From the IMG/VR virus record IMGVR_UViG_2565956830_000008, positions 1 through 64,000 of that record: DNA of 64,000 nucleotides. One strand, given 5' to 3'. This DNA comes from a virus (Duplodnaviria > Caudoviricetes). How positions within the stretch are numbered: the stretch's first letter is position 1; the number at the start of each line of letters is the position of its first letter. Below are positions 1 to 64,000 of this stretch, piece by piece. The notes beneath the pieces were generated by a model. That model was not told where the DNA came from. It did not search any database and was given only the letters and a program-made list of their open reading frames with translations. The position numbers and the translations under genes are program-made.

Positions 1-366
1 TCAGCGGTCGGGGTGCGCGACCTCGTAATGGTCGCTGAGCGCGTTCTCGATGCGCTGCCGCAGCGCCTCGGCCCGTGCATCGGCGTGCGCCGTCAGGGCC
101 GCACTCAGCGCTCCCGGGTCGGCGGGCAAGGTGATCGGCCCGAACGGTTCGAGGCCCGGCCGCTCGTCGTGGTGCCAGCCGCACCCGAGCGGGCACGGAT
201 ACCGGACCAGCCCGAAGGCAGGGAACTCCGGCATGGGAATGATGCTCGGCTCAGGCAAGGGTGCAGCCTCGGCCGCCCGCCGCGCGGCCTCGATCTCCGC
301 GAACACGTCGACGGGGTCGCGCGACAGCCGCGCCAGCACCTCGTTGAGGTTGGGGTCATCGCTCAT
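1..366 (-). CDS. Hypothetical protein (CPLGCGWH motif)
   Basis: ORF from ATG 366 (MSDDPN) downstream of the lysis cassette; no recognisable family. Confidence 0.55.
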   Translation of the reverse strand: MSDDPNLNEVLARLSRDPVDVFAEIEAARRAAEAAPLPEPSIIPMPEFPAFGLVRYPCPLGCGWHHDERPGLEPFGPITLPADPGALSAALTAHADARAEALRQRIENALSDHYEVAHPDR

Positions 367-432
367 GCTCGAAGCATGGCAGAGCACCCGCCCCGGAGCG
401 GTGGGGCGGGTGCTCAGTCTCGGACCCGGGCG

Positions 433-729
433 TCAGCGGATGAACAGCGCGGCTGCACCCGTTGCGGCGCCCGCAACGCCGGTCAGTGCGCCGACAACAC
501 CGAGCGGCCACCGCCGGGCCTTGAGCGCTTCGACCTCGGCCCCGAGCGCGTTGAGGGCCTTCTGCGTGTCGTCGCGGAGCCGTACGAGGTCCTGCTCGTT
601 ACGGGTGGACCGCTCGACGAGGACAGCCAGGCTGCCCTTGACCTCAGCGAACCCCGTAGCGACCGTGCCCCGCAACCGCTCCAGCTCGACCGCGACAGTC
701 GACCCCTCAGGCTCCGGCGGCGTACTCAT
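433..729 (-). CDS. Small coiled-coil protein with C-terminal TM helix (lysis accessory/holin-like)
   Basis: 98 aa; heptad-like core and hydrophobic C-terminus; ATGA overlap with the holin gene. Confidence 0.6.
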   Translation of the reverse strand: MSTPPEPEGSTVAVELERLRGTVATGFAEVKGSLAVLVERSTRNEQDLVRLRDDTQKALNALGAEVEALKARRWPLGVVGALTGVAGAATGAAALFIR

Positions 730-1019
730 GGGCGGCTCTGCCTCACCAGCTCGGCGACGTCGTCCGTCGCCTTGTACCGCGGCGGCCGGGCGTACCCGAG
801 CAGCGCGCCGACGGCGCCCTTGAGCCAGACCGGGCCGCCGAACTTCTCGGCCGTCCGCTCGACGAGCCGGAACACCAGGTAGTAGGCGCCCGCGACGGCG
901 AGCGTCACGGCCGCCTGCGCCGTGTTGCTGTCGAGCGTGAACCCGAGATGGGTGAGGGCGACGATGATCCAGCCGGCGACGAGCGGCACGACCGTACGGA
1001 GGATGGAAGGCAGCAGCAC
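726..1019 (-). CDS. Putative holin
   Basis: 97 aa with 2-3 TM segments; LRTVVPLVAG start typical of actinophage holins; directly follows the endolysin. Confidence 0.7.
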   Translation of the reverse strand: MLLPSILRTVVPLVAGWIIVALTHLGFTLDSNTAQAAVTLAVAGAYYLVFRLVERTAEKFGGPVWLKGAVGALLGYARPPRYKATDDVAELVRQSRP

Positions 1020-1020
1020 G

Positions 1021-2118
1021 TCAGGACTCCTTGAAGACGAGCGCCGTCAGGACGGCACTGGTGATGGTGACCGGCACGTTTGACTGGTTCAGCAGCCGCA
1101 CCCGCATGCCGCGGTCCTTGCCGAGCCGCTTCACGAGCGGCACGATCCGGAACGTCCCGCCCGGCGTGCCGACCACTTCGTCGATCGGATGGTCCTGGGC
1201 GAGCTCGTCGCCGAGGTACTCGGACATGCGGGCCTGGATGACGTCCCCGACCGGCAGGCTGTTGATCGTCAGGGACACGCTGCCCGCGAAGCGTGCGGCG
1301 CCGCGCACGAAGACGCTGCCGCCGTCGGCGTGACCGGCGGCCGTGTCGTTCCACTCGGTGGTGAACTCGATCGAGTCCCACTTCCCCGGCGCGAGCGTGT
1401 ACGGCTTCGCGAGCCCCAGGTTCACGTATTCGGGCACGTCGCTTCCTTCCTTGGGTGCCTCGTCGGTGCTGCCACCGGCCGCCCACGCCCGGAAGGCGGC
1501 TTCGGACATGTACGCGAGGTTCAGGTCCATGCGCGGGCCGCTACCTGCGGGGTCGCTGGTGAACTGCCAGATCAGCGGCTTGCGACCCGATGGGGACGGC
1601 GTCGGGCGGGCTTCTGCCTCGGCGTAGGTGTCGACGCTCGTGCCGGGATAGGCCGGGTACCACAGAGGGACGCCGTCGGGTGCCCTCCCCGCCGCGATGT
1701 CGTCGGCGCTCGTGTACACGCCGACCCGCTGACCGGGGAACGCCTTCTGAACGGCGGCGATCCACGCCGTGGCCCACGCCTTGATCTGCGCCGACGACCG
1801 GCCCGCATAGTTCCGGCCGTCGCTGTACCGCTCCAGGTCGAGCCAGTGCGTGAAGCCCTTCCCCGCGTACGGCTTGGCCGCGTCGACATAGTTCGCCGCT
1901 TCCTTCGCGACGTCCTGGTTCGGCCACGCGAAGTGATAGCCGCCCGGCACGAGACCGGCGGCCTTGATGCCCTTGATGTGCATCCCGAACCGTGCGTCGC
2001 GCGAGCGCTGCCCCTCGGACGCCTTGGCGAAGGCGAAGACGACCCCGGCCCGCTTGTGCGCGGCCCAGTCCTGCTCGCCCTGGTAGGTCGAGACGTCGAT
2101 ACCCCGGCAGGTCGCCAT
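1021..2118 (-). CDS. Endolysin, GH25 muramidase plus C-terminal domain
   Basis: GH25 motifs GIDVSTYQ, KASEG, GGYHF, WLDLE, WQFT, DLN. Confidence 0.92.
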   Translation of the reverse strand: MATCRGIDVSTYQGEQDWAAHKRAGVVFAFAKASEGQRSRDARFGMHIKGIKAAGLVPGGYHFAWPNQDVAKEAANYVDAAKPYAGKGFTHWLDLERYSDGRNYAGRSSAQIKAWATAWIAAVQKAFPGQRVGVYTSADDIAAGRAPDGVPLWYPAYPGTSVDTYAEAEARPTPSPSGRKPLIWQFTSDPAGSGPRMDLNLAYMSEAAFRAWAAGGSTDEAPKEGSDVPEYVNLGLAKPYTLAPGKWDSIEFTTEWNDTAAGHADGGSVFVRGAARFAGSVSLTINSLPVGDVIQARMSEYLGDELAQDHPIDEVVGTPGGTFRIVPLVKRLGKDRGMRVRLLNQSNVPVTITSAVLTALVFKES

Positions 2119-2119
2119 G

Positions 2120-2413
2120 TCAGCTCACCACCGGGTTCGCCGACGGCGTGTAGCCCGACAGGGTCGCGGCTACCGCCGGGTCGAAGTTCGCCGCGATCAG
2201 CGCGTCGTACGCGGCCTTCTTCTGCGCCGTCTCCGTCGCCTGGATGTCGGCGTACTCCTGCGCGCGCGTCGCCTCGATCGCCGCCTTCTTCTCGGCGTAG
2301 CTATCCGTCGTCAGAAGCGTCGCCCCGTCGGGGTGAGTCGGCACCGCCGCTGTCGTCACGCGCTCCGTGACCGAACCGTCCGGGTACTCGTAGTAAAACG
2401 TCTGCTCAGCCAT
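2120..2413 (-). CDS. Putative tail fibre chaperone/accessory protein
   Basis: 97 aa; paralog of 3226-3573 (YY.x.DG ... AVA..LSGY.P); follows a fibre-like gene. Confidence 0.55.
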   Translation of the reverse strand: MAEQTFYYEYPDGSVTERVTTAAVPTHPDGATLLTTDSYAEKKAAIEATRAQEYADIQATETAQKKAAYDALIAANFDPAVAATLSGYTPSANPVVS

Positions 2414-2426
2414 CGCCGGGCTCCCG

Positions 2427-3128
2427 TCAGTTGAAGCGGTTCGACCAGACGTACGCGCGAAGCGACTTCTGGATCCGGGTGATCGTCGCGCCGCCGCTGC
2501 CCCGGCCGGTCTCGATGCTCATCGTGATCGTGCGCGTCTCCCCCGGGTTGAGCGTGAACGCGGTGATCTTGTTGTCCTGGGAGTGGGTGTTGATGATCGT
2601 TCCGCTGCCCTGGTTGCCGAAGTAGTTCATGTCGTCGCCGTCGATACCGGCCATGGCGCCCGAGTTCGGCGGCAGCACGAAGTCCAGGTCGACCTCGCGG
2701 AAGAGGAGCCCCAGGCCTCGGCGGCACGGGTCCGGGTTCGTGACGTCGATCGAGATCGTGTCGATCGTCTGCTGTGCCGCAGTCGGCACCGGCATCGGCG
2801 TAGCCAGGGCCGTGTTCGCCTGGTCTCCCTGGAAGTCGGCCCAGTACGCCGGATCGGCTCGCAGTTCGCCCGTGGTCGGGTCGCAGTAGATGCCGCTGCC
2901 GTTGTCCGTGATGTCACACGTGAACGGCCATGCGGCCACCTTGGCGGCGAGCGGCGAGGTGGCCGAACCGGAGCCCGTCAGGCCGCAGCCGGTGACGACG
3001 TTCGCTGGCGGCGCCGTCGCGCTGACGACGTAGGGGTTGCTGGTGGAGCCCGCCCCCGTAACCGTGGTGTTGGCACCGGCGGTGACCACGCAGTTGCACT
3101 GCCCGCCGCCGCACTTGCACGAAGCCAT
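2427..3128 (-). CDS. Tail fibre/tail-tip protein, Cys-rich N-terminus
   Basis: 233 aa; paralog of 3570-4409 (TVTGxGSxxNPY, WPFTC, YCDPTTG, TNPDPCR); at the end of the tail module. Confidence 0.6.
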   Translation of the reverse strand: MASCKCGGGQCNCVVTAGANTTVTGAGSTSNPYVVSATAPPANVVTGCGLTGSGSATSPLAAKVAAWPFTCDITDNGSGIYCDPTTGELRADPAYWADFQGDQANTALATPMPVPTAAQQTIDTISIDVTNPDPCRRGLGLLFREVDLDFVLPPNSGAMAGIDGDDMNYFGNQGSGTIINTHSQDNKITAFTLNPGETRTITMSIETGRGSGGATITRIQKSLRAYVWSNRFN

Positions 3129-3188
3129 GCATCCCTCCGATGGAGTGGAATCCGGCTCGGCCCAAAACCAGCAGCGGCCCCCAGTTTA
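3129..3188 (-). promoter_or_regulatory. Late leader element copy 1
   Basis: TAAACT-N11-CTGGTTTTGGGCCG, then 29 nt to ATG; CTCC/GGAG pairing over the RBS. Confidence 0.75.
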
Positions 3189-3225
3189 GGGCCCGGCGAT
3201 CACCGCTCCGGGGCCCTGGCAACGT

Positions 3226-3573
3226 TCAGTCGAGGTCGATCACGCCGCCCGGATCGGGGACAGGGTCGGTCGGCGGTGCGTACCCGGACAGCCGCCGGGC
3301 GACGGCGTCCGGCAGGATCGCGGCGAGCGCGAGATAGACGGCCTGTACCTCGGCCTGCTCTGCCGCTTCCCGCGCGGCCCGCGCCGTCTCCCGCTCGGCC
3401 TGGATGACGCCGAGAGCCGCCTGATACTCCTCTGCGCTCAGCCCCACCGCGCCCTCGGGCTCGGGCATGCTCACGCTTCCGGTGATCGTCACCTCGCGGA
3501 GCCGCCCGTCGGAGAACTGGTAGTAGCGCGTCGTCTGGTCCGTCGTCTGGTCCACAGCAGCCGCCCCAATCAT
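3226..3573 (-). CDS. Putative tail fibre chaperone/accessory protein
   Basis: ATGA-coupled to the upstream fibre gene; paralog of 2120-2413. Confidence 0.55.
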   Translation of the reverse strand: MIGAAAVDQTTDQTTRYYQFSDGRLREVTITGSVSMPEPEGAVGLSAEEYQAALGVIQAERETARAAREAAEQAEVQAVYLALAAILPDAVARRLSGYAPPTDPVPDPGGVIDLD

Positions 3574-4409
3574 GTCTGCGGAATGGAGAACAGCCACACC
3601 CGGATCGTGGCCTGGATACGGTTGTACGTAGAGCCCCCGGCGCCCCGGCCCAGCGTGACGTTCAGGTTGATCGTCTGCGAGCCACCGGCCGGGATAACGG
3701 TGTTGTGGAACACCGTGTTCTGCGACTGCCAGGCCGTGATGCCTGAACTGCCGGTGTTCTTCATGTAGGTGAGGTCGTCGCCGTTGATGCCGGCCATGGC
3801 CGCGCCGCCGTTGGCTGGCAGGTCGAACCCCACGTCGAGGCTCCGCAGGACGATCCCGAACGCTTCCCGGCAGGGATCCGGATTGGTGATGGTGACGCTG
3901 TACGTCTCCACCGTCGTCTCGGTGGTCGGCACCGCTCGCGGACTGAACGTGTCGTTGGGAGCGACCTCGGCGAACGCGGACCGGAACGGCGGGTCGGTCT
4001 TCAACTGCCCGGTCGTCGGGTCGCAGTAGACGCCGCCGCCGTTCGCCGTGATGCTGCACGTGAACGGCCACGTCGCCCGGTTGACCCGCAAGGGCGCGCT
4101 CGCCGAGCCGTCACCGAGAAGACCACAGCCCGTCTGGACCGTCGCCGCGCCCGCGGGTACGAACAGCCCGTTCGCGTCAACGACCAGGTTGTTGCCGGGC
4201 GTCGAGGAGATGTCAGCGCCGATCACACCGGTCGACGGGTCGAAGTTGATACCAGGCCCGGCAGAGAGGCACCCCCGGACCTCGGCGCAGTTCGTGACCG
4301 CGTTCACCGTGTACGGGTTAATCGCACTGCCCGACCCTGTGACTGTCGTGTTCGTGCCCGCCTGCACAACGCAGTTGCAGTCACTGCCGCCGCACTGACA
4401 CCTGGCCAA
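3570..4409 (-). CDS. Tail fibre/tail-tip protein, Cys-rich N-terminus
   Basis: Likely TTG start (MARCQCGG) after GAGGTGG RBS; paralog of 2427-3128. Confidence 0.6.
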   Translation of the reverse strand: MARCQCGGSDCNCVVQAGTNTTVTGSGSAINPYTVNAVTNCAEVRGCLSAGPGINFDPSTGVIGADISSTPGNNLVVDANGLFVPAGAATVQTGCGLLGDGSASAPLRVNRATWPFTCSITANGGGVYCDPTTGQLKTDPPFRSAFAEVAPNDTFSPRAVPTTETTVETYSVTITNPDPCREAFGIVLRSLDVGFDLPANGGAAMAGINGDDLTYMKNTGSSGITAWQSQNTVFHNTVIPAGGSQTINLNVTLGRGAGGSTYNRIQATIRVWLFSIPQT

Positions 4410-4473
4410 GACGACCACCTCTCAGGGGTGCGTTCGTGGCCCGGCCCAGAACCAGCAGCTGCCGCTCAGTCTA
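4410..4473 (-). promoter_or_regulatory. Late leader element copy 2
   Basis: TAGACT-N12-CTGGTTCTGGGCCG, then 32 nt to TTG. Confidence 0.75.
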
Positions 4474-4495
4474 GGATGCGCCGGCCGACGTCCGG

Positions 4496-5215
4496 TCAGC
4501 CGTAGAGGTGCACGATCACGCGCCCGTCGCCGCCTTTGCCGCCGTCGACGGCGCCCCCGAACGAGACGGCGCCACCCGCGCCCCCGCCGAAGCCGCGCGG
4601 CCCGAGCCCGTTGCCCTGCGTGGTGCGGCCCAGGCCGCCCGTGCCGAGCTGGGCGTCGCCGCCGAAGCCCGCCATGGCGAAGCTGCCGTTCAGGCGGATC
4701 GCCGACCCGGAGGCGCCGCCGCCGATCGCGAAGTCACCCGTACCTCCGCTTGGTCCGGCGATACCCTGCGAGGTATTCGCGGTCGTCCCCGACCCCATGT
4801 TGTTGGTGCCGCCGCCCCCACCGTTCGCGATGACGAAGCTGCCGAACGACGACGGAGCACCGTCGCCGCCGTCCGTGGTCGACGTGCCCGCAGCGCCGCC
4901 CACACCGACCTTGATGGGCACCGACGCGCCAAGGTCGGCCACGTCGATCAGCGACTTCGAGTAGCCGCCCCCAGCGCCTCCAGGACGCGCGATCGCCTCG
5001 CCCGTGTCCGCGTTGGCGCCGGCCGACCCGCCGCCGGCCCCCTGCACTTCCACTTCCACGCGAGCCAGCCACGGATAGTTGGCCTTGGTGAACGTGTACG
5101 TGCCTGCCCCGAAGTAGAGGGTCTGCCGAAGACCCATCGTCCCTGGGATCAGGCACAGTTCACCGGTCGTCGGGTCGACGGTGAAGTAGTCCCCACACGC
5201 ACACGCTTTCGCCAC
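4496..5215 (-). CDS. Glycine-rich tail fibre/minor tail protein
   Basis: GTG start (MAKACACG); VEVQGAGGG...GGAGGGY...[11 protein letters not shown] glycine-rich domain typical of phage tails. Confidence 0.75.
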
Positions 5216-5276
5216 TGGAATGACCCCACATGCTCGGTTCCATGCCCGGCCCAAAACCAGCGGCGCAACGAGTCTA
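5216..5276 (-). promoter_or_regulatory. Late leader element copy 3
   Basis: TAGACT-N10-CTGGTTTTGGGCCG, then 31 nt to GTG; TGGAA/TTCCA stem abutting the start codon. Confidence 0.75.
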
Positions 5277-5286
5277 CGAGCGCCGA

Positions 5287-5919
5287 TCAGGCGAGCGTGC
5301 CCACGGCGAAGAGGTGCACCTTGACCCCGGCCGCAGCCGGTACCGCCGTCTGCCCACCCAGAAGCACGCCCGTCGACTGCCACACCCGCGCCACGGCCTG
5401 CGTCGTGGTCACAGCCTCTAGCGTCACGAACAGGCCCCGGCTGTCGCTCGGGTCGGGATCGACAGCGAGCGCGCTGATGACCGGAGGTTGCGTGAAGGCC
5501 TGCGAGAAGACCCACGTCGCCCGCCCGTCGGCCGCCGTGTTGACCACCTTCGCGGCCGGGGGAGCTCCGGGCGGTCCCGGAGGCCCCTGCGGGCCCGGCA
5601 CCGTGGAGTCCGCCCCGGGCGGTCCGGGCGGACCAGGCGGGCCCGGCATGGTCGAGGCGGCCCCTGGCGGACCGGGCGGACCAGGCGGACCAGGCACGGT
5701 CGAGGCGGCCCCCGGCGGTCCGGGTGGACCGGGCGGGCCCGGCACAGTCGAGGCCTCCCCGGGCGGCCCCGGCGGTCCCGGCTGGCCCTGTTCGCCACGC
5801 TGCCCCTGGTCACCCTGTCGGCCGCGCGGCCCCGGCTGCCTCGCCGTGCGCTGCGCCTCCCGCAACATGCCCGCGAGCGGGTTGTCCGGGATGAGTCTCG
5901 ACGGTGGTCGGTACGCCAT
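5287..5919 (-). CDS. Collagen-like minor tail protein
   Basis: ATG 5919 (MAYRPP); Gly-X-Y run with tandem ST(V/M)[12 protein letters not shown] units. Confidence 0.85.
5560..5790 (-). repeat. ~48-bp in-frame tandem repeat encoding collagen units
   Basis: About 4-5 copies of the 16-aa [16 protein letters not shown] unit. Confidence 0.8.
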
Positions 5920-5921
5920 GG

Positions 5922-6950
5922 CTAGTTGTCCTCCGAGCTGCTCACTGGGCCGAACTGCACCTTCACCGACTCGCCGTCGCCGTCCGCCGACACGCTCACG
6001 CCCGTGATCTTCATGCGCTGCGAGATGTTCCGGCACGTTGCGGTCGTCGCCACGTCCACGCACCAGCCCGGCACGAGGCGTGCGATGTCCACGCCCGTGT
6101 CTGGGGACAATGTGACCTCCGACGAGTCGATGTAGACCGGCACCGGCAGCGACGCGTTCAGCCGCGACTGGGCTGCCGCATCCGCGCTGACCTGGTCCTT
6201 GATGCTCGTGTCCTGGATGCTCCGCTCGATGAGCCCGTAGTAGGGGTGCACCCCGCCGGCCACGCCCACGATCCCCGAGCCGGTGTCGCCGTAGACGGCC
6301 CACTTCGTCGCCATGGCCGTGCCGTCCTCCTCGACGCTCAGACCGTCCGGAAGGTCGACATCAGTGATCAGGCCGACGCTGGCGCTCCAGTCGTCCGGCA
6401 TCAGCAGCAGCGTCTCCCCGACCGCGGTGAAGTCGAGGCCGGTCTCCGCCAGGTTGCGCAGGTAGTCACCCGTCTGCCCGATGTTCTCCTGGTAGTCGCG
6501 CGAGCCAATGACTCCCGACTGCGCGAGCACAGTCACGCTGTGGCCCGGATCGTCCGGGGCGAAGCCGTCCTCGATCAGCCACTGCGCGATGTCCGTCAGG
6601 TCGGTATTCGTGAACGTCGTGGACTCGTGAGGGGTCCGCCGGTTCAGCACCGAGACGATGTCGGCCGCTGAGATCTGGACCGTGCCCGCCCCCCACTTCG
6701 GTATGAGGATCTGGCCGCCCCAGACGTACGAGCCGTTGCGGTAGATGTGCACCCAGTGCCTCATGGCTCGCATGTCGCCGAGGACGCCGCAGCAGTCGAC
6801 GTCCGGCTCGATCGTCAGGCTCGCCGTGGAGGCGTCGTTCAGGACACGGCTCCAGTCGACCTTCGTGATGACCTGGGCCTGGGTGAGGATCGCCCCGCCC
6901 CGGTCCGCGATGTAGGCGGCGTACTCGGCCGCGCACCCGAGGCCGGCCAT
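5922..6950 (-). CDS. Minor tail protein (ReqiPepy6 Gp37-like/hub)
   Basis: ATG 6950 (MAGLGC); [10 protein letters not shown] and IYRNG..VWGG motifs; second gene after the tape measure. Confidence 0.7.
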
Positions 6951-8290
6951 CAGAGAGCCCGCCCCGACACGGCGAAGGACAGCACAGCGTCCGAAGCGGG
7001 CGCCACGAAGGCATCCGTCTCCAGCAGCAGGCAGTATTCGGCGCAGTCCAGCACGGGCCACGACGGCGGCGCCCCGTCCCTACCGAACACTGTCGTCGCC
7101 GACGAGCAGTCGCCGCCGCAGTAGACCGCAGCCCGCCCTGTCTGCCCGTCCAGGACGAGTTCCGACCCGGCGGCCAGGTAGCTCAACGTCCACTGCGCGT
7201 ACGGCTCACAGCGCTTCCTCTCGGCGATCTCCTCGCACGTCAAGCCCGCGTCGGCGCTGGTCTTCTGGAACAGGCTGATCGTCAACCTCCGCAGGTCGCT
7301 GCTGCCCGCGTACACGCTGATGAGCGGCACATCGTCCATCCACCCCGGCCGGCCGGACAGGTCGATGGCGTACGCGGCCGAGTTCACCGCGAGCGACTCG
7401 CAGAAGCACGTCACCGGCGAGGAGGGAACCGGCGGCGCCACGCTGCCGCAGGCCGGATCGCCGCAGCCGTCCTGGCTGTCCTGGCACTGCTTGAGGCGAC
7501 AGTCGGTGCACTGCGGAATCCAGTCGGGAAGCCGCGGGTCGTGGATGCACCACTCAATGCACTCGTCATCGTCGTCGGTCGGCAGCGCGACACTCAGCAG
7601 CTCGACCCCGTCCGTGTACGCGAACGGGCTCGCCGCCGTCATCGTCCACTCCACGGTGATGACGTCCGCGCCGAGAGAGCACGTACCGCCCGAGCATGAG
7701 CCGTTGCCGTTGCGCGCGGTGACCTTCGGGCCGGACGTCAACGCCACCCGGCGGAACGTCCTGCGGTGCGCCCGGTTGAACTCGTCCCGGGTCATCGTCT
7801 CCCCCGGGCAGCACGCGTACATGTCCACGCAGTCCCCACCGCACTGCGACCCGGTGCAGCCCTGCAACGCCGCCTTGAGGAACTGAAGCCCGTACTCGAC
7901 GCCGCAGCACGTCGCACCGAGCAGGATCCCGGTGAACGTCATCTCCCGCGGTTGCACCCGGGCCGGACCGAGCGACCCGCCGCCCGTCACCGCGGTGCTC
8001 ACCGACCGCTCCACAGGGAAGTCGTCCACGCCGTCGACGCTCAGCAGCAGCACGCCGGCGAACTCGAGACTCTCCGGCGCATCCGGGTCGTACCACTCGG
8101 CCGGGGTCAACGGGTCGTCGGGCGTGGTGTACGGCTGCCCGTCGTCGTCCAGGACCGCCGAGGTGATTGTCTCGCAGCTACAGATCGCCGACCCGCTCGT
8201 GAGCGGCGAGCCGACTGTCTCCAGGTACGCGCGGAGGCGGGCGTGGTTGACCACCTCCACACCGCCCACACTCACGAAATCAGGGAGCAC
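6950..8290 (-). CDS. Distal tail (Dit-like) minor tail protein, Cys-rich
   Basis: 446 aa immediately after the tape measure; REMTFTG, VEWTMTAASPFAY, LVLDG motifs. Confidence 0.7.
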   Translation of the reverse strand: MLPDFVSVGGVEVVNHARLRAYLETVGSPLTSGSAICSCETITSAVLDDDGQPYTTPDDPLTPAEWYDPDAPESLEFAGVLLLSVDGVDDFPVERSVSTAVTGGGSLGPARVQPREMTFTGILLGATCCGVEYGLQFLKAALQGCTGSQCGGDCVDMYACCPGETMTRDEFNRAHRRTFRRVALTSGPKVTARNGNGSCSGGTCSLGADVITVEWTMTAASPFAYTDGVELLSVALPTDDDDECIEWCIHDPRLPDWIPQCTDCRLKQCQDSQDGCGDPACGSVAPPVPSSPVTCFCESLAVNSAAYAIDLSGRPGWMDDVPLISVYAGSSDLRRLTISLFQKTSADAGLTCEEIAERKRCEPYAQWTLSYLAAGSELVLDGQTGRAAVYCGGDCSSATTVFGRDGAPPSWPVLDCAEYCLLLETDAFVAPASDAVLSFAVSGRAL

Positions 8291-8303
8291 GAGAACACCT
8301 CTC

Positions 8304-11300
8304 TCAAGTCAGGTTCGCCACCGCGATGCGCCGCAGGATCACGCGGGCTGTCTGCTCCGGGTCGTTGGCCGCCTGCACGGTGATGTTGTTCGTGACCGAC
8401 GCGCCGATCGCGGTACGCGCCGCGCTGAACGCGCTGCCGCTGGGCTGCCCGGAGCCGGGGAGGACGAGGCCGGCGCCGCTGAGGTCGCCGAGGGACGGCT
8501 GAACCACCGGCCCGGACACCGTGCTGGCGAGGCTGGAGAGCGGCTGGCTGACCGCGTCCGTGAGACGGCGGGCCGACGACCTTGCCGCCTTCGCCAGGTC
8601 GGCCAGGCGGCCAAGGAAACCGTCGTGCAGTCCCAGGCCGGTGAGGTCGCCGATCTTCCGGAACACGGTCGAGGGCGAGTGGATCCCGAGCGCGGCACGG
8701 ATGCTCTTCTGCATGGCCTTGGCGATCGAGACCATGAGGTCTTCGATGTCCTTCTGCTGGCCCTTGAGGCCGGCGAGGAAGCCTTTGGATGCCTGCTTGC
8801 CCGCGTCGAACAGGTCGTCGGCCGCGCTCTTGCCGAGCGAGTTCGTCGCCGACACGAGCTGCTTCTGGAGGTCGTTGATCTCCTTCAAGCTGGCCGTCGA
8901 CTGGTTCGACAGGAACTCGGCGAGCTGGGCGCCCTGCTGCGGGCCGAGCGCGATGATCTGCGACAGCAAGTCCTTACGCAGGCCGCGCTTGGACAGGTCG
9001 TTGATCTGCTTCGTGAAGTCCTTCACCTGGGAGACGGCCTGGTCCAGGCCCTCGGTGATGTTGAACAGGCTCACGCCGCCCTGCGTGAGGTTCTGGAGGC
9101 TGAACGACTGGAGCGCCGACGCCGCGGTGTCGGTGGCGAACTTCTGCGCGTCGGCGATCTGCTTCGCGATGGCGTCCCGCTGGTTCGCGAGCGACGTCAG
9201 CTTCTTGTTGCCGTCCGAGACCAGCTTCAGCAGCGAGTCGTCCAGCTTGGTGTTCTTACCCTTGAAGGCGGCGATGATGGACTGGCTGAGCTTCTGCGCG
9301 GTCGCCTTGATCTGGTCGACCGAGCCAGTCATACCGATGATGAAGCCCTCGCCGACGCCCTTACCGATCGCGATGAAAACCTTCGACGGCGAGTTGATCT
9401 TCAGGACGCTTTTCGCGGACTTGATCGCCGATCCGACGACTTCCTTCGCGGCCGAAGCGATGGACCCGGCCATCGCCTTGACGCCGTTGATCATGCCTTG
9501 GATGAGGTTGCGGCCCACGGACACGAGTGCCGACGCGGCCCCCGACAGCGCGCCTTTGATCTTCCCCGGCAGGCCGGAGAAGAACGAGGTGAGCTGCGAG
9601 CCGGCCGACCTGGCGGCGCCGAGCATGGCCGAGCCCGCCGAGCGCAGCACCGACGCCGCCCGGCCCGGCAGGGACGCGAGGACCGACACCGCGCGGCCCG
9701 GCAGCTGCGAGAAGAACGAGACGACGGCCGAGATCCCCGTCGACACCGCCGACTTGCCCGCGTTCCACGCCGACGTGAACAAGCGGACCAGCAGCGACCC
9801 GAGCGAGGCGAGCGCGTTCACGATCAGCCCCGGCACGCGGGTGAACAGCAGGATGACCAGGCCGATTTCGACGCCGATGGCCGTGCCCACGGCCTGAAGC
9901 GCCAGATGGAAGAGGTTGCTCAGCAGCCCTGGCAGCGCCTGCAACGCTGTCAGGATCATCCCCGGAAGACCCTGGAAGAACGTGACAACTGCGGTGAAAG
10001 CGGTCGATATCAGGGAGCCGAGTGCCGACAGGCCCGCCACGATCAGCGACGGCAGATTCGTGATGAACGTGACGACCGACGTCAACGCGGTCAACAGGCC
10101 GGTCAGGATGCCGACGACTGCCTGAATGATCGGCACGACGATGTTGATCGCCGTCCACGACACGAACGCCGCAGCGATCTGGAGCACCGGCGCCAGCAGG
10201 TTCGTGATCGTCACCAGCAGCGGGGCCAGGGCGGCGACGAGCTGCGCGACCGGCGGCAGGATCGGAACGATCGCCTGCAAGATCGCCGCGAACGCTTCGA
10301 CGAGGGGCGGCAGGATCGGCAGCAGCGCGTTCGTGAGCGCGGTGATCAGCGGCACCAGGGCGACGACGACCTGAGCGATCACGTCCGCGACCTGCGTCAG
10401 GACCGGACCGAGGATCTGGAAGACCTGCGCGATCGCCTGCCCGATGCCAGTCGCGAGCGGCGTCAGGGCCGTGACGAGCTGAACGAAGGCGTCAGCCAGG
10501 GGCGGCAGGATCGGCATGAGCGCGCCGACGACAGCCTGAATGATCGGCTGGAAGGCCTGCGCCAGTGTCGACAGAACGGGGGCGAGCGCGGTCGCCAGGA
10601 TCGACACGAGCTGCCCGGCGAGCGGCAGCAGCGGGGCGAGCGCGGTGATGACCTGCGCTATCGCCTGCCCGAGCGGGCCGAGGCTGGGGCCGATCGACTC
10701 GAAGGCGTCGGACAGGGCGGCAGCGACGGTCTGAAGGCTCGGCGCGATCGCCGCCAGGGCGGGGCCGAGCGCGTTGATCAGGCCGGTGATCGCCGGGCCG
10801 AGGGTCGCGAAGACCGGGCCGAGGGCGGGCGCGATCTGCCCGATCTGCGTCACCAGCGCCGACAGGATCGGCCCCAGCTGCTGGGCGATCGTCCCGATCG
10901 TCGCGAAGATGTTCCCGACCGCCGACTGGCCGGAGGCGGTCTTCAGGAATGCCGCGACCTGCCCGGTGATCGTCTGGATGTTCGCGAGGAACCCGGCGCC
11001 GACGTTGCCGGCCGCCGAGAACACGCTGGACAGGATCGAGCCGACGTTCTGCGCGATCCCGCCGAGCTGTTGGAAGACCGTGAGCGCGTTCTGGATCCAC
11101 GTCAGCCCGCTGCCTGCCTTGGTGGCCCGTTCCAGGAACGCGGCGAGTTTGTTGGCGACGCCGTCGATCGCGCTACCCAGGCCGGTGAACCCAGGAAGGG
11201 TCGACCGGGTGAAGTTCGCGACGGCGGTCAGCAGCCGCTCGATGCTGTCGGACCTGATCCCGGCGATCTCGGTCTTCAGCCCGGCGAACACGCCCTGGAC

Positions 11301-12335
11301 GAGCTTCACCGACGCCGACGACTTCGCGAACTCAAGCGCCGACGAGGCCAGTCGGCCGAACTCGGCCGAGACGGCGGTCATCCCCGTCTTCAGGGGCCCG
11401 CCGAGGGCGTTCGCCGCCGCCTCGATGTCGCCTTTCAGCGGCTTGAAGAACGCGCCCTGCACGCTCGCCTTCAGGGCGTCGAATGCGGGCTTCAGCGCCC
11501 GTACTTCCTTCGCCGCTGCCTGGGCCGCCGGGGACAGCCCCTTGAGGGCGGTCTCGAACTGCTTCGCGTTGCCGGTGAGCGCGGTCGAGAACGCCTTGCC
11601 TACACCGTCCAGGGCGAGCTTCAGCGTGCCCATCACGGCCTGGAGGCCGAGGAACGCGGCCGGGGCCGCCGCCACGATGCCCACCGCGGGGGCGAGCGCG
11701 CCGACCAGCGTCGCCACGCCCTGCGCGGCGCCCGCCACCGCGATACCGATCGCCCCGAACCGCAGCCCAGCCGCCAGGGTCCGGCCGATACCGCCCGCTA
11801 TCCGGCTCAGCCCCGCGAGGGACCGCGTGAACCGGTTGGTGTCGACGTCCGCGTTGACGCGGACGTTGGGCGCGTTGTGCGCCCGTATGCGGGAGTCGAA
11901 GTCGTCGAGGTCGGGGACGACCCGGATCGACACCTCTTCGTCAGCGAGAGCGGCCCGCAGGCGGGCCATGAACACGCTGACGTCCGGCGCCACCGGGATG
12001 TTCAGCGAGTCGATCCCGTTCAGCCCGGCCAGGAGCCGGGCATCGAACCGGGACAGGTCCGGCGAGACCGGAATGTCGATGGAGTCCAGGTGCCGCAGCT
12101 GGCGCAGCAGCGAGGCGTCGAACCGGGTCAGGTCCGGCTCTACCCGGATCTGCACCGAGACGGCGCGGAGGCTGTCCTGAAGGTTCCGCCGGATCTGCCG
12201 CGCGATGCCGTTCGTGGCCCGGTTCAGGGCCGCCTGGATCCGCTGCCCAAGCTGCTGCGCGTCAGCGACAACCCCGGTGTCATCGAGGTCGATCGTTATG
12301 CGAGCTGAGCCGTAGTCCTCGTCCTCGCCGGCCAC
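8304..12335 (-). CDS. Tail tape measure protein
   Basis: 1343 aa, Ala/Leu/Gly-rich amphipathic repeats, two SPS motifs (KINSPSKVF, GIHSPSTVF), N-terminal V.PDL.RFD repeats; follows the chaperone. Confidence 0.95.
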   Translation of the reverse strand: MAGEDEDYGSARITIDLDDTGVVADAQQLGQRIQAALNRATNGIARQIRRNLQDSLRAVSVQIRVEPDLTRFDASLLRQLRHLDSIDIPVSPDLSRFDARLLAGLNGIDSLNIPVAPDVSVFMARLRAALADEEVSIRVVPDLDDFDSRIRAHNAPNVRVNADVDTNRFTRSLAGLSRIAGGIGRTLAAGLRFGAIGIAVAGAAQGVATLVGALAPAVGIVAAAPAAFLGLQAVMGTLKLALDGVGKAFSTALTGNAKQFETALKGLSPAAQAAAKEVRALKPAFDALKASVQGAFFKPLKGDIEAAANALGGPLKTGMTAVSAEFGRLASSALEFAKSSASVKLVQGVFAGLKTEIAGIRSDSIERLLTAVANFTRSTLPGFTGLGSAIDGVANKLAAFLERATKAGSGLTWIQNALTVFQQLGGIAQNVGSILSSVFSAAGNVGAGFLANIQTITGQVAAFLKTASGQSAVGNIFATIGTIAQQLGPILSALVTQIGQIAPALGPVFATLGPAITGLINALGPALAAIAPSLQTVAAALSDAFESIGPSLGPLGQAIAQVITALAPLLPLAGQLVSILATALAPVLSTLAQAFQPIIQAVVGALMPILPPLADAFVQLVTALTPLATGIGQAIAQVFQILGPVLTQVADVIAQVVVALVPLITALTNALLPILPPLVEAFAAILQAIVPILPPVAQLVAALAPLLVTITNLLAPVLQIAAAFVSWTAINIVVPIIQAVVGILTGLLTALTSVVTFITNLPSLIVAGLSALGSLISTAFTAVVTFFQGLPGMILTALQALPGLLSNLFHLALQAVGTAIGVEIGLVILLFTRVPGLIVNALASLGSLLVRLFTSAWNAGKSAVSTGISAVVSFFSQLPGRAVSVLASLPGRAASVLRSAGSAMLGAARSAGSQLTSFFSGLPGKIKGALSGAASALVSVGRNLIQGMINGVKAMAGSIASAAKEVVGSAIKSAKSVLKINSPSKVFIAIGKGVGEGFIIGMTGSVDQIKATAQKLSQSIIAAFKGKNTKLDDSLLKLVSDGNKKLTSLANQRDAIAKQIADAQKFATDTAASALQSFSLQNLTQGGVSLFNITEGLDQAVSQVKDFTKQINDLSKRGLRKDLLSQIIALGPQQGAQLAEFLSNQSTASLKEINDLQKQLVSATNSLGKSAADDLFDAGKQASKGFLAGLKGQQKDIEDLMVSIAKAMQKSIRAALGIHSPSTVFRKIGDLTGLGLHDGFLGRLADLAKAARSSARRLTDAVSQPLSSLASTVSGPVVQPSLGDLSGAGLVLPGSGQPSGSAFSAARTAIGASVTNNITVQAANDPEQTARVILRRIAVANLT

Positions 12336-12399
12336 CGGGCAACCCCGCTTTCGCGTGTGGTTGCCCGGCCCTGAACCAGTCGGCTCCGGCCACCCCTTA
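12336..12399 (-). promoter_or_regulatory. Late leader element copy 4
   Basis: CTGGTTCAGGGCCG, then 30 nt to GTG; strong CGGGCAACC/GGTTGCCCG stem with CGC-GAAA-GCG cap; -10 degenerate (TAAGGG). Confidence 0.7.
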
Positions 12400-12432
12400 C
12401 GACCTGGGGTAACCGGCTTTCAAGACTATCTG

Positions 12433-12760
12433 CTAGCGGCCTCTCAGCCGCGCATCCTCACTGGCCATCGCAGCCATGAGGGCCTGGGCGTCGTTGACAT
12501 TCATCGCGGCCGCTCTCGGCCGCTCAGACGCCCCCGTACGCGCCCGGTAGCCCTTCGGCGGCGCGTACAACTCAGCCCGCTTCCGGGCCCGTTCGCTGTC
12601 GTCTTTCGCCCCGGCCTCGATCTGCGCCTCGGCCGCGTTGAGCATCCGCTTCAGCGGCCACTCGTGCGGGTTGATGCCCTGGAGGGCGAGGGCCCCGTCC
12701 CAGGCCTCCCACCAGGCCGCGACCTGGGCGCAGAGCCTGAAGACGACCCAGTAGGGCGGT
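12433..12760 (-). CDS. Tail assembly chaperone, -1 frameshift extension (GT-like)
   Basis: Open -1 frame from ...CCC TAC TGG (PYWVVFRLCAQ...) to the stop at 12433, between chaperone and tape measure. Confidence 0.7.
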
Positions 12761-13187
12761 TCCCACCCCCGTACAGCTCCACCGTGAATTCGAGGATCTC
12801 GGCGACCGCCCGCGTCGGCAGGCGCACCGCGTCGCGGACGACGGCGCCCGGGTGCTTGGCGGCGAAGGCCTGCGCCTCGTCGCCGTCCTGGAACGACTCC
12901 AGGACCTCGCCGCCCTTGACGACGTCCAGGCGCAGGAACAGCTCGGACGTCTCGGGCAGCATCTGCCGGGCCAGGAATACCCGCACTGCCCGCATCGTCT
13001 TCCGCAGGGCCGCGGGGTCGGCGTCTTCGAGGTTCTCCAGGTCGACGCCCTTCGCCTTCTGCGCCTCGCTCAGTTCGGCGTACGCGTCGACGAACTGGTC
13101 CCCCATGACCTCGGGCTCGAACTCAAGCTCGTAGGGGCCGACCTCGACGACGTGGGGCTCGGTGTACAGCTGGATCGTCTTCCGCAC
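12651..13187 (-). CDS. Tail assembly chaperone (G-like)
   Basis: 178 aa upstream of the tape measure, with a low-complexity tail after YGGGNRPT. Confidence 0.8.
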   Translation of the reverse strand: MRKTIQLYTEPHVVEVGPYELEFEPEVMGDQFVDAYAELSEAQKAKGVDLENLEDADPAALRKTMRAVRVFLARQMLPETSELFLRLDVVKGGEVLESFQDGDEAQAFAAKHPGAVVRDAVRLPTRAVAEILEFTVELYGGGNRPTGSSSGSAPRSRPGGRPGTGPSPSRASTRTSGR

Positions 13188-13248
13188 GGGTCATGTCCTT
13201 GTCTCCCGCTCCATGCCCGGCCCAAAACCAGCGGCATCCATGAGAGTA
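13188..13248 (-). promoter_or_regulatory. Late leader element copy 5
   Basis: TACTCT-N11-CTGGTTTTGGGCCG, then 30 nt to GTG; GGGCATG/CATGACCC stem. Confidence 0.75.
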
Positions 13249-13258
13249 GTCGCACAAC

Positions 13259-13639
13259 TCAGCGGCCCAACCGCAGCGCCCGCGCCAGGAAGTTGTTGGG
13301 CCGCGTACCGGGGTGCCGTACGAGCCGGGTGAACACCACGTGCCCGTCAACCTCGAACCTGAGCACCCCATTACGCCTTCGCGGCCGGATGAGGTGCGGC
13401 CGGGTGCCGTTCAGGACGAACAGTGTGGCCGGGTGGTCGCAGGTGATGACGCCCTCCAGGCCGCGCGGGCCCTCCTGGATGTCCCAGCTGATGTACCGGC
13501 CCATCGAGCCAGGCGCCTCCGCCTCGGCGATCCGCGCGACCCGCGCCGTGCGTTCCCGTAGCTTCCGCTCCACCCGGCCACCACGCAGGCGTAGCAGCTG
13601 CGCGATCCGGCCGCGCTCGATCCGTACCTCAACACTCAC
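13259..13639 (-). CDS. HK97 gp10-like tail completion protein
   Basis: GTG start (MSVEVRI); basic; FVLNGTRPH.IRP and VRHPGTRPNNFL motifs. Confidence 0.75.
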   Translation of the reverse strand: MSVEVRIERGRIAQLLRLRGGRVERKLRERTARVARIAEAEAPGSMGRYISWDIQEGPRGLEGVITCDHPATLFVLNGTRPHLIRPRRRNGVLRFEVDGHVVFTRLVRHPGTRPNNFLARALRLGR

Positions 13640-14222
13640 AGTCCGCCTCCGGGCACTTGCAGCCGGGCAGCGCGATCGTGACACGCTGTTCGACGCCGAC
13701 GCAGCCGCCTTGCGGGCCGAGGGTCTGCTGGCGGCCGAGGATGTACGGCCGTCCACGCCGCCGTCCTCGTCCCCCAGTGGCGGCGAGACAGCAAGTGATC
13801 GCGTTGAAGACGCCGACGGCATCGATGTGGGTCACGCGGGCAGCCGCCTCGAGTTCCTCGCACGACGGCGCGCATCCCTCTTCCGTAGGGCCGGGCGCGC
13901 ACCGCAGCAGCGTGACGACGAGCTCGACCGCCGTCGACAACGGCGGGGTGCAACCTCGTACGTTCTGGGGGGTGTTGTCCTCGGCGGGGAAGTTCGTCGA
14001 GCCGTACATGCGGCTCAGGTTCACGGTGAGCTGACCGCCGACGTCGCCAGTGCACGGGTCGGCGCACTCGTCCCACGCGGGCAAACCGGGGACGAGGCAG
14101 CGTCGGCACGTCGGGCAGCCCGGGTAGTCCTCGATCTGTGTCGCGAGGTCGTCAAGGGTGGCGCACACGCATGCAAGGAGGTCGGAGGCGGCCTCGTGGA
14201 TGGCGAGCGGCAGGAGCGGCAC
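13629..14222 (-). CDS. Putative tail terminator/neck protein
   Basis: 197 aa, Cys-rich, GPQGGCVG motif; in the connector block. Confidence 0.55.
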   Translation of the reverse strand: MPLLPLAIHEAASDLLACVCATLDDLATQIEDYPGCPTCRRCLVPGLPAWDECADPCTGDVGGQLTVNLSRMYGSTNFPAEDNTPQNVRGCTPPLSTAVELVVTLLRCAPGPTEEGCAPSCEELEAAARVTHIDAVGVFNAITCCLAATGGRGRRRGRPYILGRQQTLGPQGGCVGVEQRVTIALPGCKCPEADCEC

Positions 14223-14234
14223 GGTGGTCCCTTC

Positions 14235-15044
14235 CTACGGCCAGATCTGGATGCGTGGGCGCTTGAAGTCGGGGCTGTAGACCCGGCTCGGGGAGGTCTG
14301 CCGGTAGGGGTTGACGGCGGTCAGCCACATGTCGACGGCGGGGATGCCGGTCCGCATCTCCGAGTAGATGACCGTCGGGTCGGCGAACTCCAGGTCGACG
14401 CCCTGCCGGGACAGACGGCTGAGGTTCTTGTTCGACGCGACCTTGCAGCCGCAGCCGCCCGAGCAGTCCTTGACGAGGTGGCAGACCAGGGCGCTGAACG
14501 CGGCGATTGCCGCCTCGTCGAGCGGCAGCCCGACCCGGTAGGTGACGCAGAAGGTGTTCGGGTCGCCGCACGGTGCGGCCATGTCCTGGCAGTCGGGCCA
14601 GCAGCCGCCGTCTGTACGGACAAGGAGGCCTGCGGAGTCGACTCGGTAGGCGTCCTGGGGCAGGGTCTCGCCGTCGACCTGGACGGCCAGGACGTCGTGC
14701 ACCGGGGCCTCAAGGCGCACTTCGCACAGTTCGCCGCACGAGCAGTCGGACTTGCAGCTGCAGACGCTGGCGTTGCGCCAGGCCCCGTCGCGGCCGAGGT
14801 AGGGGATCCACGGGCCGGCCGTCTGCCAGCGCACGGTCAGCGGGTAAGCGTCCAGGCAGGCCCGGCGGCACGGCCGCACGGTGTAGGGGCATGACGGGCC
14901 CCAGCGTCGGCCGGACAGCGCCCACAGGATGAACGTCGCGACGGAGCGCTGCCTGTCGATGACCTCCTGGTCGACGCCCTCGGGGAGGTTGCAGCACACC
15001 GGGTCGAACGGCCACGGCTCGCACGGGCCGATACGCAGTGGCAT
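14235..15044 (-). CDS. Head-to-tail adaptor
   Basis: LWALSGRRWG, SRQGV and TGIPAVDMWLTAVNP motifs typical of actinophage adaptors. Confidence 0.75.
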   Translation of the reverse strand: MPLRIGPCEPWPFDPVCCNLPEGVDQEVIDRQRSVATFILWALSGRRWGPSCPYTVRPCRRACLDAYPLTVRWQTAGPWIPYLGRDGAWRNASVCSCKSDCSCGELCEVRLEAPVHDVLAVQVDGETLPQDAYRVDSAGLLVRTDGGCWPDCQDMAAPCGDPNTFCVTYRVGLPLDEAAIAAFSALVCHLVKDCSGGCGCKVASNKNLSRLSRQGVDLEFADPTVIYSEMRTGIPAVDMWLTAVNPYRQTSPSRVYSPDFKRPRIQIWP

Positions 15045-15047
15045 GGG

Positions 15048-15755
15048 TCAGCGCCTCCCGTGCTTCTCGTACCGGCACGGGTCGGGGAACCGTTCGCGGA
15101 TGAACCGGCCGACGGCTCCGTTGGTGAAGGAGTCCGGAGTCGTCGACAGGAACGGCGACGAGGCGTCGAACTGGGGGCCGCGGCGGGCAACCTTGACGTC
15201 CCGCATCGCAGTGCCGGTGACGCCGTTCAGGACCCCGTACACGGTGCGCTTGTGCACGTCGTGGCCCGGCGCGGCCTCCAGCGCCCGCAGCATGCCGTCC
15301 TTGTGCACGGGGAGCGGCACGTGCAGTTCGAACGACGTCGGATCCTCGTAGCCAAGGTCTGTAAGGAAGGCGTGCGTCTCCCGCATTGCGGCCACATAGG
15401 CGGATGAGCGGGTGCCGTACTGGGCGAACACCTCCCGGACGGGGCCGCGGTGGAGCACCGGGAACGGCGACGGCTGCGGGGCCATGACGAAGAAGTCGTC
15501 GTTCGCCCACAGGAAGGGGTCCGACACTTCCGGGTGCTCGCACGCGGCGCGTACCGCCGTGGTGGTGTTGGCATACGCGGGGAGCCCCCGCTGATGGGTG
15601 GCGATGTGGGCGGCGCCGGCCGCCCACCATGGCCGGTAGCCGACGATCCAGACATGCCGGTGCGGGAGGTTGGCCGCCCACGAGCGCAGCGCGTACCGCA
15701 GCTGCTCGTTGTTGGCGCCCTCCCTCACCGGCACGACCAGGTCCAAAGGCTCCAT
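15048..15755 (-). CDS. Stealth-family-like sugar-phosphate transferase
   Basis: ATG 15755 overlaps the major tail stop; DLVV, EQLRYALRS, FLWANDDFF and HVP motifs resemble Stealth conserved regions. Confidence 0.65.
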   Translation of the reverse strand: MEPLDLVVPVREGANNEQLRYALRSWAANLPHRHVWIVGYRPWWAAGAAHIATHQRGLPAYANTTTAVRAACEHPEVSDPFLWANDDFFVMAPQPSPFPVLHRGPVREVFAQYGTRSSAYVAAMRETHAFLTDLGYEDPTSFELHVPLPVHKDGMLRALEAAPGHDVHKRTVYGVLNGVTGTAMRDVKVARRGPQFDASSPFLSTTPDSFTNGAVGRFIRERFPDPCRYEKHGRR

Positions 15756-16447
15756 CACGCCGACATGGAGCCGCAGAGGACCGGCTGGTACTCGCACGAC
15801 GGGTTGGGCGGCGGCGTGGTCGTGAGGAAGATACGGCGGTGGCAGTCAGCGCCCAGCGGGGTGAGCATCGGGCCCGGCGTGCCGGCTGCGTCGACCGGCA
15901 TGACGTCGTACGGACCGACGCCCCACGAACCGCCTGCACGGGTCGAGCCGGTGATCTGAAGCGTCACCGCCTCCGAGCCGACCTCCAGATCGCCGAGGAG
16001 GCCGTTGCTGATCCACGGCAGCAGGAAGTAGAGCCACTGGCCCTGGGCGCCGTCGGCGCACTCCTCGCCGAGGACTTCCGCCCACAGTTCGAGGGCAAAG
16101 CCCGTCTTGCAGGCGACGCCGCAGGTGTCGACACCGATCGGGGTCCCGTCGTAGCCGAGGACGACAGGCTGACCGGTGAGCAGCTCCAGGATCTCCGGCG
16201 AGACGCTGAAGATGTTGAGCTCCATGTCGAAGCCCCGGAACGTCGGGCACCCCTTGCGGAAGCCGCAGACCTTCCCGTTGGCGGCCTTGTACTCGATGTC
16301 GTCGCCGTCGTCGACGTTGTTGTTCATCGCGATGCTGCTGAAGCACTCGGCGACGAACGCGTTGTCGTCACCGCAGACGGGGTTACCGCACTGGTCGACG
16401 CGCGTGATCCGAATGACGTCGGCGTTCGCGATCAGGGGACAGGACAT
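15755..16447 (-). CDS. Major tail tube protein
   Basis: ATG 16447 (MSCPLI) with AGGAG RBS; RITRVDQCG, KAANGKVC, FALELW, YFLLPW, WGVGPYDV motifs of actinophage tail tubes. Confidence 0.8.
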   Translation of the reverse strand: MSCPLIANADVIRITRVDQCGNPVCGDDNAFVAECFSSIAMNNNVDDGDDIEYKAANGKVCGFRKGCPTFRGFDMELNIFSVSPEILELLTGQPVVLGYDGTPIGVDTCGVACKTGFALELWAEVLGEECADGAQGQWLYFLLPWISNGLLGDLEVGSEAVTLQITGSTRAGGSWGVGPYDVMPVDAAGTPGPMLTPLGADCHRRIFLTTTPPPNPSCEYQPVLCGSMSA

Positions 16448-16506
16448 GCCGCGACTCCTGGGTGTTGCAGGAGTCCGGCCCTCAACCAGCGACGCAGCAC
16501 AGTCTA
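16448..16506 (-). promoter_or_regulatory. Late leader element copy 6
   Basis: TAGACT-N11-CTGGTTGAGGGCCG, then 28 nt to ATG; GACTCCTG/CAGGAGTC stem buries AGGAG. Confidence 0.8.
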
Positions 16507-16693
16507 GCTGCGGCGCACGCAACTAGCGGGGCGCCAACAGCGTTCAGGGGAGGTGACGGGCCATCCCGGTGGCGCACCCAGACGGCCTCGCCAGAACCCA
16601 TCAACGCCCACGGTCACGTCCGTCTTGGCGCAGGGCGACTCTAGGCCCAGGCGGGCGACGGAACAGCGGTCCGAGTTCAATGAGCTGCGTGCC

Positions 16694-17482
16694 TCACAGG
16701 AATCCGTCCCTGTATCCGTCCCTCTCGTCCTCCTGGTCCCGGTGCTGCTGCCGCCTGGAATCCCTACGGTTCCTTATGAAGTCGACCAGCGGCGCCCGGA
16801 ATGCGAATACGGCCATCAACGCGGCTGCGACGCTACCCAATGTGATCAAGAACGTCTGCATCGAGTCGATCCTGTGCGACCACGAGTCGCTCACCGTGAG
16901 GTCAATCGTGATGGGCGGCGTCAGCGTGTCGAGCGCCCTATCGGAGTCCCCTTGGTACGTAGTGAGGACAAGCACAAGCTCATAGTCCCCAGGCTCGCTC
17001 GCCGATACGGTCCACTGCCAATTGACGGTGTCACCAGGCTCGGCGATGACCTGTTTCGTCTTGTTATCAGCAAGGAGCTCAACTTGCACGCTGCGATTGG
17101 TGGAGGAGAGCGCGGCTCCCTCGACACCGCCCACCTGGAATTGGCGGGTTTCCACACCTGGGGGAACCGGAGCCGTCGTGCGCGAGGCGGCCTCTGCCGT
17201 GAGACTGATCCGATAAGTCGCGGAGTCATCGACGACTGCCGTAAGACTGGTCCGGTAGCTGAGTGTTCCGTCGAAGAGCTGCTTCCGGTCATCCACCACC
17301 TTGGCCCGAAACACCGCCTGATCAGGACCTGGGTCGACTCCGGCAGCTCCGCAGGCGCCTCCCGGAGAGAGAACGAGGAACAGGAGGCCGAGTGCGAACA
17401 AGAGGGCTGCTGTACAGCCGCATCCGCCAACCCATTCCAACAAACGATCGCCGGCGCCGCGCGTAGCTCCGGAGTCCCCCAC
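16694..17482 (-). CDS. Moron-like membrane protein (N- and C-terminal TM, beta-rich middle)
   Basis: 262 aa, visibly lower GC, long flanking intergenic DNA; interrupts the structural operon. Confidence 0.6.
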   Translation of the reverse strand: MGDSGATRGAGDRLLEWVGGCGCTAALLFALGLLFLVLSPGGACGAAGVDPGPDQAVFRAKVVDDRKQLFDGTLSYRTSLTAVVDDSATYRISLTAEAASRTTAPVPPGVETRQFQVGGVEGAALSSTNRSVQVELLADNKTKQVIAEPGDTVNWQWTVSASEPGDYELVLVLTTYQGDSDRALDTLTPPITIDLTVSDSWSHRIDSMQTFLITLGSVAAALMAVFAFRAPLVDFIRNRRDSRRQQHRDQEDERDGYRDGFL

Positions 17483-17703
17483 GGTCGCTCCCCCTCATGC
17501 CCGTAGACCGCTCTTCGCAGCGGGCCTCACGATCCGTGAGAGGGATTCTTCCCGCCGTGAGCGCCCTCTACAAGCCTCCACCCCTCACGAAACTGGACCC
17601 TGTGCACCGAGTTGGGAGAGACAGAAAACGGATGCTGGACCGTCACGCGGCGGCAACCTCGTTTCAGCAGGTCACGGCTCTTCTCCGATTGCCCTATTGC
17701 CTG

Positions 17704-19065
17704 TTAGGCCAGCGCTTGCACCGCTTCCACCCACTGCTTCAGCTCCGTGCTCATGCTGTCGGTGAGGAACGCGCTGCGGGCGAGCGCGGCGGCGGTCGCC
17801 TCGGCGCGGCGGTCGCCGTCGGGGTACAGCTCCTTGACGGCCGCCGCCCAGGAGCGGGCGTCGCTCCGGTCGATGAACGTCGCCCCGTCGTCAAGGGCCT
17901 CGCGCAGGCCCGGGGTCGGGTGCGCGATGACGGGGATGCCGGACGCGAGCGCCTCCACGGCCGCCATGCCGTACGACTCGTACACGCTGGGGACCAGCAG
18001 CACCCGCGTGTGCGCCCACACGTCGCCGCGCATGTCCGACGTCTGCGGGATCACCTGCGTGTTCGGCAGTACCAGCCCGGTGACCTGCCGACCGTGCGCG
18101 CCGGTCACGCCGAGGAACGGCAGCTTCGGCAGCGCGCGGGCGACCGCCCGCCACGTGTACACGCCCTTGTCCGAGCTGAGGTTGACCAGGGTGACCCGGT
18201 CCCCCGTGGCCGGCGCCCGGTGCTCGTCGGGGACGACGGGCGGATGCACGATGAGGGACGGCGTCCGGTCGACCTCCAGGTACCGGGTGGCGAGTGAGGC
18301 CCTCACCCACTCCGTGTTGTAGACGATCAGGTCAGGCCCGGCCTGCATCGACCGTGCCGAGTAGTCGTGGTCGGAGTGCATCAGCAGCACCGGCCGTGCT
18401 CCGATCTCGCGCGCCAGGCCGGTAGCGCGTGCCGCGTAGTCGTGGTGCGTCACCATCACCTGTGGACGCATCGACCGGAACAGCAAGTCGGCCGCGCGCG
18501 GCGCAAGGTGTATGTAGGGGACGCCGTCTACCTCCCACGATGGCGGCGCCTCGGGCATCGACGAGCAGACGACGAGGACGCCCATGCCCGCATTCTGGAG
18601 GGCGCGCATCATCGTGTGCAGCATCGTTTCTGAGCCTGCGCGCCGGTACGGCACCCCGTAGTGGATCCACGCCACCACCTTGGTCACCTGCCCGGCGAGC
18701 GGGTCGTCCGGCACGACGACTCGGGCCTGCGCCTGCCGGTGGGCGGGCAGCAGCCGGATACATGCCTCTTCGAACACGCCGAAATCCGCGTCGTAGTGCG
18801 GCAGTACGAGCTGCGGCACGCGTCGCAGGTTGGGCATGAGGCGTGCGGCTTGCCGGTCGTCGGCCACCGTCACAAGGACGTCGGGGCGGGCGGCCTGCTT
18901 GGCCCGCCACCAGTAGCCGAGCGGCCACACCTGCACACCGTCCACCTCGCGCGGGTTCTCCCGCTGGCGGACGGTGGTGACGAGATGCACCTCATGTCCG
19001 GCCGCCGCCATGGCGCTCAGGTACGCGGGCGGTTCATGCGTCGGCAGGAGTGCCAGGATGCGCAT
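17704..19065 (-). CDS. Glycosyltransferase, GT-B fold family 4
   Basis: ATG 19065 (MRILALL); AGSE, LVNLSSDKG and PSVYESYGMAAVEALASGIPVI signature. Confidence 0.9.
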   Translation of the reverse strand: MRILALLPTHEPPAYLSAMAAAGHEVHLVTTVRQRENPREVDGVQVWPLGYWWRAKQAARPDVLVTVADDRQAARLMPNLRRVPQLVLPHYDADFGVFEEACIRLLPAHRQAQARVVVPDDPLAGQVTKVVAWIHYGVPYRRAGSETMLHTMMRALQNAGMGVLVVCSSMPEAPPSWEVDGVPYIHLAPRAADLLFRSMRPQVMVTHHDYAARATGLAREIGARPVLLMHSDHDYSARSMQAGPDLIVYNTEWVRASLATRYLEVDRTPSLIVHPPVVPDEHRAPATGDRVTLVNLSSDKGVYTWRAVARALPKLPFLGVTGAHGRQVTGLVLPNTQVIPQTSDMRGDVWAHTRVLLVPSVYESYGMAAVEALASGIPVIAHPTPGLREALDDGATFIDRSDARSWAAAVKELYPDGDRRAEATAAALARSAFLTDSMSTELKQWVEAVQALA

Positions 19066-19099
19066 ACCAGGCGCGCTCAAAGCTGCGTTCCCTCCATGG

Positions 19100-19567
19100 T
19101 CAGGCCACCCGCTGGTAGCGCAGCGTCGTACGCCCGTTGCCATCCGAGTTCACCGATGCGCTATCGGTGATGCCGCTCTGGGTGACCCGGGCGGCTTCCA
19201 GCCGGATCGTGCGGGCGCCCGGGATCGTGTACCGAACCTGAATGGGCGCTGTGCGGTTCCAGGTGAGGAGCGTTCCCGAAGTGCCGGCCCCGACGAGCAG
19301 CTGATGCGCGAGAGCCTCACTGTCGGGGATGACAGCCTTGGCGGTCACGTCGTACAGGCGGGCAACGATGTACGCCCCTTCCCCGGTGGTCATGGTGCCG
19401 AGGAATGCCCGAACGGTTGCGTCGAGTTGGTACGTGCCAGCGCTCGGCAGCGTGAGCACCAGGCCAGTGGCAACGAACGTTCCCGACGGTGCCGCGTTGA
19501 GGTCGACGTTCGCGGGGAGGACGGCGAAACCGTCCTCGACGATGCGGATACTGCTGGAGGTGGCCAT
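19100..19567 (-). CDS. Putative fibre/decoration beta-sandwich protein
   Basis: MATSSS start; paralog of 20597-21067 (GFAVLPA.VDL, LPxAGTYxLDA.VR, ARL.DVTA, TTLRY.RVA). Confidence 0.6.
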   Translation of the reverse strand: MATSSSIRIVEDGFAVLPANVDLNAAPSGTFVATGLVLTLPSAGTYQLDATVRAFLGTMTTGEGAYIVARLYDVTAKAVIPDSEALAHQLLVGAGTSGTLLTWNRTAPIQVRYTIPGARTIRLEAARVTQSGITDSASVNSDGNGRTTLRYQRVA

Positions 19568-20505
19568 CAGTCGGTGTCCGTGTAGATGTGCTCGGTCCAG
19601 TGGACGATGAAGTCCGCGCCCGCGGCGGTCCCCGTGAACAACAGGGCACCATCCAGGGCGAGGTCGGTGGTGTCGCCGTCCACGGCCCAGGTGAGGGTGA
19701 CTCCGGCGGGCACGGTGACGTCGTCGCCGTAGGAGGTCGGGCCGCTGGTGCTCGTCGCTCCGGAGCCAACGGCTCGAACGCGTACAGCGCCGGCGAGGAC
19801 GGTGAGGGTGACGGACTGGGGGTCGGCGCCGTAGTCGTCGAAGTCCACGGAGCTCTGGGTTCCGGTGTACCGCTGAATGCGCGGCCGTACCCGCTGAGTT
19901 GGAGTGGGCCGGGCGCCCGGGGCGGTCTGCACCGAGCATTCGACGATCTGAGCCGGGTCCGGGGCGGCCACGGTGGCGCCCGCGTCATTCACCCACCGCA
20001 CGGACGAGGCACCCGAGCAGTCGACTTCCGTGATCCGGCGGAAGAACTGGTCGGCCACCACGGTGTCGACGGGCGTGAACGTCAGCGTCTCGCCGCTGTC
20101 GATGTCAACGGCCTTCAGGACGCCGTACTTGGTGCCGGTGGGGGGCAGAGCCCGCGAACGCAGGTGGTAGGCGCAGGAGTCCGAGACGGCGATGGTCCAC
20201 CCGCCGGCGAAAGGATCCCAGGTGTTGAGGGTGGCGGCCAGGTCGGACAGGAACGGGACACCGCAGTTGTCCCAGCCGTCCGTGAACGGGTCGGCGATCA
20301 CGTTGCGGCCGTTGATGATCCACGACGTGATGCGGACGTTCGGGCGCCCGCAGATCCCGGCGTCCGCGCCGTTGATCTGCGAGACGCCGCACGGGGTGGC
20401 CGCCGAGTTGTCGTAGGTGACGTACCGGTAGCCGGGGATCTTCCAGCACTCGTTGGCGAGGGTGGTCGGGCAGTCCAGGGAGACCGCGGCGTTGGTTCCG
20501 CTCAC
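19567..20505 (-). CDS. Putative virion fibre protein
   Basis: GTG start (MSGTNAA); C-terminal QSVTLTVLAG...VPAGVTLTW domain shared with 22620-24608. Confidence 0.55.
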   Translation of the reverse strand: MSGTNAAVSLDCPTTLANECWKIPGYRYVTYDNSAATPCGVSQINGADAGICGRPNVRITSWIINGRNVIADPFTDGWDNCGVPFLSDLAATLNTWDPFAGGWTIAVSDSCAYHLRSRALPPTGTKYGVLKAVDIDSGETLTFTPVDTVVADQFFRRITEVDCSGASSVRWVNDAGATVAAPDPAQIVECSVQTAPGARPTPTQRVRPRIQRYTGTQSSVDFDDYGADPQSVTLTVLAGAVRVRAVGSGATSTSGPTSYGDDVTVPAGVTLTWAVDGDTTDLALDGALLFTGTAAGADFIVHWTEHIYTDTD

Positions 20506-20596
20506 GTGTACAGCTCCCTGGTGCTCGTGTCGTCCGCCTGGACGTCGTACAAGATCTCGCTGGTTCCGGACATGAAGCCTCCAAGGGGGTGGGGGG

Positions 20597-21067
20597 TTAC
20601 GCGACGCGCGCGTACCGCAGGGTGGTGCGCTGGAGGGTGTCCGAACCGATCCCGGCCACCTCGGTGGTGCCCGCGATGTCGACCCGGGCGGCTTCCAGCC
20701 GGACTGTCCTCGGCGATGTGGGCTTGTACTCCACGCTGATCGCGGCGGAGCCGTTCCACTGCAAGGCCGTCGCGGCACCCGGCGCGTACTCGGCGATCTG
20801 TACGACGATGGCCTCGCTGTCGGGAAGCAAGGCGCCCGCGGTGACGTCCCACAGTCGGGCGAGGACGACCGCGTTCTCACCGGCGGACATGTTGCCGAGG
20901 TTGCCCCGGACGACCGCGTCCAGGTGGTAGGTGCCAGCCGTGGGCAGCGCGAGGGACAGCCCAAGGTCGACCCATGCCCCAGAGGCGGCCGACCCGAGGT
21001 CAACGCCTGCCGGTAGTACGGCGAAGCCATGACCGCCGGTGTCGACACTGGCGGCGGTACCGGTCAT
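20597..21067 (-). CDS. Putative fibre/decoration beta-sandwich protein
   Basis: MTGTAAS start, TGATG-coupled; paralog of 19100-19567. Confidence 0.6.
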   Translation of the reverse strand: MTGTAASVDTGGHGFAVLPAGVDLGSAASGAWVDLGLSLALPTAGTYHLDAVVRGNLGNMSAGENAVVLARLWDVTAGALLPDSEAIVVQIAEYAPGAATALQWNGSAAISVEYKPTSPRTVRLEAARVDIAGTTEVAGIGSDTLQRTTLRYARVA

Positions 21068-21756
21068 CAGTCGCTCACCTTTTGCCAGAAGATCCCCTGC
21101 TGGGGGATGCCGCCGGTCAGGTAGTGCTGGAGATTGGCGTTGGCCAGCGTTCCCCCGTCGCCGGTGCCCCGCAGCCCTCGGATCTCGTACGTCGTCGGCG
21201 CTGTGATGGTGACGAACCCTTCGCACACCGCGTTTCCGCCGATGCTCTTGAGGCCGGTTTCCGGGTTCACCGTGCCGGGTTCGTCGTGGAGGAGCACCCA
21301 CCGCGGGCTGCCGGGGACAAACGCATTCGTCGCGGTGTTGAACCACAGAGCCGACATGGACGCGATGTGCCGGCCGTTGAAATTCCACGTGGCGAGGCCG
21401 AACACGTGGGCGGTGAGCCGGTAGACGCCCGGCTCGGGGAGCAGCACCTGACTGAACGGCATCACCACCTGCTGGCCCTGAGCCGACGTGCGCAGGTCCG
21501 CCTGACCGCCGTTACGGGACCCGAACACCGGCGTTAGCCGGGCCCCCACCGTCCAGTTCTCCGGACACGCCCCGGCGGCCGGGGGTGTCACGTCCACGTC
21601 TACCGAGCGCTCGGTCGACACAGCGCCACCTGGGGCGATGCCCGTGACCTCTGTACGCGGCACGAGCAGGCCACTCGCGGTTTCCTTCAGGGCGTTGCAC
21701 GCCGCCGAATCCAGCTTCGGGTCGATGCGGTACGTACGACCGCAGGCTCCGGCCAT
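21067..21756 (-). CDS. Putative fibre protein (conserved N-terminus, variable head)
   Basis: MAGACG start; N-terminal ~75 aa closely similar to 21756-22400; ends KVSD. Confidence 0.6.
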   Translation of the reverse strand: MAGACGRTYRIDPKLDSAACNALKETASGLLVPRTEVTGIAPGGAVSTERSVDVDVTPPAAGACPENWTVGARLTPVFGSRNGGQADLRTSAQGQQVVMPFSQVLLPEPGVYRLTAHVFGLATWNFNGRHIASMSALWFNTATNAFVPGSPRWVLLHDEPGTVNPETGLKSIGGNAVCEGFVTITAPTTYEIRGLRGTGDGGTLANANLQHYLTGGIPQQGIFWQKVSD

Positions 21757-22400
21757 CAGTCGCTCACCTTTTTGAAGCGGAAGTTCGTGGCCCAGACGAC
21801 TTTCTGTGAGGTGGTTCCGGCGTCGGTACGCCATGACCCGTCAACGCGGATCGTTGTCGGGCCGGCCACCTGGTACAGCGCCGCCGCCGAGGCGTTGGCC
21901 TGGATTCCGGTCGTGCCCGTGGCGGTCTGATCGGTGAACAGGATGATTCGCCGTGCAGTCAGCGGGACCTGGGCGCCGGCGGTGACGTCGAAGACTCGGG
22001 CGTCGATGATCGCGTTGCTGACACCGGCCGCCCACCCGATGGACCCCTGAACGTCGGCGACCACCTCGTAGATGCCGGCCTCCGGCAGCACCAGCTGCGC
22101 CCCGGTGACGGGAACCCACGTGTTGGCGGCAGCAGCGTCAAGGGACACAACCCCCGAGGTCTGCCCGGATACGGGCGTGAGGCGGGCGCCGACCGTCCAC
22201 GTCTCCGGGCAGGCCCCCGCCGCGGGGGCCGTCACGTCTACGTCGACTGACCGCGCAGTGCCGACTGCTGTTCCGGGGGCGATGCCGGCCAGTTCGGTGC
22301 GCGGCACCAGCAGTCCTGACGCCGTCTGTTCGAGGGCGTTACAGGGCGCCGGATCCAGACGCGGGACGACGCGAGTTGATCCGCAGCAGCTACCGGCCAT
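21756..22400 (-). CDS. Putative fibre protein (conserved N-terminus, variable head)
   Basis: 214 aa; LPEAGIYEV motif; ends KVSD. Confidence 0.6.
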   Translation of the reverse strand: MAGSCCGSTRVVPRLDPAPCNALEQTASGLLVPRTELAGIAPGTAVGTARSVDVDVTAPAAGACPETWTVGARLTPVSGQTSGVVSLDAAAANTWVPVTGAQLVLPEAGIYEVVADVQGSIGWAAGVSNAIIDARVFDVTAGAQVPLTARRIILFTDQTATGTTGIQANASAAALYQVAGPTTIRVDGSWRTDAGTTSQKVVWATNFRFKKVSD

Positions 22401-22612
22401 CAGTCACCGACCGGGGCCGGGGGGAAAGGCGAGGTAGAGGCGTCCGGCAGGCTCGCGAGATAGGCGGCCTCGTCGACCTCCACATAGCCGAGCTCGAAGT
22501 ACGGCGCCGGGTCCCTCAGGTTGTAGACGACCTGCACGCCCTCGCCGTCCTTCATGAAGTAGCGCGGGCCACCCGCCGGGCGCGGCGTGGTCTCGGGGGT
22601 CTCGTCGCTCAT
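22400..22612 (-). CDS. Small putative fibre chaperone/accessory protein
   Basis: 70 aa from ATG 22612 (MSDETP); TGATG-coupled to the next gene. Confidence 0.5.
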   Translation of the reverse strand: MSDETPETTPRPAGGPRYFMKDGEGVQVVYNLRDPAPYFELGYVEVDEAAYLASLPDASTSPFPPAPVGD

Positions 22613-22619
22613 CAGCGCC

Positions 22620-24608
22620 TCACTTCCAGGTCCAGTTGAGGAGGTAGTTCGCGGCGGCTGTAGCGCCCGCGAATTCGGCGGCAGCAAGGGCGGTGTCGCT
22701 GTCCTGGGCGACGGACCACGTCATGGTCATCCCGGTCGGGATCGTCACGTTCGTGCCGTCGCTCATCGTGGCCAGGACGCTGCCGCTCAGGACGCTCAGG
22801 GTGACGCTCTGCAGGCTCGGGAACGCTGCGGCGATGTCCTGTGCCGTGGTGCCGGTGACGTTGCGGACGCCCGTACTCAGCGGCGCAGGCAGGACGTCGG
22901 CGGTGGTGCACTCAACGGGCGCGGTCGGCGTGTACGGCTTGGTGAGGTCACCGTCCAGGTAGGTGCCGAGCAGCTCGGGAGCGGCCCCTCCACACGGGTC
23001 GACAGCCCACAGTTCGGTGTACGTGGCGTCACCGAGGCCGTCGCCGTCGGTGTCGTCGCACCCGCAGCGTTCGACGATCTGCCGCGTGCAGGACTGGCAG
23101 GCGCCGACAGTCCCGGTCGGCGTGTAGGCGGTGGTCCCGTCGAGAGCGGTGTCCCCGGCGGCCGTGACCGCGCCGGTGGTGTTGTCGACGGTCCAGTGCC
23201 GCAGGAACTGAGTCACTGTGCCGTCCGCCGCCGTATCGCACAGCACCTGCTGAAGGTGGTCGATCTCCTCGGCTGAGGCGTCGCACACCCCGACCGTGCC
23301 GCTCGGCGTATACGCGGCCCCGGCAAGGGTGTAGTCCGAGAAGCCGACGACGGCGCCGTTCTCGTCGCGCCGGAAGTCGCGGACGAACGGGGTCACGGTG
23401 CCGTCCGCCGCGGTGTCGCACAGCTGGACGAGGTCCTGTTCCGGCTGGTCCACTCCATCCGGGCACACGCTGACCGTGCCCTGCGGGGTGTACGTGGTGC
23501 CGGTGGTGGCGTCGACGAGGCGCACGGAGGCGATCGCGCCGCTCGCGTCGTAGCTGTACTCGATGAGGACCAGGCCGACGACGTTGCCAGCCGCGTCCAC
23601 ATCACAGAAGGTCCCCGAGACCTGGATGGAGCGGGAGTCGCCGCATGCGAGGGTCCCGGCCGGCGGAGCCCCTGCGGAGAACGCGCCAGTCGTGAGATTG
23701 ATCCAGCCCTCGGAGGTGACGGCGCCGGTGCAGTCCCGTACCACGGTGACGGCGATCGGCGTCCCGTCCGCGAGGCACAGCCCGACCGTGGCCGTCGGAG
23801 TGGTCGGAGAGGCGCAGTCGCTGACGGGCAGGCACGCGCCGACGGTGCCGGTCGGGGTGTAGGCGGTCACGCCATCGAGGAGAGCGTCCGCGGTGGTGGT
23901 CGTCGTGCCGTCGCTGGTGAACGTCCGCAGGAACGGCACGCTGCTGCCGTCCGCCTGGACGTCGCACAGGAGTTGCGTCGAGCGGTCCGCCGCGGCGGGG
24001 CACGGGACGATAGCGGGCGCGGTGAGCGTCGCGCCGGTCTCCGCGTCAAGGTAGGAGACGGCCGGGTCGCCGCACGCAGCGCACTTCAGGACTGCCGCAG
24101 TGCGCGTGGCTCCGCCGCCGGCGTCGTAGCAGACCGTTCCCAGGACGACCGGGGTGTCCGCGGTGGCGTCCGGGCAGTCGGCGGGGGCCGTCGGCGTGTA
24201 AGGCTGCGCGAAGTCCCCGTCTCGGTAAGTGCCGAGGAGCTGCGGGGCGCCGCCGTCGCAGGGGTCGAGCGCCCACACCTCGACGTAGGTGACGTCTCCG
24301 GTGCCGTCGGCGTTGGTGTCGTCGCAGCGGGTGCGCGTGCTGATCTGCCGGGCGCACTGGTCGCTCTGGGGGCCGCAGACGCCGAGCGTGCCGGTCGGCG
24401 TGTACGGGGCGCCAGTCGTCGGGTTGACGATCCGTGTCCCGACCCGGGCGCCGCTGCTCGTGTCGTAGACGGGCTCGACGAGGGCGAGGCCGGCCACGGT
24501 GCCGTCCGCGAGGACGTCGCACAGCAGCACCGTTTCCACGTCGACCCGCGCGGCGGCCGGAGTGGCGCTCATGATGATGGGGGTCTGGCCGCAGCCGCAA
24601 CCGCTCAC
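22620..24608 (-). CDS. Cys/Thr/Asp-rich repeat virion protein
   Basis: 662 aa; repeated LCD.xADG, YTPTGTVG.C and CDDT.xDG modules. Confidence 0.7.
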   Translation of the reverse strand: MSGCGCGQTPIIMSATPAAARVDVETVLLCDVLADGTVAGLALVEPVYDTSSGARVGTRIVNPTTGAPYTPTGTLGVCGPQSDQCARQISTRTRCDDTNADGTGDVTYVEVWALDPCDGGAPQLLGTYRDGDFAQPYTPTAPADCPDATADTPVVLGTVCYDAGGGATRTAAVLKCAACGDPAVSYLDAETGATLTAPAIVPCPAAADRSTQLLCDVQADGSSVPFLRTFTSDGTTTTTADALLDGVTAYTPTGTVGACLPVSDCASPTTPTATVGLCLADGTPIAVTVVRDCTGAVTSEGWINLTTGAFSAGAPPAGTLACGDSRSIQVSGTFCDVDAAGNVVGLVLIEYSYDASGAIASVRLVDATTGTTYTPQGTVSVCPDGVDQPEQDLVQLCDTAADGTVTPFVRDFRRDENGAVVGFSDYTLAGAAYTPSGTVGVCDASAEEIDHLQQVLCDTAADGTVTQFLRHWTVDNTTGAVTAAGDTALDGTTAYTPTGTVGACQSCTRQIVERCGCDDTDGDGLGDATYTELWAVDPCGGAAPELLGTYLDGDLTKPYTPTAPVECTTADVLPAPLSTGVRNVTGTTAQDIAAAFPSLQSVTLSVLSGSVLATMSDGTNVTIPTGMTMTWSVAQDSDTALAAAEFAGATAAANYLLNWTWK

Positions 24609-27310
24609 AGGTCTACTCCCTCAGTCCAGTTGACGACGACAGCACCCGTCGTCGCGGTGATCGTCAGTGGCCCGATGAGCCGCACATCCATGTCTCTGGT
24701 GATGGACCACTGGGCGGTCTCGCCGTCGAAGAGCGCGCTCGTGCCGTCAGCGGTGGTGACGGTGCCGGTGCCGCCTCGGGCGGTCGCCTGGATAGCGCGC
24801 AGCGTGCCGTACTGGGAGGCGTCCCACACCTTGCCCGGGACGAGCTGTACGCGGTGTGCCTGGACGCCTGCGGGGCGCTCGACGACCGGGTCCGGCGCGT
24901 CGCAGTCGACCGGCGCAACCGGCGTGTACGGCGCCGACAGGTCGCAGGTGTACGTGCCGAGCGGGGTGGGCGTGCCCGTGCAGTCGACGCCGAGGAGTTC
25001 GACGTACCAGGCGTCGGCGATGCCGTCGCCGTCCGTGTCGTCGCACTTCTCCGCCTGCACGATGTTCCGTGCCGGGCACGGTGGTTCGGGGCAGCACTCC
25101 CCGCCGCCGGCCTGGCACTGGCCGGGCTCGCCGGTGACCGTGTACGGCTGCCCGTCGAGGGTGGTGTCCGTGACGGTGAGGACGGCGCCGGTCTCGCAGT
25201 CCGTGATGACGTTGCGCACGAACTGCGTAGCGCATCCGGTCTGGTCGTAGACGACGGTTGCGTGGAACTGGGACAGCTGCCACGAGGTGTGGCGCACCCC
25301 CGGGCAGATGCCGCCGCTGTCGTCGTAGGCGTCGAACGCGAGCAGGACGGTGATGTTCCCGGCGGCGAGGTCGGCGGCCGGGACGTCGGCCTCGACCGTG
25401 AGCGTCCCCGTCCACCCGGCGGGAGTGTTCTTCGGGGCGAGGTCCAGGGCGATGCGGTTCGCGTCGCCGGGCCCGTTGTAGAGGCCGATGAAACCGGTGG
25501 AGGCGCACCCGTCATCCGGGCCGAGCTGGGCGGCGTCGACCTGCACCGACACGTGGGCGGTACCGGCGTCGCAGACCGGCCGCGGCGCCTGGATGGTCGC
25601 CGCGGCGGTGCGCACAGTGCCGGTCGTGCCCGGCTGCGGCCCCGCAGCCTGCGGGAGGGTGAGCGTGCCGCCGTCCCACAGCACTTGGGCGCCGGCCGTG
25701 GCCACACCGGTGCTGTACGGGTAGTACGGGCCTGGGTCGTTGTCTGTGACGGTCGGGGTCGGCGTGCCGTCGGTCGGCAGGTCACACAGGAGGAGCGTGC
25801 TGCTGTTGCGGCATGGCTCCGTGGGCGCGCCTTCGCAGACGTCGACGGTGCCCGTCGGCTGGTAGTTCGCCCCGGCGAGCGTGTAGTCCGTGTGCCCGAC
25901 GATCTGCCCGTTCTCGTCGCGCCGGTAGTCGCGGATGAACCGGGTCACGGTGCCGTCCGCTGCGATGTCGCAGAGGACGACGAGGTCTTGTTCCGGCTGG
26001 TCGACGCCAGCCGGGCAGGTCGTGATCGTGCCCTGCGCGGTGTAGGTCTGGCCGGTGGTGGCGTCGACGAGGCGGACGCTCGAGACGCTGCCGTCTGCCG
26101 CGTAGGTGTACTCGATCAGGACCAGGCCGACGACGTTCCCGTTCGCGTCGACGTCGCAGAAGGTGCCGGTCGTTGTGATGCTGCGGGACTCGCCGCACGC
26201 CATGACCCCGGCTGGGGGCTGTCCGGTCGAGTAGGCGCCGGTCGTGAGGTTGATCCAGCCCTCTTCGCGGGTGACGCCCTGGCAGTCGCGGGTGACGACG
26301 ACGGCGATCGGGGTCCCGTCGGCGAGACACAAGCCCACGGTGGCGGCCGGTTCGCGCGGCTGGTCGCAGTCCGAGGTCTGGGCGCAGTCGCGGATGGTGC
26401 CGGACACGATGTGCGGCGTCTCACCGTCGAGCGCGACGTCTACGAAGGACGCGGTCCCGTCGGACAGGAACGTGAACCGGCGCAGGAAGGGGCCGCCGTC
26501 ATCGCACAGGAGTTGCGTATGGCATTGCACCGATCCGTACTCGCAGTCGACTGGCGCAACCGGCGTGTACGGCTTCGACGGGTCGTCCTGGTAGGTGAGG
26601 ACCAGCTCAGTCGTGCCGTCCTGCTTGACGCACCACAGCTCGCTGTACGTGGTGTCGGCGGCGCCGTCCCCGGTGGTGTCGTCGCAGCGGGTCACACAGA
26701 TCGTGTCGACGCAGTCCTGGGTGCACACGCCGACCGTGCCGGTCACGATGTGCGGGGTCTGCCCGTCCAGGGCGACATCCTCGAACGTCGCCTGTCCGTT
26801 CAGGAAGGTGTAGCGGCGCAGGAACGGGCCGCTGGCGTGGCACAGCAGCTGGGTGTGGCACTCGACGCTGCCGTACTCGCAGTCGACCGGGCTGGTCGGC
26901 GTGTAGGGCGTTGAAGGGTCATCCTGGTAGGTGAGGACCAGCTCGGTCGTGCCGTCCTGCTTGACGCACCACAGCTCGCTGTACGTGGTGTCGGCAGCAC
27001 CGTCCCCGGTGGTGTCGTCGCAGCGGGTGACACAGATCGTGTCGACACAGCCGCCGCAGCCGTCACACGGCGCGGCATCGGCCGGGGCGGGGCCCACGGT
27101 GAAAGCGCCGGTGGCTGGGTCGACCCAGCCGACGACCTGCGGCTGGGTCGGCGGCGCGTCGCAACCGGTGCACCCGGACTCGACGACGACGATGATCGTG
27201 GTGCAGTCCGGGCGGCACAGCAGCGTCGAGGTGATCGACGGGGCGCAGCACGCTTCCCCTGTGCCGCCACCGCCGCCGCCACAGGCGCATGGGATGGGCG
27301 TTACTGCCAT
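24605..27310 (-). CDS. Large Cys/Thr/Asp-rich repeat virion protein
   Basis: ~901 aa; shares a ~170-aa block with 22620-24608; three CDDTxGDGxAD motifs. Confidence 0.7.
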   Translation of the reverse strand: MAVTPIPCACGGGGGGTGEACCAPSITSTLLCRPDCTTIIVVVESGCTGCDAPPTQPQVVGWVDPATGAFTVGPAPADAAPCDGCGGCVDTICVTRCDDTTGDGAADTTYSELWCVKQDGTTELVLTYQDDPSTPYTPTSPVDCEYGSVECHTQLLCHASGPFLRRYTFLNGQATFEDVALDGQTPHIVTGTVGVCTQDCVDTICVTRCDDTTGDGAADTTYSELWCVKQDGTTELVLTYQDDPSKPYTPVAPVDCEYGSVQCHTQLLCDDGGPFLRRFTFLSDGTASFVDVALDGETPHIVSGTIRDCAQTSDCDQPREPAATVGLCLADGTPIAVVVTRDCQGVTREEGWINLTTGAYSTGQPPAGVMACGESRSITTTGTFCDVDANGNVVGLVLIEYTYAADGSVSSVRLVDATTGQTYTAQGTITTCPAGVDQPEQDLVVLCDIAADGTVTRFIRDYRRDENGQIVGHTDYTLAGANYQPTGTVDVCEGAPTEPCRNSSTLLLCDLPTDGTPTPTVTDNDPGPYYPYSTGVATAGAQVLWDGGTLTLPQAAGPQPGTTGTVRTAAATIQAPRPVCDAGTAHVSVQVDAAQLGPDDGCASTGFIGLYNGPGDANRIALDLAPKNTPAGWTGTLTVEADVPAADLAAGNITVLLAFDAYDDSGGICPGVRHTSWQLSQFHATVVYDQTGCATQFVRNVITDCETGAVLTVTDTTLDGQPYTVTGEPGQCQAGGGECCPEPPCPARNIVQAEKCDDTDGDGIADAWYVELLGVDCTGTPTPLGTYTCDLSAPYTPVAPVDCDAPDPVVERPAGVQAHRVQLVPGKVWDASQYGTLRAIQATARGGTGTVTTADGTSALFDGETAQWSITRDMDVRLIGPLTITATTGAVVVNWTEGVDL
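26395..27050 (-). repeat. ~335-bp in-frame tandem duplication
   Basis: Two near-identical units CVDTICVTRCDDTTGDGAADTTYSELW...TPHIV.GT. Confidence 0.85.
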
Positions 27311-27750
27311 CACTCCACCTCCGGGTGCGCCTGGCGGCGGTGGGTGTCACGGCCGCGCGCGGTACCGAACGGCCGGGAGCAGACGTCGCAGACGATGGCC
27401 GCGCCCTCCCCCTCTGAGGGCGCGGCACCAGCCGGGGCCGGCCGCTGCTCCGGCTCCGGCAGCTGAACAGCGTCGGGCCCGTACGCTGCTTCGGGAACCT
27501 CGGGCAGAGGCTCGCCCGGGACGCCGGTGTGCCACTGCGACGCGGCGGCGAGGGCCTCGTCTTCGAGCGGGGACCGGTAGGGATGCCCGTCGACGGTGGC
27601 TCCGATGAGGAGCTCCTCGGGCATGTGCGTGAACAGGTGAGGCGGGACCGAGAACGCGCTCGGGGCGCAGGTGCGGACCTTCGGCGTCTGCCGGACGGCC
27701 CACTTGGCGAACTCCACGCGCATGGTGCTCGACGGCTGCACGGTGATCAT
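27310..27750 (-). CDS. Head-region protein with C-terminal C2H2 zinc finger
   Basis: TGATG-coupled start (MITVQP); CDVC...THRRQAH. Confidence 0.6.
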   Translation of the reverse strand: MITVQPSSTMRVEFAKWAVRQTPKVRTCAPSAFSVPPHLFTHMPEELLIGATVDGHPYRSPLEDEALAAASQWHTGVPGEPLPEVPEAAYGPDAVQLPEPEQRPAPAGAAPSEGEGAAIVCDVCSRPFGTARGRDTHRRQAHPEVE

Positions 27751-28583
27751 CAGCACGGACACAGCGACACCCTTATGGCTGCTGCCTCGCAGCACGCGAC
27801 TTCGATGACGAAGCTGCGCTCGGCGAGGACGAAACGGTCGTTGGTCGTGATGCGGAAGCTCTCCGCGTCGGTGCCGGGCACGATCGCGGGCGCCTCGCGG
27901 CGGACCCGGAGGGGCCCAGTCACGTACAGCCACGCTTCGCCGTCCGGGGCCTGCGTGCAGTCCGCACCGCCCACGTTCAGGGCGTAACCGGCCCCGAAGA
28001 TGACGCCGTTGCCCATGAGGGTCTCCGGGCACTGGGTGTCCCGCGTGCGGGTGACCACGTTGCAGCAGCCCATCAGGGCTGCGGCGGCGGCCGGGACGTG
28101 GAGGAGGCCCTGCCCGCCGTAGTTTTCGGCGAGCCACCCTTCGAGCGCGGCCACGCCCTGCGCGACGGGGACTGCGGCACCGGGGGTGAGGTCCACGGAC
28201 ATGTCGCAGAGGACGTCCCGCATGAACCACTCTTCCAGCGCCCGCTGTTCTCCCATGCGGAGCGTCTCGCGGGCGTGCTGCACGGCCTCGTCGTACGGCC
28301 AGCCGACCGTGCCGCAGGTGACGCCGGCGTAGATCGTGATCGGCGAGGCGGAGCACACGCCGGGCCGCTCGAACGTCTTCATCGTCGGGCCGGGTGTGCT
28401 GCTGCCGTCGGGGCACCACTCCCAGTCGTGCGCCGCCGCGCAGGACAGCGGCATCCACTCGGTGCCGAGAAGCTCGTGCACGTCGGCCACGTCTTCGATC
28501 TCGACGCAACCGCCGAGGATGCCGTACGGCGACGGGTTACCCGGGATCGGGTCGACGCGCTTACGGAGTCCGGCTGCTGGCAT
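27750..28583 (-). CDS. Putative minor capsid/decoration protein
   Basis: ATG 28583 with GAGGTGAGG RBS; directly after the major capsid gene. Confidence 0.55.
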   Translation of the reverse strand: MPAAGLRKRVDPIPGNPSPYGILGGCVEIEDVADVHELLGTEWMPLSCAAAHDWEWCPDGSSTPGPTMKTFERPGVCSASPITIYAGVTCGTVGWPYDEAVQHARETLRMGEQRALEEWFMRDVLCDMSVDLTPGAAVPVAQGVAALEGWLAENYGGQGLLHVPAAAAALMGCCNVVTRTRDTQCPETLMGNGVIFGAGYALNVGGADCTQAPDGEAWLYVTGPLRVRREAPAIVPGTDAESFRITTNDRFVLAERSFVIEVACCEAAAIRVSLCPC

Positions 28584-28606
28584 CTGCCTCACCTCCTCTC
28601 ATCCGG

Positions 28607-28638
28607 GCAGCCCCGGCAGGGCAGAGGGCCGGGGCTGC
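28607..28638 (-). terminator. GC-rich hairpin after the major capsid gene
   Basis: GCAGCCCCGGC/GCCGGGGCTGC inverted repeat. Confidence 0.55.
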
Positions 28639-28652
28639 GGATGGGGTGGGGG

Positions 28653-30296
28653 TCAGCTGCTGCCTGCGGCGCAGACCAGTTCGAGCTGGGCGCCGGTTGC
28701 GCCGTCCGGGCAGACCGGGACGGTGATGAGGCGGGTGTCCACCGAGCGGTCGACGAGGGCGACGCACTCCTCCGCGAACAGCGCGGTGTAGTCGTTCGTG
28801 ACGAACTTCGTGCTGTCGTGAACGACGCCCAAGTTGACCTCCTCGCCACGGCCGATCTGGATCGAACCGGACGGGTAGACCAGGAAGTTCACGTTGGCCG
28901 GCCACTCGGTGGCCGGGGTGGCGGCGCCGATGTCGGACGGGACAGCCGGGGACAGGCCGCGCGCGAACTGCACCCGCACACCCAGCGTGGAGAACACGTC
29001 CTGGATGCAGGTCGGGGACAGGTCGCAGATGTTGACGCCGTTCTGCCGCGCCAGGTCGGACAGGAAGAGGTTCCGCGACCACCACGGGAACACGACTTCG
29101 AGGGCGATCGTGTCACAGAGGCTGTGGCGCTCGATCATGTCGGCGGCCTGGAGGGCGACGGCGGCGTAGATCGCCGACAGCGCGCCGAACGTGGGGGCCA
29201 TGACGACCGGCGTCGCGGTCTGAAGCGCCTGCTGGAACAGGACCTGCTTGATGCGGATCTCGTGCGCCACCATCGCGTTGCGCAGGTACCAGGCGACCAG
29301 CTCCGGGAAGTGGCGCTGCGTCAGGATGCCCGCCTCCAGGCACACACCGACGGCGTCACAGCGGACCTCGACCGGGTCCGGGCACGGGATCCGGAAGCAC
29401 GGCTTGGTGGCGCCGGAGATGTCGTCGGCCTCGGTGTGGACCCACGTCATCGAGGAAACGTCGAGGCTGAGCGGCTTGTAGTAGCGCAGACCACCGCGCG
29501 ACAGCTGGATCTCCGGGGCGTCCCACAGCATGTCGGGGCAGGCCACGCCAGTGATGTCATACAAGGTCTCGCTGGGCGCGCACCAGCCGCCGGAGGCGAC
29601 GAGGTCACCCTGCGGGAGCCGCGCCTGGTTCTGGGCAGCGAGCGCCACGGTGGTGCCCTCGGGCGCCGAGCTGGAATCGGTGACGACCAGGTCCTCCGCG
29701 AACGGGTGCCGGTAGGAGATGACCTGCCCCACGCCACCGCCGGCCGTCTTCAGGGCGTTGGCGCGGCTGATGATCCCGGTGACGACCTGCCCGAAGTCGA
29801 GCGGAGAACCCGGGGTGTACCCGGGAACGTCCACGGCCGCGGTGATGGTCGTGCCCGGAGCGGGCGGCTCCGGCAGCACGCGCGGCTGGGAGGCGCGCAC
29901 GGCACCCAGGTTCAGGACGGTCCGCTTCACGAGGGACGCGGAGGCGGACACCGCAGGCTCCGCCTCCGGCTCGGGCTCGGCCGGCGTGTCCTCATCGGCC
30001 GGGGCGGCGGGTGCCTCCGGCGCTTGCGGAGCCGCCGGGTCGTCGCCGCGAACCTTCGCCGCGAGCTGCTCGATCTCCGCAGCGGTGGCCCGCGCAGCGT
30101 CGATGCGGTCCTGCTGCTCCTGCCGCATGGCCTCGATACCCGCGGTGAGGGAGCGCAGCGCCTTGACGTCGTCGGGGGTGACGAGGTTGGACGTGGCCCT
30201 GGTGTCGAAGGCCTGAACGGCGCCTTCAAGGGCGGCGGCAAGCTGCTCGTCGTCCAGGGTGCCGAGGTCTTCGGGAAGCTCGAACGGCTCAGGCAT
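28653..30296 (-). CDS. Major capsid protein with N-terminal scaffold-like coiled coil
   Basis: 547 aa; LVASGGWCAPSETLYD, KPCFRIPCP and DSTKFVTNDYTALFAEE motifs of actinophage capsids. Confidence 0.9.
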   Translation of the reverse strand: MPEPFELPEDLGTLDDEQLAAALEGAVQAFDTRATSNLVTPDDVKALRSLTAGIEAMRQEQQDRIDAARATAAEIEQLAAKVRGDDPAAPQAPEAPAAPADEDTPAEPEPEAEPAVSASASLVKRTVLNLGAVRASQPRVLPEPPAPGTTITAAVDVPGYTPGSPLDFGQVVTGIISRANALKTAGGGVGQVISYRHPFAEDLVVTDSSSAPEGTTVALAAQNQARLPQGDLVASGGWCAPSETLYDITGVACPDMLWDAPEIQLSRGGLRYYKPLSLDVSSMTWVHTEADDISGATKPCFRIPCPDPVEVRCDAVGVCLEAGILTQRHFPELVAWYLRNAMVAHEIRIKQVLFQQALQTATPVVMAPTFGALSAIYAAVALQAADMIERHSLCDTIALEVVFPWWSRNLFLSDLARQNGVNICDLSPTCIQDVFSTLGVRVQFARGLSPAVPSDIGAATPATEWPANVNFLVYPSGSIQIGRGEEVNLGVVHDSTKFVTNDYTALFAEECVALVDRSVDTRLITVPVCPDGATGAQLELVCAAGSS

Positions 30297-30359
30297 GACC
30301 GGTGTCTCCTAGGGATCAAGGAGACTCGGCCCTAAACCAGCAGTCAGAAACGAATATTA
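30297..30359 (-). promoter_or_regulatory. Late leader element copy 7
   Basis: TAATAT-N13-CTGGTTTAGGGCCG, then 30 nt to ATG; GTCTCCT/AGGAGAC stem buries the RBS. Confidence 0.8.
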
Positions 30360-30410
30360 GCTGCACAGGCGGCCAGCTCAGGCCCAAGAGTGGCCGCCCG
30401 TGCCAGGGTG

Positions 30411-30647
30411 TCAGGTAGCGGTGACGCTGGTGGCGTCGGGTGCCGTGCTTTGGGCTGCGGATGCCTCACCGGGGTCGGGGTCGACGATGCTGCCCGGATA
30501 GTTCTTGGCGACCGCCTGTGCCGTGGCCGGGGCGTGGGTTTGGAAGGCGGTCTTGCCCTTGCCGCCATCGAGGACGACGCGGTACAGGGTGCGTACCGGT
30601 GCGGCGGACGCGCTCCTGGGCCGGGGCTTGTTGCAGCCGCACGCCAT
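30411..30647 (-). CDS. Small head-region protein (MACGC start)
   Basis: 78 aa, TGATG-coupled; resembles 30647-30805. Confidence 0.6.
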   Translation of the reverse strand: MACGCNKPRPRSASAAPVRTLYRVVLDGGKGKTAFQTHAPATAQAVAKNYPGSIVDPDPGEASAAQSTAPDATSVTAT

Positions 30648-30805
30648 CAGTTACTTCCCTTGCTGACCTCGCGGACCTGGCGGCCGTCGCCACGCGCGGC
30701 CATGGCGTCGGCGGTCGTCTTGTACGGGGTGGGCCCGAACACCCGGTTCCCGGCAGCGTCAACCACCTCGTACTGCTTCTTGTTCTTCTGGCAGGCACAC
30801 GGCAT
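30647..30805 (-). CDS. Small head-region protein (MPCAC start, 52 aa)
   Basis: Below the ORF-track cutoff; MPCACQKNKKQYEVVD...; fills the gap after the MuF fusion gene. Confidence 0.6.
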   Translation of the reverse strand: MPCACQKNKKQYEVVDAAGNRVFGPTPYKTTADAMAARGDGRQVREVSKGSN

Positions 30806-30808
30806 GGG

Positions 30809-33800
30809 TCAGTTCCCTTCCTGCTGCTGGGCAGCGGTTGCGGCGATCTCGGCGCGGAGGGGTGCGAGTCGCGCGGTGAGTTCTTCGAGTTCGGCGCGCG
30901 CGGCGGCTGCGCGCTCGGCTTCGCGGTCCTGGAGGGCTTGCGCGAACTGGTCGAGGAATGCGGGCTGGAGGAGTGCGGCGGTGACCTCGTCGACGGTGCT
31001 TGCGGTGAGCGCTTCGTCGCGGGCGCGGCCGTGCTCGGGTTCCGGCTCCCCGGCTGCGGCTCGCGGGGGTTCGCTGGCGGTGACCTCGTCGATGGCTGCC
31101 GCAGCCGCGGTGAGGGCGAGGTTCGACCGGTCGATGACCGTGGCAGCGGTCAGCGGCGAGGAGTGTCCCGGTACCGGCACGGACAGGACAGCGCGGAGCT
31201 GCCAACGCCCGTCGCTGCCCTGCGTCATGTGGTACGAGGGCTGGCACGCCTGGAACACGGTGCGATCCCACGGGGACAGCCAGGGTGCTGCCGCGCCGGA
31301 GAACCACAGGCCGCCCTCGTTCATGCCGACGGTGACGACCGCAGCAACGGTGCGCGTGTCGTCGAACTGGCAGACGGCGCTCTCGCACTCGTAGCCGTCC
31401 CGGTGATGGCCGACGTTCATCGTCATCGCACCGGCGCGGACCTCGCTGCCGTCGTCTAGGCGGAACGCGGCGCGAAGGAAATGGGAGAAGTCCAGTCCCC
31501 GCGCGGCGAGCTTCTCGATGGTGACCTTCCGGCCATGCGAGGCATGCGGTACACCCCGCTGCGCCACCCAGCCGTAGGCGCGGCCGTCGACGATGTGGAC
31601 GCCGCCGCTCCCGGGCGGGAGTTCCTCGGGGGTGGGCTCGCGGAACCATTCGGCACGCATGGGCTGTTCGGCATGCATCACCTGCCAGGCGGAGGCGACG
31701 ATCTGGGCTCCGCGCTCGTCGTACAGGGCGTCGAGTGCGGCAGATGCCGTCGCCTCATCGCTCCACGGCGGTTGGATCGTGTCATCGTCGAAGGCCTTCG
31801 CGAGCTTCTGGTACAGCGTCTCGACGCGGGACCTGACGGCCTTGCGGTCGTCGTCCGGGAGGTCGACGCCGCCCATCGAGCCTTCGAGGACATCGGCTGC
31901 CGCGTACACGCCGTCGGCGACGATCTCCAGGCGCTGCGTGTCGCCGTCGGTGAACACGTCCGCGAAGGGCAGCTTGTAGGCGCCGGCCGTGGCCGGGTCG
32001 GCGGCGTCATCGCGGTACAGGAAGCCCTGGCCCAGCTTGTCCGCGTCGACGTCGCCCTTGTCGTCGGTGGCCCAGGCGAGGATGCGGGACGCCGCCTTGC
32101 TGCCGTCCCAGGCTGCTTCCGCATCGTCGTGCACGGGCAGGTCCGAGTCACCGAACGCGGCGGCCGTGACCTCGCCCTCGGGCAGCGTGGAGGCACCCAC
32201 GTACAGGCCCCGGGCGAGCCGTACGACGGTGCCAGCCTCGATGGCGCGGGCGAGATGGCTGTGGACCGTCTCCAGGGCCATGCCGAGCTTGTCGGCGAGG
32301 TGGCGGGGGCCGACCGGTGTCGGGGAGGAACGCACGTAGGTGACGAGCCGCTCGTGACTGTCACCCGAGGCGGCCACCAGTACGGGCGCGGACGCGGTCT
32401 GCTCGCCGGGCGGGTCGAGGACGATGCGGGCCTTGTCGTAGGCGGGCATCGACACGAGGGTGGCCCCACGCAGGCGGGCGCGGGTGATCCTGACGAGGAA
32501 GTCCCCGGACTTCTCCTCGTGGAAGACGACGCCCTCGCCCGGGTCGGATTCGCCGGCGGCCGCGGTGAGCTGGTTGCCGAACACGCGGCGCGCGGTCGCG
32601 GCCGAGATGGTTCCGCCGGGGCTGGTGAACAGCATCGTCGTGCGGGCGCTGTGCGCCATTTCGACGCCCGACGCGGTCCACTCTGCGCGTTCCCGGCCGC
32701 TGATCATCCACGTGCCGTCGTCGAGGCGCATGACGCTGGCCGACGCGAACGACGCTGCCAGGACCGGGATGTCGGCCTCGTCTTCGCCGGGGGTGGCGGT
32801 CGTGTCGACGAGTTGCACGTCCACGTCGTCCAGGTCCACGGACACACCGAGCGGGGCTCCCTGCTCCAGCAGGAGGACGGCGTCGAACCCGGCGGGCTGC
32901 GTCAGGTACAGGCCGCCGCTGCCGGTGATGTCGTCGCCTCTGCGGCCGAGCTTCTGGATCGACCCGGCCAGCTCGGCGCCGTCGTGGCCCTGCCCCATGG
33001 CTTCCGCGTACTGGAGCGGCCACGGCCCTGCACCGTCCCAGTACAGGGCGCCGCGGGTGAAGATCCTGCCGTCGCCGGTCTGCTGGTTTTCGAACGCGAG
33101 GGCGGCACCGTCGGGGGTGGACCAGGTACGGACCGGCGGCGGGGCTGTTTCTGCCTCTGCCTGGACGGGGGTGGCCATGGGGGGTTCCTCCTCTGCAGGG
33201 CCGAGCGGGATGTCGAAGTGCTCGCCGGCGAATGCGACGCGGACCCGGTCGAAGGTGACGGGGCCAACGCGCCCGACCAGGTCGTAGAAGCGCTCCGCGG
33301 CGGCGCTGTAGATCGCGGTCACGTGGGCATGCCACGGCGTGTGCTGCTCGGGGATATCGGGCAGCTCCGCGTAGGCGTCGGTCACGGCGTAGAGGGCGGC
33401 GACGTGCATGTCGTGCAGCGTCGGCGCGGACGGGTCGCGGTCCTCCCGGTCGTCGCCCATGTTCCACACCCACACGGGTTCGTCGCCGTGCGGGTTCCAG
33501 TGGGCGGCGCCGAACGCCCGCGCCGCCACAGGCGCGGTGCCCGCGTACTCGCGCATCGCCGCGACGAGGGCGGCGCGCTGCTCCTGGTTCCAGTCGGCGC
33601 CCTTGCCGAGGAACACGAGCGTGCAGTGCAGGTCCTCGGCCGACTCGCCACCATCCACGGCCAGGCGCTGCGCGTCCTCCTCCGTAGGGAGCAGCGCGAT
33701 CATCGCCCCCGTGTGCTGGGAGGCAGCGGCGGCCACTTCCCTTGGATTTGAAAATCCGGCCGTGGAGGCTTCCTGAGTTCCTGCGGCTGCGGTGCGCCGT

Positions 33801-34567
33801 TCTGGCGCCAATCGCAGGGTGCATCGGCAGTTGACGGTGAGCTGCGGCGGCGCAGTGGGGTCGCCGGGATAGTCCATCGCGACGCCGCCGACAGCGAAGG
33901 CCTCATCCAGCAGCCGCAGTTGACCGTTGACGTCCTTGTGGGTGTCGCGAACCTTCGTGTCACGCCGGGTCAGCCACTGCTTGACGAGGGGCCGGTCCGG
34001 GCTGGTGAGGTCCTGCGCTGCGGCCAGCGTGGACGCGTTCCACGCACGAGTGGATTCGGTACGGGCGATGCGTTCCTCACGGGTCTCGCCGAGCTCGGCA
34101 CCCGCACGGGAGAACAGGCCACGCAGCCGGGTGCGGAGCTGGTCGATGTCCTCGCCCGCGTCGCGGCCGGCAGCAAGCTCGGCGACGGCCGCCGCGGTGA
34201 GCCGGTCACCGACGGCGCGCAGCAGGTGCTCGGTGTCGGTGACGTACGAGCCGAGCGAGGCGGGCAGGTCGTCCCCACGGTCGTGCTGGCCTGGGAGGTC
34301 TTCCCACCCGTCGGGCAGCTCGGAGTTGACGTCGTCGGCGGCCTGGTGGGCTGCGGTCTCGGCGATCCCGAGGAGCCGCCGCATGATGCGCGGCACCCTG
34401 GCGGTCCACATGCGGCCGATCCGGGAGAGGGAGAACCGAGCGGCAACGATCTCGCTGGCGTCGCCAAGTCCCCTGCTGATCTCGGCCGCTACCTCGTCGA
34501 GGACAGCCCGCACTTCCTCGGCGACCGCCTGCTCGGCGGCCTGGAGCTGCTGTTCGACGTCAGCCAC
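30809..34567 (-). CDS. MuF minor head protein fused to a 2H phosphoesterase and capsid maturation/scaffold domains
   Basis: MuF motifs RIARTE, KQWLTRRD.KVRDTH, PGDP, NCRC; HCT and HVT 2H motifs; TGDGR and GATLV..PAY maturation-type motifs; wHTH-like segment. Confidence 0.8.
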   Translation of the reverse strand: MADVEQQLQAAEQAVAEEVRAVLDEVAAEISRGLGDASEIVAARFSLSRIGRMWTARVPRIMRRLLGIAETAAHQAADDVNSELPDGWEDLPGQHDRGDDLPASLGSYVTDTEHLLRAVGDRLTAAAVAELAAGRDAGEDIDQLRTRLRGLFSRAGAELGETREERIARTESTRAWNASTLAAAQDLTSPDRPLVKQWLTRRDTKVRDTHKDVNGQLRLLDEAFAVGGVAMDYPGDPTAPPQLTVNCRCTLRLAPERRTAAAGTQEASTAGFSNPREVAAAASQHTGAMIALLPTEEDAQRLAVDGGESAEDLHCTLVFLGKGADWNQEQRAALVAAMREYAGTAPVAARAFGAAHWNPHGDEPVWVWNMGDDREDRDPSAPTLHDMHVAALYAVTDAYAELPDIPEQHTPWHAHVTAIYSAAAERFYDLVGRVGPVTFDRVRVAFAGEHFDIPLGPAEEEPPMATPVQAEAETAPPPVRTWSTPDGAALAFENQQTGDGRIFTRGALYWDGAGPWPLQYAEAMGQGHDGAELAGSIQKLGRRGDDITGSGGLYLTQPAGFDAVLLLEQGAPLGVSVDLDDVDVQLVDTTATPGEDEADIPVLAASFASASVMRLDDGTWMISGRERAEWTASGVEMAHSARTTMLFTSPGGTISAATARRVFGNQLTAAAGESDPGEGVVFHEEKSGDFLVRITRARLRGATLVSMPAYDKARIVLDPPGEQTASAPVLVAASGDSHERLVTYVRSSPTPVGPRHLADKLGMALETVHSHLARAIEAGTVVRLARGLYVGASTLPEGEVTAAAFGDSDLPVHDDAEAAWDGSKAASRILAWATDDKGDVDADKLGQGFLYRDDAADPATAGAYKLPFADVFTDGDTQRLEIVADGVYAAADVLEGSMGGVDLPDDDRKAVRSRVETLYQKLAKAFDDDTIQPPWSDEATASAALDALYDERGAQIVASAWQVMHAEQPMRAEWFREPTPEELPPGSGGVHIVDGRAYGWVAQRGVPHASHGRKVTIEKLAARGLDFSHFLRAAFRLDDGSEVRAGAMTMNVGHHRDGYECESAVCQFDDTRTVAAVVTVGMNEGGLWFSGAAAPWLSPWDRTVFQACQPSYHMTQGSDGRWQLRAVLSVPVPGHSSPLTAATVIDRSNLALTAAAAAIDEVTASEPPRAAAGEPEPEHGRARDEALTASTVDEVTAALLQPAFLDQFAQALQDREAERAAAARAELEELTARLAPLRAEIAATAAQQQEGN

Positions 34568-34766
34568 GGTTCACCTCCGGGTCGTCGGGGTCGTCGCATA
34601 TCTCGCACAGGGCGTACGCGTGGCTCTTCGTCACCCCGGCCGGTGTCAGAAGGTGCAGGTTCGTGCAGGTGAGGGTGTACGCCTTGCACCTCGGGCACCA
34701 TTCGGTGCGCGGGGGACCCATCACCGCGGTGATGGTGAGCGGCGTGCTGCGGGGGCGGGGGCTCAT
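34560..34766 (-). CDS. Small zinc-ribbon protein
   Basis: 68 aa with CPRC...CEIC; ATGA-coupled to the portal gene. Confidence 0.55.
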   Translation of the reverse strand: MSPRPRSTPLTITAVMGPPRTEWCPRCKAYTLTCTNLHLLTPAGVTKSHAYALCEICDDPDDPEVNRG

Positions 34767-36511
34767 GCCGCCTCCGTGAAGCAGGTCGACAGGCGCAGCA
34801 GCTTCTCGGTCTCGTTGTAGGTGTGCGCCATGCGGGCGGCGATCAGGGCGCGCGCGTAGTCGTCGAGGGCGTCGGTCAGGCAGTCGGCATTCATGCCGTA
34901 GCGGGCGGCGACTTCGGGGACACGCACCCAAGCGCCGTCGAGGAGACGCCACGTGTCGATCATGTCGGCGTCGACCGGGTACACGGTGTGGACCTCGCCG
35001 GGGCGGATGTCCCGGGCTCGGGCACGTTCGGAGCGGGGGCAGGCGGGCTTGTTGCGGATGCGTTCCCCGGCGGCGGCGAGGGCGGCCCACATGAGGACGT
35101 CGACGGCCGCTACGAGGCCGTCGGCGATGCGGGGGCCGGCCGAGGCGGGCAGGGTGTCGGGGATGCTGGTCGTCTCACCTACTGGCAGCGTCGTCACGTT
35201 GCTCGGCGTCTCCTCGTCAGGGTTGTCGGCGGGCGCCTGGTCGGCGCTCTTGTTGCGGGCGGCCTCTTCGGCGGTGGGGGCGTCGGCCTCGTCGAAGCCG
35301 GTCTCTCGGCGGGCGGCGGCAGCGGAGATCAGGCCGGCTTGGAAGGCCTCAAGGGCGGTCTGGGCGCGGTTGGCCTGGACGCGGAGCTGGCTGGTGTCGT
35401 ACCAGACGAGCCACTCGTCGGGGTCCTCCACGCCGTCGTCTTCGAGGAGGGGGCGCAGCCACTGGGTGGTCAGGGCGTGGCAGACGATCGCCAGGCGCGG
35501 TTCCACGCCGAGGCGGACGGCTTCCGCGCTGATGGCCCACGCTGACCAGTGGTTCGCGTCGGACAGGCCCAGCAGGATTTCGGCGGGGACTTCCAGGCCG
35601 TTCGCGAAGCGGCGGATCGCCTCATCGCGGAGCTTCAGCGCGAGCTCGTCGAAGTTCGACTCGAACGACAGCCACTTGATGTCGGCGATGACCTCGGAGG
35701 GCACTTCGAGGATGATCGGCACCGTCGCGGCGGCGCTGTCGGGTTCGCGGATCGCGGTCGACGCGACGTCGAGGAACACTTCCAGCAGGTCGTCCTCTGC
35801 GTCGCCGCCCTGCCCCGGCGAGGTCGGGAAGCGCGTGCCCTTGGGGACGAGGAGCACACCGCGTCCGGTGATGCGGGAGCGGGCGATGGCGGCAACGGCC
35901 GCGTTGAGCAGCTGGAGTTCCTCCAGGAGGCCGAGGCTGGCGCGGACGGGGCTGTCGGCCTCGATGTGCCGGTCGGGGGACGGCTTCCACACGCGTATCG
36001 CGATCGGTGCCGTCGGGTCCGCGTCGGCGTTCGGATCGTACGGGGGGATCGCTATCTCTTCGCCTTCGATCTCGGCGACGAGTTTCCCTCCGCCCTGCGG
36101 CTTCACCTCGCGGGTGGACAGCACCCGCCAGTCGTAGCCATTGACCAGGTTGGTCTTGTCGACGGTGGGCTGGATGACGATCCAGCCTTCCCCGGCCACG
36201 ACGAGGTGCGGGCCGAAGTCGCCGAGGATCGTGGACTGCCCGTCGGGGCCGCCCGCGATCTCTTGGACGATCTCCGACGCCGGGTGGTTGTCGGGGGCGC
36301 GTTCGATCGTTCCGTCATCGGCGCGGCGCCCGGCGAACAGGGTCGCGCCGGACATGGCGTTGCCGACCCATGTGCCGGAGAAGCGGACTTCGGGGACTTC
36401 CTTGAAGAACCGCCACGCCTGTTCCTGCCATGAGGCGTTGGTCGTGCCCCTGCGAAGGTTGGCCGTCTTGACGCTGTAGCGGGCGGCTGCCGCGGTGAGC
36501 TGGCGGGGCAT
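34763..36511 (-). CDS. Portal protein
   Basis: 582 aa between terminase and MuF; WQEQAW, ADSPVR, VPIILEVP, LLGLSDANHWSAW motifs. Confidence 0.85.
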   Translation of the reverse strand: MPRQLTAAAARYSVKTANLRRGTTNASWQEQAWRFFKEVPEVRFSGTWVGNAMSGATLFAGRRADDGTIERAPDNHPASEIVQEIAGGPDGQSTILGDFGPHLVVAGEGWIVIQPTVDKTNLVNGYDWRVLSTREVKPQGGGKLVAEIEGEEIAIPPYDPNADADPTAPIAIRVWKPSPDRHIEADSPVRASLGLLEELQLLNAAVAAIARSRITGRGVLLVPKGTRFPTSPGQGGDAEDDLLEVFLDVASTAIREPDSAAATVPIILEVPSEVIADIKWLSFESNFDELALKLRDEAIRRFANGLEVPAEILLGLSDANHWSAWAISAEAVRLGVEPRLAIVCHALTTQWLRPLLEDDGVEDPDEWLVWYDTSQLRVQANRAQTALEAFQAGLISAAAARRETGFDEADAPTAEEAARNKSADQAPADNPDEETPSNVTTLPVGETTSIPDTLPASAGPRIADGLVAAVDVLMWAALAAAGERIRNKPACPRSERARARDIRPGEVHTVYPVDADMIDTWRLLDGAWVRVPEVAARYGMNADCLTDALDDYARALIAARMAHTYNETEKLLRLSTCFTEAA

Positions 36512-36513
36512 GC

Positions 36514-36846
36514 TCAGCCGTCCAGCGTGTCATCGCGCCGGTTCAGCAGGGCCTGTACGCCGGCCACCGCGAACCACTCGACGCCGTGCACGATCCACGA
36601 GGTGTTCCCCCAGCTGCCGGTGGCGCAGAGGTACGCGAGGAGCGTCACGCCGGACAGCCAGAACCCGAAGCAGTAGACGCAGCTGATGAGCTGGAGGAGG
36701 AAGCCGCGGGGCTGGGAGTCGATTTTGCGGGCGTGCCAGGCGGCGAGCCGTGTCCTGGCCGGGTCGAGGATTGAGTCATGGACGCCGAGCTGTGTCGCCC
36801 TGTAGGCGGCAAATCCGAGCACAGCGAGCACGGGCAGAGAGATCAC
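36514..36846 (-). CDS. DUF1360-like membrane protein
   Basis: AAYRATQL..DSI and LISCVYCFGFW motifs; three TM segments. Confidence 0.75.
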   Translation of the reverse strand: MISLPVLAVLGFAAYRATQLGVHDSILDPARTRLAAWHARKIDSQPRGFLLQLISCVYCFGFWLSGVTLLAYLCATGSWGNTSWIVHGVEWFAVAGVQALLNRRDDTLDG

Positions 36847-36886
36847 AGGCCGCCTCCATCAAGATCCCAGGTCAGGAACGGCGGCA

Positions 36887-36926
36887 AGGATACTGCGCGC
36901 GCACTGACCTTCAGTGCGCGCGCAGT
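36887..36926 (-). promoter_or_regulatory. -10 box TATCCT abutting a perfect 16-bp inverted repeat
   Basis: ACTGCGCGCGCACTGA-cct-TCAGTGCGCGCGCAGT at 36892-36926, upstream of the portal operon. Confidence 0.5.
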
Positions 36927-36945
36927 GCGCAGTAGGCGGGCGGGA

Positions 36946-37035
36946 TCAGAACAGGGCGATCGTTTCGATGTCGCCCGCGTCGAGGTCTTCCGCCGTCAGC
37001 TCTAGCGCGGCGGCGACGCCCCTCCACCGCAGCGA
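36946..37035 (-). pseudogene. C-terminal remnant resembling the end of 37840-38085
   Basis: Reads LELTAEDLDAGDIETIALF* versus LQLVETEDGDVGDVEAMSLF*; in-frame stop upstream. Confidence 0.4.
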
Positions 37036-37254
37036 CCTTCAGGCTGTGGGCGTGCGGGGCGGGACAGATCCAACTGGCAGCACGTCCGCGACGGTGCTTG
37101 CATGGAGATTGAGCTATGCCCTCGTGTGAGCACCGAGGAAGGTCCATCTACGCGCTCACCTGCCCCGGCTTTCGGCGCCCGTTTGCAGCGCACAGCAGCA
37201 TGCCGGACAGGAGCAGGTCTGCACGACGCAATTCATCAACCAGAGGTGGCAACC

Positions 37255-37818
37255 ATGCCCGCGACCGCCACAAAGATCGACTCCACGTGTCATTCACCAC
37301 TGTTGTTCATCGGGGGCGTGCTCTTGCGCCCGTCGGCCCCGGGAGCCCTCGAGCAGTTTCCAGACGCGAAATACGTACTCGGCGTGGACATTATCGGCCC
37401 GCCCGAGTACAGGGTTGTACTGGATAACCTCATGCTGTTCCTCACCATCACGGATCCCCCCTTGAACGCGGACGGGACCGGGGTGTTCTTCGTCCAGCAT
37501 GCGGATACCGGCTGGCTTTGGGGCCTCCCCGTAAGTGACGCCACACCCCCAGGTATGGACGGCTGGAAGGAAGACCCGCACCAGCCGCATCAGCCCACGA
37601 GGCGACTGCGAGGCCGGAAGCTCCATGACGCGATCTGGTCGGGCCCCGCTAACGGCTCGACCTACTGGATCGGCGTGAACGGCTTGAAAGACACGCAAAC
37701 TTTGTCCTTCACCGCCTACCCGATGGCAGAGAAGGCTGTCGCTACCACGAGCGGATGCACTATCCAGATGACGGGCCTCAGCATCAACGAAAATCTCAAC
37801 GGGACTTGGGGCGGTTAG
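37255..37818 (+). CDS. Moron, hypothetical beta-rich protein
   Basis: ATG 37255 with GAGGTGG RBS; opposite strand, lower GC. Confidence 0.65.
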   Translation: MPATATKIDSTCHSPLLFIGGVLLRPSAPGALEQFPDAKYVLGVDIIGPPEYRVVLDNLMLFLTITDPPLNADGTGVFFVQHADTGWLWGLPVSDATPPGMDGWKEDPHQPHQPTRRLRGRKLHDAIWSGPANGSTYWIGVNGLKDTQTLSFTAYPMAEKAVATTSGCTIQMTGLSINENLNGTWGG

Positions 37819-37839
37819 CCCCCAACAACCCCAGCCCGG

Positions 37840-38085
37840 TCAAAACAAAGACATCGCTTCAACGTCTCCGACATCTCCGTCTTCGGTCTCCACGAGCTGC
37901 AGCTGCTCGCCGGGCACCAGCAGGGGCACGATCGAGAGCGAGCCGGGGCAGGACACCAGGGAATCGTCGTGCAGGCGGCGCCGACCGGGCGGGTCGTGAC
38001 GCCACACACGGCCTTTGCCGGGGCGTCCGGCAACCATCCCGGCGGCGACCCCCCGGCCACAGCTTTCGCACTCGACACGCGGCAT
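37840..38085 (-). CDS. Small Zn-binding hypothetical protein
   Basis: 81 aa, MPRVECESCG...RH...SCPGS. Confidence 0.6.
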   Translation of the reverse strand: MPRVECESCGRGVAAGMVAGRPGKGRVWRHDPPGRRRLHDDSLVSCPGSLSIVPLLVPGEQLQLVETEDGDVGDVEAMSLF

Positions 38086-38153
38086 CTTCACGCCCACCAG
38101 TGTGCCCGGGACGGTGTATGCCGCCGCGCCCCGGACGGCCACGGCCGATGCCG

Positions 38154-39746
38154 CTACCGGCCGATACGGCGCCCGTACGGGGACGCCGGCCGGTTCGGCT
38201 GCACACTGCCCGGTATGCCGCTGCGGGCGCCGCCCTGGGGGGCCTGCGCGAGCGGGGCGTGGACGATGGCGCCCGCGTTGGCCTCCGGGATCAGCCCGTA
38301 CACGAGGACACAGGAGGCGTCGATCCGGCCCGGCGAATCGGGGTCCGTGGGCTGCCAGGTCGACCACTCGCGTTCCATGTCGGGGAACAGGCCACGGAAG
38401 CGGACCTTGTCCTGCACCATCTGCTGGGCGATCGGCTCCGCCCGCAGCAACTTCCCCTGCTTGGCCCGCACCGGCAGGATCGCCGGCATGAGGACGTTCT
38501 TGGGTATCTCCTCGTCCCGCTGGAGCTTCTCCCACGACGTCTGGATCGCCAACACACACATGTCCCGGCCGAAGTTCCACTCGACGTAGATGATCGACGC
38601 GTTCGTGCGGTACGCGAGCCGACAGGCGGCCATGGACCACTCGGCCGACGACATCGGCGCCGACACGTCGTCGGTGATCCACACGCGGCCGTCGTCGCCG
38701 AGGAAACCACCGATGACACCGGCAACGTCCCGGCCGCCACCCGACGGGTCGATCGACACGGCGATCTTCTGCGGCTCCACGGGCGTGGTGGTGTCACGCA
38801 GCAGGCGCAGCAGTTCCTCGGACACAAGCGCTCCTTCACCAGGCTGGGGGTCGCCCTGGTAGAGGGCGTGCCAGTCCCGGACGATCGACGTTGCCTTCTT
38901 CTGCGCCCACCACGCCTTCAACCTGGCGACGGCCCGGCTGGGGATCTTCGGGTGGGGCAGCGGCTCCCCGGGCTCGCGGCCGAGCGGGTCCTCGCCGAAC
39001 TTGGGGTCGGCGACCGCGGGGAGGTGGATCACCTTCCACCGGCCGCCGTCCTCGATGCGGCCCTCTTCCTGGATACGGCGCCCGGCGAAATCGTCGGGGT
39101 GCCAGCGGGTCTGGATCGCCACCACGGCGCTGCGGTCGGGCTGGAGGCGGGACAGGGCCGCCGAGCTGTACCAGTCGTGCAGGGCACGCCGTGCGGCCTC
39201 CGATTCGGCGTCGGCGCGGTCCTTGTGCGGGTCGTCGATGATCAGAAGGTTCACGTCGAAGCCGGTGAGGCCCTTGCCGACGGACACTGAGCGGCAGCCG
39301 CCGCCCGCGGTGACCTCCCAGTCCTGCATCGCCCCGGAGCCGGGCTTCATCCGCAGCTCCCACTCGTCGCCGTACTCCTCGACGTAGCCGCGGATCCTCT
39401 TGCCGCGCCGGAGCGCCAGGTCGTCGCCGTACGAGGTGACCGCGACCTTGTCCACGGGGAACGTGCACAGCCACCAGAACGGGAACCACTCCGCGACCGT
39501 CGTGCTCTTCCCGACCTGGGGCGGGGTCAGGATCAGCAGCCGGTCGTACTCGCCCCGCCCCACCTCGGCCAGCGCATCGCCGATGAGCTTCAGGTGCGGG
39601 CGCATCCGGAAGTTCCGGTCGAGGCCGCGGGCGAGCGTCACCGGATCCCGCAGCAGGTCAGCGCTCATCGCCCGGCGTGCCGCCTCCAGCTGCCGGTAGA
39701 CCTCCTCGTCATCCTGGTGTGCCAGCTCGTCCACGGCCGTCGTCAC
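38154..39746 (-). CDS. terL: Terminase large subunit
   Basis: Walker A PPQVGKS, Walker B LLIIDDP, QTRWH, nuclease SIDP and SPGRIDA motifs. Confidence 0.95.
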   Translation of the reverse strand: MTTAVDELAHQDDEEVYRQLEAARRAMSADLLRDPVTLARGLDRNFRMRPHLKLIGDALAEVGRGEYDRLLILTPPQVGKSTTVAEWFPFWWLCTFPVDKVAVTSYGDDLALRRGKRIRGYVEEYGDEWELRMKPGSGAMQDWEVTAGGGCRSVSVGKGLTGFDVNLLIIDDPHKDRADAESEAARRALHDWYSSAALSRLQPDRSAVVAIQTRWHPDDFAGRRIQEEGRIEDGGRWKVIHLPAVADPKFGEDPLGREPGEPLPHPKIPSRAVARLKAWWAQKKATSIVRDWHALYQGDPQPGEGALVSEELLRLLRDTTTPVEPQKIAVSIDPSGGGRDVAGVIGGFLGDDGRVWITDDVSAPMSSAEWSMAACRLAYRTNASIIYVEWNFGRDMCVLAIQTSWEKLQRDEEIPKNVLMPAILPVRAKQGKLLRAEPIAQQMVQDKVRFRGLFPDMEREWSTWQPTDPDSPGRIDASCVLVYGLIPEANAGAIVHAPLAQAPQGGARSGIPGSVQPNRPASPYGRRIGR

Positions 39747-39749
39747 GGG

Positions 39750-40346
39750 CTACGCCTCCTCGTCCTCGTCGTCGCTGCCGTCCACGGCCTTGATCCGCTG
39801 GTTCACCGACGCCGCCAGCTCACTCAGGCGGGCACGCCGCTGCTCCGGCGGCATCTGCGCGAACTCGGCGAACTGGTGCGCCAGCGCGTTGGTGCCCTCG
39901 CTGGTGACGGCGATCGTCTCCGTGGGGTCACCGAACAGGACACGCCGGTGCCGCATCGCGACGTCCATCAGCCGGATGAAGTCACCGGCCGACAACTCGG
40001 CCGCGTTCAACGTCGTCAGCCGCTGCGCCAGCTTGCCGATCGCTGCGCCGAGGATCTTCGCGTCGGTCTCTGCGGCCCTGCGGCGCTCCTCCAGCCACAT
40101 CGCCTCGTACTGCCGGTCCAGGTGCCGGTCGTAGGCCTCGACGCGCTCACGCCACCGGTACTGGGCGGCGAGGTTCCTCACGTGCCCGTACGCGAGTGTC
40201 AGCCTCCGTGCGGCTTCGGTCAGGGTGCGGGTCCTGCCGAGGTCCCTGTAGGTGGCGAACTGTCCGTGTTTGTGGGGGGTCTCGTTGGGCTGACGTTCCC
40301 ACGGGTCGAGTTCGGGGCTCAGGGTGATGGGTGGACGGGTGCTCAT
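39750..40346 (-). CDS. terS: Terminase small subunit
   Basis: ATG 40346; PWERQPNE...F..YRDLG..R...W.ER...YD pattern; immediately upstream of terL. Confidence 0.8.
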   Translation of the reverse strand: MSTRPPITLSPELDPWERQPNETPHKHGQFATYRDLGRTRTLTEAARRLTLAYGHVRNLAAQYRWRERVEAYDRHLDRQYEAMWLEERRRAAETDAKILGAAIGKLAQRLTTLNAAELSAGDFIRLMDVAMRHRRVLFGDPTETIAVTSEGTNALAHQFAEFAQMPPEQRRARLSELAASVNQRIKAVDGSDDEDEEA

Positions 40347-40558
40347 GTGGCCCGTTCCTCCCGTCGTGCGGTGCCTTCGTAGCGGTAGAGCCATAGGGGG
40401 CCGTCGTCTGCCGGGTTCACGTGACGCCGGTAGACGAGTCGGTAGCCGTCGGCGTTGCGGAGCTCGCAGGTGTGGGGCGGGTTCCAGGGGTCTGCGGGGA
40501 TGGCGAGGAGTTGCCCGTCGACGGGTCCGCCCGCGAACTGGATGCCGACGCTGCTCAT
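40343..40558 (-). CDS. Small hypothetical protein (FAGGPVDG)
   Basis: 71 aa, ATGA-coupled on both sides. Confidence 0.6.
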   Translation of the reverse strand: MSSVGIQFAGGPVDGQLLAIPADPWNPPHTCELRNADGYRLVYRRHVNPADDGPLWLYRYEGTARREERAT

Positions 40559-41484
40559 GACGGGTCGCTGGGGACGTGGTTGGGTCCGGAGAGGTATTCG
40601 CCGGCGAGGCGTTCGAGGAGCCGCCAGCCCTGCCCCTGCTCGATCTCGCCTCGGCCTTCTGCGGCTGCGATGGCCTTGTTGATCGTGACGGCCGCGGGTG
40701 CGGGCAGGGTGCGGGCGCCGAGGACGGTCTCGAGTCCGACGTGCCCGGAGTGGAGGTGGGTGCCGTCGGGTGCGGTGTAGCCCTCGGCGAGTTCGTCGAG
40801 GTGGCGCTCGACGATGGCGAGGATGGCGTGGAGGGCGGTGGCCACGTTGCCGACCTTGTGCGCGGCATGTGTCGAGGCGAGCGTGTCCAGGGTCTGCTCG
40901 TAGTCGGCGCGTGCGGCGAGCCAGGACTCGTTCTGCCCGAGGCGCGCCTGGTTGAAGGCTTCGCGGGCGGCTTCGAGCTCCATGGGCAGGAAGATCAGGC
41001 TCACGGTGGCGAAGTCGAGGTTCGCTTCGGAGAGGCCTTCGGGGCTGACCTCGGCGAGGAGCTGGAGCTGTGCGTCGTCGAGGCCGGAGTAGGCCCGCCA
41101 GTCGACGTCTTCGATCTGGTCGTACAGCTGCTGGAGGGTCGCCGGGTCGTCCTTGCCGGTGATGGCGTTGTGCGACAGCTGCCGGGCGATCAGCTGGTCC
41201 TTCTCCTGCGGGTCGTCGATGAGCAGGCAGGTGATCTCGTCGAGTCCGGCTTCCACGGCCGCGTCGCACCTGTGGTTGCCGGACACGATGAGCTCGGCGC
41301 CCTCCGGGTATTCGCCGGCCCCGTAGATGAGCGGGACGGAGGTGAGGCAGCCGTCGGCCTTGATGTTGGCAACGAGCCGGTCGTACTCCTCCTTGGTCTG
41401 GTAGTGCGCGTTGACGGCGAGGCGGGTGAGGGCGCGCGGGTCGCGCTGGACGAGGCGGGGCCGGATTCGACTGCTGGTGGTCAT
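40555..41484 (-). CDS. ParB/Srx N-terminal domain protein
   Basis: NAH...RLVANIKADG, IVSGNHR, SHNAITGKDD motifs; coupled to the upstream gene. Confidence 0.85.
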   Translation of the reverse strand: MTTSSRIRPRLVQRDPRALTRLAVNAHYQTKEEYDRLVANIKADGCLTSVPLIYGAGEYPEGAELIVSGNHRCDAAVEAGLDEITCLLIDDPQEKDQLIARQLSHNAITGKDDPATLQQLYDQIEDVDWRAYSGLDDAQLQLLAEVSPEGLSEANLDFATVSLIFLPMELEAAREAFNQARLGQNESWLAARADYEQTLDTLASTHAAHKVGNVATALHAILAIVERHLDELAEGYTAPDGTHLHSGHVGLETVLGARTLPAPAAVTINKAIAAAEGRGEIEQGQGWRLLERLAGEYLSGPNHVPSDPS

Positions 41485-42824
41485 CGCATGTCCTTGCCGT
41501 GCTTGGTCTTCCAGAGGGTGAGCGCTTCGATCAGGTCGTAGGCGCCGAGGGGACCGCCGTACTGGAGCTGGTAGCGGTGGATGCCGTCCGCGCCCGGCTC
41601 GGTCCGCTTCTGCAGCTTCACGCCGGGGATGCCCCGCCCGTACTTCGCGCTGTTGGGCCGGTCGGTGAACGCGGTGGTGGCCCAGCCGTCAATCCGCTTC
41701 GACAGCGAGCGTTGGACGAGGAGCTGCGCCTCCTTCGTGGAGGCGGCCATCACGATGAGCTTCGACAGGCGCCGGTAGCGGGTCCACGACACCGGGAAGT
41801 CCGACATCAGGTAGGCGGTGTTCGGGTCGAACTTGGGCGGCAGGTAGGCGAACGCGCCGATCAGCTTCCCGTCGACCGCCACCCCGCACGCGATCAACGG
41901 GCTGCCGGGCTTGATCGTCTTCGACATGAACTGGGAGCGGATCGCCGCGAACTGCCCGGCGTTGAGGACGTGCAGGCTCATGCGGTCGCCGAGGTCCTCG
42001 TTCTGCCCGATCTTCGGCATGGGGATCGGCTCGACGGGCTGCCGGGGGCCGACGATGCGGCGCGGCCCGGCCGCCGCGTACACGTAGATCGGCAGGCCGC
42101 GGTTCGCGGTCTGGACGACGCCGGCGAGCTTGTCCCGCAGCTCGGGGCGTTCGATGTGCAGGCCGAGGACCCAGTTGGGCCGGTCCTGGACCTGCTCGAT
42201 GATGCGTTCCTTGCCGTCCTCGGTGAGCTCGTCGAAGGCTGGCTCGGGCCAGTTGAACGCGGCGTCGATGGACGCGAACTGCGCCTGGTAGTCCTTCGCG
42301 TAGAACGGCGGGAACATCACCACGGGGGCGTCGGCGGGCACCTCCTGGTCGAGGTAGTCGCGGACGTCGCCGGCGAAGAACGAGCCCAGCTTCGTTTGCA
42401 GGCCGCGGAGCTTGCTGGCGGTCTTGTCGTGCATCCGCTCCCACTGGTCGCGGGTGGCGTCCATCATCCGCCGGTAGTAGGCGCCGTCCTTGCCGACGTA
42501 CTGGAGGAAGCGGGTGCCGAGCATGAGGGTGGCGAGGAGGTCGGTGCGGTCCTCCAGGTAGGGCTTGAGCCAGCCGAGGGACTCCTCGTACTCCTCGCGC
42601 AGGGTGTAGTTGAGGTCGTCCCCGGCGAGGTACCAGCCGAGGGCGCACGAGTACGCCTGGATGTCGTTGCCGTGGACGCGGCGGGAGTCGCCGAACCGGG
42701 CGTGCAGCACGCGTTCGATCGTGAAGTTTCCCGAGCAGCCGACGTAGATGTCTTCGCCGGGCCACGTCCCGGCGTGCTCGTAGATGATCGAACGGAGGGG
42801 CGCGGGTATCGAGCCGTGGAACAT
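41481..42824 (-). CDS. Adenine-MTase-fold plus GNAT/Mom-like protein, putative DNA modification enzyme
   Basis: ATG 42824 (MFHGSI) with AGGAG RBS, 447 aa; YVGCSGNF (motif I-like), GNDI, FPPFY (DPPY-like); C-terminal VAVDGKLIGAF...YLMSDF...RLSKL. Confidence 0.65.
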   Translation of the reverse strand: MFHGSIPAPLRSIIYEHAGTWPGEDIYVGCSGNFTIERVLHARFGDSRRVHGNDIQAYSCALGWYLAGDDLNYTLREEYEESLGWLKPYLEDRTDLLATLMLGTRFLQYVGKDGAYYRRMMDATRDQWERMHDKTASKLRGLQTKLGSFFAGDVRDYLDQEVPADAPVVMFPPFYAKDYQAQFASIDAAFNWPEPAFDELTEDGKERIIEQVQDRPNWVLGLHIERPELRDKLAGVVQTANRGLPIYVYAAAGPRRIVGPRQPVEPIPMPKIGQNEDLGDRMSLHVLNAGQFAAIRSQFMSKTIKPGSPLIACGVAVDGKLIGAFAYLPPKFDPNTAYLMSDFPVSWTRYRRLSKLIVMAASTKEAQLLVQRSLSKRIDGWATTAFTDRPNSAKYGRGIPGVKLQKRTEPGADGIHRYQLQYGGPLGAYDLIEALTLWKTKHGKDMR

Positions 42825-42907
42825 GGGCCGCTCCTGAAGTCCGTCTGCGCAGGTTGCGCACCTGCGCGTTTGTCGGCCCATTGTCGGCGGTCGCGTGGAA
42901 TGCGGAA

Positions 42908-42936
42908 GGCCCTCCCCGGGGACTGCGGGGAGGGCC
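42908..42936 (-). terminator. Hairpin just 3' of the tRNA
   Basis: GGCCCTCCCCG/CGGGGAGGGCC inverted repeat, weak U-tract. Confidence 0.5.
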
Positions 42937-42943
42937 AATCGTG

Positions 42944-43018
42944 TGGAGCGCCGGCCAGGGCTTGCACCTGGATCGCCCGACTGGAAGTCGGGCCGTGTTG
43001 CCTTACACGCACCAGCGC
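42944..43018 (-). tRNA. tRNA-Gly(UCC), atypical T-loop
   Basis: 75-nt cloverleaf GCGCTGG TG CGTG TAAGGCAA CACG G CCCGA CTTCCAG TCGGG CGAT CCAGG TGCAAGC CCTGG CCGGCGC T CCA; U73 and encoded CCA. Confidence 0.92.
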
Positions 43019-43060
43019 GGGTGGCGGTCGCGCCGCTGCTCGAACGACCGGCCGATCGGG

Positions 43061-43089
43061 ATCTTACCTCAGCTCCACCGGGTGCGCAG
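43061..43089 (-). promoter_or_regulatory. Putative promoter for the tRNA/modification operon
   Basis: TAAGAT -10 with CTGCGC 17 bp upstream. Confidence 0.45.
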
Positions 43090-43156
43090 TTCGCAGCAGT
43101 GCGCAGCGGGTTTCCCTGTGCCGAGTGGAGAGCACTTCGTGGAGCGCGGCCAAGGC

Positions 43157-44098
43157 TCAGCCCTGCCAGCAGGCGACGGCTTCGACCCGCGAGGACCGCT
43201 CGGCCTCCGCGATGATCTCGGCCATGGACAGGTCGTTGCGGAAGCGGTGCCCGATCTTCTCCTCGATGCGGGCCAGGCGGGCGGCGGGCTCCGGGTTGAG
43301 CTGAGCCGACAGCACGAGCGCCGACTTGGACGCGAGGACGCAGAACATGCAGGACAACCTTGGCATTCCGGCGAGGTATGCCGGGTGTTTGCGCAGGCCG
43401 GACGCTTCGACGGCCGCCCACACGTCGACGGTCGACCAGGTGTGCACCGGATACCAGACGTCGACGTGGCGGAGGGTGTTCGAGGCGCCCCAGCCGGGGC
43501 CGACGCCCTTCGGCACGGGCTGCTTGCGCGCCTTGTACTTCTCGGCCTTGGCCCGACGCGGTACGCACGCATCGCAGGGACATGTCCAGGCGCCTTCGTG
43601 GGTGAAGGCGAGCAGTTTGCGGCGGGCCGGGGACTCCTCGGCGCGTATGCCCATGACGTTGAGGATGCGGACGCGGCCGGTGTGCCCCGCCTCTCGTGAC
43701 TCTTGGACGAGGCGGGTCATCAGGGTCCGCACCGGGCCGCGCTTGAAGTCCGATGTGCACCAGCGGTTGTCGGCGTCGGGGAACATGCCCCGCTCTTCGA
43801 TCCGGTCGATGAGGTCGCCGCCCGTGCGGGCGACGACTTCGAACCGCAGCCCGTAGTAGGCGGCGTGCTCGGCGGCCAGCTCCTTCGTGCCTTCCCACTC
43901 GGCGGAACCGAGGTCGGCGTGCACGCACACGATGCGGTCGAGGACGTCGGCGTCGCGCGCGGCCCAGAACAGCTCGTAGAGCATCGCGATCGAGTCCTTG
44001 CCGCCCGAGATGTTCGCGATGATCCAGTCGTACGAGGCGAGGTCGGGGAGGTCCGACCCGAAGCCGGGCAGGTCGAATGCCAACTGCGCCGTAGACAT
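43157..44098 (-). CDS. PAPS-reductase-family PP-loop protein
   Basis: SGGKDS, RWCTSDFK, GIRAEES..R, HPAY, RLSCMFC motifs. Confidence 0.88.
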   Translation of the reverse strand: MSTAQLAFDLPGFGSDLPDLASYDWIIANISGGKDSIAMLYELFWAARDADVLDRIVCVHADLGSAEWEGTKELAAEHAAYYGLRFEVVARTGGDLIDRIEERGMFPDADNRWCTSDFKRGPVRTLMTRLVQESREAGHTGRVRILNVMGIRAEESPARRKLLAFTHEGAWTCPCDACVPRRAKAEKYKARKQPVPKGVGPGWGASNTLRHVDVWYPVHTWSTVDVWAAVEASGLRKHPAYLAGMPRLSCMFCVLASKSALVLSAQLNPEPAARLARIEEKIGHRFRNDLSMAEIIAEAERSSRVEAVACWQG

Positions 44099-44230
44099 CG
44101 GGAACGCTCCTGGGGGCTGGTGGGCGGGGCGGGAGTGCGCGCCATGGGGCCGTGTGGATCTCGTGGAGGGCCTGGGGGCTGCCGCTTGGGGTGGTGGAGT
44201 GCTCGGGGTGTTGAGGTGCTTAGATCCGCA

Positions 44231-44267
44231 GTGAGGCCGGGGAACGCTGCCTGTTCCCCGGCCTCAC
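44231..44267 (-). repeat. Hairpin with AGGCAGC loop, copy 1
   Basis: 15-bp stem, 7-nt loop. Confidence 0.7.
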
Positions 44268-44277
44268 CCCGCGGTGG

Positions 44278-44613
44278 CTACTCGGGTTCCTCGTAGCTGG
44301 GGGTGGTGCAAGGCCAGCACGCGGCAAGAGCGTGGGAGGCGTAGACGAGGGCCTGCGGGCGGGTGTCGAACCGGGCGGCGTCCTCGGGGTTGTGAGCGCA
44401 GCGCTCGTGCAGCACACCGACGTTCCTGGTGAGCAGGGTGGTCTCGCTGCCGCTGCGGATGACGTAGGGGCCGCCGCCGTCGATGTCCTGCACCTCGTAG
44501 TGCTCCGGGCCGTCGTCGGACGTCACGATGCGGGACAGGATGGCGATCGCGTCCGGGGTGAGGACGAGGCTCACGCTCCGGGTGACTTCGACCGCGTACG
44601 GGCTGGTGCTCAT
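44278..44613 (-). CDS. Hypothetical protein
   Basis: 111 aa with GAAAGGGAA RBS. Confidence 0.6.
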   Translation of the reverse strand: MSTSPYAVEVTRSVSLVLTPDAIAILSRIVTSDDGPEHYEVQDIDGGGPYVIRSGSETTLLTRNVGVLHERCAHNPEDAARFDTRPQALVYASHALAACWPCTTPSYEEPE

Positions 44614-44647
44614 GGCGTTCCCTTTCAGAGCTGGTTGGATGGCGCGA

Positions 44648-44676
44648 GGCCGGGGAGCGCTGCCTGCTCCCCGGCC
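44648..44676 (-). repeat. Hairpin with AGGCAGC loop, copy 2
   Basis: 11-bp stem, same loop. Confidence 0.7.
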
Positions 44677-44692
44677 CTCGTCTGCTGCTGGG

Positions 44693-45295
44693 CTATGCCG
44701 TGGCCGTCTGCGGCGCGGCCAGGACGTGGACGGCGGACCGCGCGCCGGCCGGACGGGGGCCGTAGCACAGGTACTCGCCCCACTCGTCGTTCACGCGCTT
44801 GCCGGATGCGTCCCAGATCAGCGGTCGCCCGCACTGGGCGCAGTTCCCGGCGTCCTCCCCCGGTGTCCCGTGCGGCCGGTCGTCGGCGGCCGGGGCAGCC
44901 TCCTGCTCCTGGTTCTGGTCGGGGTCCTCGGGCAGGTCGACTCGGAAGGCGCCGGGCTGGTCCGGGATCTGCTTCCAGTCGGCCGCCCGGAGCGGGGCAG
45001 TGGTCCGGTGGAAGGTGAGCATGTCGAGGAGCGTGTCCCGGACCTCGGCGCGGATCCGCTCGCTCAGCTTGCCGTTGGTGGTCTCGTCGTTGAACCGCCA
45101 GGTCGTGGCCTTGGCGTCGTGCACGGCGGTCAGCACGCTCGCGTTGACGCTGATGGCGGTGGCGGTGGGCAGCTCCTCGCGGATCAGGTGGGCGATGAGG
45201 AGCAGGGCGCGGTCGATGACCTCGCGCCGCTTCTGGGCGGCTTCGCGGTAGGCGTCCTCGAAGTACTCGGTCCAGAAGGCCTTGGTAGCGGGCAT
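44693..45295 (-). CDS. Hypothetical protein
   Basis: MPATKAFW start; N-terminal FEDAY..A..R domain similar to 45820-46716. Confidence 0.6.
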   Translation of the reverse strand: MPATKAFWTEYFEDAYREAAQKRREVIDRALLLIAHLIREELPTATAISVNASVLTAVHDAKATTWRFNDETTNGKLSERIRAEVRDTLLDMLTFHRTTAPLRAADWKQIPDQPGAFRVDLPEDPDQNQEQEAAPAADDRPHGTPGEDAGNCAQCGRPLIWDASGKRVNDEWGEYLCYGPRPAGARSAVHVLAAPQTATA

Positions 45296-45425
45296 GCGGG
45301 GTGATCCCTTCACGTGTTGGGGTGGGTGGTCGGCACTGGGGTGGCGACCTGGGCGGGCAGCACGCACCAGGCCGTGGCCCGTCGCGCTGCCCGCTCAAGG
45401 GACGGCCAGCTGGCCGTCCGGCCGG

Positions 45426-45701
45426 TCAGGACTTGCGCCGGTTGATGTCGCGGAGGGTGACGCCCTCGGCGGCCAGTGCCCGGCAGATGTTGCCGCGCAC
45501 CCAGCCGCCCCAGCCGTCCGACTTGTACTCGGCGAGGAACTGGCGGACCTTCGGGTGATCCCGGTTGGGGCTGAACGTGCTGGCGAGTTCGTAGGCCAGG
45601 GTCGGTGTGCTCCACGGGCCTTCGAACAGCTCCTGGAAGGTCTCGTCGTCCTCGCGGTCCCAGTACTGGTGGAGGAGGGGCTGCGTGGTGGACTCCGTCA
45701 T
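45426..45701 (-). CDS. Hypothetical protein
   Basis: 91 aa with AAGGAG RBS; first gene after early repeat A. Confidence 0.6.
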   Translation of the reverse strand: MTESTTQPLLHQYWDREDDETFQELFEGPWSTPTLAYELASTFSPNRDHPKVRQFLAEYKSDGWGGWVRGNICRALAAEGVTLRDINRRKS

Positions 45702-45732
45702 TTCTCGCTCCTTGGGCTGTTGGTGGCTGGTT

Positions 45733-45822
45733 GAACTACTTCCATTCTTTCCGAAACAGCTTGCCCTAGCCAGTTAGGGCAAGCTGTTTCAGTAAAAGGA
45801 CTTCTAAGAAAACCGCAGGTCA
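45733..45822 (-). repeat. Early ~90-bp hairpin repeat A
   Basis: TGACCTGCGG...GAAACAGCTTGCCCTA-ACTGGC-TAGGGCAAGCTGTTTC...AAAGAATGGAAGTAGTTC. Confidence 0.9.
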
Positions 45823-46716
45823 GGCGGTCATTTCCGTGAGGAAGGCCAGGGCTGCGTTCAGGTCGCGCGCGCCCTCCACCGCGATGTCGGGGAACTTGGC
45901 GGCCTGGGCGAGCTGCGCTTCGGCGACGATGAACTTGAGGTCGCCGGCGTCGATGGCGGCCTGCATGAGGCCGTCGAAGTCGTTGACCGGCAAGACTCGT
46001 CCGTCGAGGCCGAGTTGGCCGATCATGACCACGCCTCTGACGGAGCCCGCGGGGACGTGACCAGATGCGGCGAGCGCTGTACAGGCGAGGGCGAGGTCGG
46101 CGGCGGAGCCGCCGCGAGCCGCGGTCCAGCAGGCGGTGACGGTCATGTCGCCGAGCGGCCACTGGATGCCGCTGTTGACGATGGCCGCGCGAATCCTGTC
46201 GCGGGTCTCAAGGGCGTACTTCGGGTTCGGGCCGGTGATCCTCATGGCGTGCACTCCCGGCGTGAACTCGGCCTGCACCTTGGCCGGGCCTTCCTGGGTG
46301 GGGAAGTAGCTGCTCGCGGTCTTCGGCGGGGTTTTCGGCAGGCGGATCGTGCGGAGGGGCCGGCCCTGCGGGGCTGCCTTCCAGCCTGCCGCTCCGGCCA
46401 GGTTGCCGAAGGGGATCACGTCGCCGAGGGTGCCCTTGACCTCGTCCGTGATGCTGTCGGGCAGGCCATGACCCGCGGCGGTCGGGGCGTGCCACAGCAC
46501 CTTGCCCTTGGCGTCCGCCACCTCGTGCAGCTCCACCTCGCCAGTGTCGAAGGTGAGCGTTGCGGCTTCGGGCAGGTGCGTGCGGACCAGGTGGGCGACG
46601 TACGCGACCGCGCGTGAGTAGAGGGTGCGTCGGGCGACGCTGGCGGCCTGGTAGGCGTCCTCGAAGGCCTTGGAGTGAACGGCGGTTTCGAGGTCGGTGT
46701 GCAGGGTGTCGGCCAT
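45820..46716 (-). CDS. Protein with C-terminal ComM/YifB (Mg-chelatase-like) N-terminal domain
   Basis: ETRDRIRAAIVNSG, GSAADLALA and GQLGLDGRVLPV motifs; no ATPase domain. Confidence 0.75.
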   Translation of the reverse strand: MADTLHTDLETAVHSKAFEDAYQAASVARRTLYSRAVAYVAHLVRTHLPEAATLTFDTGEVELHEVADAKGKVLWHAPTAAGHGLPDSITDEVKGTLGDVIPFGNLAGAAGWKAAPQGRPLRTIRLPKTPPKTASSYFPTQEGPAKVQAEFTPGVHAMRITGPNPKYALETRDRIRAAIVNSGIQWPLGDMTVTACWTAARGGSAADLALACTALAASGHVPAGSVRGVVMIGQLGLDGRVLPVNDFDGLMQAAIDAGDLKFIVAEAQLAQAAKFPDIAVEGARDLNAALAFLTEMTA

Positions 46717-46752
46717 GGGTCTGTCCTCTCGGTAGGGGTGGGTGTGAGAGGG

Positions 46753-46777
46753 CCGGGGGACGCTGCCTGTCCCCCGG
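46753..46777 (-). repeat. Hairpin with AGGCAGC loop, copy 3
   Basis: 9-bp stem, same loop. Confidence 0.7.
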
Positions 46778-46791
46778 GCCCGGGGCGTTGG

Positions 46792-47148
46792 TCAGGTGCG
46801 GTCGTCCGTCTTGGTGCGCACGGGGAAGCCGGCGAAGGGGAAGGGGTGGGTCAGCTTCCAGCCGTTGCGGGTGAGGGCCTCGGAGGTCTTGCCGAGGCTG
46901 AGGACCTGGTCGAGTACGGCGTGGACCGTGTCGAAGACGTCGTCGGGCAGGTCGAAATCGTTGAAGCTGACGGGCTGGCCGTCGCTGTCGTAGTAGGAGT
47001 CCACGACGCCCTGATCGGTGTCGACGAGGAGCGTGGCGACTGTGGGGAGGTGATCGCGAAGGAGATCGCCAATGCGGGCGGAGGCGGCCTCGGTCGCGGC
47101 GGTGACGGCCCGGGTCGCGGTCTGGAACTCGGTCTCGAAGCGGTTCAT
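46792..47148 (-). CDS. Hypothetical protein
   Basis: MNRFETEF start with GAGGG RBS; after repeat B. Confidence 0.6.
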   Translation of the reverse strand: MNRFETEFQTATRAVTAATEAASARIGDLLRDHLPTVATLLVDTDQGVVDSYYDSDGQPVSFNDFDLPDDVFDTVHAVLDQVLSLGKTSEALTRNGWKLTHPFPFAGFPVRTKTDDRT

Positions 47149-47183
47149 CTTGTTCCCTCTTTCAATGCTTGTGGTGGTTTGTT

Positions 47184-47272
47184 GATCTACATTCATTCTT
47201 CCAAAATGAGCTTGCCCTAACCAGTTTTGTGAACCCTATTCGGCAAAAGAACTTCTAAGAAGCCGCAGGTCA
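47184..47272 (-). repeat. Early hairpin repeat B (degenerate stem)
   Basis: Same layout as A; its TGA is the C5-MTase stop codon. Confidence 0.85.
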
Positions 47273-48994
47273 GGCGGCCAGCTCGTATCGGCTGATCGGC
47301 TCGCCCGTGATGGCTTCGACCAGCGCGCAGTACAGGACCTCAGCCACGGCCGGGGTCACCGCGTTGCCGAGCTGGCGGACCTGGTGCCGCTTCGAGCCCA
47401 TGAGCTTGTACTTCGCCCTGAAGGCCATCGCCCTCGCGATCTCGTGGGGCTGGAGCATCCTGAACAGCACGTCGTCGATCTTGAAGTCGCGGCGGACCAG
47501 TGCGTACCGGTCGCGGGTGGGGAGCGCGCCGATCGGGTCGGTGACCGGCCGGGCCTGGCCGTTGCCGTAGTACGGGACGAGCAGGTGGTCAGGCTGGGTC
47601 ACGAGCCCGTGATGGTTGCCGCCGGCCGTGACCGAGTGAAGCGGCATGCCGAGGTGCCGCGCCTTCTCCTTGTCGCCGCCGCCCCGCATGGGGATCACGA
47701 ACGGCAGGTAGGCGAGGGCGGTCTCCAGGCGGGCCGTCTGGGTGCGCAGCGGGTCCTCCAGCCGCATGGGCTTCTTGCCGTCGCGGCCCTCGCACGGAAT
47801 CAACAGCGGCGGGAACACGATGCCGTCGGTCTCCACGGTCGTCCGGGTGGGCATCGGCAGGTCCAGGCCGATGGCCTTCTCCCGCCAGGTCCCGCCGGCC
47901 GGGACGAGGAGCGGGCCGCCCGGCATCCCCTGGGGTGCCTCGTCGACGTCGCCAAAGAGCGAGCCCTGCCCGTCGTCGAAGAAGTCCTCACCCCAGCCCC
48001 AATACTTGGCGCCTCCGGCCCGCACGCGGGCGATCGTGGCGGGGGCGAGGCCCTCGGGGCAGTCGTCGGTCTTGGACCGGTCGCCGATCGGCGTTCCCGC
48101 GATCGAGAAGTCGATGGCGGCCGCGGCGGGGAGCACGTAGGGCTCGACGATCGCGCGGCAGCCCGAGCGCGGGCAACGGAAGTCGTAGCTCTGCCGGTAG
48201 CGACCCATGTCCCGCTTCGGGTCGCGGAAGACCTGGACGGCGCGCACCTGTTCGTCGCAGTCGGCGCACCAGGCGTCGGGGCGCAGGACCCACTTGTCGA
48301 AGTCGGGGTCGCGGCCGAGGCTCTCGTGCCAGTACACGAAGTACAGGCGGTCACGGCTTTGCGGTACACGGTCCAGGGTGCGCGGGACGACGTGCATCGA
48401 GTTGATCGCGAGGAGCTTCGTCCGGTACCCAAGCTTGTGGAACTCGCCGACCCACCGATCCCATTGGTCCCAGCCCCGGCAGTCTGTGACGTTCTCGACG
48501 ACTCCGGCCAGGACCAAGCCGCCGCGGTTGATCACGCCCCGCAAATACATGGGGACTTCTTCCATGAGGGCGCGGCTGCGCTCCTCGGCGGCCCGGCGTT
48601 CCTTGTCGCTCTTGAACTCCGGCTCTTCGAAGTCGAAATCGCCCTGCATCGTGCGGTCGAAGTCGACCTTCACGCCCCGGGCCGCCGACCACTTCGGGCA
48701 CTCCGGCGACGCCCAGAAGAGCTGGCAGACCGGCCACTTCTCGACCGGGGCCCGGCGGATGTCGCCCTTCCACAGGTCGCAGTTCGGGTTGTTCCACGCG
48801 TGCGTGGCGAGTGCGACGTCCCAGTGGTTCGCGCCTCTGGTGGTCAGCACGCCGGGGACCGCGTCCGCTCCCTGCGTGTCGCCGCCAGCACCGCAGAACC
48901 AGCTCATGGCGGTCAGCACGCTGCCGTCGTGCTTGTAGGCGCGGGCCGGACTGGCGGATGCCCAGGCGCGCGTGGTGGCGTCGATGTAGGGCAT
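47270..48994 (-). CDS. DNA cytosine-C5 methyltransferase
   Basis: FCGAGG, SPEC, ENV, QSRDR and QLGNAV motifs; Cys-rich insertion. Confidence 0.92.
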   Translation of the reverse strand: MPYIDATTRAWASASPARAYKHDGSVLTAMSWFCGAGGDTQGADAVPGVLTTRGANHWDVALATHAWNNPNCDLWKGDIRRAPVEKWPVCQLFWASPECPKWSAARGVKVDFDRTMQGDFDFEEPEFKSDKERRAAEERSRALMEEVPMYLRGVINRGGLVLAGVVENVTDCRGWDQWDRWVGEFHKLGYRTKLLAINSMHVVPRTLDRVPQSRDRLYFVYWHESLGRDPDFDKWVLRPDAWCADCDEQVRAVQVFRDPKRDMGRYRQSYDFRCPRSGCRAIVEPYVLPAAAAIDFSIAGTPIGDRSKTDDCPEGLAPATIARVRAGGAKYWGWGEDFFDDGQGSLFGDVDEAPQGMPGGPLLVPAGGTWREKAIGLDLPMPTRTTVETDGIVFPPLLIPCEGRDGKKPMRLEDPLRTQTARLETALAYLPFVIPMRGGGDKEKARHLGMPLHSVTAGGNHHGLVTQPDHLLVPYYGNGQARPVTDPIGALPTRDRYALVRRDFKIDDVLFRMLQPHEIARAMAFRAKYKLMGSKRHQVRQLGNAVTPAVAEVLYCALVEAITGEPISRYELAA

Positions 48995-49026
48995 GGGTGT
49001 GCTCCTTGCTGTGTGCTGGGGGGAGG

Positions 49027-49788
49027 TCAGAGGGAGGGCTGCGCGTCCGACTCGGACCAGCGGAGGAAGCGGCCGGTGCGGATGAAGTGGGCGCGGCTCT
49101 CAACGGATTCGAGGTCGTACTCGCCCCACACGCCCTGCTTGGGATCGCAGCCGCAGTCGCACGGCTTCTTCTCCAGCTGGTTGTCGCGGTTCAGCAGGCA
49201 GCCGGTGCACTCGAACTCGTGCCAGTCCATGACGGAGCCGCAGGCGCACCGCCAGGAGGCGAAGTGCCACGTCCATTCCCAGCCGCCGATGCCGTACAGG
49301 CCTTCGGCGTTGGGCTCGATGACGTCGGCCGCGTCCTCGTCCTCGGTGGTCTCCTCCACGTACATCCAGCGGATGTGCAGGACGACGGCCCGGGGCTCGC
49401 CCTCGCCGTCGGGTGCGATGGACTCCGGCTGCTCGCCGATGACCAGGTCGCTGCTGACTGCGGCCTTGGCGCCTTCGTTCAGCTGCTGCCAGCGGATGCG
49501 GACGACGACTGCTCGCGGCTCGTGCTCGCTGTCGGTGCCGCCCTCTATGACGTGGACGCTGGCGGCGCTGTCGGCGCGGCCGTCGATGACGTGGATGGTG
49601 TCAACGCTGTCGTGCCCGTACTCGTCGGCCATCTCGATCGTGCGGGCGGCGAGCTGGCGGGAGGTGTCGAGGGTGAAGTACGGGCTCAGCCAGCCGTTCC
49701 ACCGGTTGCTGGGGTCGAGCTTGCAGTCATACGGGCCGAGGGTGTCGTCGATGCAGACGCGGGTCTCGATCATCTGACGGTCGCTCAT
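49027..49788 (-). CDS. Hypothetical protein with internal duplication
   Basis: MSDRQM start; RWNGW.SP.F motif; EPRAVV..IRW twice. Confidence 0.6.
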   Translation of the reverse strand: MSDRQMIETRVCIDDTLGPYDCKLDPSNRWNGWLSPYFTLDTSRQLAARTIEMADEYGHDSVDTIHVIDGRADSAASVHVIEGGTDSEHEPRAVVVRIRWQQLNEGAKAAVSSDLVIGEQPESIAPDGEGEPRAVVLHIRWMYVEETTEDEDAADVIEPNAEGLYGIGGWEWTWHFASWRCACGSVMDWHEFECTGCLLNRDNQLEKKPCDCGCDPKQGVWGEYDLESVESRAHFIRTGRFLRWSESDAQPSL

Positions 49789-49868
49789 GGTTCGGTCACT
49801 CCATCCGGGCATGGGTGACGGGCGGGACGCGGTGCGTCCCGCCCGTCGAAAAGGGCTGGTCAGGTGAG

Positions 49869-50288
49869 TTAGAAGAGGGAGGGCGGCGCGGCCTTCGGCT
49901 GGGCGCCGAGCTCGGGGATCTCCTCGCCGGTCTGCTCCAGCCACCACTTCGCGAAGTGCAGCCGGTGGCACCAGGCATCTGCCGGGCGCAGCTTGTCGAG
50001 GCGGTCGAAGCAGAGCAGCACCAGGCGGGCGCCGCCGTTCCGCGCGACCAGGCCGGCCAGCTCGGCGTAGATGCGGTCGATGCCGTGGGCGTTCAGGAGG
50101 CGCCGGTAGCTGAACTCGTACGCGTCTTCGGGCAGGTTCTGGGCGAGCAGCTCGCGGGTCGGCGTGATGAGCGTGGCCTGGCCGACCAGCTGGTAGCCGA
50201 GCGGGAAGCGCGGGTGGCCCGCAGTGGTGCGGATCGGAGCGCCCATGTCGGGCGTGAACTCCTGGTAGGTGCAGGTGGCTAGTTCCAT
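49869..50288 (-). CDS. DUF488-like protein
   Basis: TPTRELL, VLLCF and WCHR motifs. Confidence 0.65.
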   Translation of the reverse strand: MELATCTYQEFTPDMGAPIRTTAGHPRFPLGYQLVGQATLITPTRELLAQNLPEDAYEFSYRRLLNAHGIDRIYAELAGLVARNGGARLVLLCFDRLDKLRPADAWCHRLHFAKWWLEQTGEEIPELGAQPKAAPPSLF

Positions 50289-50355
50289 TCCCGTCCTTTC
50301 CGGGTGTGGGTTGGTGGTGGAGTAGGGGGCCGCCTGGGCGGCCCCCTACGGGGTG

Positions 50356-50583
50356 TCAGCCGTTGCAGATGCAGGTCTCGCGATTGAAGGGCTCGGTGCC
50401 GTAGAGCCGGTTCGAGAGCCGCATGATCTTGCTGAAGAGCTGGCAGAGGTCCGCGTTTTCGTCCTGCCTCTCTTGGGTGGCGAGGGTGTTGCGGAGCCAG
50501 GGGAGGATCAGGGCCATTTCCTCTCGGGTGAGGACGAAGAGATCCCCGTTGTTGATCTTCTGAGTGATGTCCGCGTTTTCCAT
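50356..50583 (-). CDS. Hypothetical protein
   Basis: 75 aa; first gene after repeat C. Confidence 0.55.
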   Translation of the reverse strand: MENADITQKINNGDLFVLTREEMALILPWLRNTLATQERQDENADLCQLFSKIMRLSNRLYGTEPFNRETCICNG

Positions 50584-50612
50584 GGCCCTGCCCTTTCCTG
50601 GGGGTGGTTTGT

Positions 50613-50701
50613 GGCGCTCCTCTCATTCTTTCCGAATCAGCTCAACCTAGCCAGTTTTGATAACCTGATTAGGCAAAGAAGGGCAAAAGAAGCACTGGTC
50701 A
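50613..50701 (-). repeat. Early hairpin repeat C (diverged)
   Basis: Conserved AAAACTGGCTAGG loop and AATCAG/CTGATT stem; its TGA is the MTase stop. Confidence 0.8.
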
Positions 50702-51526
50702 GGTGAGGGCGAACAGGTCGAGCTGCCGGGGCTGCCGCTGCCACCAGCCGTGGGTGGGGAGCGGCCCGCCGGACTCGGCGTCGACGACCAGGAGGACCGT
50801 GCGCACGCTCGTTCCGGACGGCGCGAACGACTCGTCGGGCAGCGGGGCGAACGTGCCCTCGGCGAGGGCGATCAGCTCGCGGAACTCGACCGTGGCGCGG
50901 TCGCTGTGCCACATCACCGACTCGGGCAGGACCGCGACGAGCGTGCCGCCGTCGTCGAGGAAGCCCATCGCGTGCTTCACGTGCTGCACGGCCGCCGCGA
51001 ACGGCGGGTTCATCAGCACCCGGCGGTAGCCATGGGGGCAGTCGAGCGGGTCCAGGTCGAGAAAGTCCGCCTCGACCACGCGACGGGCGGCGCCCTGCTC
51101 ACGGAGGACGCGGACCCGCCGCTCGTCGATCTCGACGCAGTCGACGACCCCGCCGCACTCGACGGCCGGCCCCACGATCGAGCCGGTACCAGCCGACGGC
51201 TCCAGGACGCTCATGCCCTCGCGGACGCCCGCGTGCGCCAGCATGTCGTCGACCACGCGCGGCGGTGTCGGGTACCAGCCCTGTTCGAGCCGGCTGGGGA
51301 ACTCGCGGGTGGCGAGGCACGCCCGCATGTACTCCTCCACCGGGAACGGGAAGACGTGGGCGCGCACCGCTTTGCGGCCGTCCCACCGTCCGCCGATCTC
51401 CTTCAGGATCTTGTTCACCTGCTCGTACGTGGGGCGGTCCAGGTCGAACGGGATCTGCACCCGGTCGTCGGCGATGACCGTACGGGCGTCGGTGAGGACG
51501 TCGTAGACGCCGCTTGGGATCTCCAT
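50699..51526 (-). CDS. DNA amino (N6-adenine-type) methyltransferase
   Basis: YPTP, VLEPSAGTG, MNPPF, SFAPSGT.VRT motifs; C-terminal QLDLF. Confidence 0.88.
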   Translation of the reverse strand: MEIPSGVYDVLTDARTVIADDRVQIPFDLDRPTYEQVNKILKEIGGRWDGRKAVRAHVFPFPVEEYMRACLATREFPSRLEQGWYPTPPRVVDDMLAHAGVREGMSVLEPSAGTGSIVGPAVECGGVVDCVEIDERRVRVLREQGAARRVVEADFLDLDPLDCPHGYRRVLMNPPFAAAVQHVKHAMGFLDDGGTLVAVLPESVMWHSDRATVEFRELIALAEGTFAPLPDESFAPSGTSVRTVLLVVDAESGGPLPTHGWWQRQPRQLDLFALT

Positions 51527-51576
51527 CGGTCTCCTCCTGGAGGGATAGGGGTCTGGCTGCGTGAACGGGGCTTAGA

Positions 51577-51876
51577 TCAGTAGAGGTGGCCGACGATCTC
51601 GGCGACCGCGCGCGCGACGGTGTCGAGGTCGTCGGTCGGCTTGACCGGCAGCGGCAGGGCGTCGCCGAGCTGGTCGTTGCGGACGAACAGCTCGCCGGTC
51701 GGGTTGGCGCCGATCGTGAAGGGGGTGCCGTCCCAGGCCCGGAGGTGGCCGGTGGTGGCCCACGGGCCGGGCTCGGCGCCCCACTGGTCGCCGCAGTGCT
51801 CCAGGGCGGCCTTCGCGACGTCGTACGGGGTGAAGGTCGGCACGGGGTGGTTGTGGAAGCTGACGGGTCGCTTCAT
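51577..51876 (-). CDS. Hypothetical protein
   Basis: MKRPVSF start with AAGGAG RBS. Confidence 0.6.
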   Translation of the reverse strand: MKRPVSFHNHPVPTFTPYDVAKAALEHCGDQWGAEPGPWATTGHLRAWDGTPFTIGANPTGELFVRNDQLGDALPLPVKPTDDLDTVARAVAEIVGHLY

Positions 51877-51944
51877 GGCTTGGTCTCCTTGGAGGGTTGA
51901 AGGGGGCGCACCGCAGGGCGCGGTGCGCCGTAGAGGGGGCGAGG

Positions 51945-53117
51945 TCAGGCGGCGGCCTCGGCGTCCGGGTTGACGGTCAGGCCGCTGGCGCGGACCTCGG
52001 CGACCATCTCGGCCTTGCGGAGGTTCGCCATCGCCTTGGTCGCGATGTCCTGGAGGTGCTTGATGCGCAGGCGGTGACCGCCGATGCCGCCGGGGGTCCC
52101 GGCGAGCAGCAGGGCCAGCTCTTCCTCGTCGGTGGCCGCGAGCAGCGACAGGATCTCTCCGGCCTGGCCCAGCTTGTCGATCTTCCCGACGAGCTTGCTG
52201 CGGTCGGCGACGATCCGCTCCCGCTCCTCCTCGGGGAGGTCGAGGGTGCCCGGCAGGGCGTCCTGCCCGTTGTCCTTGCGGGCTGCGGTCGCCTCCTCGG
52301 AGAGGACGAAGAACGATCCCTGGTCCTCCTGGCGCCTCTCCTCGTCGTGGAGGGCCTGCGCGAAGGCCTCCGCGTCGCGGGCGCTCTTGAAGTCGCCGCG
52401 CACCCAGCGGCCGAGGAACCGCACCTGGTTCTGGTTGGACAGCTTCCCGACGTACCAGGCGAGGCCGACCGGCAGCTGGTTCTTGACGAGGGCTTCCTGG
52501 GCCTCCGGGCACAGGCGCAGCAGGTCGATCCGCCACTGGACGTACGCGGCGCTCTTGCCGACCAGCTCGGAGACCTCGTCGACCGTGTAGTCGGCGTCGA
52601 CCAGCTTCTTGAAGGCCTTCGCCTCTTCGACGGCCGTCATGTCCGCGCGGCCGACGTTCTCGGCGACGGCCATGGCAAACGTCTCGCGGCCCTCGCCGAC
52701 GCCGTGCATGACGACGGCCTTCATCGTGGGGAGCTCGGCGATCTGAGCGGAACGCCACCGGCGCTCACCCATGATCAACGTGTACCGCTTCGTCTCCGGT
52801 ATGTACCGGACGGTGATCGGCTGGAGCTGGCCGAGCTTCTCCATGGACTTGGCCAGCTCGCGAAGCGCGGCCTCGTCGAAGTGCTCGCGGGGCTGACCCG
52901 GGTCGCGGTCGATCTTGTTGGTAGGGATCGTGCGGAGCTGCGTCCGCTGGCCGTCGCCGGCCTGCTGGGCGGTCTCCTTCTTCGCCGGGGCCGCCTTGGT
53001 CGCCTCGGTCGCCTTTCTCGCGGGCTTCTTCGCGGCCGGGGCCTTCCGCGCGGGCGCCTTCTTCGCGGGGGCCTCGGTGGCGGTCGCGGTGGTGGCCTCA
53101 GTGGCGGTGGCGGTCAT
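51945..53117 (-). CDS. ParB/Spo0J-family protein with histone-like PAKK N-terminus
   Basis: QPREHFD, GQLQPI, GERRWR, EN..R.D, HTH region. Confidence 0.9.
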   Translation of the reverse strand: MTATATEATTATATEAPAKKAPARKAPAAKKPARKATEATKAAPAKKETAQQAGDGQRTQLRTIPTNKIDRDPGQPREHFDEAALRELAKSMEKLGQLQPITVRYIPETKRYTLIMGERRWRSAQIAELPTMKAVVMHGVGEGRETFAMAVAENVGRADMTAVEEAKAFKKLVDADYTVDEVSELVGKSAAYVQWRIDLLRLCPEAQEALVKNQLPVGLAWYVGKLSNQNQVRFLGRWVRGDFKSARDAEAFAQALHDEERRQEDQGSFFVLSEEATAARKDNGQDALPGTLDLPEEERERIVADRSKLVGKIDKLGQAGEILSLLAATDEEELALLLAGTPGGIGGHRLRIKHLQDIATKAMANLRKAEMVAEVRASGLTVNPDAEAAA

Positions 53118-53149
53118 AGCGCGTCCAATCGCTAGATGTGGGGTGGTTT

Positions 53150-53239
53150 GAACTACTTTCATTCTTTCCGAATCAACTTGCCCTAGCCAGTTTTAACAAG
53201 CTGATTCAGCAAAAGAACTTCTAAGAAAACCGCAGGTCA
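53150..53239 (-). repeat. Early hairpin repeat D
   Basis: GAATCAGCTTG/CAAGTTGATTC stem; its TGA is the stop of 53237-53734. Confidence 0.9.
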
Positions 53240-53734
53240 GCAGCCACATTCGCCGCTCGCGGCGGGCACCTGGAAGCACTTCGTGCAGGTGTTAGCGCGG
53301 ACTGCAGCGGCCTTCACCTCGTTGCGGGCCCGGCCGCGCTCGCGGTTCACGAACTCGACCTTCCCGTTGTAGTCGCTCACGCGCTCCTCGAACCGCTGCT
53401 GTGCGACCCACTCCTGGGCGCTGCGCTCGCGGCGCTCCGCAGGCGCCATCGCGGCGTCGGCCGCCAGGGCGGCGCGCAGGCCGGCCTCCACGTCGGCGAG
53501 CTGGTCGGCGAACAGCCCCCAGTCGACCGTCGGCCGGGCGGCTGCGGCGATCCGGCCCGCGACCGCACGGAGCACGTTCCGGTCGAGTACGTCGCGCGTC
53601 ACGGCCCGGCGGACGTCGATCGCCCAGGCGGTGTCGCCCTGGCCGACCAGGCGCCGAGAGAGGTCGAGCACGTCGCCGGCCTCGCCGATCTCGGCAATCA
53701 GCTCGATCTCCTCGATGATGCTCGCGACGTTCAC
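53237..53734 (-). CDS. Hypothetical protein, C-terminal CxxC...CxC
   Basis: 165 aa; the only gene between repeats E and D. Confidence 0.6.
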   Translation of the reverse strand: MNVASIIEEIELIAEIGEAGDVLDLSRRLVGQGDTAWAIDVRRAVTRDVLDRNVLRAVAGRIAAAARPTVDWGLFADQLADVEAGLRAALAADAAMAPAERRERSAQEWVAQQRFEERVSDYNGKVEFVNRERGRARNEVKAAAVRANTCTKCFQVPAASGECGC

Positions 53735-53770
53735 TGCGCTCTCCTCTGGCCGTAGCTTGTGGGATGGTTT

Positions 53771-53859
53771 GAACTACTTTCATTCTGTCCGAAATGGCTT
53801 GCCCTAGCCAGTTTTGACAAGCCAATTCGGCAAAGGAACTTCTAAGAAACCCCAGGTCA
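53771..53859 (-). repeat. Early hairpin repeat E
   Basis: CCGAATTGGCTTG/CAAGCCATTTCGG stem. Confidence 0.9.
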
Positions 53860-53920
53860 GAGGCGATGCATGTCCTCTACTACCCCGGCTTTTCGGCGAG
53901 CATCGCCGCCATCTCCTAGA

Positions 53921-54967
53921 TCAGGCGGCCTTGGAGGCGGTGCTCACGAGTTGCTCGACGCGGCCGATGGCGTACGCGATCGCCGCGTTGGCCTGGACGT
54001 CGTCTCGCCGCTCGACCATGGCCCTGCGGTGCTCGATGGCCCGGGGCCACAGGTCGCCCTCATGGAGGGTGTCGCCGCAGGCGACCATGGCCTTCGCACC
54101 GAGGCCCCAGACGATCATGTTGACGGCGCACCCGGCCGCAGCGATGGGGTCGATCTCCTGCGCGAACCACGTGTAGTTCGCGGGGTCCAAGCCCATGGAG
54201 CGCAGGTGCTGGGCACCGGACCGGAACATGCCGCCGGTGCCCGCGCACGGGTCGAGGAACGAGTAGCCGTCGTGGATCTCGCCCGGGTCCCGGCCGATGA
54301 TCTGAGCGGCCATCATGTCGCAGACCTCCGGCGGGGTGTGGTACTCGCCGAGGCCCTCGCGGGCCGACTTGTGCCGCAGGTTGGTGACCGTCCAGGACAT
54401 GAGGTCAACCCAGGTGTTCATCTCGGGGTCTGCGTGGCCGGTGTGGTCGAGGGCGTTGGCATCCAGGGCCGCGTGGAACGTGTCGCGTACGGCGTTCAGC
54501 TCCTGCCTGGTGATGTCCCCTTCCGCCCAGGAGAACAGTGCCGAGGCGGTGTCGATGAGGTCGGGGCGGCGCAACCACCAGTAGGCGGCGACCTCGCGGA
54601 CACACTGGAGCAGTTGGGGGGCGTCAAGGCCGCGGAAGAACTCGGCCAGGGTGCGCGCGTAGCCCTTCTGCGGCCACAGGGCGAGGGTGGCGACGACGCC
54701 CATAGGGATCTCCATCCGTGTGCCGCCGTAAGCGCGGTACCAGGCGGACGAGACGGCCTCACCGAAGGTGGCGCCATCGGCGGGGTTCAGCGTGTACTCA
54801 AGACGGCGTCGGCGCTCGGGACGCTCCGGGGTGCTGGCCGGCTGCGGGGGCTTGGGCGGGGCAGGCGCCCACTGGCCCGCCGTCGGCTTGGGGAGAGTGA
54901 TCGAGGCCTGGGGCTTGGGGGGTTCCGGCTCGTTGCCGAGCTCGGCGAACAGGTCGAGTTGCTCCAC
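53921..54967 (-). CDS. HsdM-like N6-MTase-fold protein lacking NPP(Y/F)
   Basis: GEYHTPPEV, DPCAGTGGM, QEID, GDTL; no motif IV; N-terminal QLDLF. Confidence 0.8.
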   Translation of the reverse strand: MEQLDLFAELGNEPEPPKPQASITLPKPTAGQWAPAPPKPPQPASTPERPERRRRLEYTLNPADGATFGEAVSSAWYRAYGGTRMEIPMGVVATLALWPQKGYARTLAEFFRGLDAPQLLQCVREVAAYWWLRRPDLIDTASALFSWAEGDITRQELNAVRDTFHAALDANALDHTGHADPEMNTWVDLMSWTVTNLRHKSAREGLGEYHTPPEVCDMMAAQIIGRDPGEIHDGYSFLDPCAGTGGMFRSGAQHLRSMGLDPANYTWFAQEIDPIAAAGCAVNMIVWGLGAKAMVACGDTLHEGDLWPRAIEHRRAMVERRDDVQANAAIAYAIGRVEQLVSTASKAA

Positions 54968-55085
54968 GGGTACCTCCGTCGGGGATGGGACCGGCCCGGT
55001 ACCAGGCGCGCTCGGGGGGCGCTCGGTACCGGGCCGGGGTGGGTTGGGTTGGGTGGCCCGGCGGTTACCGCCGGGCCGGGATGGG

Positions 55086-55607
55086 TCAGGGGCGGGGCAT
55101 GCGGGCGCGTACCTCTTCGGCCGTCATGCGGGCGGTGATCTGGTCCACGACCGACTGGATGTCGTCGAGGTCGACGACGGGGTGCCAGGCGCCGAGGAGG
55201 TACACCCAGTCACCGAGGCTCAGGCCGTGCTCGTACGTCTTGGCGGGCGCCTCCTCGAAGGCCTCGGTGGCGTCCAGAAAGGCGCGGCAGCCCGCGTATT
55301 CGAGACGCTCGGCCTCGTTGGTGAAGGGGCAGGAGCTGGAGCCGGGGCCGGTCTTGCGGACCTTGGCTTCGAGCCGCTTGCGGAGAGTGGTGAAGGCCTT
55401 CCCGAAGTCGCCGCCTTCGGCGTCCTCCAGGAGCATCCGGTACGGGAGGGCGTTCGCGGCCTCGTCCACGACCTTGCGCATTGCGCTGGGCTGGACGCCC
55501 TGGGCCATGTCGCGGAGGGACTCGGCAAGGGTGTCGCGTGCGGCCTTCTCTCGGGCGATCGCCTTGTTCGCGAGGGTCGTGAGGGTCTGGATGGTCTCGG
55601 CGTTCAT
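55086..55607 (-). CDS. Hypothetical protein
   Basis: 173 aa; first gene after repeat F. Confidence 0.6.
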   Translation of the reverse strand: MNAETIQTLTTLANKAIAREKAARDTLAESLRDMAQGVQPSAMRKVVDEAANALPYRMLLEDAEGGDFGKAFTTLRKRLEAKVRKTGPGSSSCPFTNEAERLEYAGCRAFLDATEAFEEAPAKTYEHGLSLGDWVYLLGAWHPVVDLDDIQSVVDQITARMTAEEVRARMPRP

Positions 55608-55640
55608 TTCGCTGCCTTTCGCGGCTTGTTGGTGCGTTTT

Positions 55641-55730
55641 GAACTACTTTCATTCTTTCCTAAATGATTTTCCCTAGCCAGTTTTAACAATCTAATTCAG
55701 CAAAAGAACTTCTAAGAAACCAGCAGGTCA
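55641..55730 (-). repeat. Early hairpin repeat F (degenerate stem)
   Basis: Loop and flanks conserved. Confidence 0.85.
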
Positions 55731-55735
55731 GAGGC

Positions 55736-55927
55736 CTATATGCGGTACCCCTTCCTCCGCAGGTCGGCGAGCTTGTTGTCGAGGCCCTGCCCTGCCGGGT
55801 CCGAGGTGGGGAGCCAGGCCAGAGGCTTGCCCGGCTCGGTGACGCGCCACCGGCTTCCCCTCTTGATCACCTCCGCGCCCTGCCCTCGCAGCTTGGCCAC
55901 CAGGGCGTCCACCTTCTTCGACGTCAT
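55736..55927 (-). CDS. Small basic HicA-like protein
   Basis: 63 aa with HicA-like spacing, but GSR instead of GSH. Confidence 0.45.
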   Translation of the reverse strand: MTSKKVDALVAKLRGQGAEVIKRGSRWRVTEPGKPLAWLPTSDPAGQGLDNKLADLRRKGYRI

Positions 55928-55968
55928 GTGCTGATTCCTTCCTTCATGGGTTGCGGGCGGTTCGGGGG

Positions 55969-57492
55969 TCAGACGGCGAGCTGCTGGGGGGCGCGGCGCG
56001 CGCGCTCAGCGGCGACGATCACCGCTGCGCGGGGCTCGTAGCAGGAGACGCAGAGGGACTCGTACCGCGGCTTCCTGCGCGTGCCTGTGTTCAGGCAGCG
56101 GGTCCGCTCGTGCCGCGGGGCGTTGCACTCGGTGTCGGTGCAGGCCGCCTTGCGGGGCTCCTGGTAGCCGATCGCCCGGTGGTGGTGCGCCTGCCAGGCC
56201 TCGAAGTCCATCGGCGAGAACCAGCCGTCGGTGTCGGCCAGGCCGTCGGACACGTACCTGCCGTACGCGGCGCGCTCCTCGGCTTCGTCGCAGACATGGC
56301 CGGCCGCAGGCCAAGTGCCCGCCACGGCGGGGCTCGCCCCGAACAGGTCGAGCTGCTCGGGGGCCTCCGTGTTCGCGTCCAGCGGCGGCAGCTCCTCCGG
56401 CGGGTTGCAGCGCACCGACGGCAGCTCGGGCCTTGGCTGCGGATTCGCGGCGTCGGCGCGGAGCTCGGCGACCACGTCCGGGGCGAGGTGGTGTTCCGCG
56501 ATCTCCTCCTCGGTGGGCACCCATCCGGCGGGCCGACGCCGGCCGAGGCGGTAGGTCATGCCCTGCACCCCCGCCCACACATCCGACAGCCGCTCGTCCC
56601 GCTCCTCCCACGCATGCAGCTCGTCCAGGACGGCGTAGAACCTGTCCCGGTCCGCGCGCCGCCGTGCTTCCTCCTCGCGGAGGGCTTTGGCACGCCGTAC
56701 GGCTTCCTCGCCACCGATGAGCGGCTGGAGCCGGTCGAACAGCTCCTCCTTGCGGTTCTTGGGGACCGGCTTCGGCTGTACCCGCTTCCAGACCGTGACC
56801 GCGCGACGGCCGTCCGCAGTGACGTTCACGGGTCGCCGTCCGAGAACGTCGAGGGCGCCCACGACGACGAACCCGGCCTGCACGAGCGGCTTGAGGCGGT
56901 AGTCGGCGAGGCGCTGGCCAGCGCGCCCAGGCACGGGGACGTGCCGCAGCGAGCCGTCCGGGTCGATGCGGAGCTGGCCGGCCGCCGCACTGACCGCAAG
57001 CTCGGCCTGGCCCGGCGACCAGCCGAGGGCGAACGCCTGCGCTTCCTGGAGGCGCCGCTCCTTAGGGTCGAGGTCCTGCGGCGCGGCCGGGGTCGGCGGC
57101 GCGGCGACCGGCGGGGCGGCATCTTCGACCGGTTCCGGCTGCGCCGCTTCCTCGAGGACCGCCGGTGCGGCGGGCGGCGTCTCGCGGATGCGCTCGCCGG
57201 GCCCGTTGGAGACGTCGACCCAGGGCCGCGGTTTGTCGTCGCAGTACCGGATGGACACGCGGACCGCCCAGCCGCCGTCTTCGCTGACCCAGCGCTCGAC
57301 GTCGTCGGCGTGCTCGGCGATCGTCTCGTCGGCGTGCTGGGTGAGGGTTACGACGTACGTGCAGATGCGCTCACCGTTGCGGTACTCGCCGGTGACGCGG
57401 AAGTCGCCGCCCCTCCCTTGGTCCAGGCCGAGGCGGCGAAGGGCTCGCGCGATAGCGACGCTCGGGCTTGTGGCGGTGGACTGTGTGGCCAT
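55969..57492 (-). CDS. Large hypothetical protein
   Basis: MATQST start with GAGGAG RBS; internal QLDLF; Cys-rich C-terminus. Confidence 0.6.
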   Translation of the reverse strand: MATQSTATSPSVAIARALRRLGLDQGRGGDFRVTGEYRNGERICTYVVTLTQHADETIAEHADDVERWVSEDGGWAVRVSIRYCDDKPRPWVDVSNGPGERIRETPPAAPAVLEEAAQPEPVEDAAPPVAAPPTPAAPQDLDPKERRLQEAQAFALGWSPGQAELAVSAAAGQLRIDPDGSLRHVPVPGRAGQRLADYRLKPLVQAGFVVVGALDVLGRRPVNVTADGRRAVTVWKRVQPKPVPKNRKEELFDRLQPLIGGEEAVRRAKALREEEARRRADRDRFYAVLDELHAWEERDERLSDVWAGVQGMTYRLGRRRPAGWVPTEEEIAEHHLAPDVVAELRADAANPQPRPELPSVRCNPPEELPPLDANTEAPEQLDLFGASPAVAGTWPAAGHVCDEAEERAAYGRYVSDGLADTDGWFSPMDFEAWQAHHHRAIGYQEPRKAACTDTECNAPRHERTRCLNTGTRRKPRYESLCVSCYEPRAAVIVAAERARRAPQQLAV

Positions 57493-57548
57493 CGGTCTTC
57501 TCCTCTCGGGAAGGTGACCGGCGGGGCCGGAGCCCCGCCGGGTGGTGG

Positions 57549-57833
57549 TCAGATGCGGGCGGCGGCCAGAGCGGCGTCGACGATGCCGATCGTCTGACCC
57601 CAGGTGGCTTCGACGTCGGTGAGCTCGGTGCCGCCGTAGCCCTCGCTGCCGGTGATCCGCGCCCTGGTCGGCGTGGCCTGGCCGGCCTCGTCGGTGCCCA
57701 TGCCGGGCAGGAGGACCGTCCAGGTCTGACCCTCGTGATTGACCTCGGTGACCTTGCCGAGGTTCGTCTGAATCCACGTGGTGGAGGTGGCTGCGGCGGC
57801 GAACACGGCGGTGGTGGTGGTGGTGGCGTCCAT
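57549..57833 (-). CDS. Hypothetical protein
   Basis: MDATTT start with GGGAG RBS; after repeat G. Confidence 0.6.
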   Translation of the reverse strand: MDATTTTTAVFAAAATSTTWIQTNLGKVTEVNHEGQTWTVLLPGMGTDEAGQATPTRARITGSEGYGGTELTDVEATWGQTIGIVDAALAAARI

Positions 57834-57868
57834 GGCGGGCTCCCGTTCTCTGCTGGTTGGTGTGTTTT

Positions 57869-57957
57869 GAACTATTTTCATTCTTTCCGAAACGACTTGC
57901 CCTAGCCAGTTTTAACAAGCCGTTTCGGCAAAAGAACTTCTAAGAAACCGCAGGTCA
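57869..57957 (-). repeat. Early hairpin repeat G
   Basis: CCGAAACGGCTTG/CAAGTCGTTTCGG stem. Confidence 0.9.
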
Positions 57958-57976
57958 GGAGCCCATCAGGCGGTCG

Positions 57977-58168
57977 TCAGGCAGTGCGCCTCATGTCGAT
58001 TTCCGGCCGCCGCAGCTCTTCGGTGACCTCCTCGACGGTCGGTCCGCCCTGCCAGGTGAGGGACGGCCTCACGTCCTGCGGCTCGCGCAGCACCCACCCG
58101 GCGTCCGGCCAGATCAGCCGCACCCGGTACAGGATCCGGTCGAGGGGCACCGGGCCCTTCGCGGTCAC
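57977..58168 (-). CDS. Small hypothetical protein
   Basis: GTGA-coupled start (MTAKGP), 63 aa. Confidence 0.45.
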   Translation of the reverse strand: MTAKGPVPLDRILYRVRLIWPDAGWVLREPQDVRPSLTWQGGPTVEEVTEELRRPEIDMRRTA

Positions 58169-58692
58169 TGGCCGAGCTCCGCATGACCGTTGAGGCCCGC
58201 CAGCCTGCGGACCATCGGCCAGGCGTCGGCCTCGTACTTGCTCACGACCCCGTCCACGTGGCCGTGCCGGTCCGGCAGGGCGTCGCCGTCCGCGTCGACG
58301 TGGCCGGTCACGGCCTCCTCGTACTCGTGGACCAGTTCGGCGGCCTGGTCCGCGAGGTCGTCGAGGTCGCGCTGCCGCTGATACTCGGTCCGCAGGTCGC
58401 TCCAGTGGATTCCCCGCTCGCCGTCCGGCAGGCCCTCGTGGGACTCGTCGGCGATGACGTAGCAGTCGATCGTCTCGTCGGCCACCATGTGCCAGGCGAG
58501 GGCCTTCACCCAGGCCTTCTCGGTGGAGCACTCGTCGACCACGTACGTGGTGGGCCGCGTGCCGTCGTAGCGCTCGGGTCCGGCGACGGTGACGGTGAAC
58601 GGCCGAACGGTCTGCCGGTAGTCGAGGGGCAGGTTGCCGTACACGGGCTCGCCGCCGAAGCGCTCGGGGGTCTGGATGTCGTGCTGGCTCAT
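58165..58692 (-). CDS. Hypothetical protein
   Basis: 175 aa, acidic. Confidence 0.6.
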   Translation of the reverse strand: MSQHDIQTPERFGGEPVYGNLPLDYRQTVRPFTVTVAGPERYDGTRPTTYVVDECSTEKAWVKALAWHMVADETIDCYVIADESHEGLPDGERGIHWSDLRTEYQRQRDLDDLADQAAELVHEYEEAVTGHVDADGDALPDRHGHVDGVVSKYEADAWPMVRRLAGLNGHAELGQ

Positions 58693-58720
58693 GCTCGTCG
58701 TCCTGTTCTGTGCGAGGTGG

Positions 58721-59602
58721 TCAGTCTGCGAGGTGCGCGCGGAGTGCTTCGCCGGCGGCCCTCACGCGCTCGGCGGTCCAGCCGGACCCGGACAGGGTCA
58801 GCCGGGCCCGCTCGTTCCTCGGACCGTCGACGGCGACGATCTTCACGCTCATCGTCGCCACGTCGACGCCGAACCAGAGGTCGCCGACGGCCGGAGGCGT
58901 CATCTCCCGCGCCTGCCGCCAGTGGACCGGCACCCGTTCCTCGTCGGCGCCGTCCGGGCCGGGACATGCTTGGGAGATCGCGTTCAGCAGCTCGTCGCCG
59001 TGCGCGCAGTCGCCGTGGTGGTGGAGGAGGGCGACCCCGGTCCTGGCCACTCGGAAGGCGTGCCGGGTGAACGACGGCCAGGTCTTCGTGACGATGGAGC
59101 AGCCCCAGGCGGGGACGCGGGCTGTGCGTTCCAGCCAGAAGCCCTCACCGTGCTCGTCGATGTACGGGCGGCCGAGGTCCCAGCCGCGCACGCGGGCCAT
59201 GGCGTCCCAGCCCAGTGGCGGCCGGTTGCGGTAGTCGCGGTCGTCGGGGCCGGTCGTCAGCCACAGGCGCCAGCCGTCCGGGCCGGTGAACATCGTGTCG
59301 GCCGCGAAGACCGGCTCGATGCGGACCAGGACCCGGGGGACGTTCACCGGAATGACGGTCCACTGCTCGTCGACGGCCTGTCGCACCGGGCAGTCGTTGC
59401 AGTCACCGCGGTTGACGCAGGGCCCGAACCCTCCCCAGCGGGCCCGCCGGGTGTCGTGGGACTCCAGCAGCGACCCCCAGCGTCGGGGCCGCAGGGCGCA
59501 CTGATTCGGCAGGCCGAAGTGAGCGTTGAGGCTCAGCCTGTTCCACCCCTTCCCGTCCGGTCCGCCGGCCGGGGCCTCGGGTGCACGCAGGAAGATCGGC
59601 AT
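58721..59602 (-). CDS. Hypothetical protein
   Basis: MPIFLR start; Trp-rich with C...C..CP cluster. Confidence 0.6.
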   Translation of the reverse strand: MPIFLRAPEAPAGGPDGKGWNRLSLNAHFGLPNQCALRPRRWGSLLESHDTRRARWGGFGPCVNRGDCNDCPVRQAVDEQWTVIPVNVPRVLVRIEPVFAADTMFTGPDGWRLWLTTGPDDRDYRNRPPLGWDAMARVRGWDLGRPYIDEHGEGFWLERTARVPAWGCSIVTKTWPSFTRHAFRVARTGVALLHHHGDCAHGDELLNAISQACPGPDGADEERVPVHWRQAREMTPPAVGDLWFGVDVATMSVKIVAVDGPRNERARLTLSGSGWTAERVRAAGEALRAHLAD

Positions 59603-59603
59603 C

Positions 59604-60254
59604 TCAGCTCTCTCCCTCTTCCCGGCTGAAGCGGCTGGCGTTCGCGACGAGCCAGCAGGCGAGGGACAGAGCGGTGGTCGCGCACTCCTCGGTGAGCGGC
59701 AGGCCCGGCCGCGCGACGAACAGCTCGTTGACGTACTCGCCGTCGGCCGCGTACAGGGACGCCGCCCACGGCTCGTCGTGCTGCTCGGCGGGCCGACCCG
59801 CGTCCTCGCCGGAGTGCAGGAACACTCTGGGCCCGGTGTGGGCGGCGCCCTCGTCGGCTGTGCGGTTGGCGGCGACCAGGACGTAGGAGACCCCCCTGTC
59901 CTCGACGTAGAACGAGGGGATCCCGAACGTGGACAGGGCGGCGCGCAGCATCCCGCCCTCGGTGGGGCCGCCGGTGACTGCGGCGTCGATCGCCGCCTGG
60001 AACATGGCATCCAGCCCGGTGGTGAGACCGGCCGAGAAGAACACGGCCCGCAGCCCGTCCTCGTCATAGCCGGTGAGCGTGCGCATCACCCGCTCTGTGG
60101 TCTCCAGGTGGGCGGGGCACGTGGCGAGGCCCAGTCCGCTCGTGGCTTCGACAGAGATGACGGCCTTGCCGTTGCTGCCGAGGATCTCGCAGGCGACGCA
60201 CGGCATCTGCCACCAGCTCGGGAAGCTGTGCACGCGGGTATCGAACGTGATCAT
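59604..60254 (-). CDS. Hypothetical protein
   Basis: 216 aa; CxxC...CxxH at the N-terminus. Confidence 0.6.
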   Translation of the reverse strand: MITFDTRVHSFPSWWQMPCVACEILGSNGKAVISVEATSGLGLATCPAHLETTERVMRTLTGYDEDGLRAVFFSAGLTTGLDAMFQAAIDAAVTGGPTEGGMLRAALSTFGIPSFYVEDRGVSYVLVAANRTADEGAAHTGPRVFLHSGEDAGRPAEQHDEPWAASLYAADGEYVNELFVARPGLPLTEECATTALSLACWLVANASRFSREEGES

Positions 60255-60283
60255 GCGGGGTCTCCTGTGTGGGTGCGGGCCGG

Positions 60284-60811
60284 TCAGAGCGTGGCGAGGT
60301 CGGCGGGCGCCTTGCCGCGGTTGCAGGGCCGGTTGTTGTCGACGGCGACGGCAGCGGCCAGGCGCTCGTGCTTGCGGTGCAGGGCGATCAGCCCGGTGAG
60401 GGCCGCGTTCAGGACCTCGTCGTCGCGGGAGTTGAGGTGCCCGTGCTCGATCAGGGCGATCCGGCGGGCGCGCAGGTCAGCGTCCTCGCGGGCGAGCTGC
60501 ATGCTGACCGCGTTGAGCGGCTGCATCGTCGGCGTCTCGCCGGTGACCGGCGCGGTGGCGTAGCCGACGATCACCGCCGGGGTCATGAAGTCGTTCTGCG
60601 TGAGCAGCTCGGCCGCCTCGCGCAGGGCGTCCACGGCGGGCTGAGGGAGCTGGCCGGGCTCGTCGACCGGGTACGACTGGATGGCGATCGCGGCGTCCTC
60701 GATGGCCCCGGCGAGCGTCTCGATCATGTAGCGCTGCGGGTGGTGGGCCCTGCCGCGTACGACGGCGGCGAGGTGGTTGAGGCGGCGGGCGGTGGCGAGG
60801 TAGGCGGACAT
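60284..60811 (-). CDS. Hypothetical protein
   Basis: 175 aa with AAGGAG RBS. Confidence 0.6.
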   Translation of the reverse strand: MSAYLATARRLNHLAAVVRGRAHHPQRYMIETLAGAIEDAAIAIQSYPVDEPGQLPQPAVDALREAAELLTQNDFMTPAVIVGYATAPVTGETPTMQPLNAVSMQLAREDADLRARRIALIEHGHLNSRDDEVLNAALTGLIALHRKHERLAAAVAVDNNRPCNRGKAPADLATL

Positions 60812-60830
60812 CGGTGTGTCTCCTTCGTGA

Positions 60831-61172
60831 TCAGGCGGCGGCCACGTACTGCGCGGCCACGGCGTGGTAGCAGCGGACGGAGCGCAGGCCGGCCGGGCAG
60901 TTGCACTGGCCGGTGGCGGCGGTCCGGTAGACCTCCGTGCCGTCGTCGGCGACGACGAGGAAGATCCGGTTCTGGCGGAGCGGGATGACGGCGCCGAGCT
61001 CCAGGAGTTCGAGGGCCTTGGCGACCTGCCATTTCGGGCTGGCCGTGTCGGTCCGCGCGTTGCGGCGGACCTTCAGGCGGCACTTCGGGCCGTAGCCGTC
61101 GGGCGACGGCTTGCGGAGCGGGCGGCGGCACTTCAGGCACCTGCCGTGCTCGGTGGCCTTCTTTGCGCGCAT
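60831..61172 (-). CDS. DUF6011-like zinc finger plus SWIM-type zinc finger protein
   Basis: CLKCRRPL...GYGPKC and CNCPAG...CYH. Confidence 0.7.
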   Translation of the reverse strand: MRAKKATEHGRCLKCRRPLRKPSPDGYGPKCRLKVRRNARTDTASPKWQVAKALELLELGAVIPLRQNRIFLVVADDGTEVYRTAATGQCNCPAGLRSVRCYHAVAAQYVAAA

Positions 61173-61203
61173 GTCCCGCTCCCGTCTCGGTTGGTGGTGG
61201 TTT

Positions 61204-61293
61204 GAACTACTTTCATTCTTTCCAAATCGACTTGCCCTATCCAGTTTTAACAAGTCAATTCATTAAAGGTGGCGCAAAGAAAACCGCAGGTCA
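61204..61293 (-). repeat. Early hairpin repeat H
   Basis: GAATTGACTTG/CAAGTCGATTT stem. Confidence 0.85.
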
Positions 61294-61313
61294 CAGGCCT
61301 GCGGCTCCCTCGG

Positions 61314-61655
61314 CTACTGGTCGGCGGGCCGGGTGCACTCGTCATGTCGGTCGCAGTTGCAGCGCCCGCATGCGGCGCACATCTGGTCGGCTTCCAGCCC
61401 GCAGGCACCGCACCCTCCCGTCAGCTCCAGTTCGAGGTCGTCGAGGAAGATCTGCCGGTCGATCGCGGCTTGCTGGTGCGTCGTGCGGCGAAAGCGGCGG
61501 ACAACGGTCCAGAACTCGTCCGGCGCGTTCGTGTGCTGGTCCTCGGCGAGGTAGGAGGCGGCAGCGCTCACGTCGCACCACTCGTGCGGGTCCACGCCGC
61601 ACGCGGACAACGCCCGCTCGATCTCGCCTTTGAAGGTCTCGAAGCTCTGCGTCAC
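61314..61655 (-). CDS. Hypothetical protein, Cys-rich C-terminus
   Basis: 113 aa; CGAC...CAAC..CNC..H..C. Confidence 0.55.
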   Translation of the reverse strand: MTQSFETFKGEIERALSACGVDPHEWCDVSAAASYLAEDQHTNAPDEFWTVVRRFRRTTHQQAAIDRQIFLDDLELELTGGCGACGLEADQMCAACGRCNCDRHDECTRPADQ

Positions 61656-61688
61656 GTTCGCTCGGCCCTTTCGCGTCGTCTGTTCTGG

Positions 61689-62384
61689 TCAGGCGCCCGG
61701 GGTGGGAAGGACCCGCTCGACGGTCACGACGTCCCAGGCCGCGTTCGCGACGGGCACGGCGAACGCCCACTGGCCGCGGTAGGTGCGCCGCTGGTCGTCC
61801 TCGGTGGCTCCCTCGACGAGCGCCCACCATTCGCCCTGGCTGGTGGCCGGGTTGATCCGCACGCCGGTGTCGAGGACGGTCAGGCGGGTGCCGAAGGCGT
61901 GCAGGACGTCGGCGGACTCGACGAGCATGCGCGGGGTCTCGAAGGCGACGGGCAGGCCGGCCGTGATCCGGGCCGTCTGTGCGGCGGACGGGTCGGCGAG
62001 TTTGTAGCCCAGCTCGATCGCCACCTGCTCGGCCCGGTCGACGCTGGGGATGTAGTCGCCCTTGCAGTATTCGCGGGCCGGCTTGCCGAGCTTGCTGTAC
62101 GCGTGGAAGGCGCCGAACTGCTCGGTGATCGCGACGGGCCATGCGACGACAACGAAGCCGACGATGCGCTCGGACTCGACGACCACCACGTTCCCGTCGG
62201 CCACGTGCTCCCGGTCGACGGCCGCGCAGACGTCGGCGCTGCTCGCGAAGTGCCAGACCTTCGGCTTGGCCTCCTTGGCGGCGGCGCGCGCCGTGTCGAC
62301 GGCTTCGATGAGCTGGCCGAGCTGGAAGGCAGCGGCGGCCTGCGGGTTTCCCTGGGCCAGGCGCTCCGCGTAGGTCTCACTCAT
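61689..62384 (-). CDS. Hypothetical protein
   Basis: MSETYAE start with AGGAG RBS; after repeat I. Confidence 0.6.
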   Translation of the reverse strand: MSETYAERLAQGNPQAAAAFQLGQLIEAVDTARAAAKEAKPKVWHFASSADVCAAVDREHVADGNVVVVESERIVGFVVVAWPVAITEQFGAFHAYSKLGKPAREYCKGDYIPSVDRAEQVAIELGYKLADPSAAQTARITAGLPVAFETPRMLVESADVLHAFGTRLTVLDTGVRINPATSQGEWWALVEGATEDDQRRTYRGQWAFAVPVANAAWDVVTVERVLPTPGA

Positions 62385-62419
62385 GATCAGGCCCTCTCCT
62401 TCTGTCTGGGGCGGTTTGT

Positions 62420-62490
62420 GGTGCTGCTTCCATTCTTTCCAAATCAACTTGCCCTAGCCAGTTTTCACAACTGTATTCGGTAAAGTGATC
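62420..62490 (-). repeat. Early hairpin repeat I (lacks TGACCTGC end)
   Basis: GAAAACTGGCTAGGGCAAGTTGATTTGGAAAGAATGG core, in the divergent intergenic region. Confidence 0.8.
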
Positions 62491-62548
62491 GCAAAGGTTG
62501 ACCCGCTTCAACCGGTTTGCCCAAACCCTCTCGTGAAAGACTGGTGCC

Positions 62549-62836
62549 ATGCCCGAGCTCTTCAACCGGGGCGGCAAGCCGCTGCCCGAGTACAAGCCCA
62601 GCGACGCCGTCCTCGACGCCCTCGCCGCATGGAAGAAAGCCCTCGAAGAAGAGGAGAGGACGCGCCATGCGGCGCGCAAGGCGCTGGCCGATGAGCTGAA
62701 GGCTGACACCGATCTGCCGTACGCGTCCGTCGCCGCGCACCCGCTCGTGCCGTGGACCGAGGCGACCCTGCGCATCATCGGCACCGAGTACGGCGTCCCG
62801 CCCCGGCAGCCCAACAAGGCCAAGAAGCAGGACTAG
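62549..62836 (+). CDS. Small divergent putative DNA-binding regulator
   Basis: 95 aa, helical, YASVA...WTEATLR.I HTH-like; the only plus-strand gene in the early region. Confidence 0.55.
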   Translation: MPELFNRGGKPLPEYKPSDAVLDALAAWKKALEEEERTRHAARKALADELKADTDLPYASVAAHPLVPWTEATLRIIGTEYGVPPRQPNKAKKQD

Positions 62837-62852
62837 CCCCGACAGCACGACG

Positions 62853-62884
62853 AGGGCCCCGCACCGGATCCGGTGCGGGGCCCT
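62853..62884. terminator. Perfect 32-bp palindrome between convergent genes
   Basis: AGGGCCCCGCACCGGA/TCCGGTGCGGGGCCCT. Confidence 0.7.
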
Positions 62885-62890
62885 TGCGCG

Positions 62891-63070
62891 TCAGCTCCGG
62901 TCGGCCTTCAACGCCACCGCCACTTCCTTGATCTTCTGGCTTGTCGACAACTCGGCGCGCACCGGGTTGTCACCCGGGACGCCGGCCTGGCGCGCGTCCT
63001 CTACGAACTGCGCCAGCTCGTCGAGGGTCATGTCCTTGTCGTCACCGTGGAACGTCAGGGAGGCGGGCAT
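62891..63070 (-). CDS. Small hypothetical protein (59 aa)
   Basis: MPASLTFHGDDKDMTLDELAQFV...; below the ORF-track cutoff. Confidence 0.55.
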   Translation of the reverse strand: MPASLTFHGDDKDMTLDELAQFVEDARQAGVPGDNPVRAELSTSQKIKEVAVALKADRS

Positions 63071-63074
63071 GAGC

Positions 63075-63851
63075 TCAGGATGCCTGATCCCCGAGGATGT
63101 TGAGGGCGTCTTCGGTGTGCTCCTCGAACGCCTCTTGCCTGGATCGTTCGACGCGGTTCACGAGGTCCTGGAGCCTCTGCCGCTCGGCCTCCTCGTCGGC
63201 TGACCGATGCTGTGCCGCGGTTGCCTGAACGCGCCCCTGAACTCGCCACCGCACGTGCGTACGCGCCGGGTTCTGTTCGTCCGGCACCGTCTCGAAGCCG
63301 TTGTTGCTGTTGTTGTTGCTGGTCAACGCCCCTGCAACAGGGGCGCCCTGGGCGGAAGGGGGGAGGGGCGGGAAGTCGCTTTTCTTGACGCCCGGGGATA
63401 CGGCCACCTTCCGCCCCTTCATGCGCACTCCACCCGAGCGGGGGATGCCGGCGGCGTCGAGGGCCTGGCGTACGTGGTCGGCGGTGGTGTTGAGGTGCTC
63501 GGCGAGCGCGCTGGTGTGGGCGTGCGGGGCGCCGACGGCGTGCAGGGCGCGGGTGAGGCGGGCGCGGGTCAGCTCGTGTGCGGCAGCCTCGTCGTCGGGC
63601 TGTTCTTCGTCGTCCTCGTTGTCCTTGCGCCGCTTCTCAAGCCAGCTGCGCGCTTTCTGCCAGCCGAGGGTGCAGAGGATCCCGGCCACGAAGTACGCCA
63701 CGTACGGGTACGCGGTGACAACTACCTTCAAGACCAGGAAAGCCACGCCGGTCAGGATCAGCACGACGACCCCGCCCGCGATCAGGTTTGACTCCCCTGT
63801 CTCCTCCCCCGCCTCTTTGCTGGTCTCTGGCTCCGTGGTCTCTTCGGCCAT
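63075..63851 (-). CDS. Membrane protein with two TM helices and an HTH-like segment
   Basis: 258 aa; two hydrophobic helices, then HTSALAEHL...VRQAL. Confidence 0.6.
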   Translation of the reverse strand: MAEETTEPETSKEAGEETGESNLIAGGVVVLILTGVAFLVLKVVVTAYPYVAYFVAGILCTLGWQKARSWLEKRRKDNEDDEEQPDDEAAAHELTRARLTRALHAVGAPHAHTSALAEHLNTTADHVRQALDAAGIPRSGGVRMKGRKVAVSPGVKKSDFPPLPPSAQGAPVAGALTSNNNSNNGFETVPDEQNPARTHVRWRVQGRVQATAAQHRSADEEAERQRLQDLVNRVERSRQEAFEEHTEDALNILGDQAS

Positions 63852-64000
63852 CAGATCGCCCCGTAGACCTTGTCGCCGAGCCAGTTCGCGGCCTGCGCGA
63901 TCGGCGCCGCCGCGAACCCCGCCACGCCCGCGCTAGTGCCCAGGGTGATACCGCACCATGTGCCCCACTTCAGGTCGCGGCCGTACTTGGTGGACTTCTT
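63851..64000 (-). CDS. Partial membrane protein (3' end)
   Basis: ...WGTWCGITLGTSAGVAGFAAAPIAQAANWLGDKVYGAI*, TGATG-coupled; truncated by the window edge. Confidence 0.55.
   Translation of the reverse strand, partial: KKSTKYGRDLKWGTWCGITLGTSAGVAGFAAAPIAQAANWLGDKVYGAI

Follow-up and report, generated by a model that had tools for sequence, protein, structure and literature searches.

In phage Mu, the Com protein binds a short hairpin adjoining the structure that inhibits mom translation, and binding there is believed to unfold that inhibitory structure, according to the accessible part of the source (PMC6483171). Among actinobacteriophages, the accessible part of another report describes an 18-bp asymmetric intergenic motif in Microbacterium phages of Clusters EC and EI and start-associated sequences in Clusters K and EF, which lie in a single orientation in short gaps, 21–30 bp before start codons, and are listed there as being of unknown function (PMC7302621). 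These motif-bearing actinobacteriophages have a capsid family in common with the phage analysed here. Mycobacteriophage L5, too, carries many asymmetric intergenic DNA sites that all face the same way with respect to transcription: its stoperators, which are bound by the immunity repressor, the early promoter included. Small conserved promoter-proximal RNA hairpins, recognized by a protein or by RNA polymerase, occur at lambda N/nut boxB and HK022 put, which act on transcription elongation and number two sites per phage.

The window (the whole 64,000-nt stretch of viral DNA analysed) contains seven exact matches to CTGGTTNNGGGCCG, every one of them on the minus strand (positions 3158, 4442, 5247, 12366, 13218, 16476 and 30327), compared with an expectation of 0 (0/100 shuffles with any match). 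The core TGGTTNNGGGCC returns the identical set of seven exact copies, and allowing up to two mismatches in CTGGTTNNGGGCCG gives 21 matches against 12.4 expected, with no clear excess past the seven exact ones. Each copy lies 28–32 nt 5' of a late-gene start (30, 28, 30, 30, 31, 32 and 29 nt from motif end to start codon), so that our recount agrees with an earlier note on this sequence in both the seven repeats and their spacing. The 11.76-Mb genome has 12 exact copies, compared to four for a reversed-pattern control; seven are inside the window, and the other five, outside the prophage, fall within open reading frames, lack the extended flanks and are chance matches. The seven window copies are best explained as the starts of late transcription units of a temperate Streptomyces siphophage. 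Their features, including a 21-nt hairpin (P1), a variable hairpin directly 3' of it (P2) and, at one unit, an extra hairpin (P0), are as follows:

30354–30359, minus strand: −10-type box TAATAT of the capsid unit (box position)
30324–30344, minus strand: P1 of the capsid unit, basal stem ACU/AGU (motif match, covariation)
30294–30323, minus strand: P2 burying AGGAG, and capsid ATG (fold z −2.56; Shine–Dalgarno (SD) pairing 0.99)
28653–30296, minus strand: capsid gene (phrog_777)
16501–16506, minus strand: −10-type box TAGACT of the major-tail unit (box position)
16473–16493, minus strand: P1 of the major-tail unit, basal stem GUC/GAC (motif match, covariation, alternative pairing)
16445–16472, minus strand: P2 (GACUCCUG/CAGGAGUC, nt 14–16 common with P1), and major tail ATG (covariation, 19 leaders)
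15755–16447, minus strand: major tail gene (phrog_792)
13243–13248, minus strand: −10-type box TACTCT of the chaperone unit (box position)
13215–13235, minus strand: P1 of the chaperone unit (motif match, covariation)
13185–13214, minus strand: open, purine-rich leader lacking an RBS hairpin, and chaperone GTG (SD pairing 0.06; class mean 0.30)
12651–13187, minus strand: tail-assembly-chaperone-like gene (TurkishDelight orthologue annotated as chaperone)
12423–12428, minus strand: distal −10-type box TAGTCT of the tape-measure unit (kept in relatives at 37–49 nt)
12384–12422, minus strand: P0, extra hairpin between box and P1, in tape-measure leaders only (relatives' hairpins differ in sequence)
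12363–12384, minus strand: P1 of the tape-measure unit, basal stem displaced by 1 nt (motif match)
12333–12362, minus strand: P2, whose 5' arm CCGGGCAACC overlaps the P1 3' strand, and tape measure GTG (fold z −3.04; 15 leaders, three covarying pairs)
8304–12335, minus strand: tape measure gene (PHROGs)
5271–5276, minus strand: −10-type box TAGACT of tail-fibre-like unit 1 (box position)
5244–5264, minus strand: P1 of tail-fibre-like unit 1 (motif match, covariation)
5213–5243, minus strand: leader and GTG of tail-fibre-like unit 1, gene 4496–5215 (tail fibre families)
4468–4473, minus strand: −10-type box TAGACT of unit 2 (box position)
4439–4459, minus strand: P1 of unit 2 (motif match, covariation)
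4407–4438, minus strand: leader and TTG of unit 2, gene 3570–4409, Cys-rich N-terminus (no family match)
3183–3188, minus strand: −10-type box TAAACT of unit 3 (box position)
3155–3175, minus strand: P1 of unit 3, basal stem GCU/AGC (motif match, covariation)
3126–3154, minus strand: leader with paired GGAGG, and ATG, of unit 3, gene 2427–3128, Cys-rich N-terminus (no family match)

PHROGs confirmed the capsid, major tail and tape measure identities given previously, whereas the chaperone is named through its orthologue's annotation only, and of the three distal genes called tail-tip genes, one matches tail-fibre families and two have no family match. Beyond the window, Streptomyces phage TurkishDelight carries nine exact copies, all in its structural arm (12.9–30.6 kb), and in 20 related loci the coding strand accounts for all 75 copies, with none on the opposite strand. 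P1 is present in numerous prophages of Streptomyces as well as in prophages of Streptosporangiales, hosts from two orders being represented; there are 7–10 copies per phage.

A TAnnnT box lies 13, 11, 11, 10, 12 and 11 nt upstream of the motif in six of the seven window copies; the tape-measure copy is separated by a hairpin from its box, which is 43 nt upstream. Among 105 related copies, TAnnnT occurs 10–15 nt upstream in 78, compared to 0.5% expected, and no −35 signal was found across the aligned copies; both the box at 10–13 nt and the lack of a shared −35 had been claimed before and are confirmed. Boxes were situated in a hairpin loop in 14 of 78 cases against 17.6 expected, and are therefore not loop-located. 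Judged by sequence and spacing, the box is probably a host-type −10 promoter element without a −35, and transcripts are predicted to start 0–4 nt before the base of P1. The earlier placement of the motif inside the transcript is supported by the strand-specific, intergenic character of the element together with this box spacing. The motif stays at a set spacing from the RBS and not from the box, also in leaders with an additional intervening hairpin or tandem copy.

Although first described as a linear 14-mer, the motif forms the invariant upper part of P1, and the pairs at the base of P1 covary. P1 comprises a 3-bp basal stem that covaries freely, an invariant upper stem (C-G, G-C, G-C and possibly two U·G pairs) with two single-base bulges, and a small loop with one base free to vary, for a total of only eight pairs. 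Among 102 distinct sequences, 96.1% were paired, with 29 double-change cells compared to 3.6 ± 1.7 in shuffles (0/500 as high) and a score of 0.149 (maximum 0.064 in slid controls), although these counts and those for P2 are not independent events because the sets consist of orthologous leaders. Pair 0:13 is C-G in 98 cases, A-U in five, U-A in one and C·A in one, and pair −3:15 is C-G in 88, U-A in 12 and U·G in five. The basal stems vary from copy to copy inside a single genome, and a separate P1 set from a collection scan agrees with the result; the structured leader proposed in the earlier note is supported. G·U cells (n = 16) far exceed C·A cells (n = 1), which points to the sense strand as the structured one; P1 is probably an RNA structure. 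By itself it is weak (−1.4 to −5.2 kcal/mol).

The 3' arm of P2 holds the SD, which is buried in major-tail, capsid and tape-measure leaders. For 19 orthologous major-tail leaders, 83.6% of P2 cells were paired and double changes occurred at seven of nine pairs, giving 34 double-change cells compared to 16.7 ± 4.3 in shuffles (0/500). A consensus structure from 15 tape-measure leaders contains three covarying pairs, and in these leaders the motif's CCGGGC pairs with GCCCGG immediately 5' of the GTG. Native arms won over chimeric pairs in 74–80% of cases in the major-tail, capsid and tape-measure classes, but were no better in the DIT, MT2 and TAC classes (46–54%). Across 73 motif leaders the SD had a mean pairing of 0.73, compared to 0.59 for 75 control starts (p = 6e-5), the SD of control starts in this GC-rich DNA being already fairly well paired; by class, it was 0.92 for major-tail, 0.90 for capsid, 0.74 for tape-measure and 0.30 for chaperone leaders. 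When the window alone was folded, z was −2.6 for capsid, −3.0 for tape measure, −1.2 for major tail and ~0 for the others, in agreement with a previous remark that the downstream hairpins are weaker in copies 1–3. The claim that a hairpin hides the RBS is upheld by covariation in major-tail and, to some extent, tape-measure leaders, but is not universal: the 18 chaperone leaders have P1 with no RBS hairpin and an open RBS, so that opening of P2 cannot be the sole role of P1.

P1 and P2 have nucleotides in common, namely nt 14–16 in major-tail and capsid leaders and nt 11–16 in tape-measure leaders, with P2 starting at nt 14–17. In major-tail leaders, pairing of nt 14–16 holds in 54 of 57 cells when the partner is the 5' flank and in 53 of 57 when it is the 3' end of P2. 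P1 and P2 are mutually exclusive as complete hairpins. Forcing P1 costs a mean of 11.6 kcal/mol, and in major-tail leaders lowers SD pairing from 0.92 to just 0.79, via a shortened P2. As P1 competes with the hairpin that hides the RBS, the two probably form a common switch for the virus particle proteins. The full P2 is strong and P1 alone weak, and we propose a sequence-specific factor that clamps P1, a candidate role for either a protein of the phage structural module or a conserved component of the host. With P1 clamped, P2 would be shortened and the RBS freed, the direction of effect that we infer, such that virion proteins would be translated solely with the factor present; lying near the 5' terminus, P1 may protect the mRNA as well. 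Our preferred reading, a late promoter followed by a Com/mom-like operator hairpin in the 5' leader that governs translation or mRNA fate, is a serious but tentative one, which we place a little short of probable.

As in the Mu leader described in the accessible part of PMC6483171, a short hairpin lies directly 5' of an RBS-hiding hairpin, and here the two share nucleotides. The analogy with Com and mom drawn in the earlier note therefore fits better than first claimed, the motif itself being a short hairpin that overlaps the RBS hairpin, but its protein half found no counterpart: the Com zinc ribbon (PF10122) was detected in 0/5 phage records at E ≤ 1. Mu also has one target gene rather than 7–10, the sequences are unrelated, and the chaperone class here lacks an inhibitory hairpin. 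The sole non-structural candidate found for the factor is missing from two of five other P1-bearing genomes; of the three that have it, at least two carry it on a contig other than that of the P1 copies.

P1 could instead be a mere 5'-terminal hairpin that protects messages from 5'-end-dependent decay, with no regulator and with P2 incidental or separate, an explanation we regard as unlikely but the strongest of the alternatives. Protection of mRNA by a hairpin needs a short 5' overhang, and the tight box spacing (in 78 of 105 copies, 10–15 nt separate the box from the C of CTGGTT) predicts 0–4 unpaired 5' nucleotides; in tape-measure leaders the terminal position falls to P0 instead of P1, and the hairpins at its position in relatives differ in sequence while the box is kept at 37–49 nt upstream. 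Woodruffvirus phages (phiSAJS1, TP1604, Xkcd426 and Mischief19) have a homologous leader, composed of the box, a 21-nt variant with three substitutions in the loop region and an RBS hairpin, but it precedes only the capsid, major tail and tape measure genes, whose messages are abundant or very long, rather than seven genes as in the window; their other late genes have box-only leaders (TAAGCTGGTG or TAGACTGGT) without the element. Nonetheless, protection leaves unexplained why 102 sequences and two host orders show no variation in the upper stem, the bulges and most of the loop while the basal stem varies freely, why so weak a hairpin would serve, and the three-way covariation with P2.

We consider it improbable that P1 is a loading site for processive antitermination, similar to boxB or put, conferring terminator resistance across the 27-kb late region. 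A small conserved promoter-proximal hairpin in several units would fit, as would the tandem copies seen in three leaders, of which TurkishDelight has two and L025 one, and invariance across host orders would suit a conserved partner in the host, for example RNA polymerase. However, a scan of the coding strand from 2000 to 17000 yielded 0 canonical intrinsic terminators (types without a T run would escape it), every unit has its own promoter box, and antitermination requires neither the fixed spacing to the RBS rather than the box nor the overlap with the RBS hairpin. A NusG paralogue (PF02357) was found in 0/5 phage records, and the genome has one host gene only, on another contig; these results lend the antitermination option of the earlier note no support. 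P1 further differs from nut and put in being tied to the RBS and in having 7–10 sites.

Still less probable is that the motif works as DNA, as an asymmetric operator after each late promoter bound by a late repressor or activator. Its asymmetric intergenic sites, in one orientation and overlapping the expected start region, do resemble the L5 stoperators, but complementary double changes 13–20 nt apart that vary among copies of one genome, the 16-to-1 ratio of G·U to C·A cells and a near-continuous invariance over ~14 positions, unlike duplex DNA recognition, point to RNA. The element is also absent from the immunity region, unlike stoperators: the TurkishDelight repressor–cro gap has 0 copies, the closest matches to the 21-nt consensus at 34–84 kb have five mismatches, and no early regulator common to all element-carrying phages was found.

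Finally, a processing site at P1 or P1 plus P2, where a host ribonuclease would cut long late transcripts into gene-sized messages as RNase III does in phage T7, would suit recurrent conserved hairpins between late genes, invariance set by a conserved host enzyme and the two major-tail copies that keep P1 with no TAnnnT box in the 80 nt upstream (L019 9956 and L024 963), but is the least likely of these explanations, given the strong TAnnnT association, which points to primary 5' ends, and a stem of eight bulged pairs, RNase III substrates being expected to have longer ones.

The Rfam search proposed in the earlier note (release 15, covariance models over the whole window) gave 0 matches at gathering score, and on two leader regions solely weak, unrelated matches (E ≥ 0.3); we found no published description of the P1 leader element in the literature. 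A translational enhancer acting through complementarity to 16S rRNA was also considered and is not supported, as the duplex with the genome's own 16S rRNA was not above chance (−31.5 kcal/mol compared to −29.7 ± 2.4 in shuffles, 37/200 of which were as good). For the actinobacteriophage cluster motifs, the accessible part of PMC7302621 reports no hairpin or covariation, unlike for P1, and the Cluster EC copies lie mainly among non-structural genes. The sequence after the box differs as well, but the Cluster EC consensus opens with TAGaCT (PMC7302621), which is the commonest box among copies of the window element.

The window holds seven exact matches of the 14-nt motif, each on the minus strand, compared to none across 100 shuffles, in agreement with the earlier note; a relaxed pattern gave no clear surplus over these seven copies in the window. 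The placement claimed for them was also borne out, with the motif 28–32 nt upstream of the start codon in seven of seven cases. The genes that follow encode the capsid, the major tail protein, a chaperone-like protein, the tape measure and three fibre-like proteins. The window has a G+C content of 69.6% and is phage DNA from end to end, with the following genes listed in transcription order:

Minus strand, first in the order: small and large terminase
Minus strand, after the terminases: portal, MuF/protease fusion and 547-aa capsid protein
Minus strand, after the capsid: two large paralogues and a glycosyltransferase
Minus strand, after the glycosyltransferase: major tail, adaptor, chaperone-like gene and tape measure
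Minus strand, after the tape measure: minor tail genes and the three fibre-like genes
Minus strand, last in the order: endolysin

Each repeated unit consists of a TAnnnT box of the −10 type, a 21-nt hairpin that includes the motif (P1), a leader and a late gene. Across the whole 11.76-Mb genome there were 12 motif copies versus 4 for a control pattern, and the 5 copies beyond the window lie within coding frames and have no P1 flanks. A host regulon was rejected, these being chance copies in coding DNA, as was an antisense partner, TurkishDelight having no reverse copy.

The element recurs well beyond this prophage. TurkishDelight, a Streptomyces phage with 81% identity to the window in the capsid gene only, carries nine exact copies, all in syntenic gaps of the structural arm, including tandem copies in two leaders (16117/16156 and 11739/11765 of the TurkishDelight sequence L009). 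At L009 4122–4135 the annotated start of TurkishDelight's tailspike gene gp33 (4129) falls inside P1, and an ATG that follows an RBS, 25 nt past the motif, is more likely to be the start. A further tandem pair was seen in a relative (L025 8460/8495), where a decayed first copy precedes the major-tail P1 as well; tandem copies are 26–39 nt apart, the first retaining its usual distance from the box and the second its distance from the RBS. Twenty related Streptomyces prophage loci contained 75 exact copies in the coding orientation and 0 in the opposite one, and five IMG/VR records held 3–10 exact copies apiece in a single orientation.

When a collection in which each species is represented by a single genome was scanned for an 18-base form of the element, at least 118 stretches matched. 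Among the matches listed, multi-copy cases with the shared architecture came from Streptomyces, Kitasatospora, Embleya, Nonomuraea, Planotetraspora (eight copies inside 29 kb, none in the rest of the genome) and Planomonospora, and Sphaerisporangium had one copy with the same box. The single matches examined outside these genera (in Kribbella, Tsukamurella and four other bacteria), in coding DNA or without an upstream box, were taken as chance. Woodruffvirus phages (phiSAJS1, TP1604, Xkcd426 and Mischief19), with capsids 49–55% identical, have a variant with three substitutions that precedes the capsid, major tail and tape measure genes only. Upstream of many other late genes of the Woodruffvirus phages (L060, L061, L062, L041) we observed box-only leaders without P1, in which the box runs directly into GGT(G) (as TAAGCTGGTG or TAGACTGGT) and a GAAGGGAC-type RBS follows ~30 nt further on. 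The Samy prophage (PMC11302927) is an unrelated phage.

The box reported 10–13 nt upstream of the motif was recovered in six of the seven window copies, the tape-measure copy having it 43 nt upstream. In 78 of 105 non-identical related copies, a TAnnnT box ends 10–15 nt upstream of the C in CTGGTT, against an expected background of 0.5%, most commonly as TAGACT (20), TACCCT (17) or TAAGCT (9). The other 27 mostly have the box 16–63 nt upstream, with an extra hairpin (P0) or a first tandem copy between, and 7 of the 105 have no box within 80 nt. As claimed, the alignment of the 105 copies contains no −35 signal, and a consensus scan found no canonical sigma-70 promoters. Prophages of Streptosporangiales hosts have other hexamers (TAGCAT, TAGAAT, TAGGCT), yet the downstream element is unchanged, which fits a host-adapted −10 element. 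As a rule, transcripts start ~7 nt after a −10 box; if this rule holds here, we infer that the message would begin 0–4 nt before the element. A location of the box inside a hairpin loop was rejected (14 of 78 observed versus 17.6 expected). The P0 of tape-measure leaders is GC-rich and sits between a TAGTCT box and P1 (window 12384–12422, minus strand); relatives have hairpins of other sequence at this place, and two capsid leaders (L019, L020) carry one as well.

In the alignment of 105 copies, the conserved block spans 21 nt (−4 to +16, the C of CTGGTT being position 0), with position 6 free and position 7 either T or A. The P1 model comprises three basal pairs, a bulge, C0–G13, a bulged U1, G2–C12, G3–C11, two U·G pairs and a triloop. 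We tested it on 102 distinct sequences against 500 shuffles and slid controls: P1 was 96.1% paired, with 29 double-change cells versus 3.6 ± 1.7 in shuffles (0/500), although these cells are not independent events and many rows are orthologous. Slid controls reached at most 0.064 versus 0.149 for P1, and variant stems recur across gene classes and across phages. Compensatory change occurs at all four variable pairs: −4:16 (G-C 85, A-U 4, G·U 1), −3:15 (C-G 88, U-A 12, U·G 5), −2:14 (C-G 71, U·G 11, U-A 7) and 0:13 (C-G 98, A-U 5, U-A 1, C·A 1). The 15–16 exceptions at −4:16 and −2:14 all have one extra 5'-flank nucleotide, shifting the register by one. The four upper pairs are invariant, so covariation speaks neither for nor against them.

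Basal stems differ even among the window copies (ACU/AGU, GUC/GAC, GCC/GGC, GCU/AGC), and across P1 the G·U cells outnumber C·A cells by 16 to 1. In 34 listed copies from the collection scan that its pattern had not selected, −3:15 was paired in 33 and 0:13 in 32, with U-A, G-C and A-U variants among the paired cases. The stem differences within the window, the G·U excess and this independent set together argue for a structure formed in sense-strand RNA, not a duplex DNA site. By itself P1 is weak (−1.4 to −5.2 kcal/mol), and the proposal that the motif folds well unaided was rejected, the 21-mer being no better than shuffles (z = +0.82).

A second, variable hairpin (P2) takes in the Shine–Dalgarno (SD) sequence. 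The earlier note had each leader able to pair over the RBS or start, more weakly in copies 1–3; sorting leaders by downstream gene supports this for the major tail, capsid and tape measure (mean SD pairing probability 0.92, 0.90 and 0.74) but not for the chaperone (0.30). Over the 73 of 105 leaders with a recognizable SD of at least 4 nt, mean pairing was 0.73, and 75 other gene starts from these phages averaged 0.59 (p = 6e-5). Across 19 major-tail leaders, the P2 helix, which begins at nt 14, was 83.6% paired, with double changes in seven of nine pairs (34 cells versus 16.7 ± 4.3 in shuffles, 0/500) and far lower values in slid controls. In tape-measure leaders (n = 15), CCGGGC of the motif pairs with GCCCGG immediately ahead of the GTG, with covariation at three pairs. 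When orthologues exchanged their 3' halves, the fold became weaker in 74–80% of swaps within the major-tail, capsid and tape-measure classes compared to only 46–54% for the three other classes tested.

P1 and P2 draw on some of the same nucleotides. In major-tail leaders, nt 14–16 can pair with the 5' flank in 54 of 57 cells and with the 3' end of P2 in 53 of 57, and where they read GAC the flank is GUC in 7/7 leaders and the P2 end GUC in 6/7; the two hairpins are thus mutually exclusive at their bases. P1 is not present in minimum-energy folds of whole leaders, and forcing it costs a mean of 11.6 kcal/mol and lowers SD pairing only modestly. The motif was rejected as a universal partner of start regions (duplex −17.8 versus −16.7 kcal/mol in controls, p = 0.07).

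This anatomy may be read as three parts in series: a late promoter that has only a −10 box, an operator hairpin close to the 5' end whose top is invariant, and an RBS hairpin that competes with it. A factor would clamp P1 and so open the RBS. We favour such a P1-clamping factor because the Com/mom system of phage Mu is the closest working model: in that system a protein binds a short hairpin beside a translation-inhibition structure and melts that structure (PMC6483171). The analogy, already drawn in the earlier note, holds for the P1/P2 layout of the major-tail, capsid and tape-measure leaders but not for the protein: five phage records held no Com homologue. They held no NusG paralogue either. 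Com/mom also concerns a single gene, whereas the P1 element would act on 7–10 genes per phage. P1 likely protects the 5' end as well, and this would be its main role where P2 is missing, as in chaperone leaders.

A role for P1 purely as a 5' stabiliser agrees with the geometry, but neither its invariance nor its link to P2 fits. Were P1 a ribonuclease processing site, a conserved host partner would be explained, although the linkage to the box argues for primary ends. Antitermination, which had also been put forward, could make use of a hairpin within the leader and is compatible with tandem copies, but no terminators were seen on the coding strand in window 2000–17000, a separate box precedes every unit and the element is linked to the RBS; the three terminator-like T-run sites in that interval are all on the opposite strand. 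A DNA operator is contradicted by the covariation, the G·U excess and the lack of a site in the immunity region. Pairing with 16S rRNA was rejected, being no better than shuffles.

Returning to a clamping factor, we compared gene content across six TurkishDelight-type phages, two Streptosporangiales prophages and phiSAJS1. The genes shared by every carrier were limited to the virion module, so the P1 reader would be a protein of that module or else a conserved component of the host. The former would impose feedback on all late messages; in the latter case the phage would be using a conserved host machine. Two proteins occur in 6/6 TurkishDelight-type phages: a small Arg-rich, zinc-finger-like protein (CxxC...HKxC; L055 13528–13758) and a Cys-rich protein of 253 aa that has a CPxCPCC...CPCS cluster (L055 15950–16711). 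Their genes lie in the window's own genome, 13.5–16.7 kb past the window's high end, and neither protein matches a Pfam family. The small Arg-rich protein, whose Atlas neighbours are unnamed, is a weak lead as the P1 factor, its link to P1 being inconsistent elsewhere: it occurs in three of five further genomes with P1, and at least two of these three have it on a contig other than that of the P1 copies. Its weak match to Woodruffvirus gp2 was judged spurious.

P1 may, tentatively, represent a new class of cis-regulatory RNA: a small operator hairpin serving a late-mRNA regulon in temperate actinophages (of Streptomycetales and Streptosporangiales hosts at least) through a two-state P1/P2 switch read by a virion-module protein or a conserved host machine. 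Here we infer where the transcript starts, that the structure forms as RNA in vivo, that a factor binds it and in which direction regulation goes. P1 is an RNA motif that is new and supported by covariation, its general kind, the phage leader operator hairpin, being known; it is unusual in serving 7–10 genes per phage, in its invariant top across two host orders and in sharing nucleotides with the RBS hairpin. It matched no Rfam family, and our literature search found no published description. Repeated asymmetric intergenic motifs with no assigned function also occur in related phage clusters that share this capsid family; that of Microbacterium Cluster EC starts TAGaCT and lies 21–30 bp upstream of start codons (PMC7302621).

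For one repeated motif there is now a testable anatomy of promoter box, operator hairpin with defined pairs and competing RBS hairpin, and natural compensatory variants specify which mutants to make. To our knowledge, late-gene control in actinobacteriophages is largely unknown. If the switch is true, it would be a multi-gene counterpart to single-gene Com/mom, a handle on a new RNA-binding regulator and a compact part for controlled expression in Streptomyces. The element would also improve start-site annotation in these phages.

Several other features of the window were observed. The MuF/protease fusion (1252 aa; 30809–34567, minus strand) also matches, at residues 280–456, PHROG families named RNA ligase. 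Three large paralogous genes (493, 662 and 902 aa; 19567–27313, minus strand), missing from TurkishDelight, form one cluster and lie between the capsid and tail genes, adjoined by a GT4 glycosyltransferase gene (17704–19143); the 662- and 902-aa products match phrog_18824 (unknown function), and the 493-aa product has no PHROG match. Three distal fibre-like genes (4496–5215, 3570–4409 and 2427–3128, minus strand), two of them without a PHROG family match, encode Cys-rich N-termini, two with CxCGGxxCNC and one with CACGDYF; these N-termini recur in relatives, a Planotetraspora prophage among them. Finally, a tRNA-Gly gene (anticodon TCC; 42944–43018, minus strand) lies among the genes upstream of the terminase.

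Follow-up and report, generated by a model that had tools for sequence, protein, structure and literature searches.

In the literature that we searched, tRNA-dependent modification of DNA is represented by a single enzyme, Mom of bacteriophage Mu, which was characterized only between 2023 and 2026. Mom moves glycine from Gly-tRNAGly to the N6 position of adenine in double-stranded DNA (PMC13219725, excerpt), a premise from which a preliminary description of the locus analysed here had started and which is backed by that publication. The protein (PF25680, PDB 8bv8) is a single domain of 241 amino acids with a GNAT fold and an HTH-like insert (about residues 175–209), depends on the essential residues R111, S124, and R151, and uses tRNAs of the host. 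Glycine is also taken from tRNAGly by the GNAT-type Fem transferases of staphylococci (FmhB/FemXAB), which prefer non-proteogenic tRNAs that keep the determinants of glycyl-tRNA synthetase (GlyRS), are distinguished by their D and T arms, and escape EF-Tu (PMC7826273, excerpt). In that system, the acceptor is a peptidoglycan precursor and the tRNAs are chromosomal and belong to one staphylococcal lineage. A phage DNA base-modifying enzyme that requires a cognate ParB homolog for its activity is known from the 5mYOX/ParB pairs, in which the ParB homolog activates a DNA thymine dioxygenase (PMC13229309, excerpt); these enzymes belong to the Fe/2OG dioxygenase class and involve no tRNA. The DNA adenine methylases of the α-class Dam family (EcoDam, T4Dam, DpnM), in turn, have a class I methyltransferase fold in which a helical insert separates motif III from motif IV.

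Here, we describe a locus in which elements reminiscent of all these systems occur side by side. It belongs to a prophage and lies on the minus strand of a 64,000-nucleotide stretch of viral DNA, which we refer to as the window, and consists, in the direction of transcription, of a gene for tRNA-Gly(UCC), a gene encoding a 447-aa enzyme, a ParB-like gene, a 71-aa ORF, and the terminase genes terS and terL (Table 1). Apart from the promoter (see below), all features listed in the preliminary description were recovered in place on this strand. Three ATGA overlaps read in the sequence (41481–41484, 40555–40558, and 40343–40346) join the four genes from the enzyme gene to terS; the coupling of the ParB-like gene, the 71-aa ORF and terS, which had been noted before, can be seen directly. 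A combination of tRNA-Gly, Dam-like/GNAT enzyme and ParB-like protein was not found described in the literature that we searched. The unit is best explained as a three-part phage module composed of a private tRNA-Gly, a fusion enzyme with Dam-like and GNAT domains, and a ParB-like partner. We propose, with a probability of roughly 0.57, that DNA is glycylated in a Mom-like manner with glycine from a dedicated, non-ribosomal Gly-tRNA.

Table 1. Positions of the module, its neighbours and its leader elements in the 64-kb window.
Feature	Positions	Strand	Remarks
-10-like hexamer TAAGAT	43061..43066	-	43 nt upstream of the tRNA; weak promoter candidate only
Atypical tRNA-Gly(UCC)	42944..43018	-	ARAGORN; cloverleaf is the minimum-free-energy fold
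Leader hairpin 1, GC-rich, 11 bp	42908..42936	-	directly after the tRNA
Leader hairpin 2, 8 bp	42847..42867	-	just ahead of the ribosome-binding site AGGAG (42833–42837)
Whole fusion gene (P0001)	41481..42824	-	447-aa ORF; full structure model, pLDDT 92.9
Dam-like class I methyltransferase-fold domain, residues 2–272	42009..42821	-	PF22555 'DAM-like-phage1', E 5.5e-106
GNAT-fold domain, residues 280–443	41496..41987	-	PF22559 'GNAT-phage-like', E 4.7e-57
ParB/Srx-like partner, 309 aa	40555..41484	-	ATGA overlap with the enzyme gene; phrog_7405
71-aa ORF	40343..40558	-	ATGA overlaps at both ends
terS, small terminase subunit, 198 aa	39750..40346	-	phrog_6299 at 2.7e-22; start codon set from sequence
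terL, large terminase subunit, 530 aa	38154..39746	-	phrog_38 at 1.1e-83; PF03237

The N-terminal domain of the enzyme contains both degenerate adenine methyltransferase motifs that had been noticed earlier, VGCSGNF (residues 28–34) and FPPFY (residues 171–175). In an alignment of 50 homologs, the CSGN of motif I is conserved, its G32 and the motif II acid D54 are invariant, and the motif III acid D153 is conserved in at least 90% of the sequences. These three residues are common to the Dam family, and their conservation is suggestive of SAM binding; with motifs I–III conserved, the domain may still use SAM, in which case its role would be other than the one proposed here. Motif IV is the only one altered, and the domain may or may not be the pure base-binding module suggested in the preliminary description. 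Unlike in Dam, the catalytic tetrad (residues 171–174) reads FPPF rather than DPPY and departs from the required pattern (D/N/S)PP(Y/F/W). This is a feature of the family, since motif IV is (F/Y)PPF throughout the 50 diverse homologs, with F or Y in the first place and never D, N, or S. At the sequence level, the N-terminal domain has no match to solved Dam structures. In structural comparisons by VIA-align, it aligns over the greatest length, helical insert included, with the DNA adenine methylases DpnM (Z 12.0, 199 residues aligned), Mcbe1 (Z 11.5, 198), EcoDam (Z 11.4, 187), and T4Dam (Z 11.6, 181). A target-recognition insert of the Dam type is therefore present on a class I methylase fold, with Z scores that are tied with those of generic methylases. 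The highest scores include the tRNA and rRNA methylases TrmN (12.4), Trm14 (12.3), and ErmE (12.3), so the target of this domain may be a nucleic acid other than DNA.

The C-terminal domain had been assigned to the GNAT fold by eye, and this assignment was borne out both by its Pfam family (Table 1) and by matches to many GNAT structures (Z 9–11.3; Foldseek and VIA-align). Its model (178 residues, pLDDT 95.3) contains the GNAT core fold β1-α-β2-4-α3-β5-(α4)-β6-7, and residues D342, F343, K394, Y395, and G398 are invariant. Mom is the third-closest solved structure (chain 8bv8_B; rank 3 of 48,161 chains in VIA-align, Z 10.7, rmsd 3.1, 140 residues aligned), with a score that is tied with those of ordinary acetyltransferases such as 1y9k and 3bln (both Z 11.3). 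Fem structures are absent from the 50 best structural matches listed. GNATs that use acetyl-CoA carry a pyrophosphate loop, Q/RxxGxG/A, between strand β4 and helix α3. At this place, the enzyme has no Gly-rich CoA loop, its residues 345–356 (SWTRYRRLSKLI) containing no glycine, and the consensus of 50 homologs likewise lacks a glycine at the site; judged by eye, such a loop is missing from Mom as well. S354 is a possible counterpart of Mom S124 by the same visual comparison and is S or A among the homologs, while Mom's HTH-like insertion has no obvious equivalent in the 178-residue domain.

We also considered whether the domain belongs to the Mom family and rejected this: a Pfam scan of P0001 at E ≤ 0.1 returned PF22555 and PF22559 only, without PF25680, and hhalign gave probabilities of 0.5% against the single Mom sequence and of 3.5% for the C-domain profile against the Mom family profile. 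Of the comparison with Mom drawn in the preliminary description, the common GNAT fold stands and family membership does not, and "Mom-like" is used here in the sense of a shared fold and an analogy between proteins without sequence-family relationship. Both proteins are phage-encoded and connected with a glycine tRNA, and an anti-restriction role is likely for both. Unlike Mom, the enzyme described here has its GNAT domain fused to a Dam-like domain, is always accompanied by a ParB-like partner and usually by an atypical tRNA gene of its own.

The identification of the following gene as ParB-like is in agreement with matches of its product to ParB phrogs at ∼1e-9 and to ParB/Srx clusters of the ESM Atlas (0.98). 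Its match to phrog_7405 reaches 3e-61, and a Pfam scan at E ≤ 0.1 gave no match, PF02195 included. The protein has three conserved motifs, LSGNHR, QLSHNAIxGEDD, and YSGLDD, the first of which represents the ParB/Srx GxxR box, its S68, G69, and R72 being unchanged across 39 sequences. A homolog is located downstream of the enzyme gene in all 83 loci inspected. In the window, terS and terL follow the module, but the terminase coupling postulated previously does not extend to all relatives: of 80 IMG/VR loci, 39 have a homolog of terS at a distance of up to 4 kb, and by the same test none of three cultured-phage loci does. The 71-aa ORF is lineage-specific, with homologs in just 3 of the 80 IMG/VR loci.

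These data bear on the question of whether DNA is the acceptor. The enzyme could use or act on Gly-tRNA and yet serve a protein (the ParB-like partner or a packaging or capsid protein), a small molecule, or the private tRNA itself by means of the methylase-like domain; like TacT and other GNAT toxins, it could also acylate Gly-tRNAGly. The linkage of a tRNA gene is by itself silent on the acceptor, the presence of TrmN and Trm14 among the top structural matches would suit an RNA target, and among GNATs with aminoacyl-tRNA as donor or target, the substrates range over peptides, lipids, natural products, and tRNA (PMC13219725, excerpt). We nevertheless consider such an acceptor unlikely, because the longest alignments of the N-terminal domain are those with DNA adenine methylases, the partner in every locus is ParB/Srx-like, a fold with a known precedent as activator of DNA base modification in a phage, and the module often adjoins packaging genes.

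To follow the tRNA in other genomes, we compared 80 IMG/VR loci, 80 GTDB loci, and three cultured phages encoding homologs of 35–96% identity. As the preliminary description had suggested checking, most homologs do have a linked tRNA-Gly-like gene: 61 of 80 in IMG/VR (55 found by ARAGORN and six by a covariance model), 68 of 80 in GTDB, and all three in the cultured phages. Neither this check nor that of the GNAT fold, the two computational tests named there as able to refute the idea, spoke against it. Of the cultured phages, Mycobacterium phage Jeon has the tRNA annotated, whereas in the Gordonia phages Jollymon and Clawz it is unannotated and was detected by the covariance model only. Position and strand are the same in most loci; the 55 ARAGORN calls comprise 52 upstream on the same strand, two upstream on the opposite strand, and one downstream, and the co-oriented upstream genes are separated from the enzyme gene by 0–360 nt. 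Linked loci occur in both halves of the enzyme protein tree, across the full range of identity. The only non-Gly tRNA in the 80 IMG/VR loci is one tRNA-Met far from the enzyme gene. Linkage persists despite inversion (L083, L085, and L165), with the tRNA downstream of the gene (L045), over a distance of 1.7–2.3 kb (L024 and L079), and with tandem duplication of the tRNA (L069 and L175). The arrangement of tRNA-Gly and enzyme gene is far beyond chance, and its presence in most relatives suggests that the tRNA gives glycine to phage DNA and not to ribosomes. No tRNA-like gene is found within the flanks of 19 of 80 IMG/VR and 12 of 80 GTDB loci, and in locus L101 the tRNA has been replaced next to an enzyme that is 93% identical, indicating that the tRNA is dispensable or that the host can supply it.

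ARAGORN returns a single tRNA in the entire window, in agreement with the earlier observation that the only tRNA is Gly(UCC). It has an encoded CCA end and contains G1–C72, C2–G71, G3–C70, U73, C35, and C36, of which G3–C70 is a further GlyRS determinant. The remainder are the published GlyRS determinants (G1–C72, C2–G71, U73, C35, and C36; PMC7826273, excerpt), and glycylation is predicted on this basis. Its T-loop, UGCAAGC, has a G at position 55, and the Rfam model RF00005 (gathering score 29 bits) gives no match at E ≤ 0.1. Many linked tRNAs of relatives show the same combination of intact glycine identity and eroded architecture. All 47 linked tRNAs that were aligned have G1, C2, G3, C70, G71, C72, U73, and C36, and at least 90% have C35, while position 34 can be U, C, A, or G. 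The anticodons of 52 distinct linked tRNAs are UCC (34), CCC (10), and ACC (4), with four odd loops; the GTDB calls give UCC 34, CCC 16, ACC 6, GCC 1, and odd 3. Many linked tRNAs lack G18G19 or U55: the D-loop GG is present in 23 of 52 linked versus 86 of 91 host tRNAs, the T-loop TTC in 38 of 52 versus 82 of 91, and a purine at position 37 in 38 of 52 versus 87 of 91. None of five linked tRNAs tested matches RF00005, whereas all three host tRNAs used as a control do (75, 71.4, and 67.7 bits). These unusual features speak for a private glycyl carrier, but with ∼44% retaining GG and 73% TTC, some linked tRNAs may still decode.

Alternatively, the tRNA-like element could mainly be a cis-acting RNA signal, either an RNase P/RNase Z processing site that matures the 5′ end of the mRNA or a sensor that makes expression depend on glycine charging. 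Such a role would fit the co-orientation of 52 of 54 upstream ARAGORN calls at short distance and the conserved hairpins between tRNA and start codon. A processing site, however, needs neither the glycine identity set nor C35–C36, which are invariant or nearly so in the 47 tRNAs, and the linkage outlasts inversion, relocation, distance, and duplication; we regard this possibility as quite improbable. Still less probable is that a conventional anti-restriction DNA adenine methyltransferase, with an acetyltransferase as its accessory domain, lies next to a normal phage tRNA-Gly for rare glycine codons: homologs are indeed named "putative antirestriction adenine methyltransferase" by NCBI and UniRef, motifs I–III are conserved, and phages commonly carry tRNAs, but motif IV never starts with D, N, or S, the anticodon shifts between sister lineages and includes ACC and loops of 6 or 8 nt, the linked tRNAs tested escape RF00005, glycine tRNAs alone are linked to the enzyme gene, GGA is no more frequent in the prophage than in the host (4.7%, or 26 of 559 Gly codons, in 11 prophage genes versus 6.7%), and canonical host tRNA-Gly GCC, UCC, and CCC already cover every Gly codon.

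For the glycylation of DNA by a private tRNA, we envisage the following sequence of events. The tRNA would be transcribed at the head of the operon and charged by the host GlyRS, as its intact acceptor stem, discriminator, and C35–C36 suggest. With its degraded D-loop, T-loop, and anticodon-loop features, it would be accepted poorly by EF-Tu and the ribosome, which would reserve a Gly-tRNA pool for the enzyme. The GNAT domain would then detach the glycyl group from the 3′ end of the tRNA and attach it to a base of double-stranded phage DNA, most likely at N6 of an adenine that the Dam-like domain holds. By analogy with the 5mYOX/ParB pairs, the ParB-like protein may activate the enzyme or target it on DNA. 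The resulting glycine-derived base would shield phage DNA from host nucleases. In its most general form, our proposal is that phages of many bacterial phyla (Actinomycetota, Bacillota, Chloroflexota, and others) have taken a tRNA out of translation for sole use as a glycyl cofactor by a new family of DNA-modifying enzymes, in which a GNAT domain unrelated to Mom in sequence and a re-purposed Dam fold, together with a ParB-like activator, write a glycine-derived base on phage DNA. The base may be new, as a retained SAM pocket could methylate the adduct further. This we put forward tentatively, at a little less than even odds.

Should the proposed mechanism hold, tRNA-dependent DNA modification would be widespread, given 844 cluster representatives of the enzyme family at 50% identity, and the module would provide the first example of a tRNA that a virus encodes solely for a task outside translation, as well as the second ParB-activated DNA-modifying system. 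It would also explain the "orphan" single tRNA-Gly genes of actinobacteriophages and possibly provide a new DNA base useful for restriction evasion and biotechnology. Current genome annotation labels the enzyme a methyltransferase and overlooks linked tRNAs, as in the two Gordonia phages.

The region ahead of the enzyme gene shows some additional features. The putative promoter proposed upstream of the tRNA was not substantiated: a scan of 40200–43400 for the σ70 consensus gave no site, and the TAAGAT hexamer is the sole visible element. Relatives have TAnnnT or TATCAT hexamers at comparable places. The RNA between tRNA and start codon (42825–42943) folds with a z score of –3.07 and contains two hairpins. 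The 11-bp hairpin is possibly a processing or termination signal, and it is kept in L101 despite the loss of the tRNA there.

The enzyme gene in the window (encoding P0001) lies between an upstream tRNA-Gly gene and a downstream ParB-like gene, all on the minus strand. ARAGORN agrees with the preliminary description in finding a single tRNA, Gly(UCC), in the window, and three ATGA start/stop overlaps visible in the sequence link the enzyme gene, the ParB-like gene, a 71-aa ORF and terS. The putative promoter was not recovered: a consensus scan detected no σ70-type site, and the only promoter-like element upstream of the tRNA is a –10-like TAAGAT at a distance of 43 nt. Two stable hairpins (fold z –3.07) separate the 3′ end of the tRNA from the AGGAG ribosome-binding site of the enzyme gene. 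The first of them is kept in relatives; possible roles of the two are termination, attenuation and processing. The host genome (11.76 Mb, 69.7% G+C) contains the enzyme gene in a single copy, and a megablast search of positions 38000-46000 against the phage collection gave no match.

Coordinates of the features discussed in the text (positions in the window unless another record is named)
Feature	Coordinates	Strand	Remarks
C5-cytosine DNA methylase (PF00145), 574 aa	47270-48994	minus	in the window's prophage
PAPS-reductase/DndC-like gene	43157-44098	minus	directly upstream of tRNA; PF01507 at 9e-8, phrog_424
tRNA-Gly(UCC)	42944-43018	minus	ARAGORN; sole tRNA found in the 64-kb window
Two leader hairpins	42847-42936	minus	
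447-aa enzyme ORF (P0001)	41481-42824	minus	119 nt past tRNA
ParB-like gene, 309 aa	40555-41484	minus	directly downstream of enzyme gene
71-aa ORF	40343-40558	minus	after ParB-like gene
terS	39750-40346	minus	after 71-aa ORF
terL	38154-39746	minus	after terS
ATGA overlaps	41481-41484; 40555-40558; 40343-40346		
tRNA-Gly-like gene, Gordonia phage Jollymon	L001 5821-5894 (record 13125-13198)		covariance model
tRNA-Gly-like gene, Gordonia phage Clawz	L002 5823-5896 (record 13046-13119)		covariance model
Tandem linked tRNA-Gly pair	L069 1478-1626		CCC + CCC
Tandem linked tRNA-Gly pair	L175 2272-2423		CCC + ACC
Unrelated sequence in place of tRNA	L101 2220-2500		Streptomyces genome
ParB-like gene with in-frame stop	L033 6107-7057		
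Second atypical tRNA-Gly(UCC), host contig	C156:77231-77301 (= L098 5232-5302)		outside the window

We propose that this module modifies phage DNA in a Mom-like, Gly-tRNA-dependent manner and is fed by a private tRNA largely withdrawn from translation, and we assign this reading a probability of about 0.57. Whereas the gene arrangement, the folds and the linkage are established here, the remaining steps are inferred: the tRNA would be charged with glycine and serve as the donor, with DNA as the probable acceptor and a glycine-derived base as the presumed product. The use of Gly-tRNA-Gly by Mom, named in the preliminary description, is confirmed by Silva et al. (Nat Commun 2026, PMC13219725): Mom of phage Mu, a GNAT protein, takes glycine from Gly-tRNAGly and attaches it to N6 of adenine in dsDNA, and the adduct later rearranges on the base.

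The C-terminus of P0001, called GNAT-like by eye, matches PF22559 (“Phage GNAT-like domain”; residues 280-443, E 4.7e-57), and its AlphaFold model (pLDDT 95.3 for the C-domain, 92.9 for the whole protein) aligns with GNAT structures. The best VIA-align matches were 1y9k and 3bln (Z 11.3). Mom (8bv8_B) came third among 48,161 chains, with Z 10.7 and rmsd 3.1 over 140 aligned residues, followed by RimI (Z 10.6), and all these scores are tied within one Z unit. The suspected likeness to Mom extends to the GNAT fold but not to a sequence-family relation, for which comparing the C-domain profile with one built from 29 aligned Mom sequences gave a probability of only 3.5%. Because of the tied fold scores and this low profile probability, we regard the C-domain as a separate GNAT family that resembles Mom in fold and context only. 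Its invariant residues include D342, F343, K394, Y395 and G398 (47 sequences). Acetyl-CoA-dependent GNATs carry a Q/RxxGxG/A motif in a loop that contains no glycine in the C-domain. Fem-type and L/F-transferase structures do not occur among the best 50 C-domain matches listed, which is not evidence against similarity.

The N-domain matches PF22555 (“Phage DNA adenine methylase-like domain 1”; residues 2-272, E 5.5e-106) and adopts a class I methylase fold. Both degenerate motifs noticed earlier, VGCSGNF and FPPFY, were confirmed; homologs share G32 and D54 without exception, D153 is nearly invariant, and motif IV reads (F/Y)PPF in 50/50 aligned homologs. Sequence searches of PDB chains with P0001 and its family profile returned chance matches only (calmodulin kinase, capsid proteins). 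At least eight cluster representatives (50% identity) contain an insertion at residues 176-178, which in homolog P0015 is a classical intein located exactly after FPPFY, with Cys as first residue and His-Asn at its end, followed by Ser. Inteins of ~250 aa with these same termini, placed at residues 175/176 of the window protein and found in at least eight 50%-identity clusters, were observed in P0015, P0023, P0024, P0029, P0120, P0128, P0142 and others (loci L039 and L153), one of them with a LAGLIDADG domain. Inteins tend toward functionally critical sites, and the position directly after FPPFY therefore points to an important motif IV pocket. The longest structural alignments of the N-domain were obtained with DpnM, Mcbe1, EcoDam and T4Dam (181-199 residues, Z 11.4-12.0), and over its core, tRNA and rRNA methylases score equal to the Dam enzymes. 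An acceptor other than DNA, or an activity directed at the tRNA, would be compatible with the latter scores, and we consider it unlikely but worth keeping in view.

At E ≤ 1e-3, the enzyme family comprises 844 representatives of clusters formed at 50% identity, and 265 remain at E ≤ 1e-30; most are full-length proteins with both domains. NCBI labels homologs “putative antirestriction adenine methyltransferase”; P0001 lacks an NCBIfam model and belongs to phrog_7858 of unknown function in PHROGs. The literature searched contained Mom papers and unrelated work only, with no description of the enzyme family, its Pfam domains or the tRNA linkage. In the accessible part of PMC13219725, “fusion” and “methyltransferase” are absent and “tRNA gene” occurs once, and its supplementary similarity network of Mom homologs could hold fused forms.

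The upstream tRNA-Gly expected for homologs proved to be widespread. Among 80 IMG/VR loci with enzyme homologs 35-96% identical to the window protein, ARAGORN called a tRNA in 55, of which 52 are upstream on the same strand, two upstream on the opposite strand and one downstream. The 54 upstream tRNAs, located 0-360 nt from the enzyme start codon, were typed as tRNA-Gly in 50 cases; the four untyped ones (L025, L037, L052, L057) have 6- or 8-nt anticodon loops. A covariance model trained on 47 ARAGORN-called linked tRNAs added six loci (L019, L024, L030, L054, L079 and the cut locus L081), resulting in 61/80 loci with a linked tRNA-Gly-like gene; the other 19, one of them without upstream sequence, gave nothing by this model with filters off. 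Only one non-glycine tRNA was found among the 80 loci. In GTDB species genomes, 68/80 loci carry a linked tRNA by covariance model (59/80 by ARAGORN), a count that is not independent of the IMG/VR count because the two locus sets overlap (e.g., L019/L104 and L040/L138). The hosts include Streptomyces, Embleya, Nonomuraea, Micromonospora, Actinoplanes, Kutzneria and Nocardiopsis as well as metagenome-assembled genomes labelled Bacillota, Chloroflexi, Synergistaceae, Myxococcales, Dormiibacterota and Paceibacterota. The enzyme gene is also present in 15 records of cultured phages (10 Mycobacterium, 5 Gordonia), and all three examined show the linkage: in Jeon, an annotated tRNA-Gly(tcc) abuts the enzyme gene, while the unannotated tRNA-like genes of Jollymon and Clawz were missed by ARAGORN and seen by the covariance model only (48-52 bits). 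The latter two have the anticodons CCC and UCC and an encoded CCA; their T-loop spans 8 nt, and their D-stem is defective.

In a maximum likelihood tree of 82 enzymes (a quick IQ-TREE search leaving out L039 with its intein and the frameshifted L040), tRNA-linked loci occur in both halves, and the tRNA-less state requires at least four changes. Locus L101 encodes an enzyme with 93% identity to that of the window; it kept the leader hairpins but recently lost the private tRNA, which unrelated sequence has replaced. Two other loci, L069 and L175, harbor tandem pairs of linked tRNA-Gly genes. A role of the tRNA as attP was rejected, the gene being full-length and mid-genome in phages.

Alignment of the 47 linked tRNAs revealed G1, C2, G3, C70, G71, C72, U73 and C36 as invariant and C35 as at least 90% conserved, a set corresponding to the glycylation determinants quoted by Rietmeyer et al. 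(PMC7826273). Position 34, in contrast, varies and can differ among sister lineages: the anticodons of 52 distinct linked tRNAs are UCC (34), CCC (10) and ACC (4), plus four 6- or 8-nt loops, and the GTDB calls comprise 34 UCC, 16 CCC, six ACC, one GCC and three odd ones. To our knowledge, a glycine tRNA with A34 is absent from normal bacterial sets. A tRNA acting in cis, as a processing or sensing signal, could be reconciled with the hairpins that follow it; in view of the maintained glycylation set we find it improbable.

Features of canonical tRNAs are less frequent in linked than in host tRNAs, namely GG in the D-loop (23/52 vs 86/91), TTC at the start of the T-loop (38/52 vs 82/91) and a purine at position 37 (38/52 vs 87/91); the T-loop of the window tRNA is UGCAAGC. 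The general Rfam tRNA model matched none of five linked tRNAs (window, Jeon, Jollymon, L061, L077), whereas canonical host tRNAs scored 75, 71.4 and 67.7 bits. The linked tRNA thus appears to be built for charging rather than decoding. A plain methylase accompanied by a codon-supplementing tRNA, for which the conserved methylase motifs I-III could be cited, is very improbable, as the host set already includes canonical tRNA-Gly GCC, UCC and CCC and the prophage shows no enrichment of GGA across 11 of its genes (26/559 Gly codons, 4.7%, vs 6.7% in 401 host ORFs).

For a private glycyl donor, the closest precedent is staphylococcal: the Fem transferase prefers “non-proteogenic” tRNAGly, which have different D and T arms and which EF-Tu does not sequester (PMC7826273). 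The host of the window's prophage carries a second atypical tRNA-Gly(UCC) on contig C156, in a chromosomal setting next to an endonuclease V-like ORF. It has the T-loop TGCGAGG and U at position 37, and it gave no match to Rfam RF00005 at E ≤ 1. The host genome has no further enzyme homolog. This second tRNA could be the host's own non-ribosomal tRNAGly, with a possible use in, for example, a cell-wall glycine cross-bridge.

The ParB-like gene noted behind the enzyme gene is a constant partner: its ParB/Srx-like product, which groups with ParB/Srx clusters, has a homolog downstream of the enzyme gene in 83/83 loci, mostly within 70 nt, and the motifs LSGNHR, QLSHNAIxGEDD and YSGLDD are kept. 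A phage ParB homolog was recently shown to activate a DNA thymine dioxygenase (PMC13229309). In L033, which also lacks the tRNA, an in-frame stop interrupts the ParB-like gene; this copy of the module may be undergoing decay.

The coupling to terminase suggested for the window holds locally, with terS and terL downstream, but not as a core property, since 39/80 IMG/VR loci have a terS homolog at a distance of up to 4 kb. The 71-aa ORF (present in only 3/80 IMG/VR loci) was rejected as a component of the module, as was the PAPS-reductase-like gene as a fourth one (homologs in only 10/80, seven of them full-length). With this PAPS-reductase/DndC-like gene and a C5-cytosine DNA methylase, the prophage may therefore carry more than one kind of DNA modification.

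What the first reader, a model, noticed from the sequence alone, without database searches (positions are those of the whole stretch)
42944..43018. tRNA-Gly with hallmarks of a non-proteinogenic tRNA
Seen: GlyRS identity elements are intact (G1-C72, C2-G71, G3-C70, U73, C35, C36, CCA), but the T-arm reads GTGCAAG rather than GTTCRA, the 51-63 pair is A-U, and the D-loop starts with U rather than A. Known: staphylococcal cell-wall tRNA-Gly species have altered T-loops and A51-U63, which weakens EF-Tu binding. Inference: it is charged with glycine but diverted from ribosomes. GGA codons look uncommon in this GC-rich phage, so codon supply is a weak explanation.
Basis: partly seen in the sequence, partly recalled or inferred. 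Interest (0 to 1): 0.72.

Follow-up and report, generated by a model that had tools for sequence, protein, structure and literature searches.

The report
Phage glycine tRNA-like partner RNA
A prophage carries an odd glycine tRNA that, in most related phages examined, sits directly in front of the same unusual two-domain enzyme gene, so it probably hands glycine to that enzyme and does not serve ribosomes.

Summary
A tRNA-Gly(UCC) lies at 42944-43018 on the minus strand, with G55, A51-U63 and U14 as described.

The decisive evidence is its context. It sits 119 nt upstream of a 447-aa gene with Pfam DAM-like-phage1 and GNAT-phage-like domains, followed by a ParB-like gene.

I picked loci by the protein alone. 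89 of 99 sources had one tRNA-Gly-like RNA upstream on the same strand, including Mycobacterium and Gordonia phages and Bacillota MAGs.

- **Invariant positions:** 12 of 75 columns, nine of them glycyl-tRNA synthetase identity positions (G1-C72, C2-G71, G3-C70, U73, C35, C36).
- **Decoding positions drift:** position 34 is U, C, A or G; U33 is lost in 22 of 78 and U8 in 26 of 78.
- **G55 is lineage-specific:** 17 of 78.
- **EF-Tu binding:** T-stems predict about 1.5-2 kcal/mol weaker binding than the host's own tRNA-Gly.
- **Codon supply:** GGA is not enriched.

Best reading (0.55): a dedicated non-ribosomal glycyl carrier for the adjacent enzyme, perhaps for Mom-like DNA adenine modification. 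No charging, EF-Tu or enzyme assay exists. My literature searches found no description.

The parts
42944..43018 (-). tRNA-Gly(UCC)-like RNA gene with encoded CCA (core 42947-43018). It has G55, A51-U63, U14 and a possible C32-G38 pair.
   Evidence: ARAGORN. Rfam RF00005 at 43.1 bits. Family model R1 at 70.6 bits. Sequence read.
43023..43053 (-). Leader hairpin directly 5' of the tRNA-like RNA. Its role is unknown.
   Evidence: RNAfold of the 48 nt upstream. A hairpin at the same place appears in nearly all 84 distinct upstream regions, with clade-specific arm sequences that change in step as judged by eye. Only the two copies in this genome are shown here to share the whole unit.
43061..43066 (-). 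-10-like box (TAAGAT), about 48 nt upstream of the RNA's first base. Putative promoter.
   Evidence: Seen by eye. A TAnnnT-type box stands at the same distance in the orphan copies and in close relatives. The simple sigma-70 scan does NOT support it (0 sites).
42908..42936 (-). GC-rich hairpin 7 nt after the CCA. Putative terminator without a U tail.
   Evidence: Sequence. Partial hairpin matches. Analogous hairpins follow the RNA in relatives. The terminator scan, which requires a T run, does not call it.
41481..42824 (-). 447-aa protein with an N-terminal Dam-like methyltransferase-fold domain and a C-terminal GNAT-fold domain. Proposed user of the RNA.
   Evidence: Pfam PF22555 at E 5.5e-106 and PF22559 at E 4.7e-57. 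phrog_7858, function unknown. AlphaFold2 models at pLDDT 88.2 and 94.2. Foldseek gives a GNAT fold and a methyltransferase hit. 393 homologues.
40555..41484 (-). ParB-like N-terminal-domain protein (309 aa). Its ATG overlaps the stop codon of the upstream gene by 4 nt.
   Evidence: phrog_7405 at E 3.2e-61 plus ParB-like PHROGs. Pfam ParB_N is only weak, E 0.24. It follows the enzyme gene in 93 of 96 loci.
39753..40400 (-). Small terminase subunit (context).
   Evidence: phrog_6299 at E 2.4e-22.
38154..39746 (-). Large terminase subunit (context; shows the region is a prophage).
   Evidence: Pfam Terminase_6N at E 1.9e-06.
43157..44098 (-). PAPS-reductase / PP-loop-like protein upstream of the RNA. 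Not a constant part of the module.
   Evidence: Pfam PAPS_reduct at E 9.1e-08. phrog_424. Weak DndC-like match. A relative is present in only 16 of 96 loci.

Best explanation
The RNA is a phage-encoded tRNA-Gly-like molecule whose job is not decoding.

**Proposed mechanism.**
1. It is transcribed as its own small unit: a -10-like box, a leader hairpin, the cloverleaf and a hairpin terminator.
2. The host glycyl-tRNA synthetase charges it with glycine, because it keeps the full bacterial glycine identity set.
3. EF-Tu binds it poorly.
4. It serves as the private glycyl donor of the enzyme encoded immediately downstream.

That enzyme has a GNAT-fold transferase domain fused to a Dam-like adenine-methylase-fold domain. 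It probably works with the ParB-like protein that follows it. The most likely target is adenine in phage DNA, a Mom-like anti-restriction hypermodification.

**Shown here:**
- the RNA's structure;
- its tight genetic linkage to the enzyme;
- which positions are conserved and which drift.

**Inferred, not shown:**
- glycylation;
- escape from EF-Tu and the ribosome;
- donor use by the GNAT domain;
- DNA adenine as the target.
For: **1. Linkage, tested without bias.** Loci were chosen by the protein, not the RNA.
- A covariance model found exactly one tRNA-like RNA, upstream and on the gene's strand, in 89 of 99 sources.
- The breakdown is 72 of 80 genome contigs, 12 of 13 viral contigs, 3 of 3 isolated-phage records, 1 of 2 relatives' genomes, and the window.
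- ARAGORN alone called a tRNA with a glycine anticodon within 400 nt upstream in 61 of 80 genome contigs and in 9 of 13 viral contigs.
- Linkage holds down to 35-43% protein identity. Mycobacterium phage Jeon has an annotated tRNA-Gly(tcc) abutting the homologue. Gordonia phages Jollymon and Clawz have an unannotated tRNA-like RNA. 5 of 10 non-actinobacterial MAG loci also carry the RNA.

**2. Conservation pattern.** In 61 sequences 12 columns are invariant. Nine are G1, C2, G3, C70, G71, C72, U73, C35 and C36, and three are the T-arm core G53, C56 and C61. The nine include the bacterial glycine identity set described in PMC9976931 (passages): U73, G1-C72, C2-G71, C35 and C36.

**3. Decoding and fold positions are relaxed.** In 78 distinct members:
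- position 34 is U 53, C 16, A 8, G 1;
- U33 is lost in 22;
- U8 is replaced by A in 26;
- position 55 is U 58, G 17, A 2, C 1.

Near-identical sequences differ only in the wobble base, UCC, CCC or ACC. Some members have 5- or 6-nt loops that ARAGORN cannot call.

**4. EF-Tu prediction.** I applied the additive T-stem table of PMC3239215.
- The window RNA is predicted at -9.2 kcal/mol and the family median is -9.2 (75 of 78 scorable).
- The host's canonical tRNA-Gly species are at -10.7 to -11.2.
- The paper gives a bacterial Gly-UCC mean of -10.8 and -9.5 for the staphylococcal cell-wall species.
- G51-C63 occurs in 0 of 61 and G49-U65 in 1 of 61.

**5. Codon supply fails.** GGA is 5.9% of glycine codons in the prophage genes against 6.8% in the host. 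The host keeps an intact canonical tRNA-Gly(UCC).

**6. The enzyme.**
- The GNAT fold is confirmed.
- No conserved glycine lies in the beta4-alpha3 segment, where acetyl-CoA GNATs carry their pyrophosphate-binding motif. That motif is recalled from memory.
- The Dam-like domain has an invariant FPPF (34 of 34) where N6-methylases have (D/N/S)PP(Y/F). That canonical motif is also recalled.

**7. Precedents.**
- Phage Mu Mom, a GNAT-fold enzyme, transfers glycine from Gly-tRNA-Gly to N6 of adenine in dsDNA for restriction evasion (PMC13219725, abstract and passages).
- ParB homologues activate phage DNA-modifying enzymes (PMC13229309, abstract and passages).
Against: - No experiment exists and no RNA-seq holder was found, so expression, processing and charging are unproven.
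- The GNAT domain's nearest solved folds are ordinary acetyl-CoA N-acetyltransferases such as RimI and Naa50/60, with TM about 0.55. None of the roughly 49 top listed hits is FemX, TacT, Mom or L/F-transferase.
- Profile comparison with Mom gives probability 0.2%. The Mom analogy therefore rests on fold class and context only.
- 10 of 99 enzyme loci have no tRNA-like RNA, even with filters off. The RNA is therefore dispensable, or host tRNA-Gly can substitute. Mom works with all E. coli isoacceptors.
- The window's own copy keeps U33, U8, G18 G19, A37 and a 7-nt loop and could decode.
- A pairable 32-38 is not diagnostic. 21 of 90 predicted host tRNAs have one, including tRNA-Pro(GGG) with C32-G38.
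- Orphan copies of a sister type occur in 13 of 24 same-genus genomes without the enzyme, which is found in only 2 of 24. The RNA family can therefore act, or persist, without this enzyme.
- The EF-Tu numbers come from E. coli and T. thermophilus measurements and an additive model.
- Many loci are close kin, so the counts overstate independence.
Confidence: 0.55

Rival explanations
1. The RNA is the enzyme's target or regulator, not its glycine donor. The GNAT domain might acetylate the glycyl-RNA or host Gly-tRNA-Gly, as TacT-type toxins do. The Dam-like domain might methylate the RNA. The RNA might act as a decoy, antitoxin or guide that controls the enzyme.
For: - The nearest solved folds of the GNAT domain are acetyl-CoA N-acetyltransferases.
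- TacT acetylates Gly-tRNA-Gly and reads U73 and G71 (PMC9976931 passage; PMC9241777 abstract in listing). Both positions are invariant here.
- The Dam-like domain keeps a glycine-rich loop and an acidic residue that suggest a nucleotide pocket (G29, G32, D54 invariant).
- Orphan RNA copies exist without the enzyme, as a decoy or antidote might.
Against: - No conserved glycine lies in the beta4-alpha3 segment, where acetyl-CoA GNATs bind pyrophosphate (motif recalled).
- A toxin/antidote pair does not explain the constant ParB-like partner (93 of 96) or the Dam-like DNA-enzyme fold.
- Conservation of C35 and C36 points to charging by GlyRS, which a mere decoy of the acceptor end would not need.
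Confidence: 0.2
2. It is an ordinary decoding tRNA kept by the phage for one of three reasons: to supply GGA/GGG decoding, to replace a host tRNA-Gly destroyed by integration (tRNA-dependent lysogeny), or to back up host tRNA-Gly attacked by a defence nuclease or toxSAS.
For: - The window copy has a 7-nt loop with U33, a UCC anticodon, A37, U8, G18 G19 and CCA.
- Phage tRNAs are often divergent.
- tRNA-dependent lysogeny and tRNA-targeting defences are documented (PMC10865867 passages; PMC11559606 abstract in listing).
- A pairable 32-38 occurs in genuine host tRNAs.
Against: - GGA is no commoner in the prophage than in the host.
- The host's canonical tRNA-Gly(UCC) is intact on another contig, and no integrase is linked to the RNA.
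- In relatives the wobble base flips among U, C, A and G in near-identical backbones. U33 is lost in 22 of 78 and U8 in 26 of 78, and loops of 5 or 6 nt occur.
- The T stems predict EF-Tu binding 1.5-2 kcal/mol weaker than host tRNA-Gly.
- A decoding role does not explain strict adjacency to one enzyme gene across phyla.
Confidence: 0.1
3. It is a cis-acting tRNA-like processing or stability element for the downstream mRNA. RNase P or RNase Z cuts would define the 5' end of the enzyme's transcript, with no need for aminoacylation.
For: - In several lineages the RNA ends only 25-38 nt before the start codon with no intervening hairpin, so co-transcription is likely there.
- A structured leader precedes it everywhere.
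Against: - A pure processing signal need not keep C35, C36 and U73 invariant over 61 sequences from several phyla.
- In the window and its close relatives a strong hairpin separates the RNA from the gene.
- Orphan copies stand alone, with their own box and hairpin, between unrelated genes.
Confidence: 0.08
4. It is a remnant or component of an attachment site (attP/attL/attR) left by integration into a host tRNA-Gly gene.
For: Many actinophages integrate into tRNA genes, including tRNA-Gly (PMC10865867 Table 2 passage).
Against: - The gene is full length.
- It lies in mid-prophage between modification genes and the terminase genes.
- It differs from the host tRNA-Gly(UCC) throughout.
- It is conserved at the same place in free phage genomes.
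Confidence: 0.02

Closest known systems
Non-proteogenic tRNA-Gly (NP1-NP3) of Staphylococcus aureus and S. epidermidis
   Same: - Extra UCC-anticodon glycine tRNAs that keep GlyRS identity.
- UGC or UGU in place of UUC in the T loop.
- A51-U63 and a T stem that binds EF-Tu weakly.
- A sixth pair in the anticodon stem.
- Use as glycyl donors outside the ribosome (PMC7826273 passages; PMC3239215).

The window RNA shares UGC, A51-U63, a pairable 32-38 and an even weaker predicted EF-Tu value (-9.2 against -9.5).
   Different: - Unrelated lineage. The paper states the NP cluster is found only in staphylococci.
- Phage-borne rather than chromosomal.
- G18 G19 are kept in the window copy. The NP species carry a dihydrouridine at position 19.
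- Only one of the three weak T-stem pairs is the same.
- G55 is not a family-wide trait here (17 of 78).
- The linked enzyme is a Dam-like+GNAT fusion, not a Fem transferase, and nothing ties it to peptidoglycan.
Phage Mu Mom (Pfam PF25680), which makes N6-carbamoylmethyl-adenine from Gly-tRNA-Gly
   Same: A phage GNAT-fold enzyme that takes glycine from charged tRNA-Gly, places it on N6 of adenine in dsDNA and so evades restriction (PMC13219725). Here a GNAT-fold domain is fused to an adenine-methylase-fold domain and is genetically tied to a tRNA-Gly-like RNA.
   Different: - No detectable sequence relationship: hhalign probability 0.2%, and a different Pfam family.
- Mom has no Dam-like domain, no ParB-like partner and no tRNA gene of its own. 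It uses any host isoacceptor.
- Activity of the present enzyme is untested.
ParB-dependent phage thymine dioxygenases (5mYOX with ParB)
   Same: A phage DNA-modifying enzyme encoded next to a ParB homologue that it needs as an activator (PMC13229309). Here a ParB-like gene follows the enzyme gene in 93 of 96 loci, and in the window the two genes overlap by 4 nt.
   Different: Different enzyme class and chemistry. No RNA component is reported there ('tRNA' occurs 0 times in that text).
GNAT toxins TacT and AtaT2, which acetylate Gly-tRNA-Gly
   Same: GNAT-fold proteins that recognise tRNA-Gly through U73 and G71 (PMC9976931 passage).
   Different: They use acetyl-CoA, are paired with protein antitoxins and block translation. 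They have no Dam-like domain, no ParB-like partner and no dedicated RNA gene.
Phage-encoded decoding tRNAs (codon supply, tRNA-dependent lysogeny, escape from tRNA-targeting defences)
   Same: A tRNA gene inside an actinophage genome (PMC10865867).
   Different: Those tRNAs must decode. This family lets the wobble base, U33 and U8 drift, and it is fixed to one enzyme gene rather than to an integrase or a tRNA cluster.

Membership tests
tRNA (Rfam RF00005) | Cloverleaf of four helices, supported by sequence and covariation | tested here: met
   43.1 bits against a gathering score of 29. Across 61 relatives 96.3% of cells are paired and 16 of 22 pairs change on both sides.
tRNA (Rfam RF00005) | Universal tertiary-fold nucleotides of elongator tRNAs: U8, A14, G18 G19, U54 U55 C56, U33 (list recalled) | tested here: not met
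   The window copy has U14 and G55 and keeps U8, G18 G19 and U33. In the family U8 is lost in 26 of 78, U33 in 22 of 78 and U55 in 20 of 78.
Bacterial tRNA-Gly as a GlyRS substrate | Identity set U73, G1-C72, C2-G71, C35, C36 (with G3-C70), as listed in PMC9976931 | tested here: met
   All are present in the window copy and invariant in 61 of 61 aligned relatives. In the 78 distinct members G3 and C70 are each 77 of 78 and the others 78 of 78. The identity set is taken from passages read.
Bacterial tRNA-Gly as a GlyRS substrate | Actually charged with glycine | not testable with these tools
   No RNA run was listed. This needs an acid-gel or periodate assay.
Staphylococcal non-proteogenic tRNA-Gly | UGC or UGU in place of UUC in the T loop | tested here: met
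   The window copy has U54 G55 C56. Only 17 of 78 family members share this. The feature is taken from PMC7826273.
Staphylococcal non-proteogenic tRNA-Gly | Weak EF-Tu T stem (A49-U65, U50-A64, A51-U63; about -9.5 kcal/mol) | tested here: inconclusive
   Only A51-U63 is shared; the window has C49-G65 and C50-G64. The additive model gives -9.2, which is weaker than -9.5. This is a prediction only.
Staphylococcal non-proteogenic tRNA-Gly | Belongs to the staphylococcal NP lineage and is preferred by Fem transferases | tested here: not met
   It is an actinophage RNA with no Fem gene adjacent. The neighbours are a Dam-like+GNAT gene and a ParB-like gene. The paper states the lineage is restricted to staphylococci. 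Enzyme preference is not testable here.
Mom family (PF25680) | Sequence membership in the Mom family | tested here: not met
   The protein matches PF22555 and PF22559 only. Mu Mom matches PF25680. hhalign between the two gives probability 0.2%.
Mom family (PF25680) | GNAT fold | tested here: met
   Foldseek shows GNAT acetyltransferases at E 7.6e-06 to 2e-04 with TM about 0.5-0.6, on a model with pLDDT 94.2.
Mom family (PF25680) | Uses Gly-tRNA-Gly to modify N6 of adenine in dsDNA | not testable with these tools
   There is only genetic linkage to a tRNA-Gly-like RNA and a fused adenine-methylase-fold domain.
N6-adenine DNA methyltransferase (Dam-like) | Catalytic motif IV (D/N/S)-P-P-(Y/F/W) (recalled) | tested here: not met
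   F171 P172 P173 F174 are invariant in 34 of 34 aligned homologues. The first residue is Phe.
N6-adenine DNA methyltransferase (Dam-like) | Methyltransferase fold with a glycine-rich nucleotide loop | tested here: met
   PF22555 at E 5.5e-106. G29, G32 and D54 are invariant. Foldseek hits methyltransferase 7m6b over 276 columns.

The most novel reading that the evidence does not exclude
A self-contained, RNA-dependent DNA-hypermodification module of phages.
- The phage brings its own non-decoding glycine-acceptor RNA, made of a leader hairpin plus a cloverleaf.
- The host GlyRS charges that RNA.
- A Dam-like domain presents a DNA adenine, and the fused GNAT domain glycylates it, with a ParB-like activator.
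- The result is a Mom-like anti-restriction mark made by an enzyme family unrelated in sequence to Mom.
- The nearly identical orphan copies scattered in Streptomyces chromosomes would then be host- or element-borne players in the same conflict, either decoys that soak up the phage enzyme or donors for another transferase.
Probability: 0.33. Interest if true: 0.9.

Novelty: new variant of a known kind. Interest (0 to 1): 0.8.

Why it matters
According to the paper read here (PMC7826273), dedicated non-ribosomal tRNAs taking part in peptidoglycan synthesis had so far been detected only in S. aureus and S. epidermidis. Among the papers I found, tRNA-dependent DNA modification is described only for Mom, which borrows host tRNA.

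If this reading holds, viruses encode a private aminoacyl-carrier RNA for an enzyme. That would be a second, independent origin of "non-proteogenic" tRNA-Gly, and probably a second family of tRNA-dependent DNA-modifying enzymes.

It would also:
- give a function to PF22555/PF22559 proteins, which sources name "putative antirestriction adenine methyltransferase";
- explain a lone tRNA-Gly annotated in some actinophage genomes, and RNAs left unannotated in others;
- offer a natural case for studying how a tRNA is kept charged while being withdrawn from EF-Tu and the ribosome.

The hypothesis is directly testable in cultivable phage-host pairs, namely Mycobacterium smegmatis and Gordonia phages.

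Tried and rejected
**Searches that found nothing**
- BLASTN of the 75-nt RNA against 50,697 phage records gave no match. The RNA is too short and divergent, so protein-guided loci were used instead.
- The whole-window Rfam gathering search gave 0 matches. A local search was needed.
- No Rfam family other than tRNA covers the leader plus RNA in 4 orphan loci. Only 1 of the 4 even passed the filters as tRNA.
- The consensus promoter/terminator scan found 0 sites. My promoter and terminator calls therefore rest on inspection and conservation only.
- The look-up of sequencing runs listed no RNA holder. All DNA shares were 0.15 or less.

**Ideas tested and dropped**
- Sequence search of the enzyme against PDB chains gave only chance-level hits, E 0.05 or worse.
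- The fold searches did not bring up FemX, TacT, Mom or L/F-transferase among the listed hits. hhalign against Mom was negative.
- I first took the conserved 32-38 pair as a mark of a non-decoding loop. I withdrew this after finding pairable 32-38 in 21 of 90 predicted host tRNAs.
- A 27-nt hairpin upstream of the gene in L126 looked like an acceptor minihelix. It is a hairpin followed by a T run, so it is a terminator.
- The PAPS-reductase-like gene is not part of the module (16 of 96 loci).
- Neighbours of the orphan copies share no family. The largest count was 2 of 64 proteins for any Pfam family.

**Literature**
- The phrase "antirestriction adenine methyltransferase" returned 0 papers.
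- PF22559, PF22555 and the two Pfam names returned 0 papers.
- ParB + GNAT + Mom + DNA modification + bacteriophage + Dam returned 0 papers.
- Two further combinations returned nothing relevant.
- The library lacks most subscription journals, and supplements were closed. A description of this module, or tables of Mom homologues in the supplements of PMC13219725, may exist unseen.
Full report
**1. The observation.**

ARAGORN finds a single tRNA in the window: tRNA-Gly(UCC) at 42944-43018 on the minus strand. The Rfam tRNA model scores it 43.1 bits against a gathering score of 29 in a local search. The whole-window gathering search had returned nothing.

Read on the minus strand, the RNA has these features:
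- a 7-bp acceptor stem with G1-C72, C2-G71, G3-C70 and a U5-G68 wobble;
- U8, then a 4-bp D stem followed by U14, and G18 G19;
- a 5-bp anticodon stem and a 7-nt loop with C32, U33, U34 C35 C36, A37 and G38;
- a 4-nt variable loop;
- a T stem with C49-G65, C50-G64 and A51-U63;
- a T loop reading U54 G55 C56 A57 A58;
- U73 and an encoded CCA.

**2. The genome and the setting.**

The window is part of contig C119 of an 11.76-Mb genome of about 70% G+C. I take it to be a Streptomyces-type actinomycete for two reasons. An SsgA-family protein lies near the second copy. The closest homologues of the window's proteins are from Streptomyces.

The window is a prophage read almost entirely on the minus strand. 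It carries a large terminase (38154-39746), a small terminase, a C5 methylase and other modification-type genes.

Genome-wide, ARAGORN predicts 91 tRNAs. Among them are:
- an intact canonical tRNA-Gly(UCC) on C102;
- three GCC copies and one CCC copy;
- a second odd UCC copy on C156, which shares G55, A51-U63, C32/G38 and U73 with the window copy. The stems differ between the two copies while pairing is kept; the anticodon-stem and 49-65 changes are fully compensatory, and the changes at 4-69 and 5-68 are one-sided C/U switches opposite G.

**3. Codon supply.**

GGA makes up 79 of 1338 glycine codons (5.9%) in 46 window genes. In 1508 long host ORFs it makes up 6.8%. The gene next to the RNA uses GGA once in 39 glycine codons. 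Codon supply does not explain the tRNA.

**4. The neighbour.**

The gene that starts 119 nt downstream of the RNA (42824-41481) encodes a 447-aa protein. It has Pfam DAM-like-phage1 (E 5.5e-106) and GNAT-phage-like (E 4.7e-57) domains, and PHROGs gives it no function.

A ParB-like protein gene (phrog_7405) follows. Its start codon overlaps the enzyme's stop codon by 4 nt. The small and large terminase genes come next.

Sources name the protein "putative antirestriction adenine methyltransferase". 393 homologues reached E 1e-5 or better among 8000 scored candidates, and some carry Hint/intein inserts.

**5. Test of linkage.**

I chose loci by the protein only, from four sources:

| Source | Loci | Protein identity |
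|---|---|---|
| IMG/VR viral contigs | 13 | 58-96% |
| Species-representative genome contigs | 80 | 35-94% |
| Isolated-phage records (3 of 15 fetched) | 3 | 43-54% |
| Relatives' genomes | 2 | not given |

ARAGORN called a tRNA with a glycine anticodon, on the gene's strand and within 400 nt upstream, in 61 of 80 genome contigs. It also called one in 9 of 13 viral contigs.

I then built a covariance model from 61 of these RNAs. It found exactly one match per positive source, always upstream on the gene's strand, in 89 of 99 sources:
- 72 of 80 genome contigs;
- 12 of 13 viral contigs;
- 3 of 3 phage records;
- 1 of 2 relatives' genomes;
- the window itself.

The ten negatives stayed negative with filters off. 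One apparent minihelix among them is a terminator.

The model is only a detector of tRNA-like RNAs. In the host genome it also scores canonical tRNAs, for example tRNA-Gly(CCC) at 64.4 bits. Membership therefore rests on position and features, not on score.

The linkage reaches distant relatives:
- Mycobacterium phage Jeon, where gene 67 is annotated tRNA-Gly(tcc) and abuts the homologue;
- Gordonia phages Jollymon and Clawz, where the RNA is not annotated;
- 5 of 10 loci from Bacillota, Chloroflexi, Synergistaceae and Myxococcales MAGs.

The ParB-like gene follows the enzyme gene in 93 of 96 loci. A PAPS-reductase-like gene is present in only 16 of 96. Many loci are close kin, so these counts are not independent events. 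The pairing nevertheless spans several clades with quite different RNA sequences.

**6. What is conserved in the RNA.**

In a MAFFT alignment of 61 sequences 12 columns are invariant:
- nine are G1, C2, G3, C35, C36, C70, G71, C72 and U73;
- three are G53, C56 and C61 of the T-arm core.

The nine include the bacterial glycine identity set, as described in the passages I read of PMC9976931.

The cloverleaf is kept by compensation:
- 96.3% of cells are paired, against 37-43% with slid partners;
- 16 of 22 pairs change on both sides;
- 0 of 500 shuffles reach the observed values.

Positions that matter for decoding and for the canonical tertiary fold drift. In the 78 distinct sequences of the 89 matches:
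- position 34 is U 53, C 16, A 8, G 1;
- position 33 is U in only 56;
- position 8 is A in 26;
- position 55 is U 58, G 17, A 2, C 1.

Near-identical sequences differ only in the wobble base. Some members have 5- or 6-nt loops. The Gordonia phage RNAs have a non-canonical T loop, and one has lost UCC. The family trait is "glycine identity kept, decoding features free".

One correction to my own first reading. The 32-38 pair is conserved with covariation (CG 45, GC 9, UG 3, GU 1, UA 1, other 2). However, pairable 32-38 also occurs in 21 of 90 predicted host tRNAs, including tRNA-Pro(GGG). It is therefore not diagnostic.

**7. EF-Tu.**

I used the averaged single-pair values of Table 2 in PMC3239215. 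The predictions are:

| RNA | Predicted binding (kcal/mol) |
|---|---|
| Window RNA | -9.2 |
| Family median (75 of 78 scorable) | -9.2 |
| Orphan copy | -9.6 |
| Host tRNA-Gly(GCC) | -10.7 |
| Host tRNA-Gly(UCC) and (CCC) | -11.2 |
| Bacterial Gly-UCC mean (from the paper) | -10.8 |
| Staphylococcal cell-wall species (from the paper) | -9.5 |

None of the 61 sequences has G51-C63, and only one has G49-U65. All three host isoacceptors have G49-U65, and two of them also have G51-C63; the GCC species has C51-G63.

These are predictions from an additive model measured with E. coli and T. thermophilus EF-Tu.

**8. The enzyme.**

AlphaFold2 models have pLDDT 88.2 for the full length and 94.2 for the C-terminal 173 residues.
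- Foldseek places the C-terminal domain among GNAT acetyltransferases such as RimI and Naa50/60, with E down to 7.6e-06 and TM about 0.55.
- It matches the N-terminal domain to a methyltransferase, 7m6b, over 276 columns.
- None of the listed hits is a tRNA-using GNAT.
- A profile comparison with Mu Mom is negative, at probability 0.2%. The protein is not a Mom-family member.

Two sequence features fit a non-standard role:
- Motif IV of the Dam-like domain is an invariant FPPF in 34 of 34 homologues. N6-methylases have (D/N/S)PP(Y/F) at that place; that motif is recalled.
- No glycine is conserved between beta4 and alpha3 of the GNAT domain. Acetyl-CoA GNATs carry their pyrophosphate-binding motif there; that motif is also recalled.

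**9. Interpretation.**

The simplest account of a tRNA-like RNA that keeps only its glycine identity, is predicted to bind EF-Tu weakly, and is fixed in front of a GNAT-fold enzyme across phyla is this: it is that enzyme's glycyl donor.

Two precedents make DNA adenine the most attractive target:
- Mom uses Gly-tRNA-Gly to modify N6 of adenine in dsDNA for restriction evasion (PMC13219725).
- ParB homologues activate phage DNA-modifying enzymes (PMC13229309).

This last step is inference.

Rivals that keep real weight:
- the RNA is the enzyme's substrate, decoy or regulator (the GNAT fold is closest to acetyl-CoA enzymes, and TacT reads U73 and G71);
- the RNA decodes after all (the window copy alone could);
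- the RNA is a processing element.

An attachment-site origin is very unlikely.

**10. Things left open.**

*Orphan copies.* Copies of a sister type occur in 13 of 24 same-genus genomes, at 1-5 copies and 93-97% identity. They occur in 0 of 16 genomes of other genera of the order.
- Each has its own -10-like box, leader hairpin and terminator hairpin.
- They lie between ordinary chromosomal genes with no shared neighbour.
- They do not co-occur with the enzyme, which is found in 2 of those 24 genomes.
- A similar RNA does precede the enzyme gene on a Streptomyces plasmid record (L097).

*Leader hairpin.* A hairpin directly 5' of the RNA is seen in nearly all 84 distinct upstream regions. Its sequence differs by clade and its role is unknown.

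*Enzyme loci without the RNA.* Ten enzyme loci lack the RNA.

**11. Novelty.**

Searches of the held library found no paper naming this protein family, its Pfam entries or this gene combination. The staphylococcal paper states that non-proteogenic tRNAs taking part in peptidoglycan synthesis had so far been detected only in S. aureus and S. epidermidis.

The library omits most subscription journals, and supplements were closed, so prior description cannot be excluded. I rate this a new variant of known kinds (non-proteogenic tRNA-Gly and tRNA-dependent modification). It has a strong, testable hypothesis and no experimental support yet.

Noticed in passing
G000:C156:77231-77301 (= L009:10001-10071; L011:1501-1571) and loci L012-L037: Orphan sister copies of the odd tRNA-Gly(UCC), with G55, A51-U63, U37 and C32/G38. 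They occur in 13 of 24 same-genus genomes at 1-5 copies each, including three within 3 kb in one genome, and are 93-97% identical. Each has its own -10-like box, leader hairpin and terminator. They lie between unrelated chromosomal genes and do not co-occur with the Dam-like+GNAT enzyme.
   Followed up: partly
window 43023-43053 (minus strand), and the 48 nt upstream of the RNA in L038-L136: A hairpin lies directly 5' of the tRNA-like RNA in nearly all relatives, including Bacillota MAGs. The arm sequences differ between clades. Whether it stays on the mature RNA is unknown.
   Followed up: partly
L054:3321-3391 (Gordonia phage Jollymon) and L055:3323-3393 (Gordonia phage Clawz): An unannotated tRNA-like RNA (model scores 46.9 and 48.0 bits) lies between genes 28 and 29 of these deposited phage genomes. 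The T loop is non-canonical, and in Jollymon the anticodon loop no longer reads UCC.
   Followed up: partly
proteins P0012, P0020, P0021, P0026, P0041; loci L101 and L119: Some homologues of the Dam-like+GNAT protein are about 700 aa long and carry a Hint/intein insert. In those loci the tRNA-like RNA lies correspondingly further upstream of the matched segment.
   Followed up: no
window 41481-41484: The ParB-like gene's ATG overlaps the Dam-like+GNAT gene's stop codon by 4 nt, which suggests translational coupling.
   Followed up: no
window 43157-44098, 45820-46716, 47270-48994, 50699-51526 (all minus strand): The prophage's early region is rich in nucleic-acid-modification-type genes: a PAPS-reductase/PP-loop (weakly DndC-like) gene, a ChlI-domain protein, a long C5 cytosine methylase and a further methyltransferase-like protein.
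   Followed up: partly
window, whole: The Rfam gathering-threshold search of the whole 64-kb window returned no tRNA. A 401-nt local search scored the same RNA 14 bits above the gathering score. This looks like a speed-filter loss on an atypical, GC-rich tRNA.
   Followed up: yes
L045:2199-2269 and L045:3800-3900: In one viral contig an intact tRNA-like RNA lies 1.7 kb upstream of the enzyme gene, while a decayed remnant of a second copy sits at the usual place.
   Followed up: no
G000:C198:19043-19138: ARAGORN labels a 96-nt stretch as tRNA-Gly(tcc). It lacks a tRNA-like acceptor end and is probably a false call.
   Followed up: no
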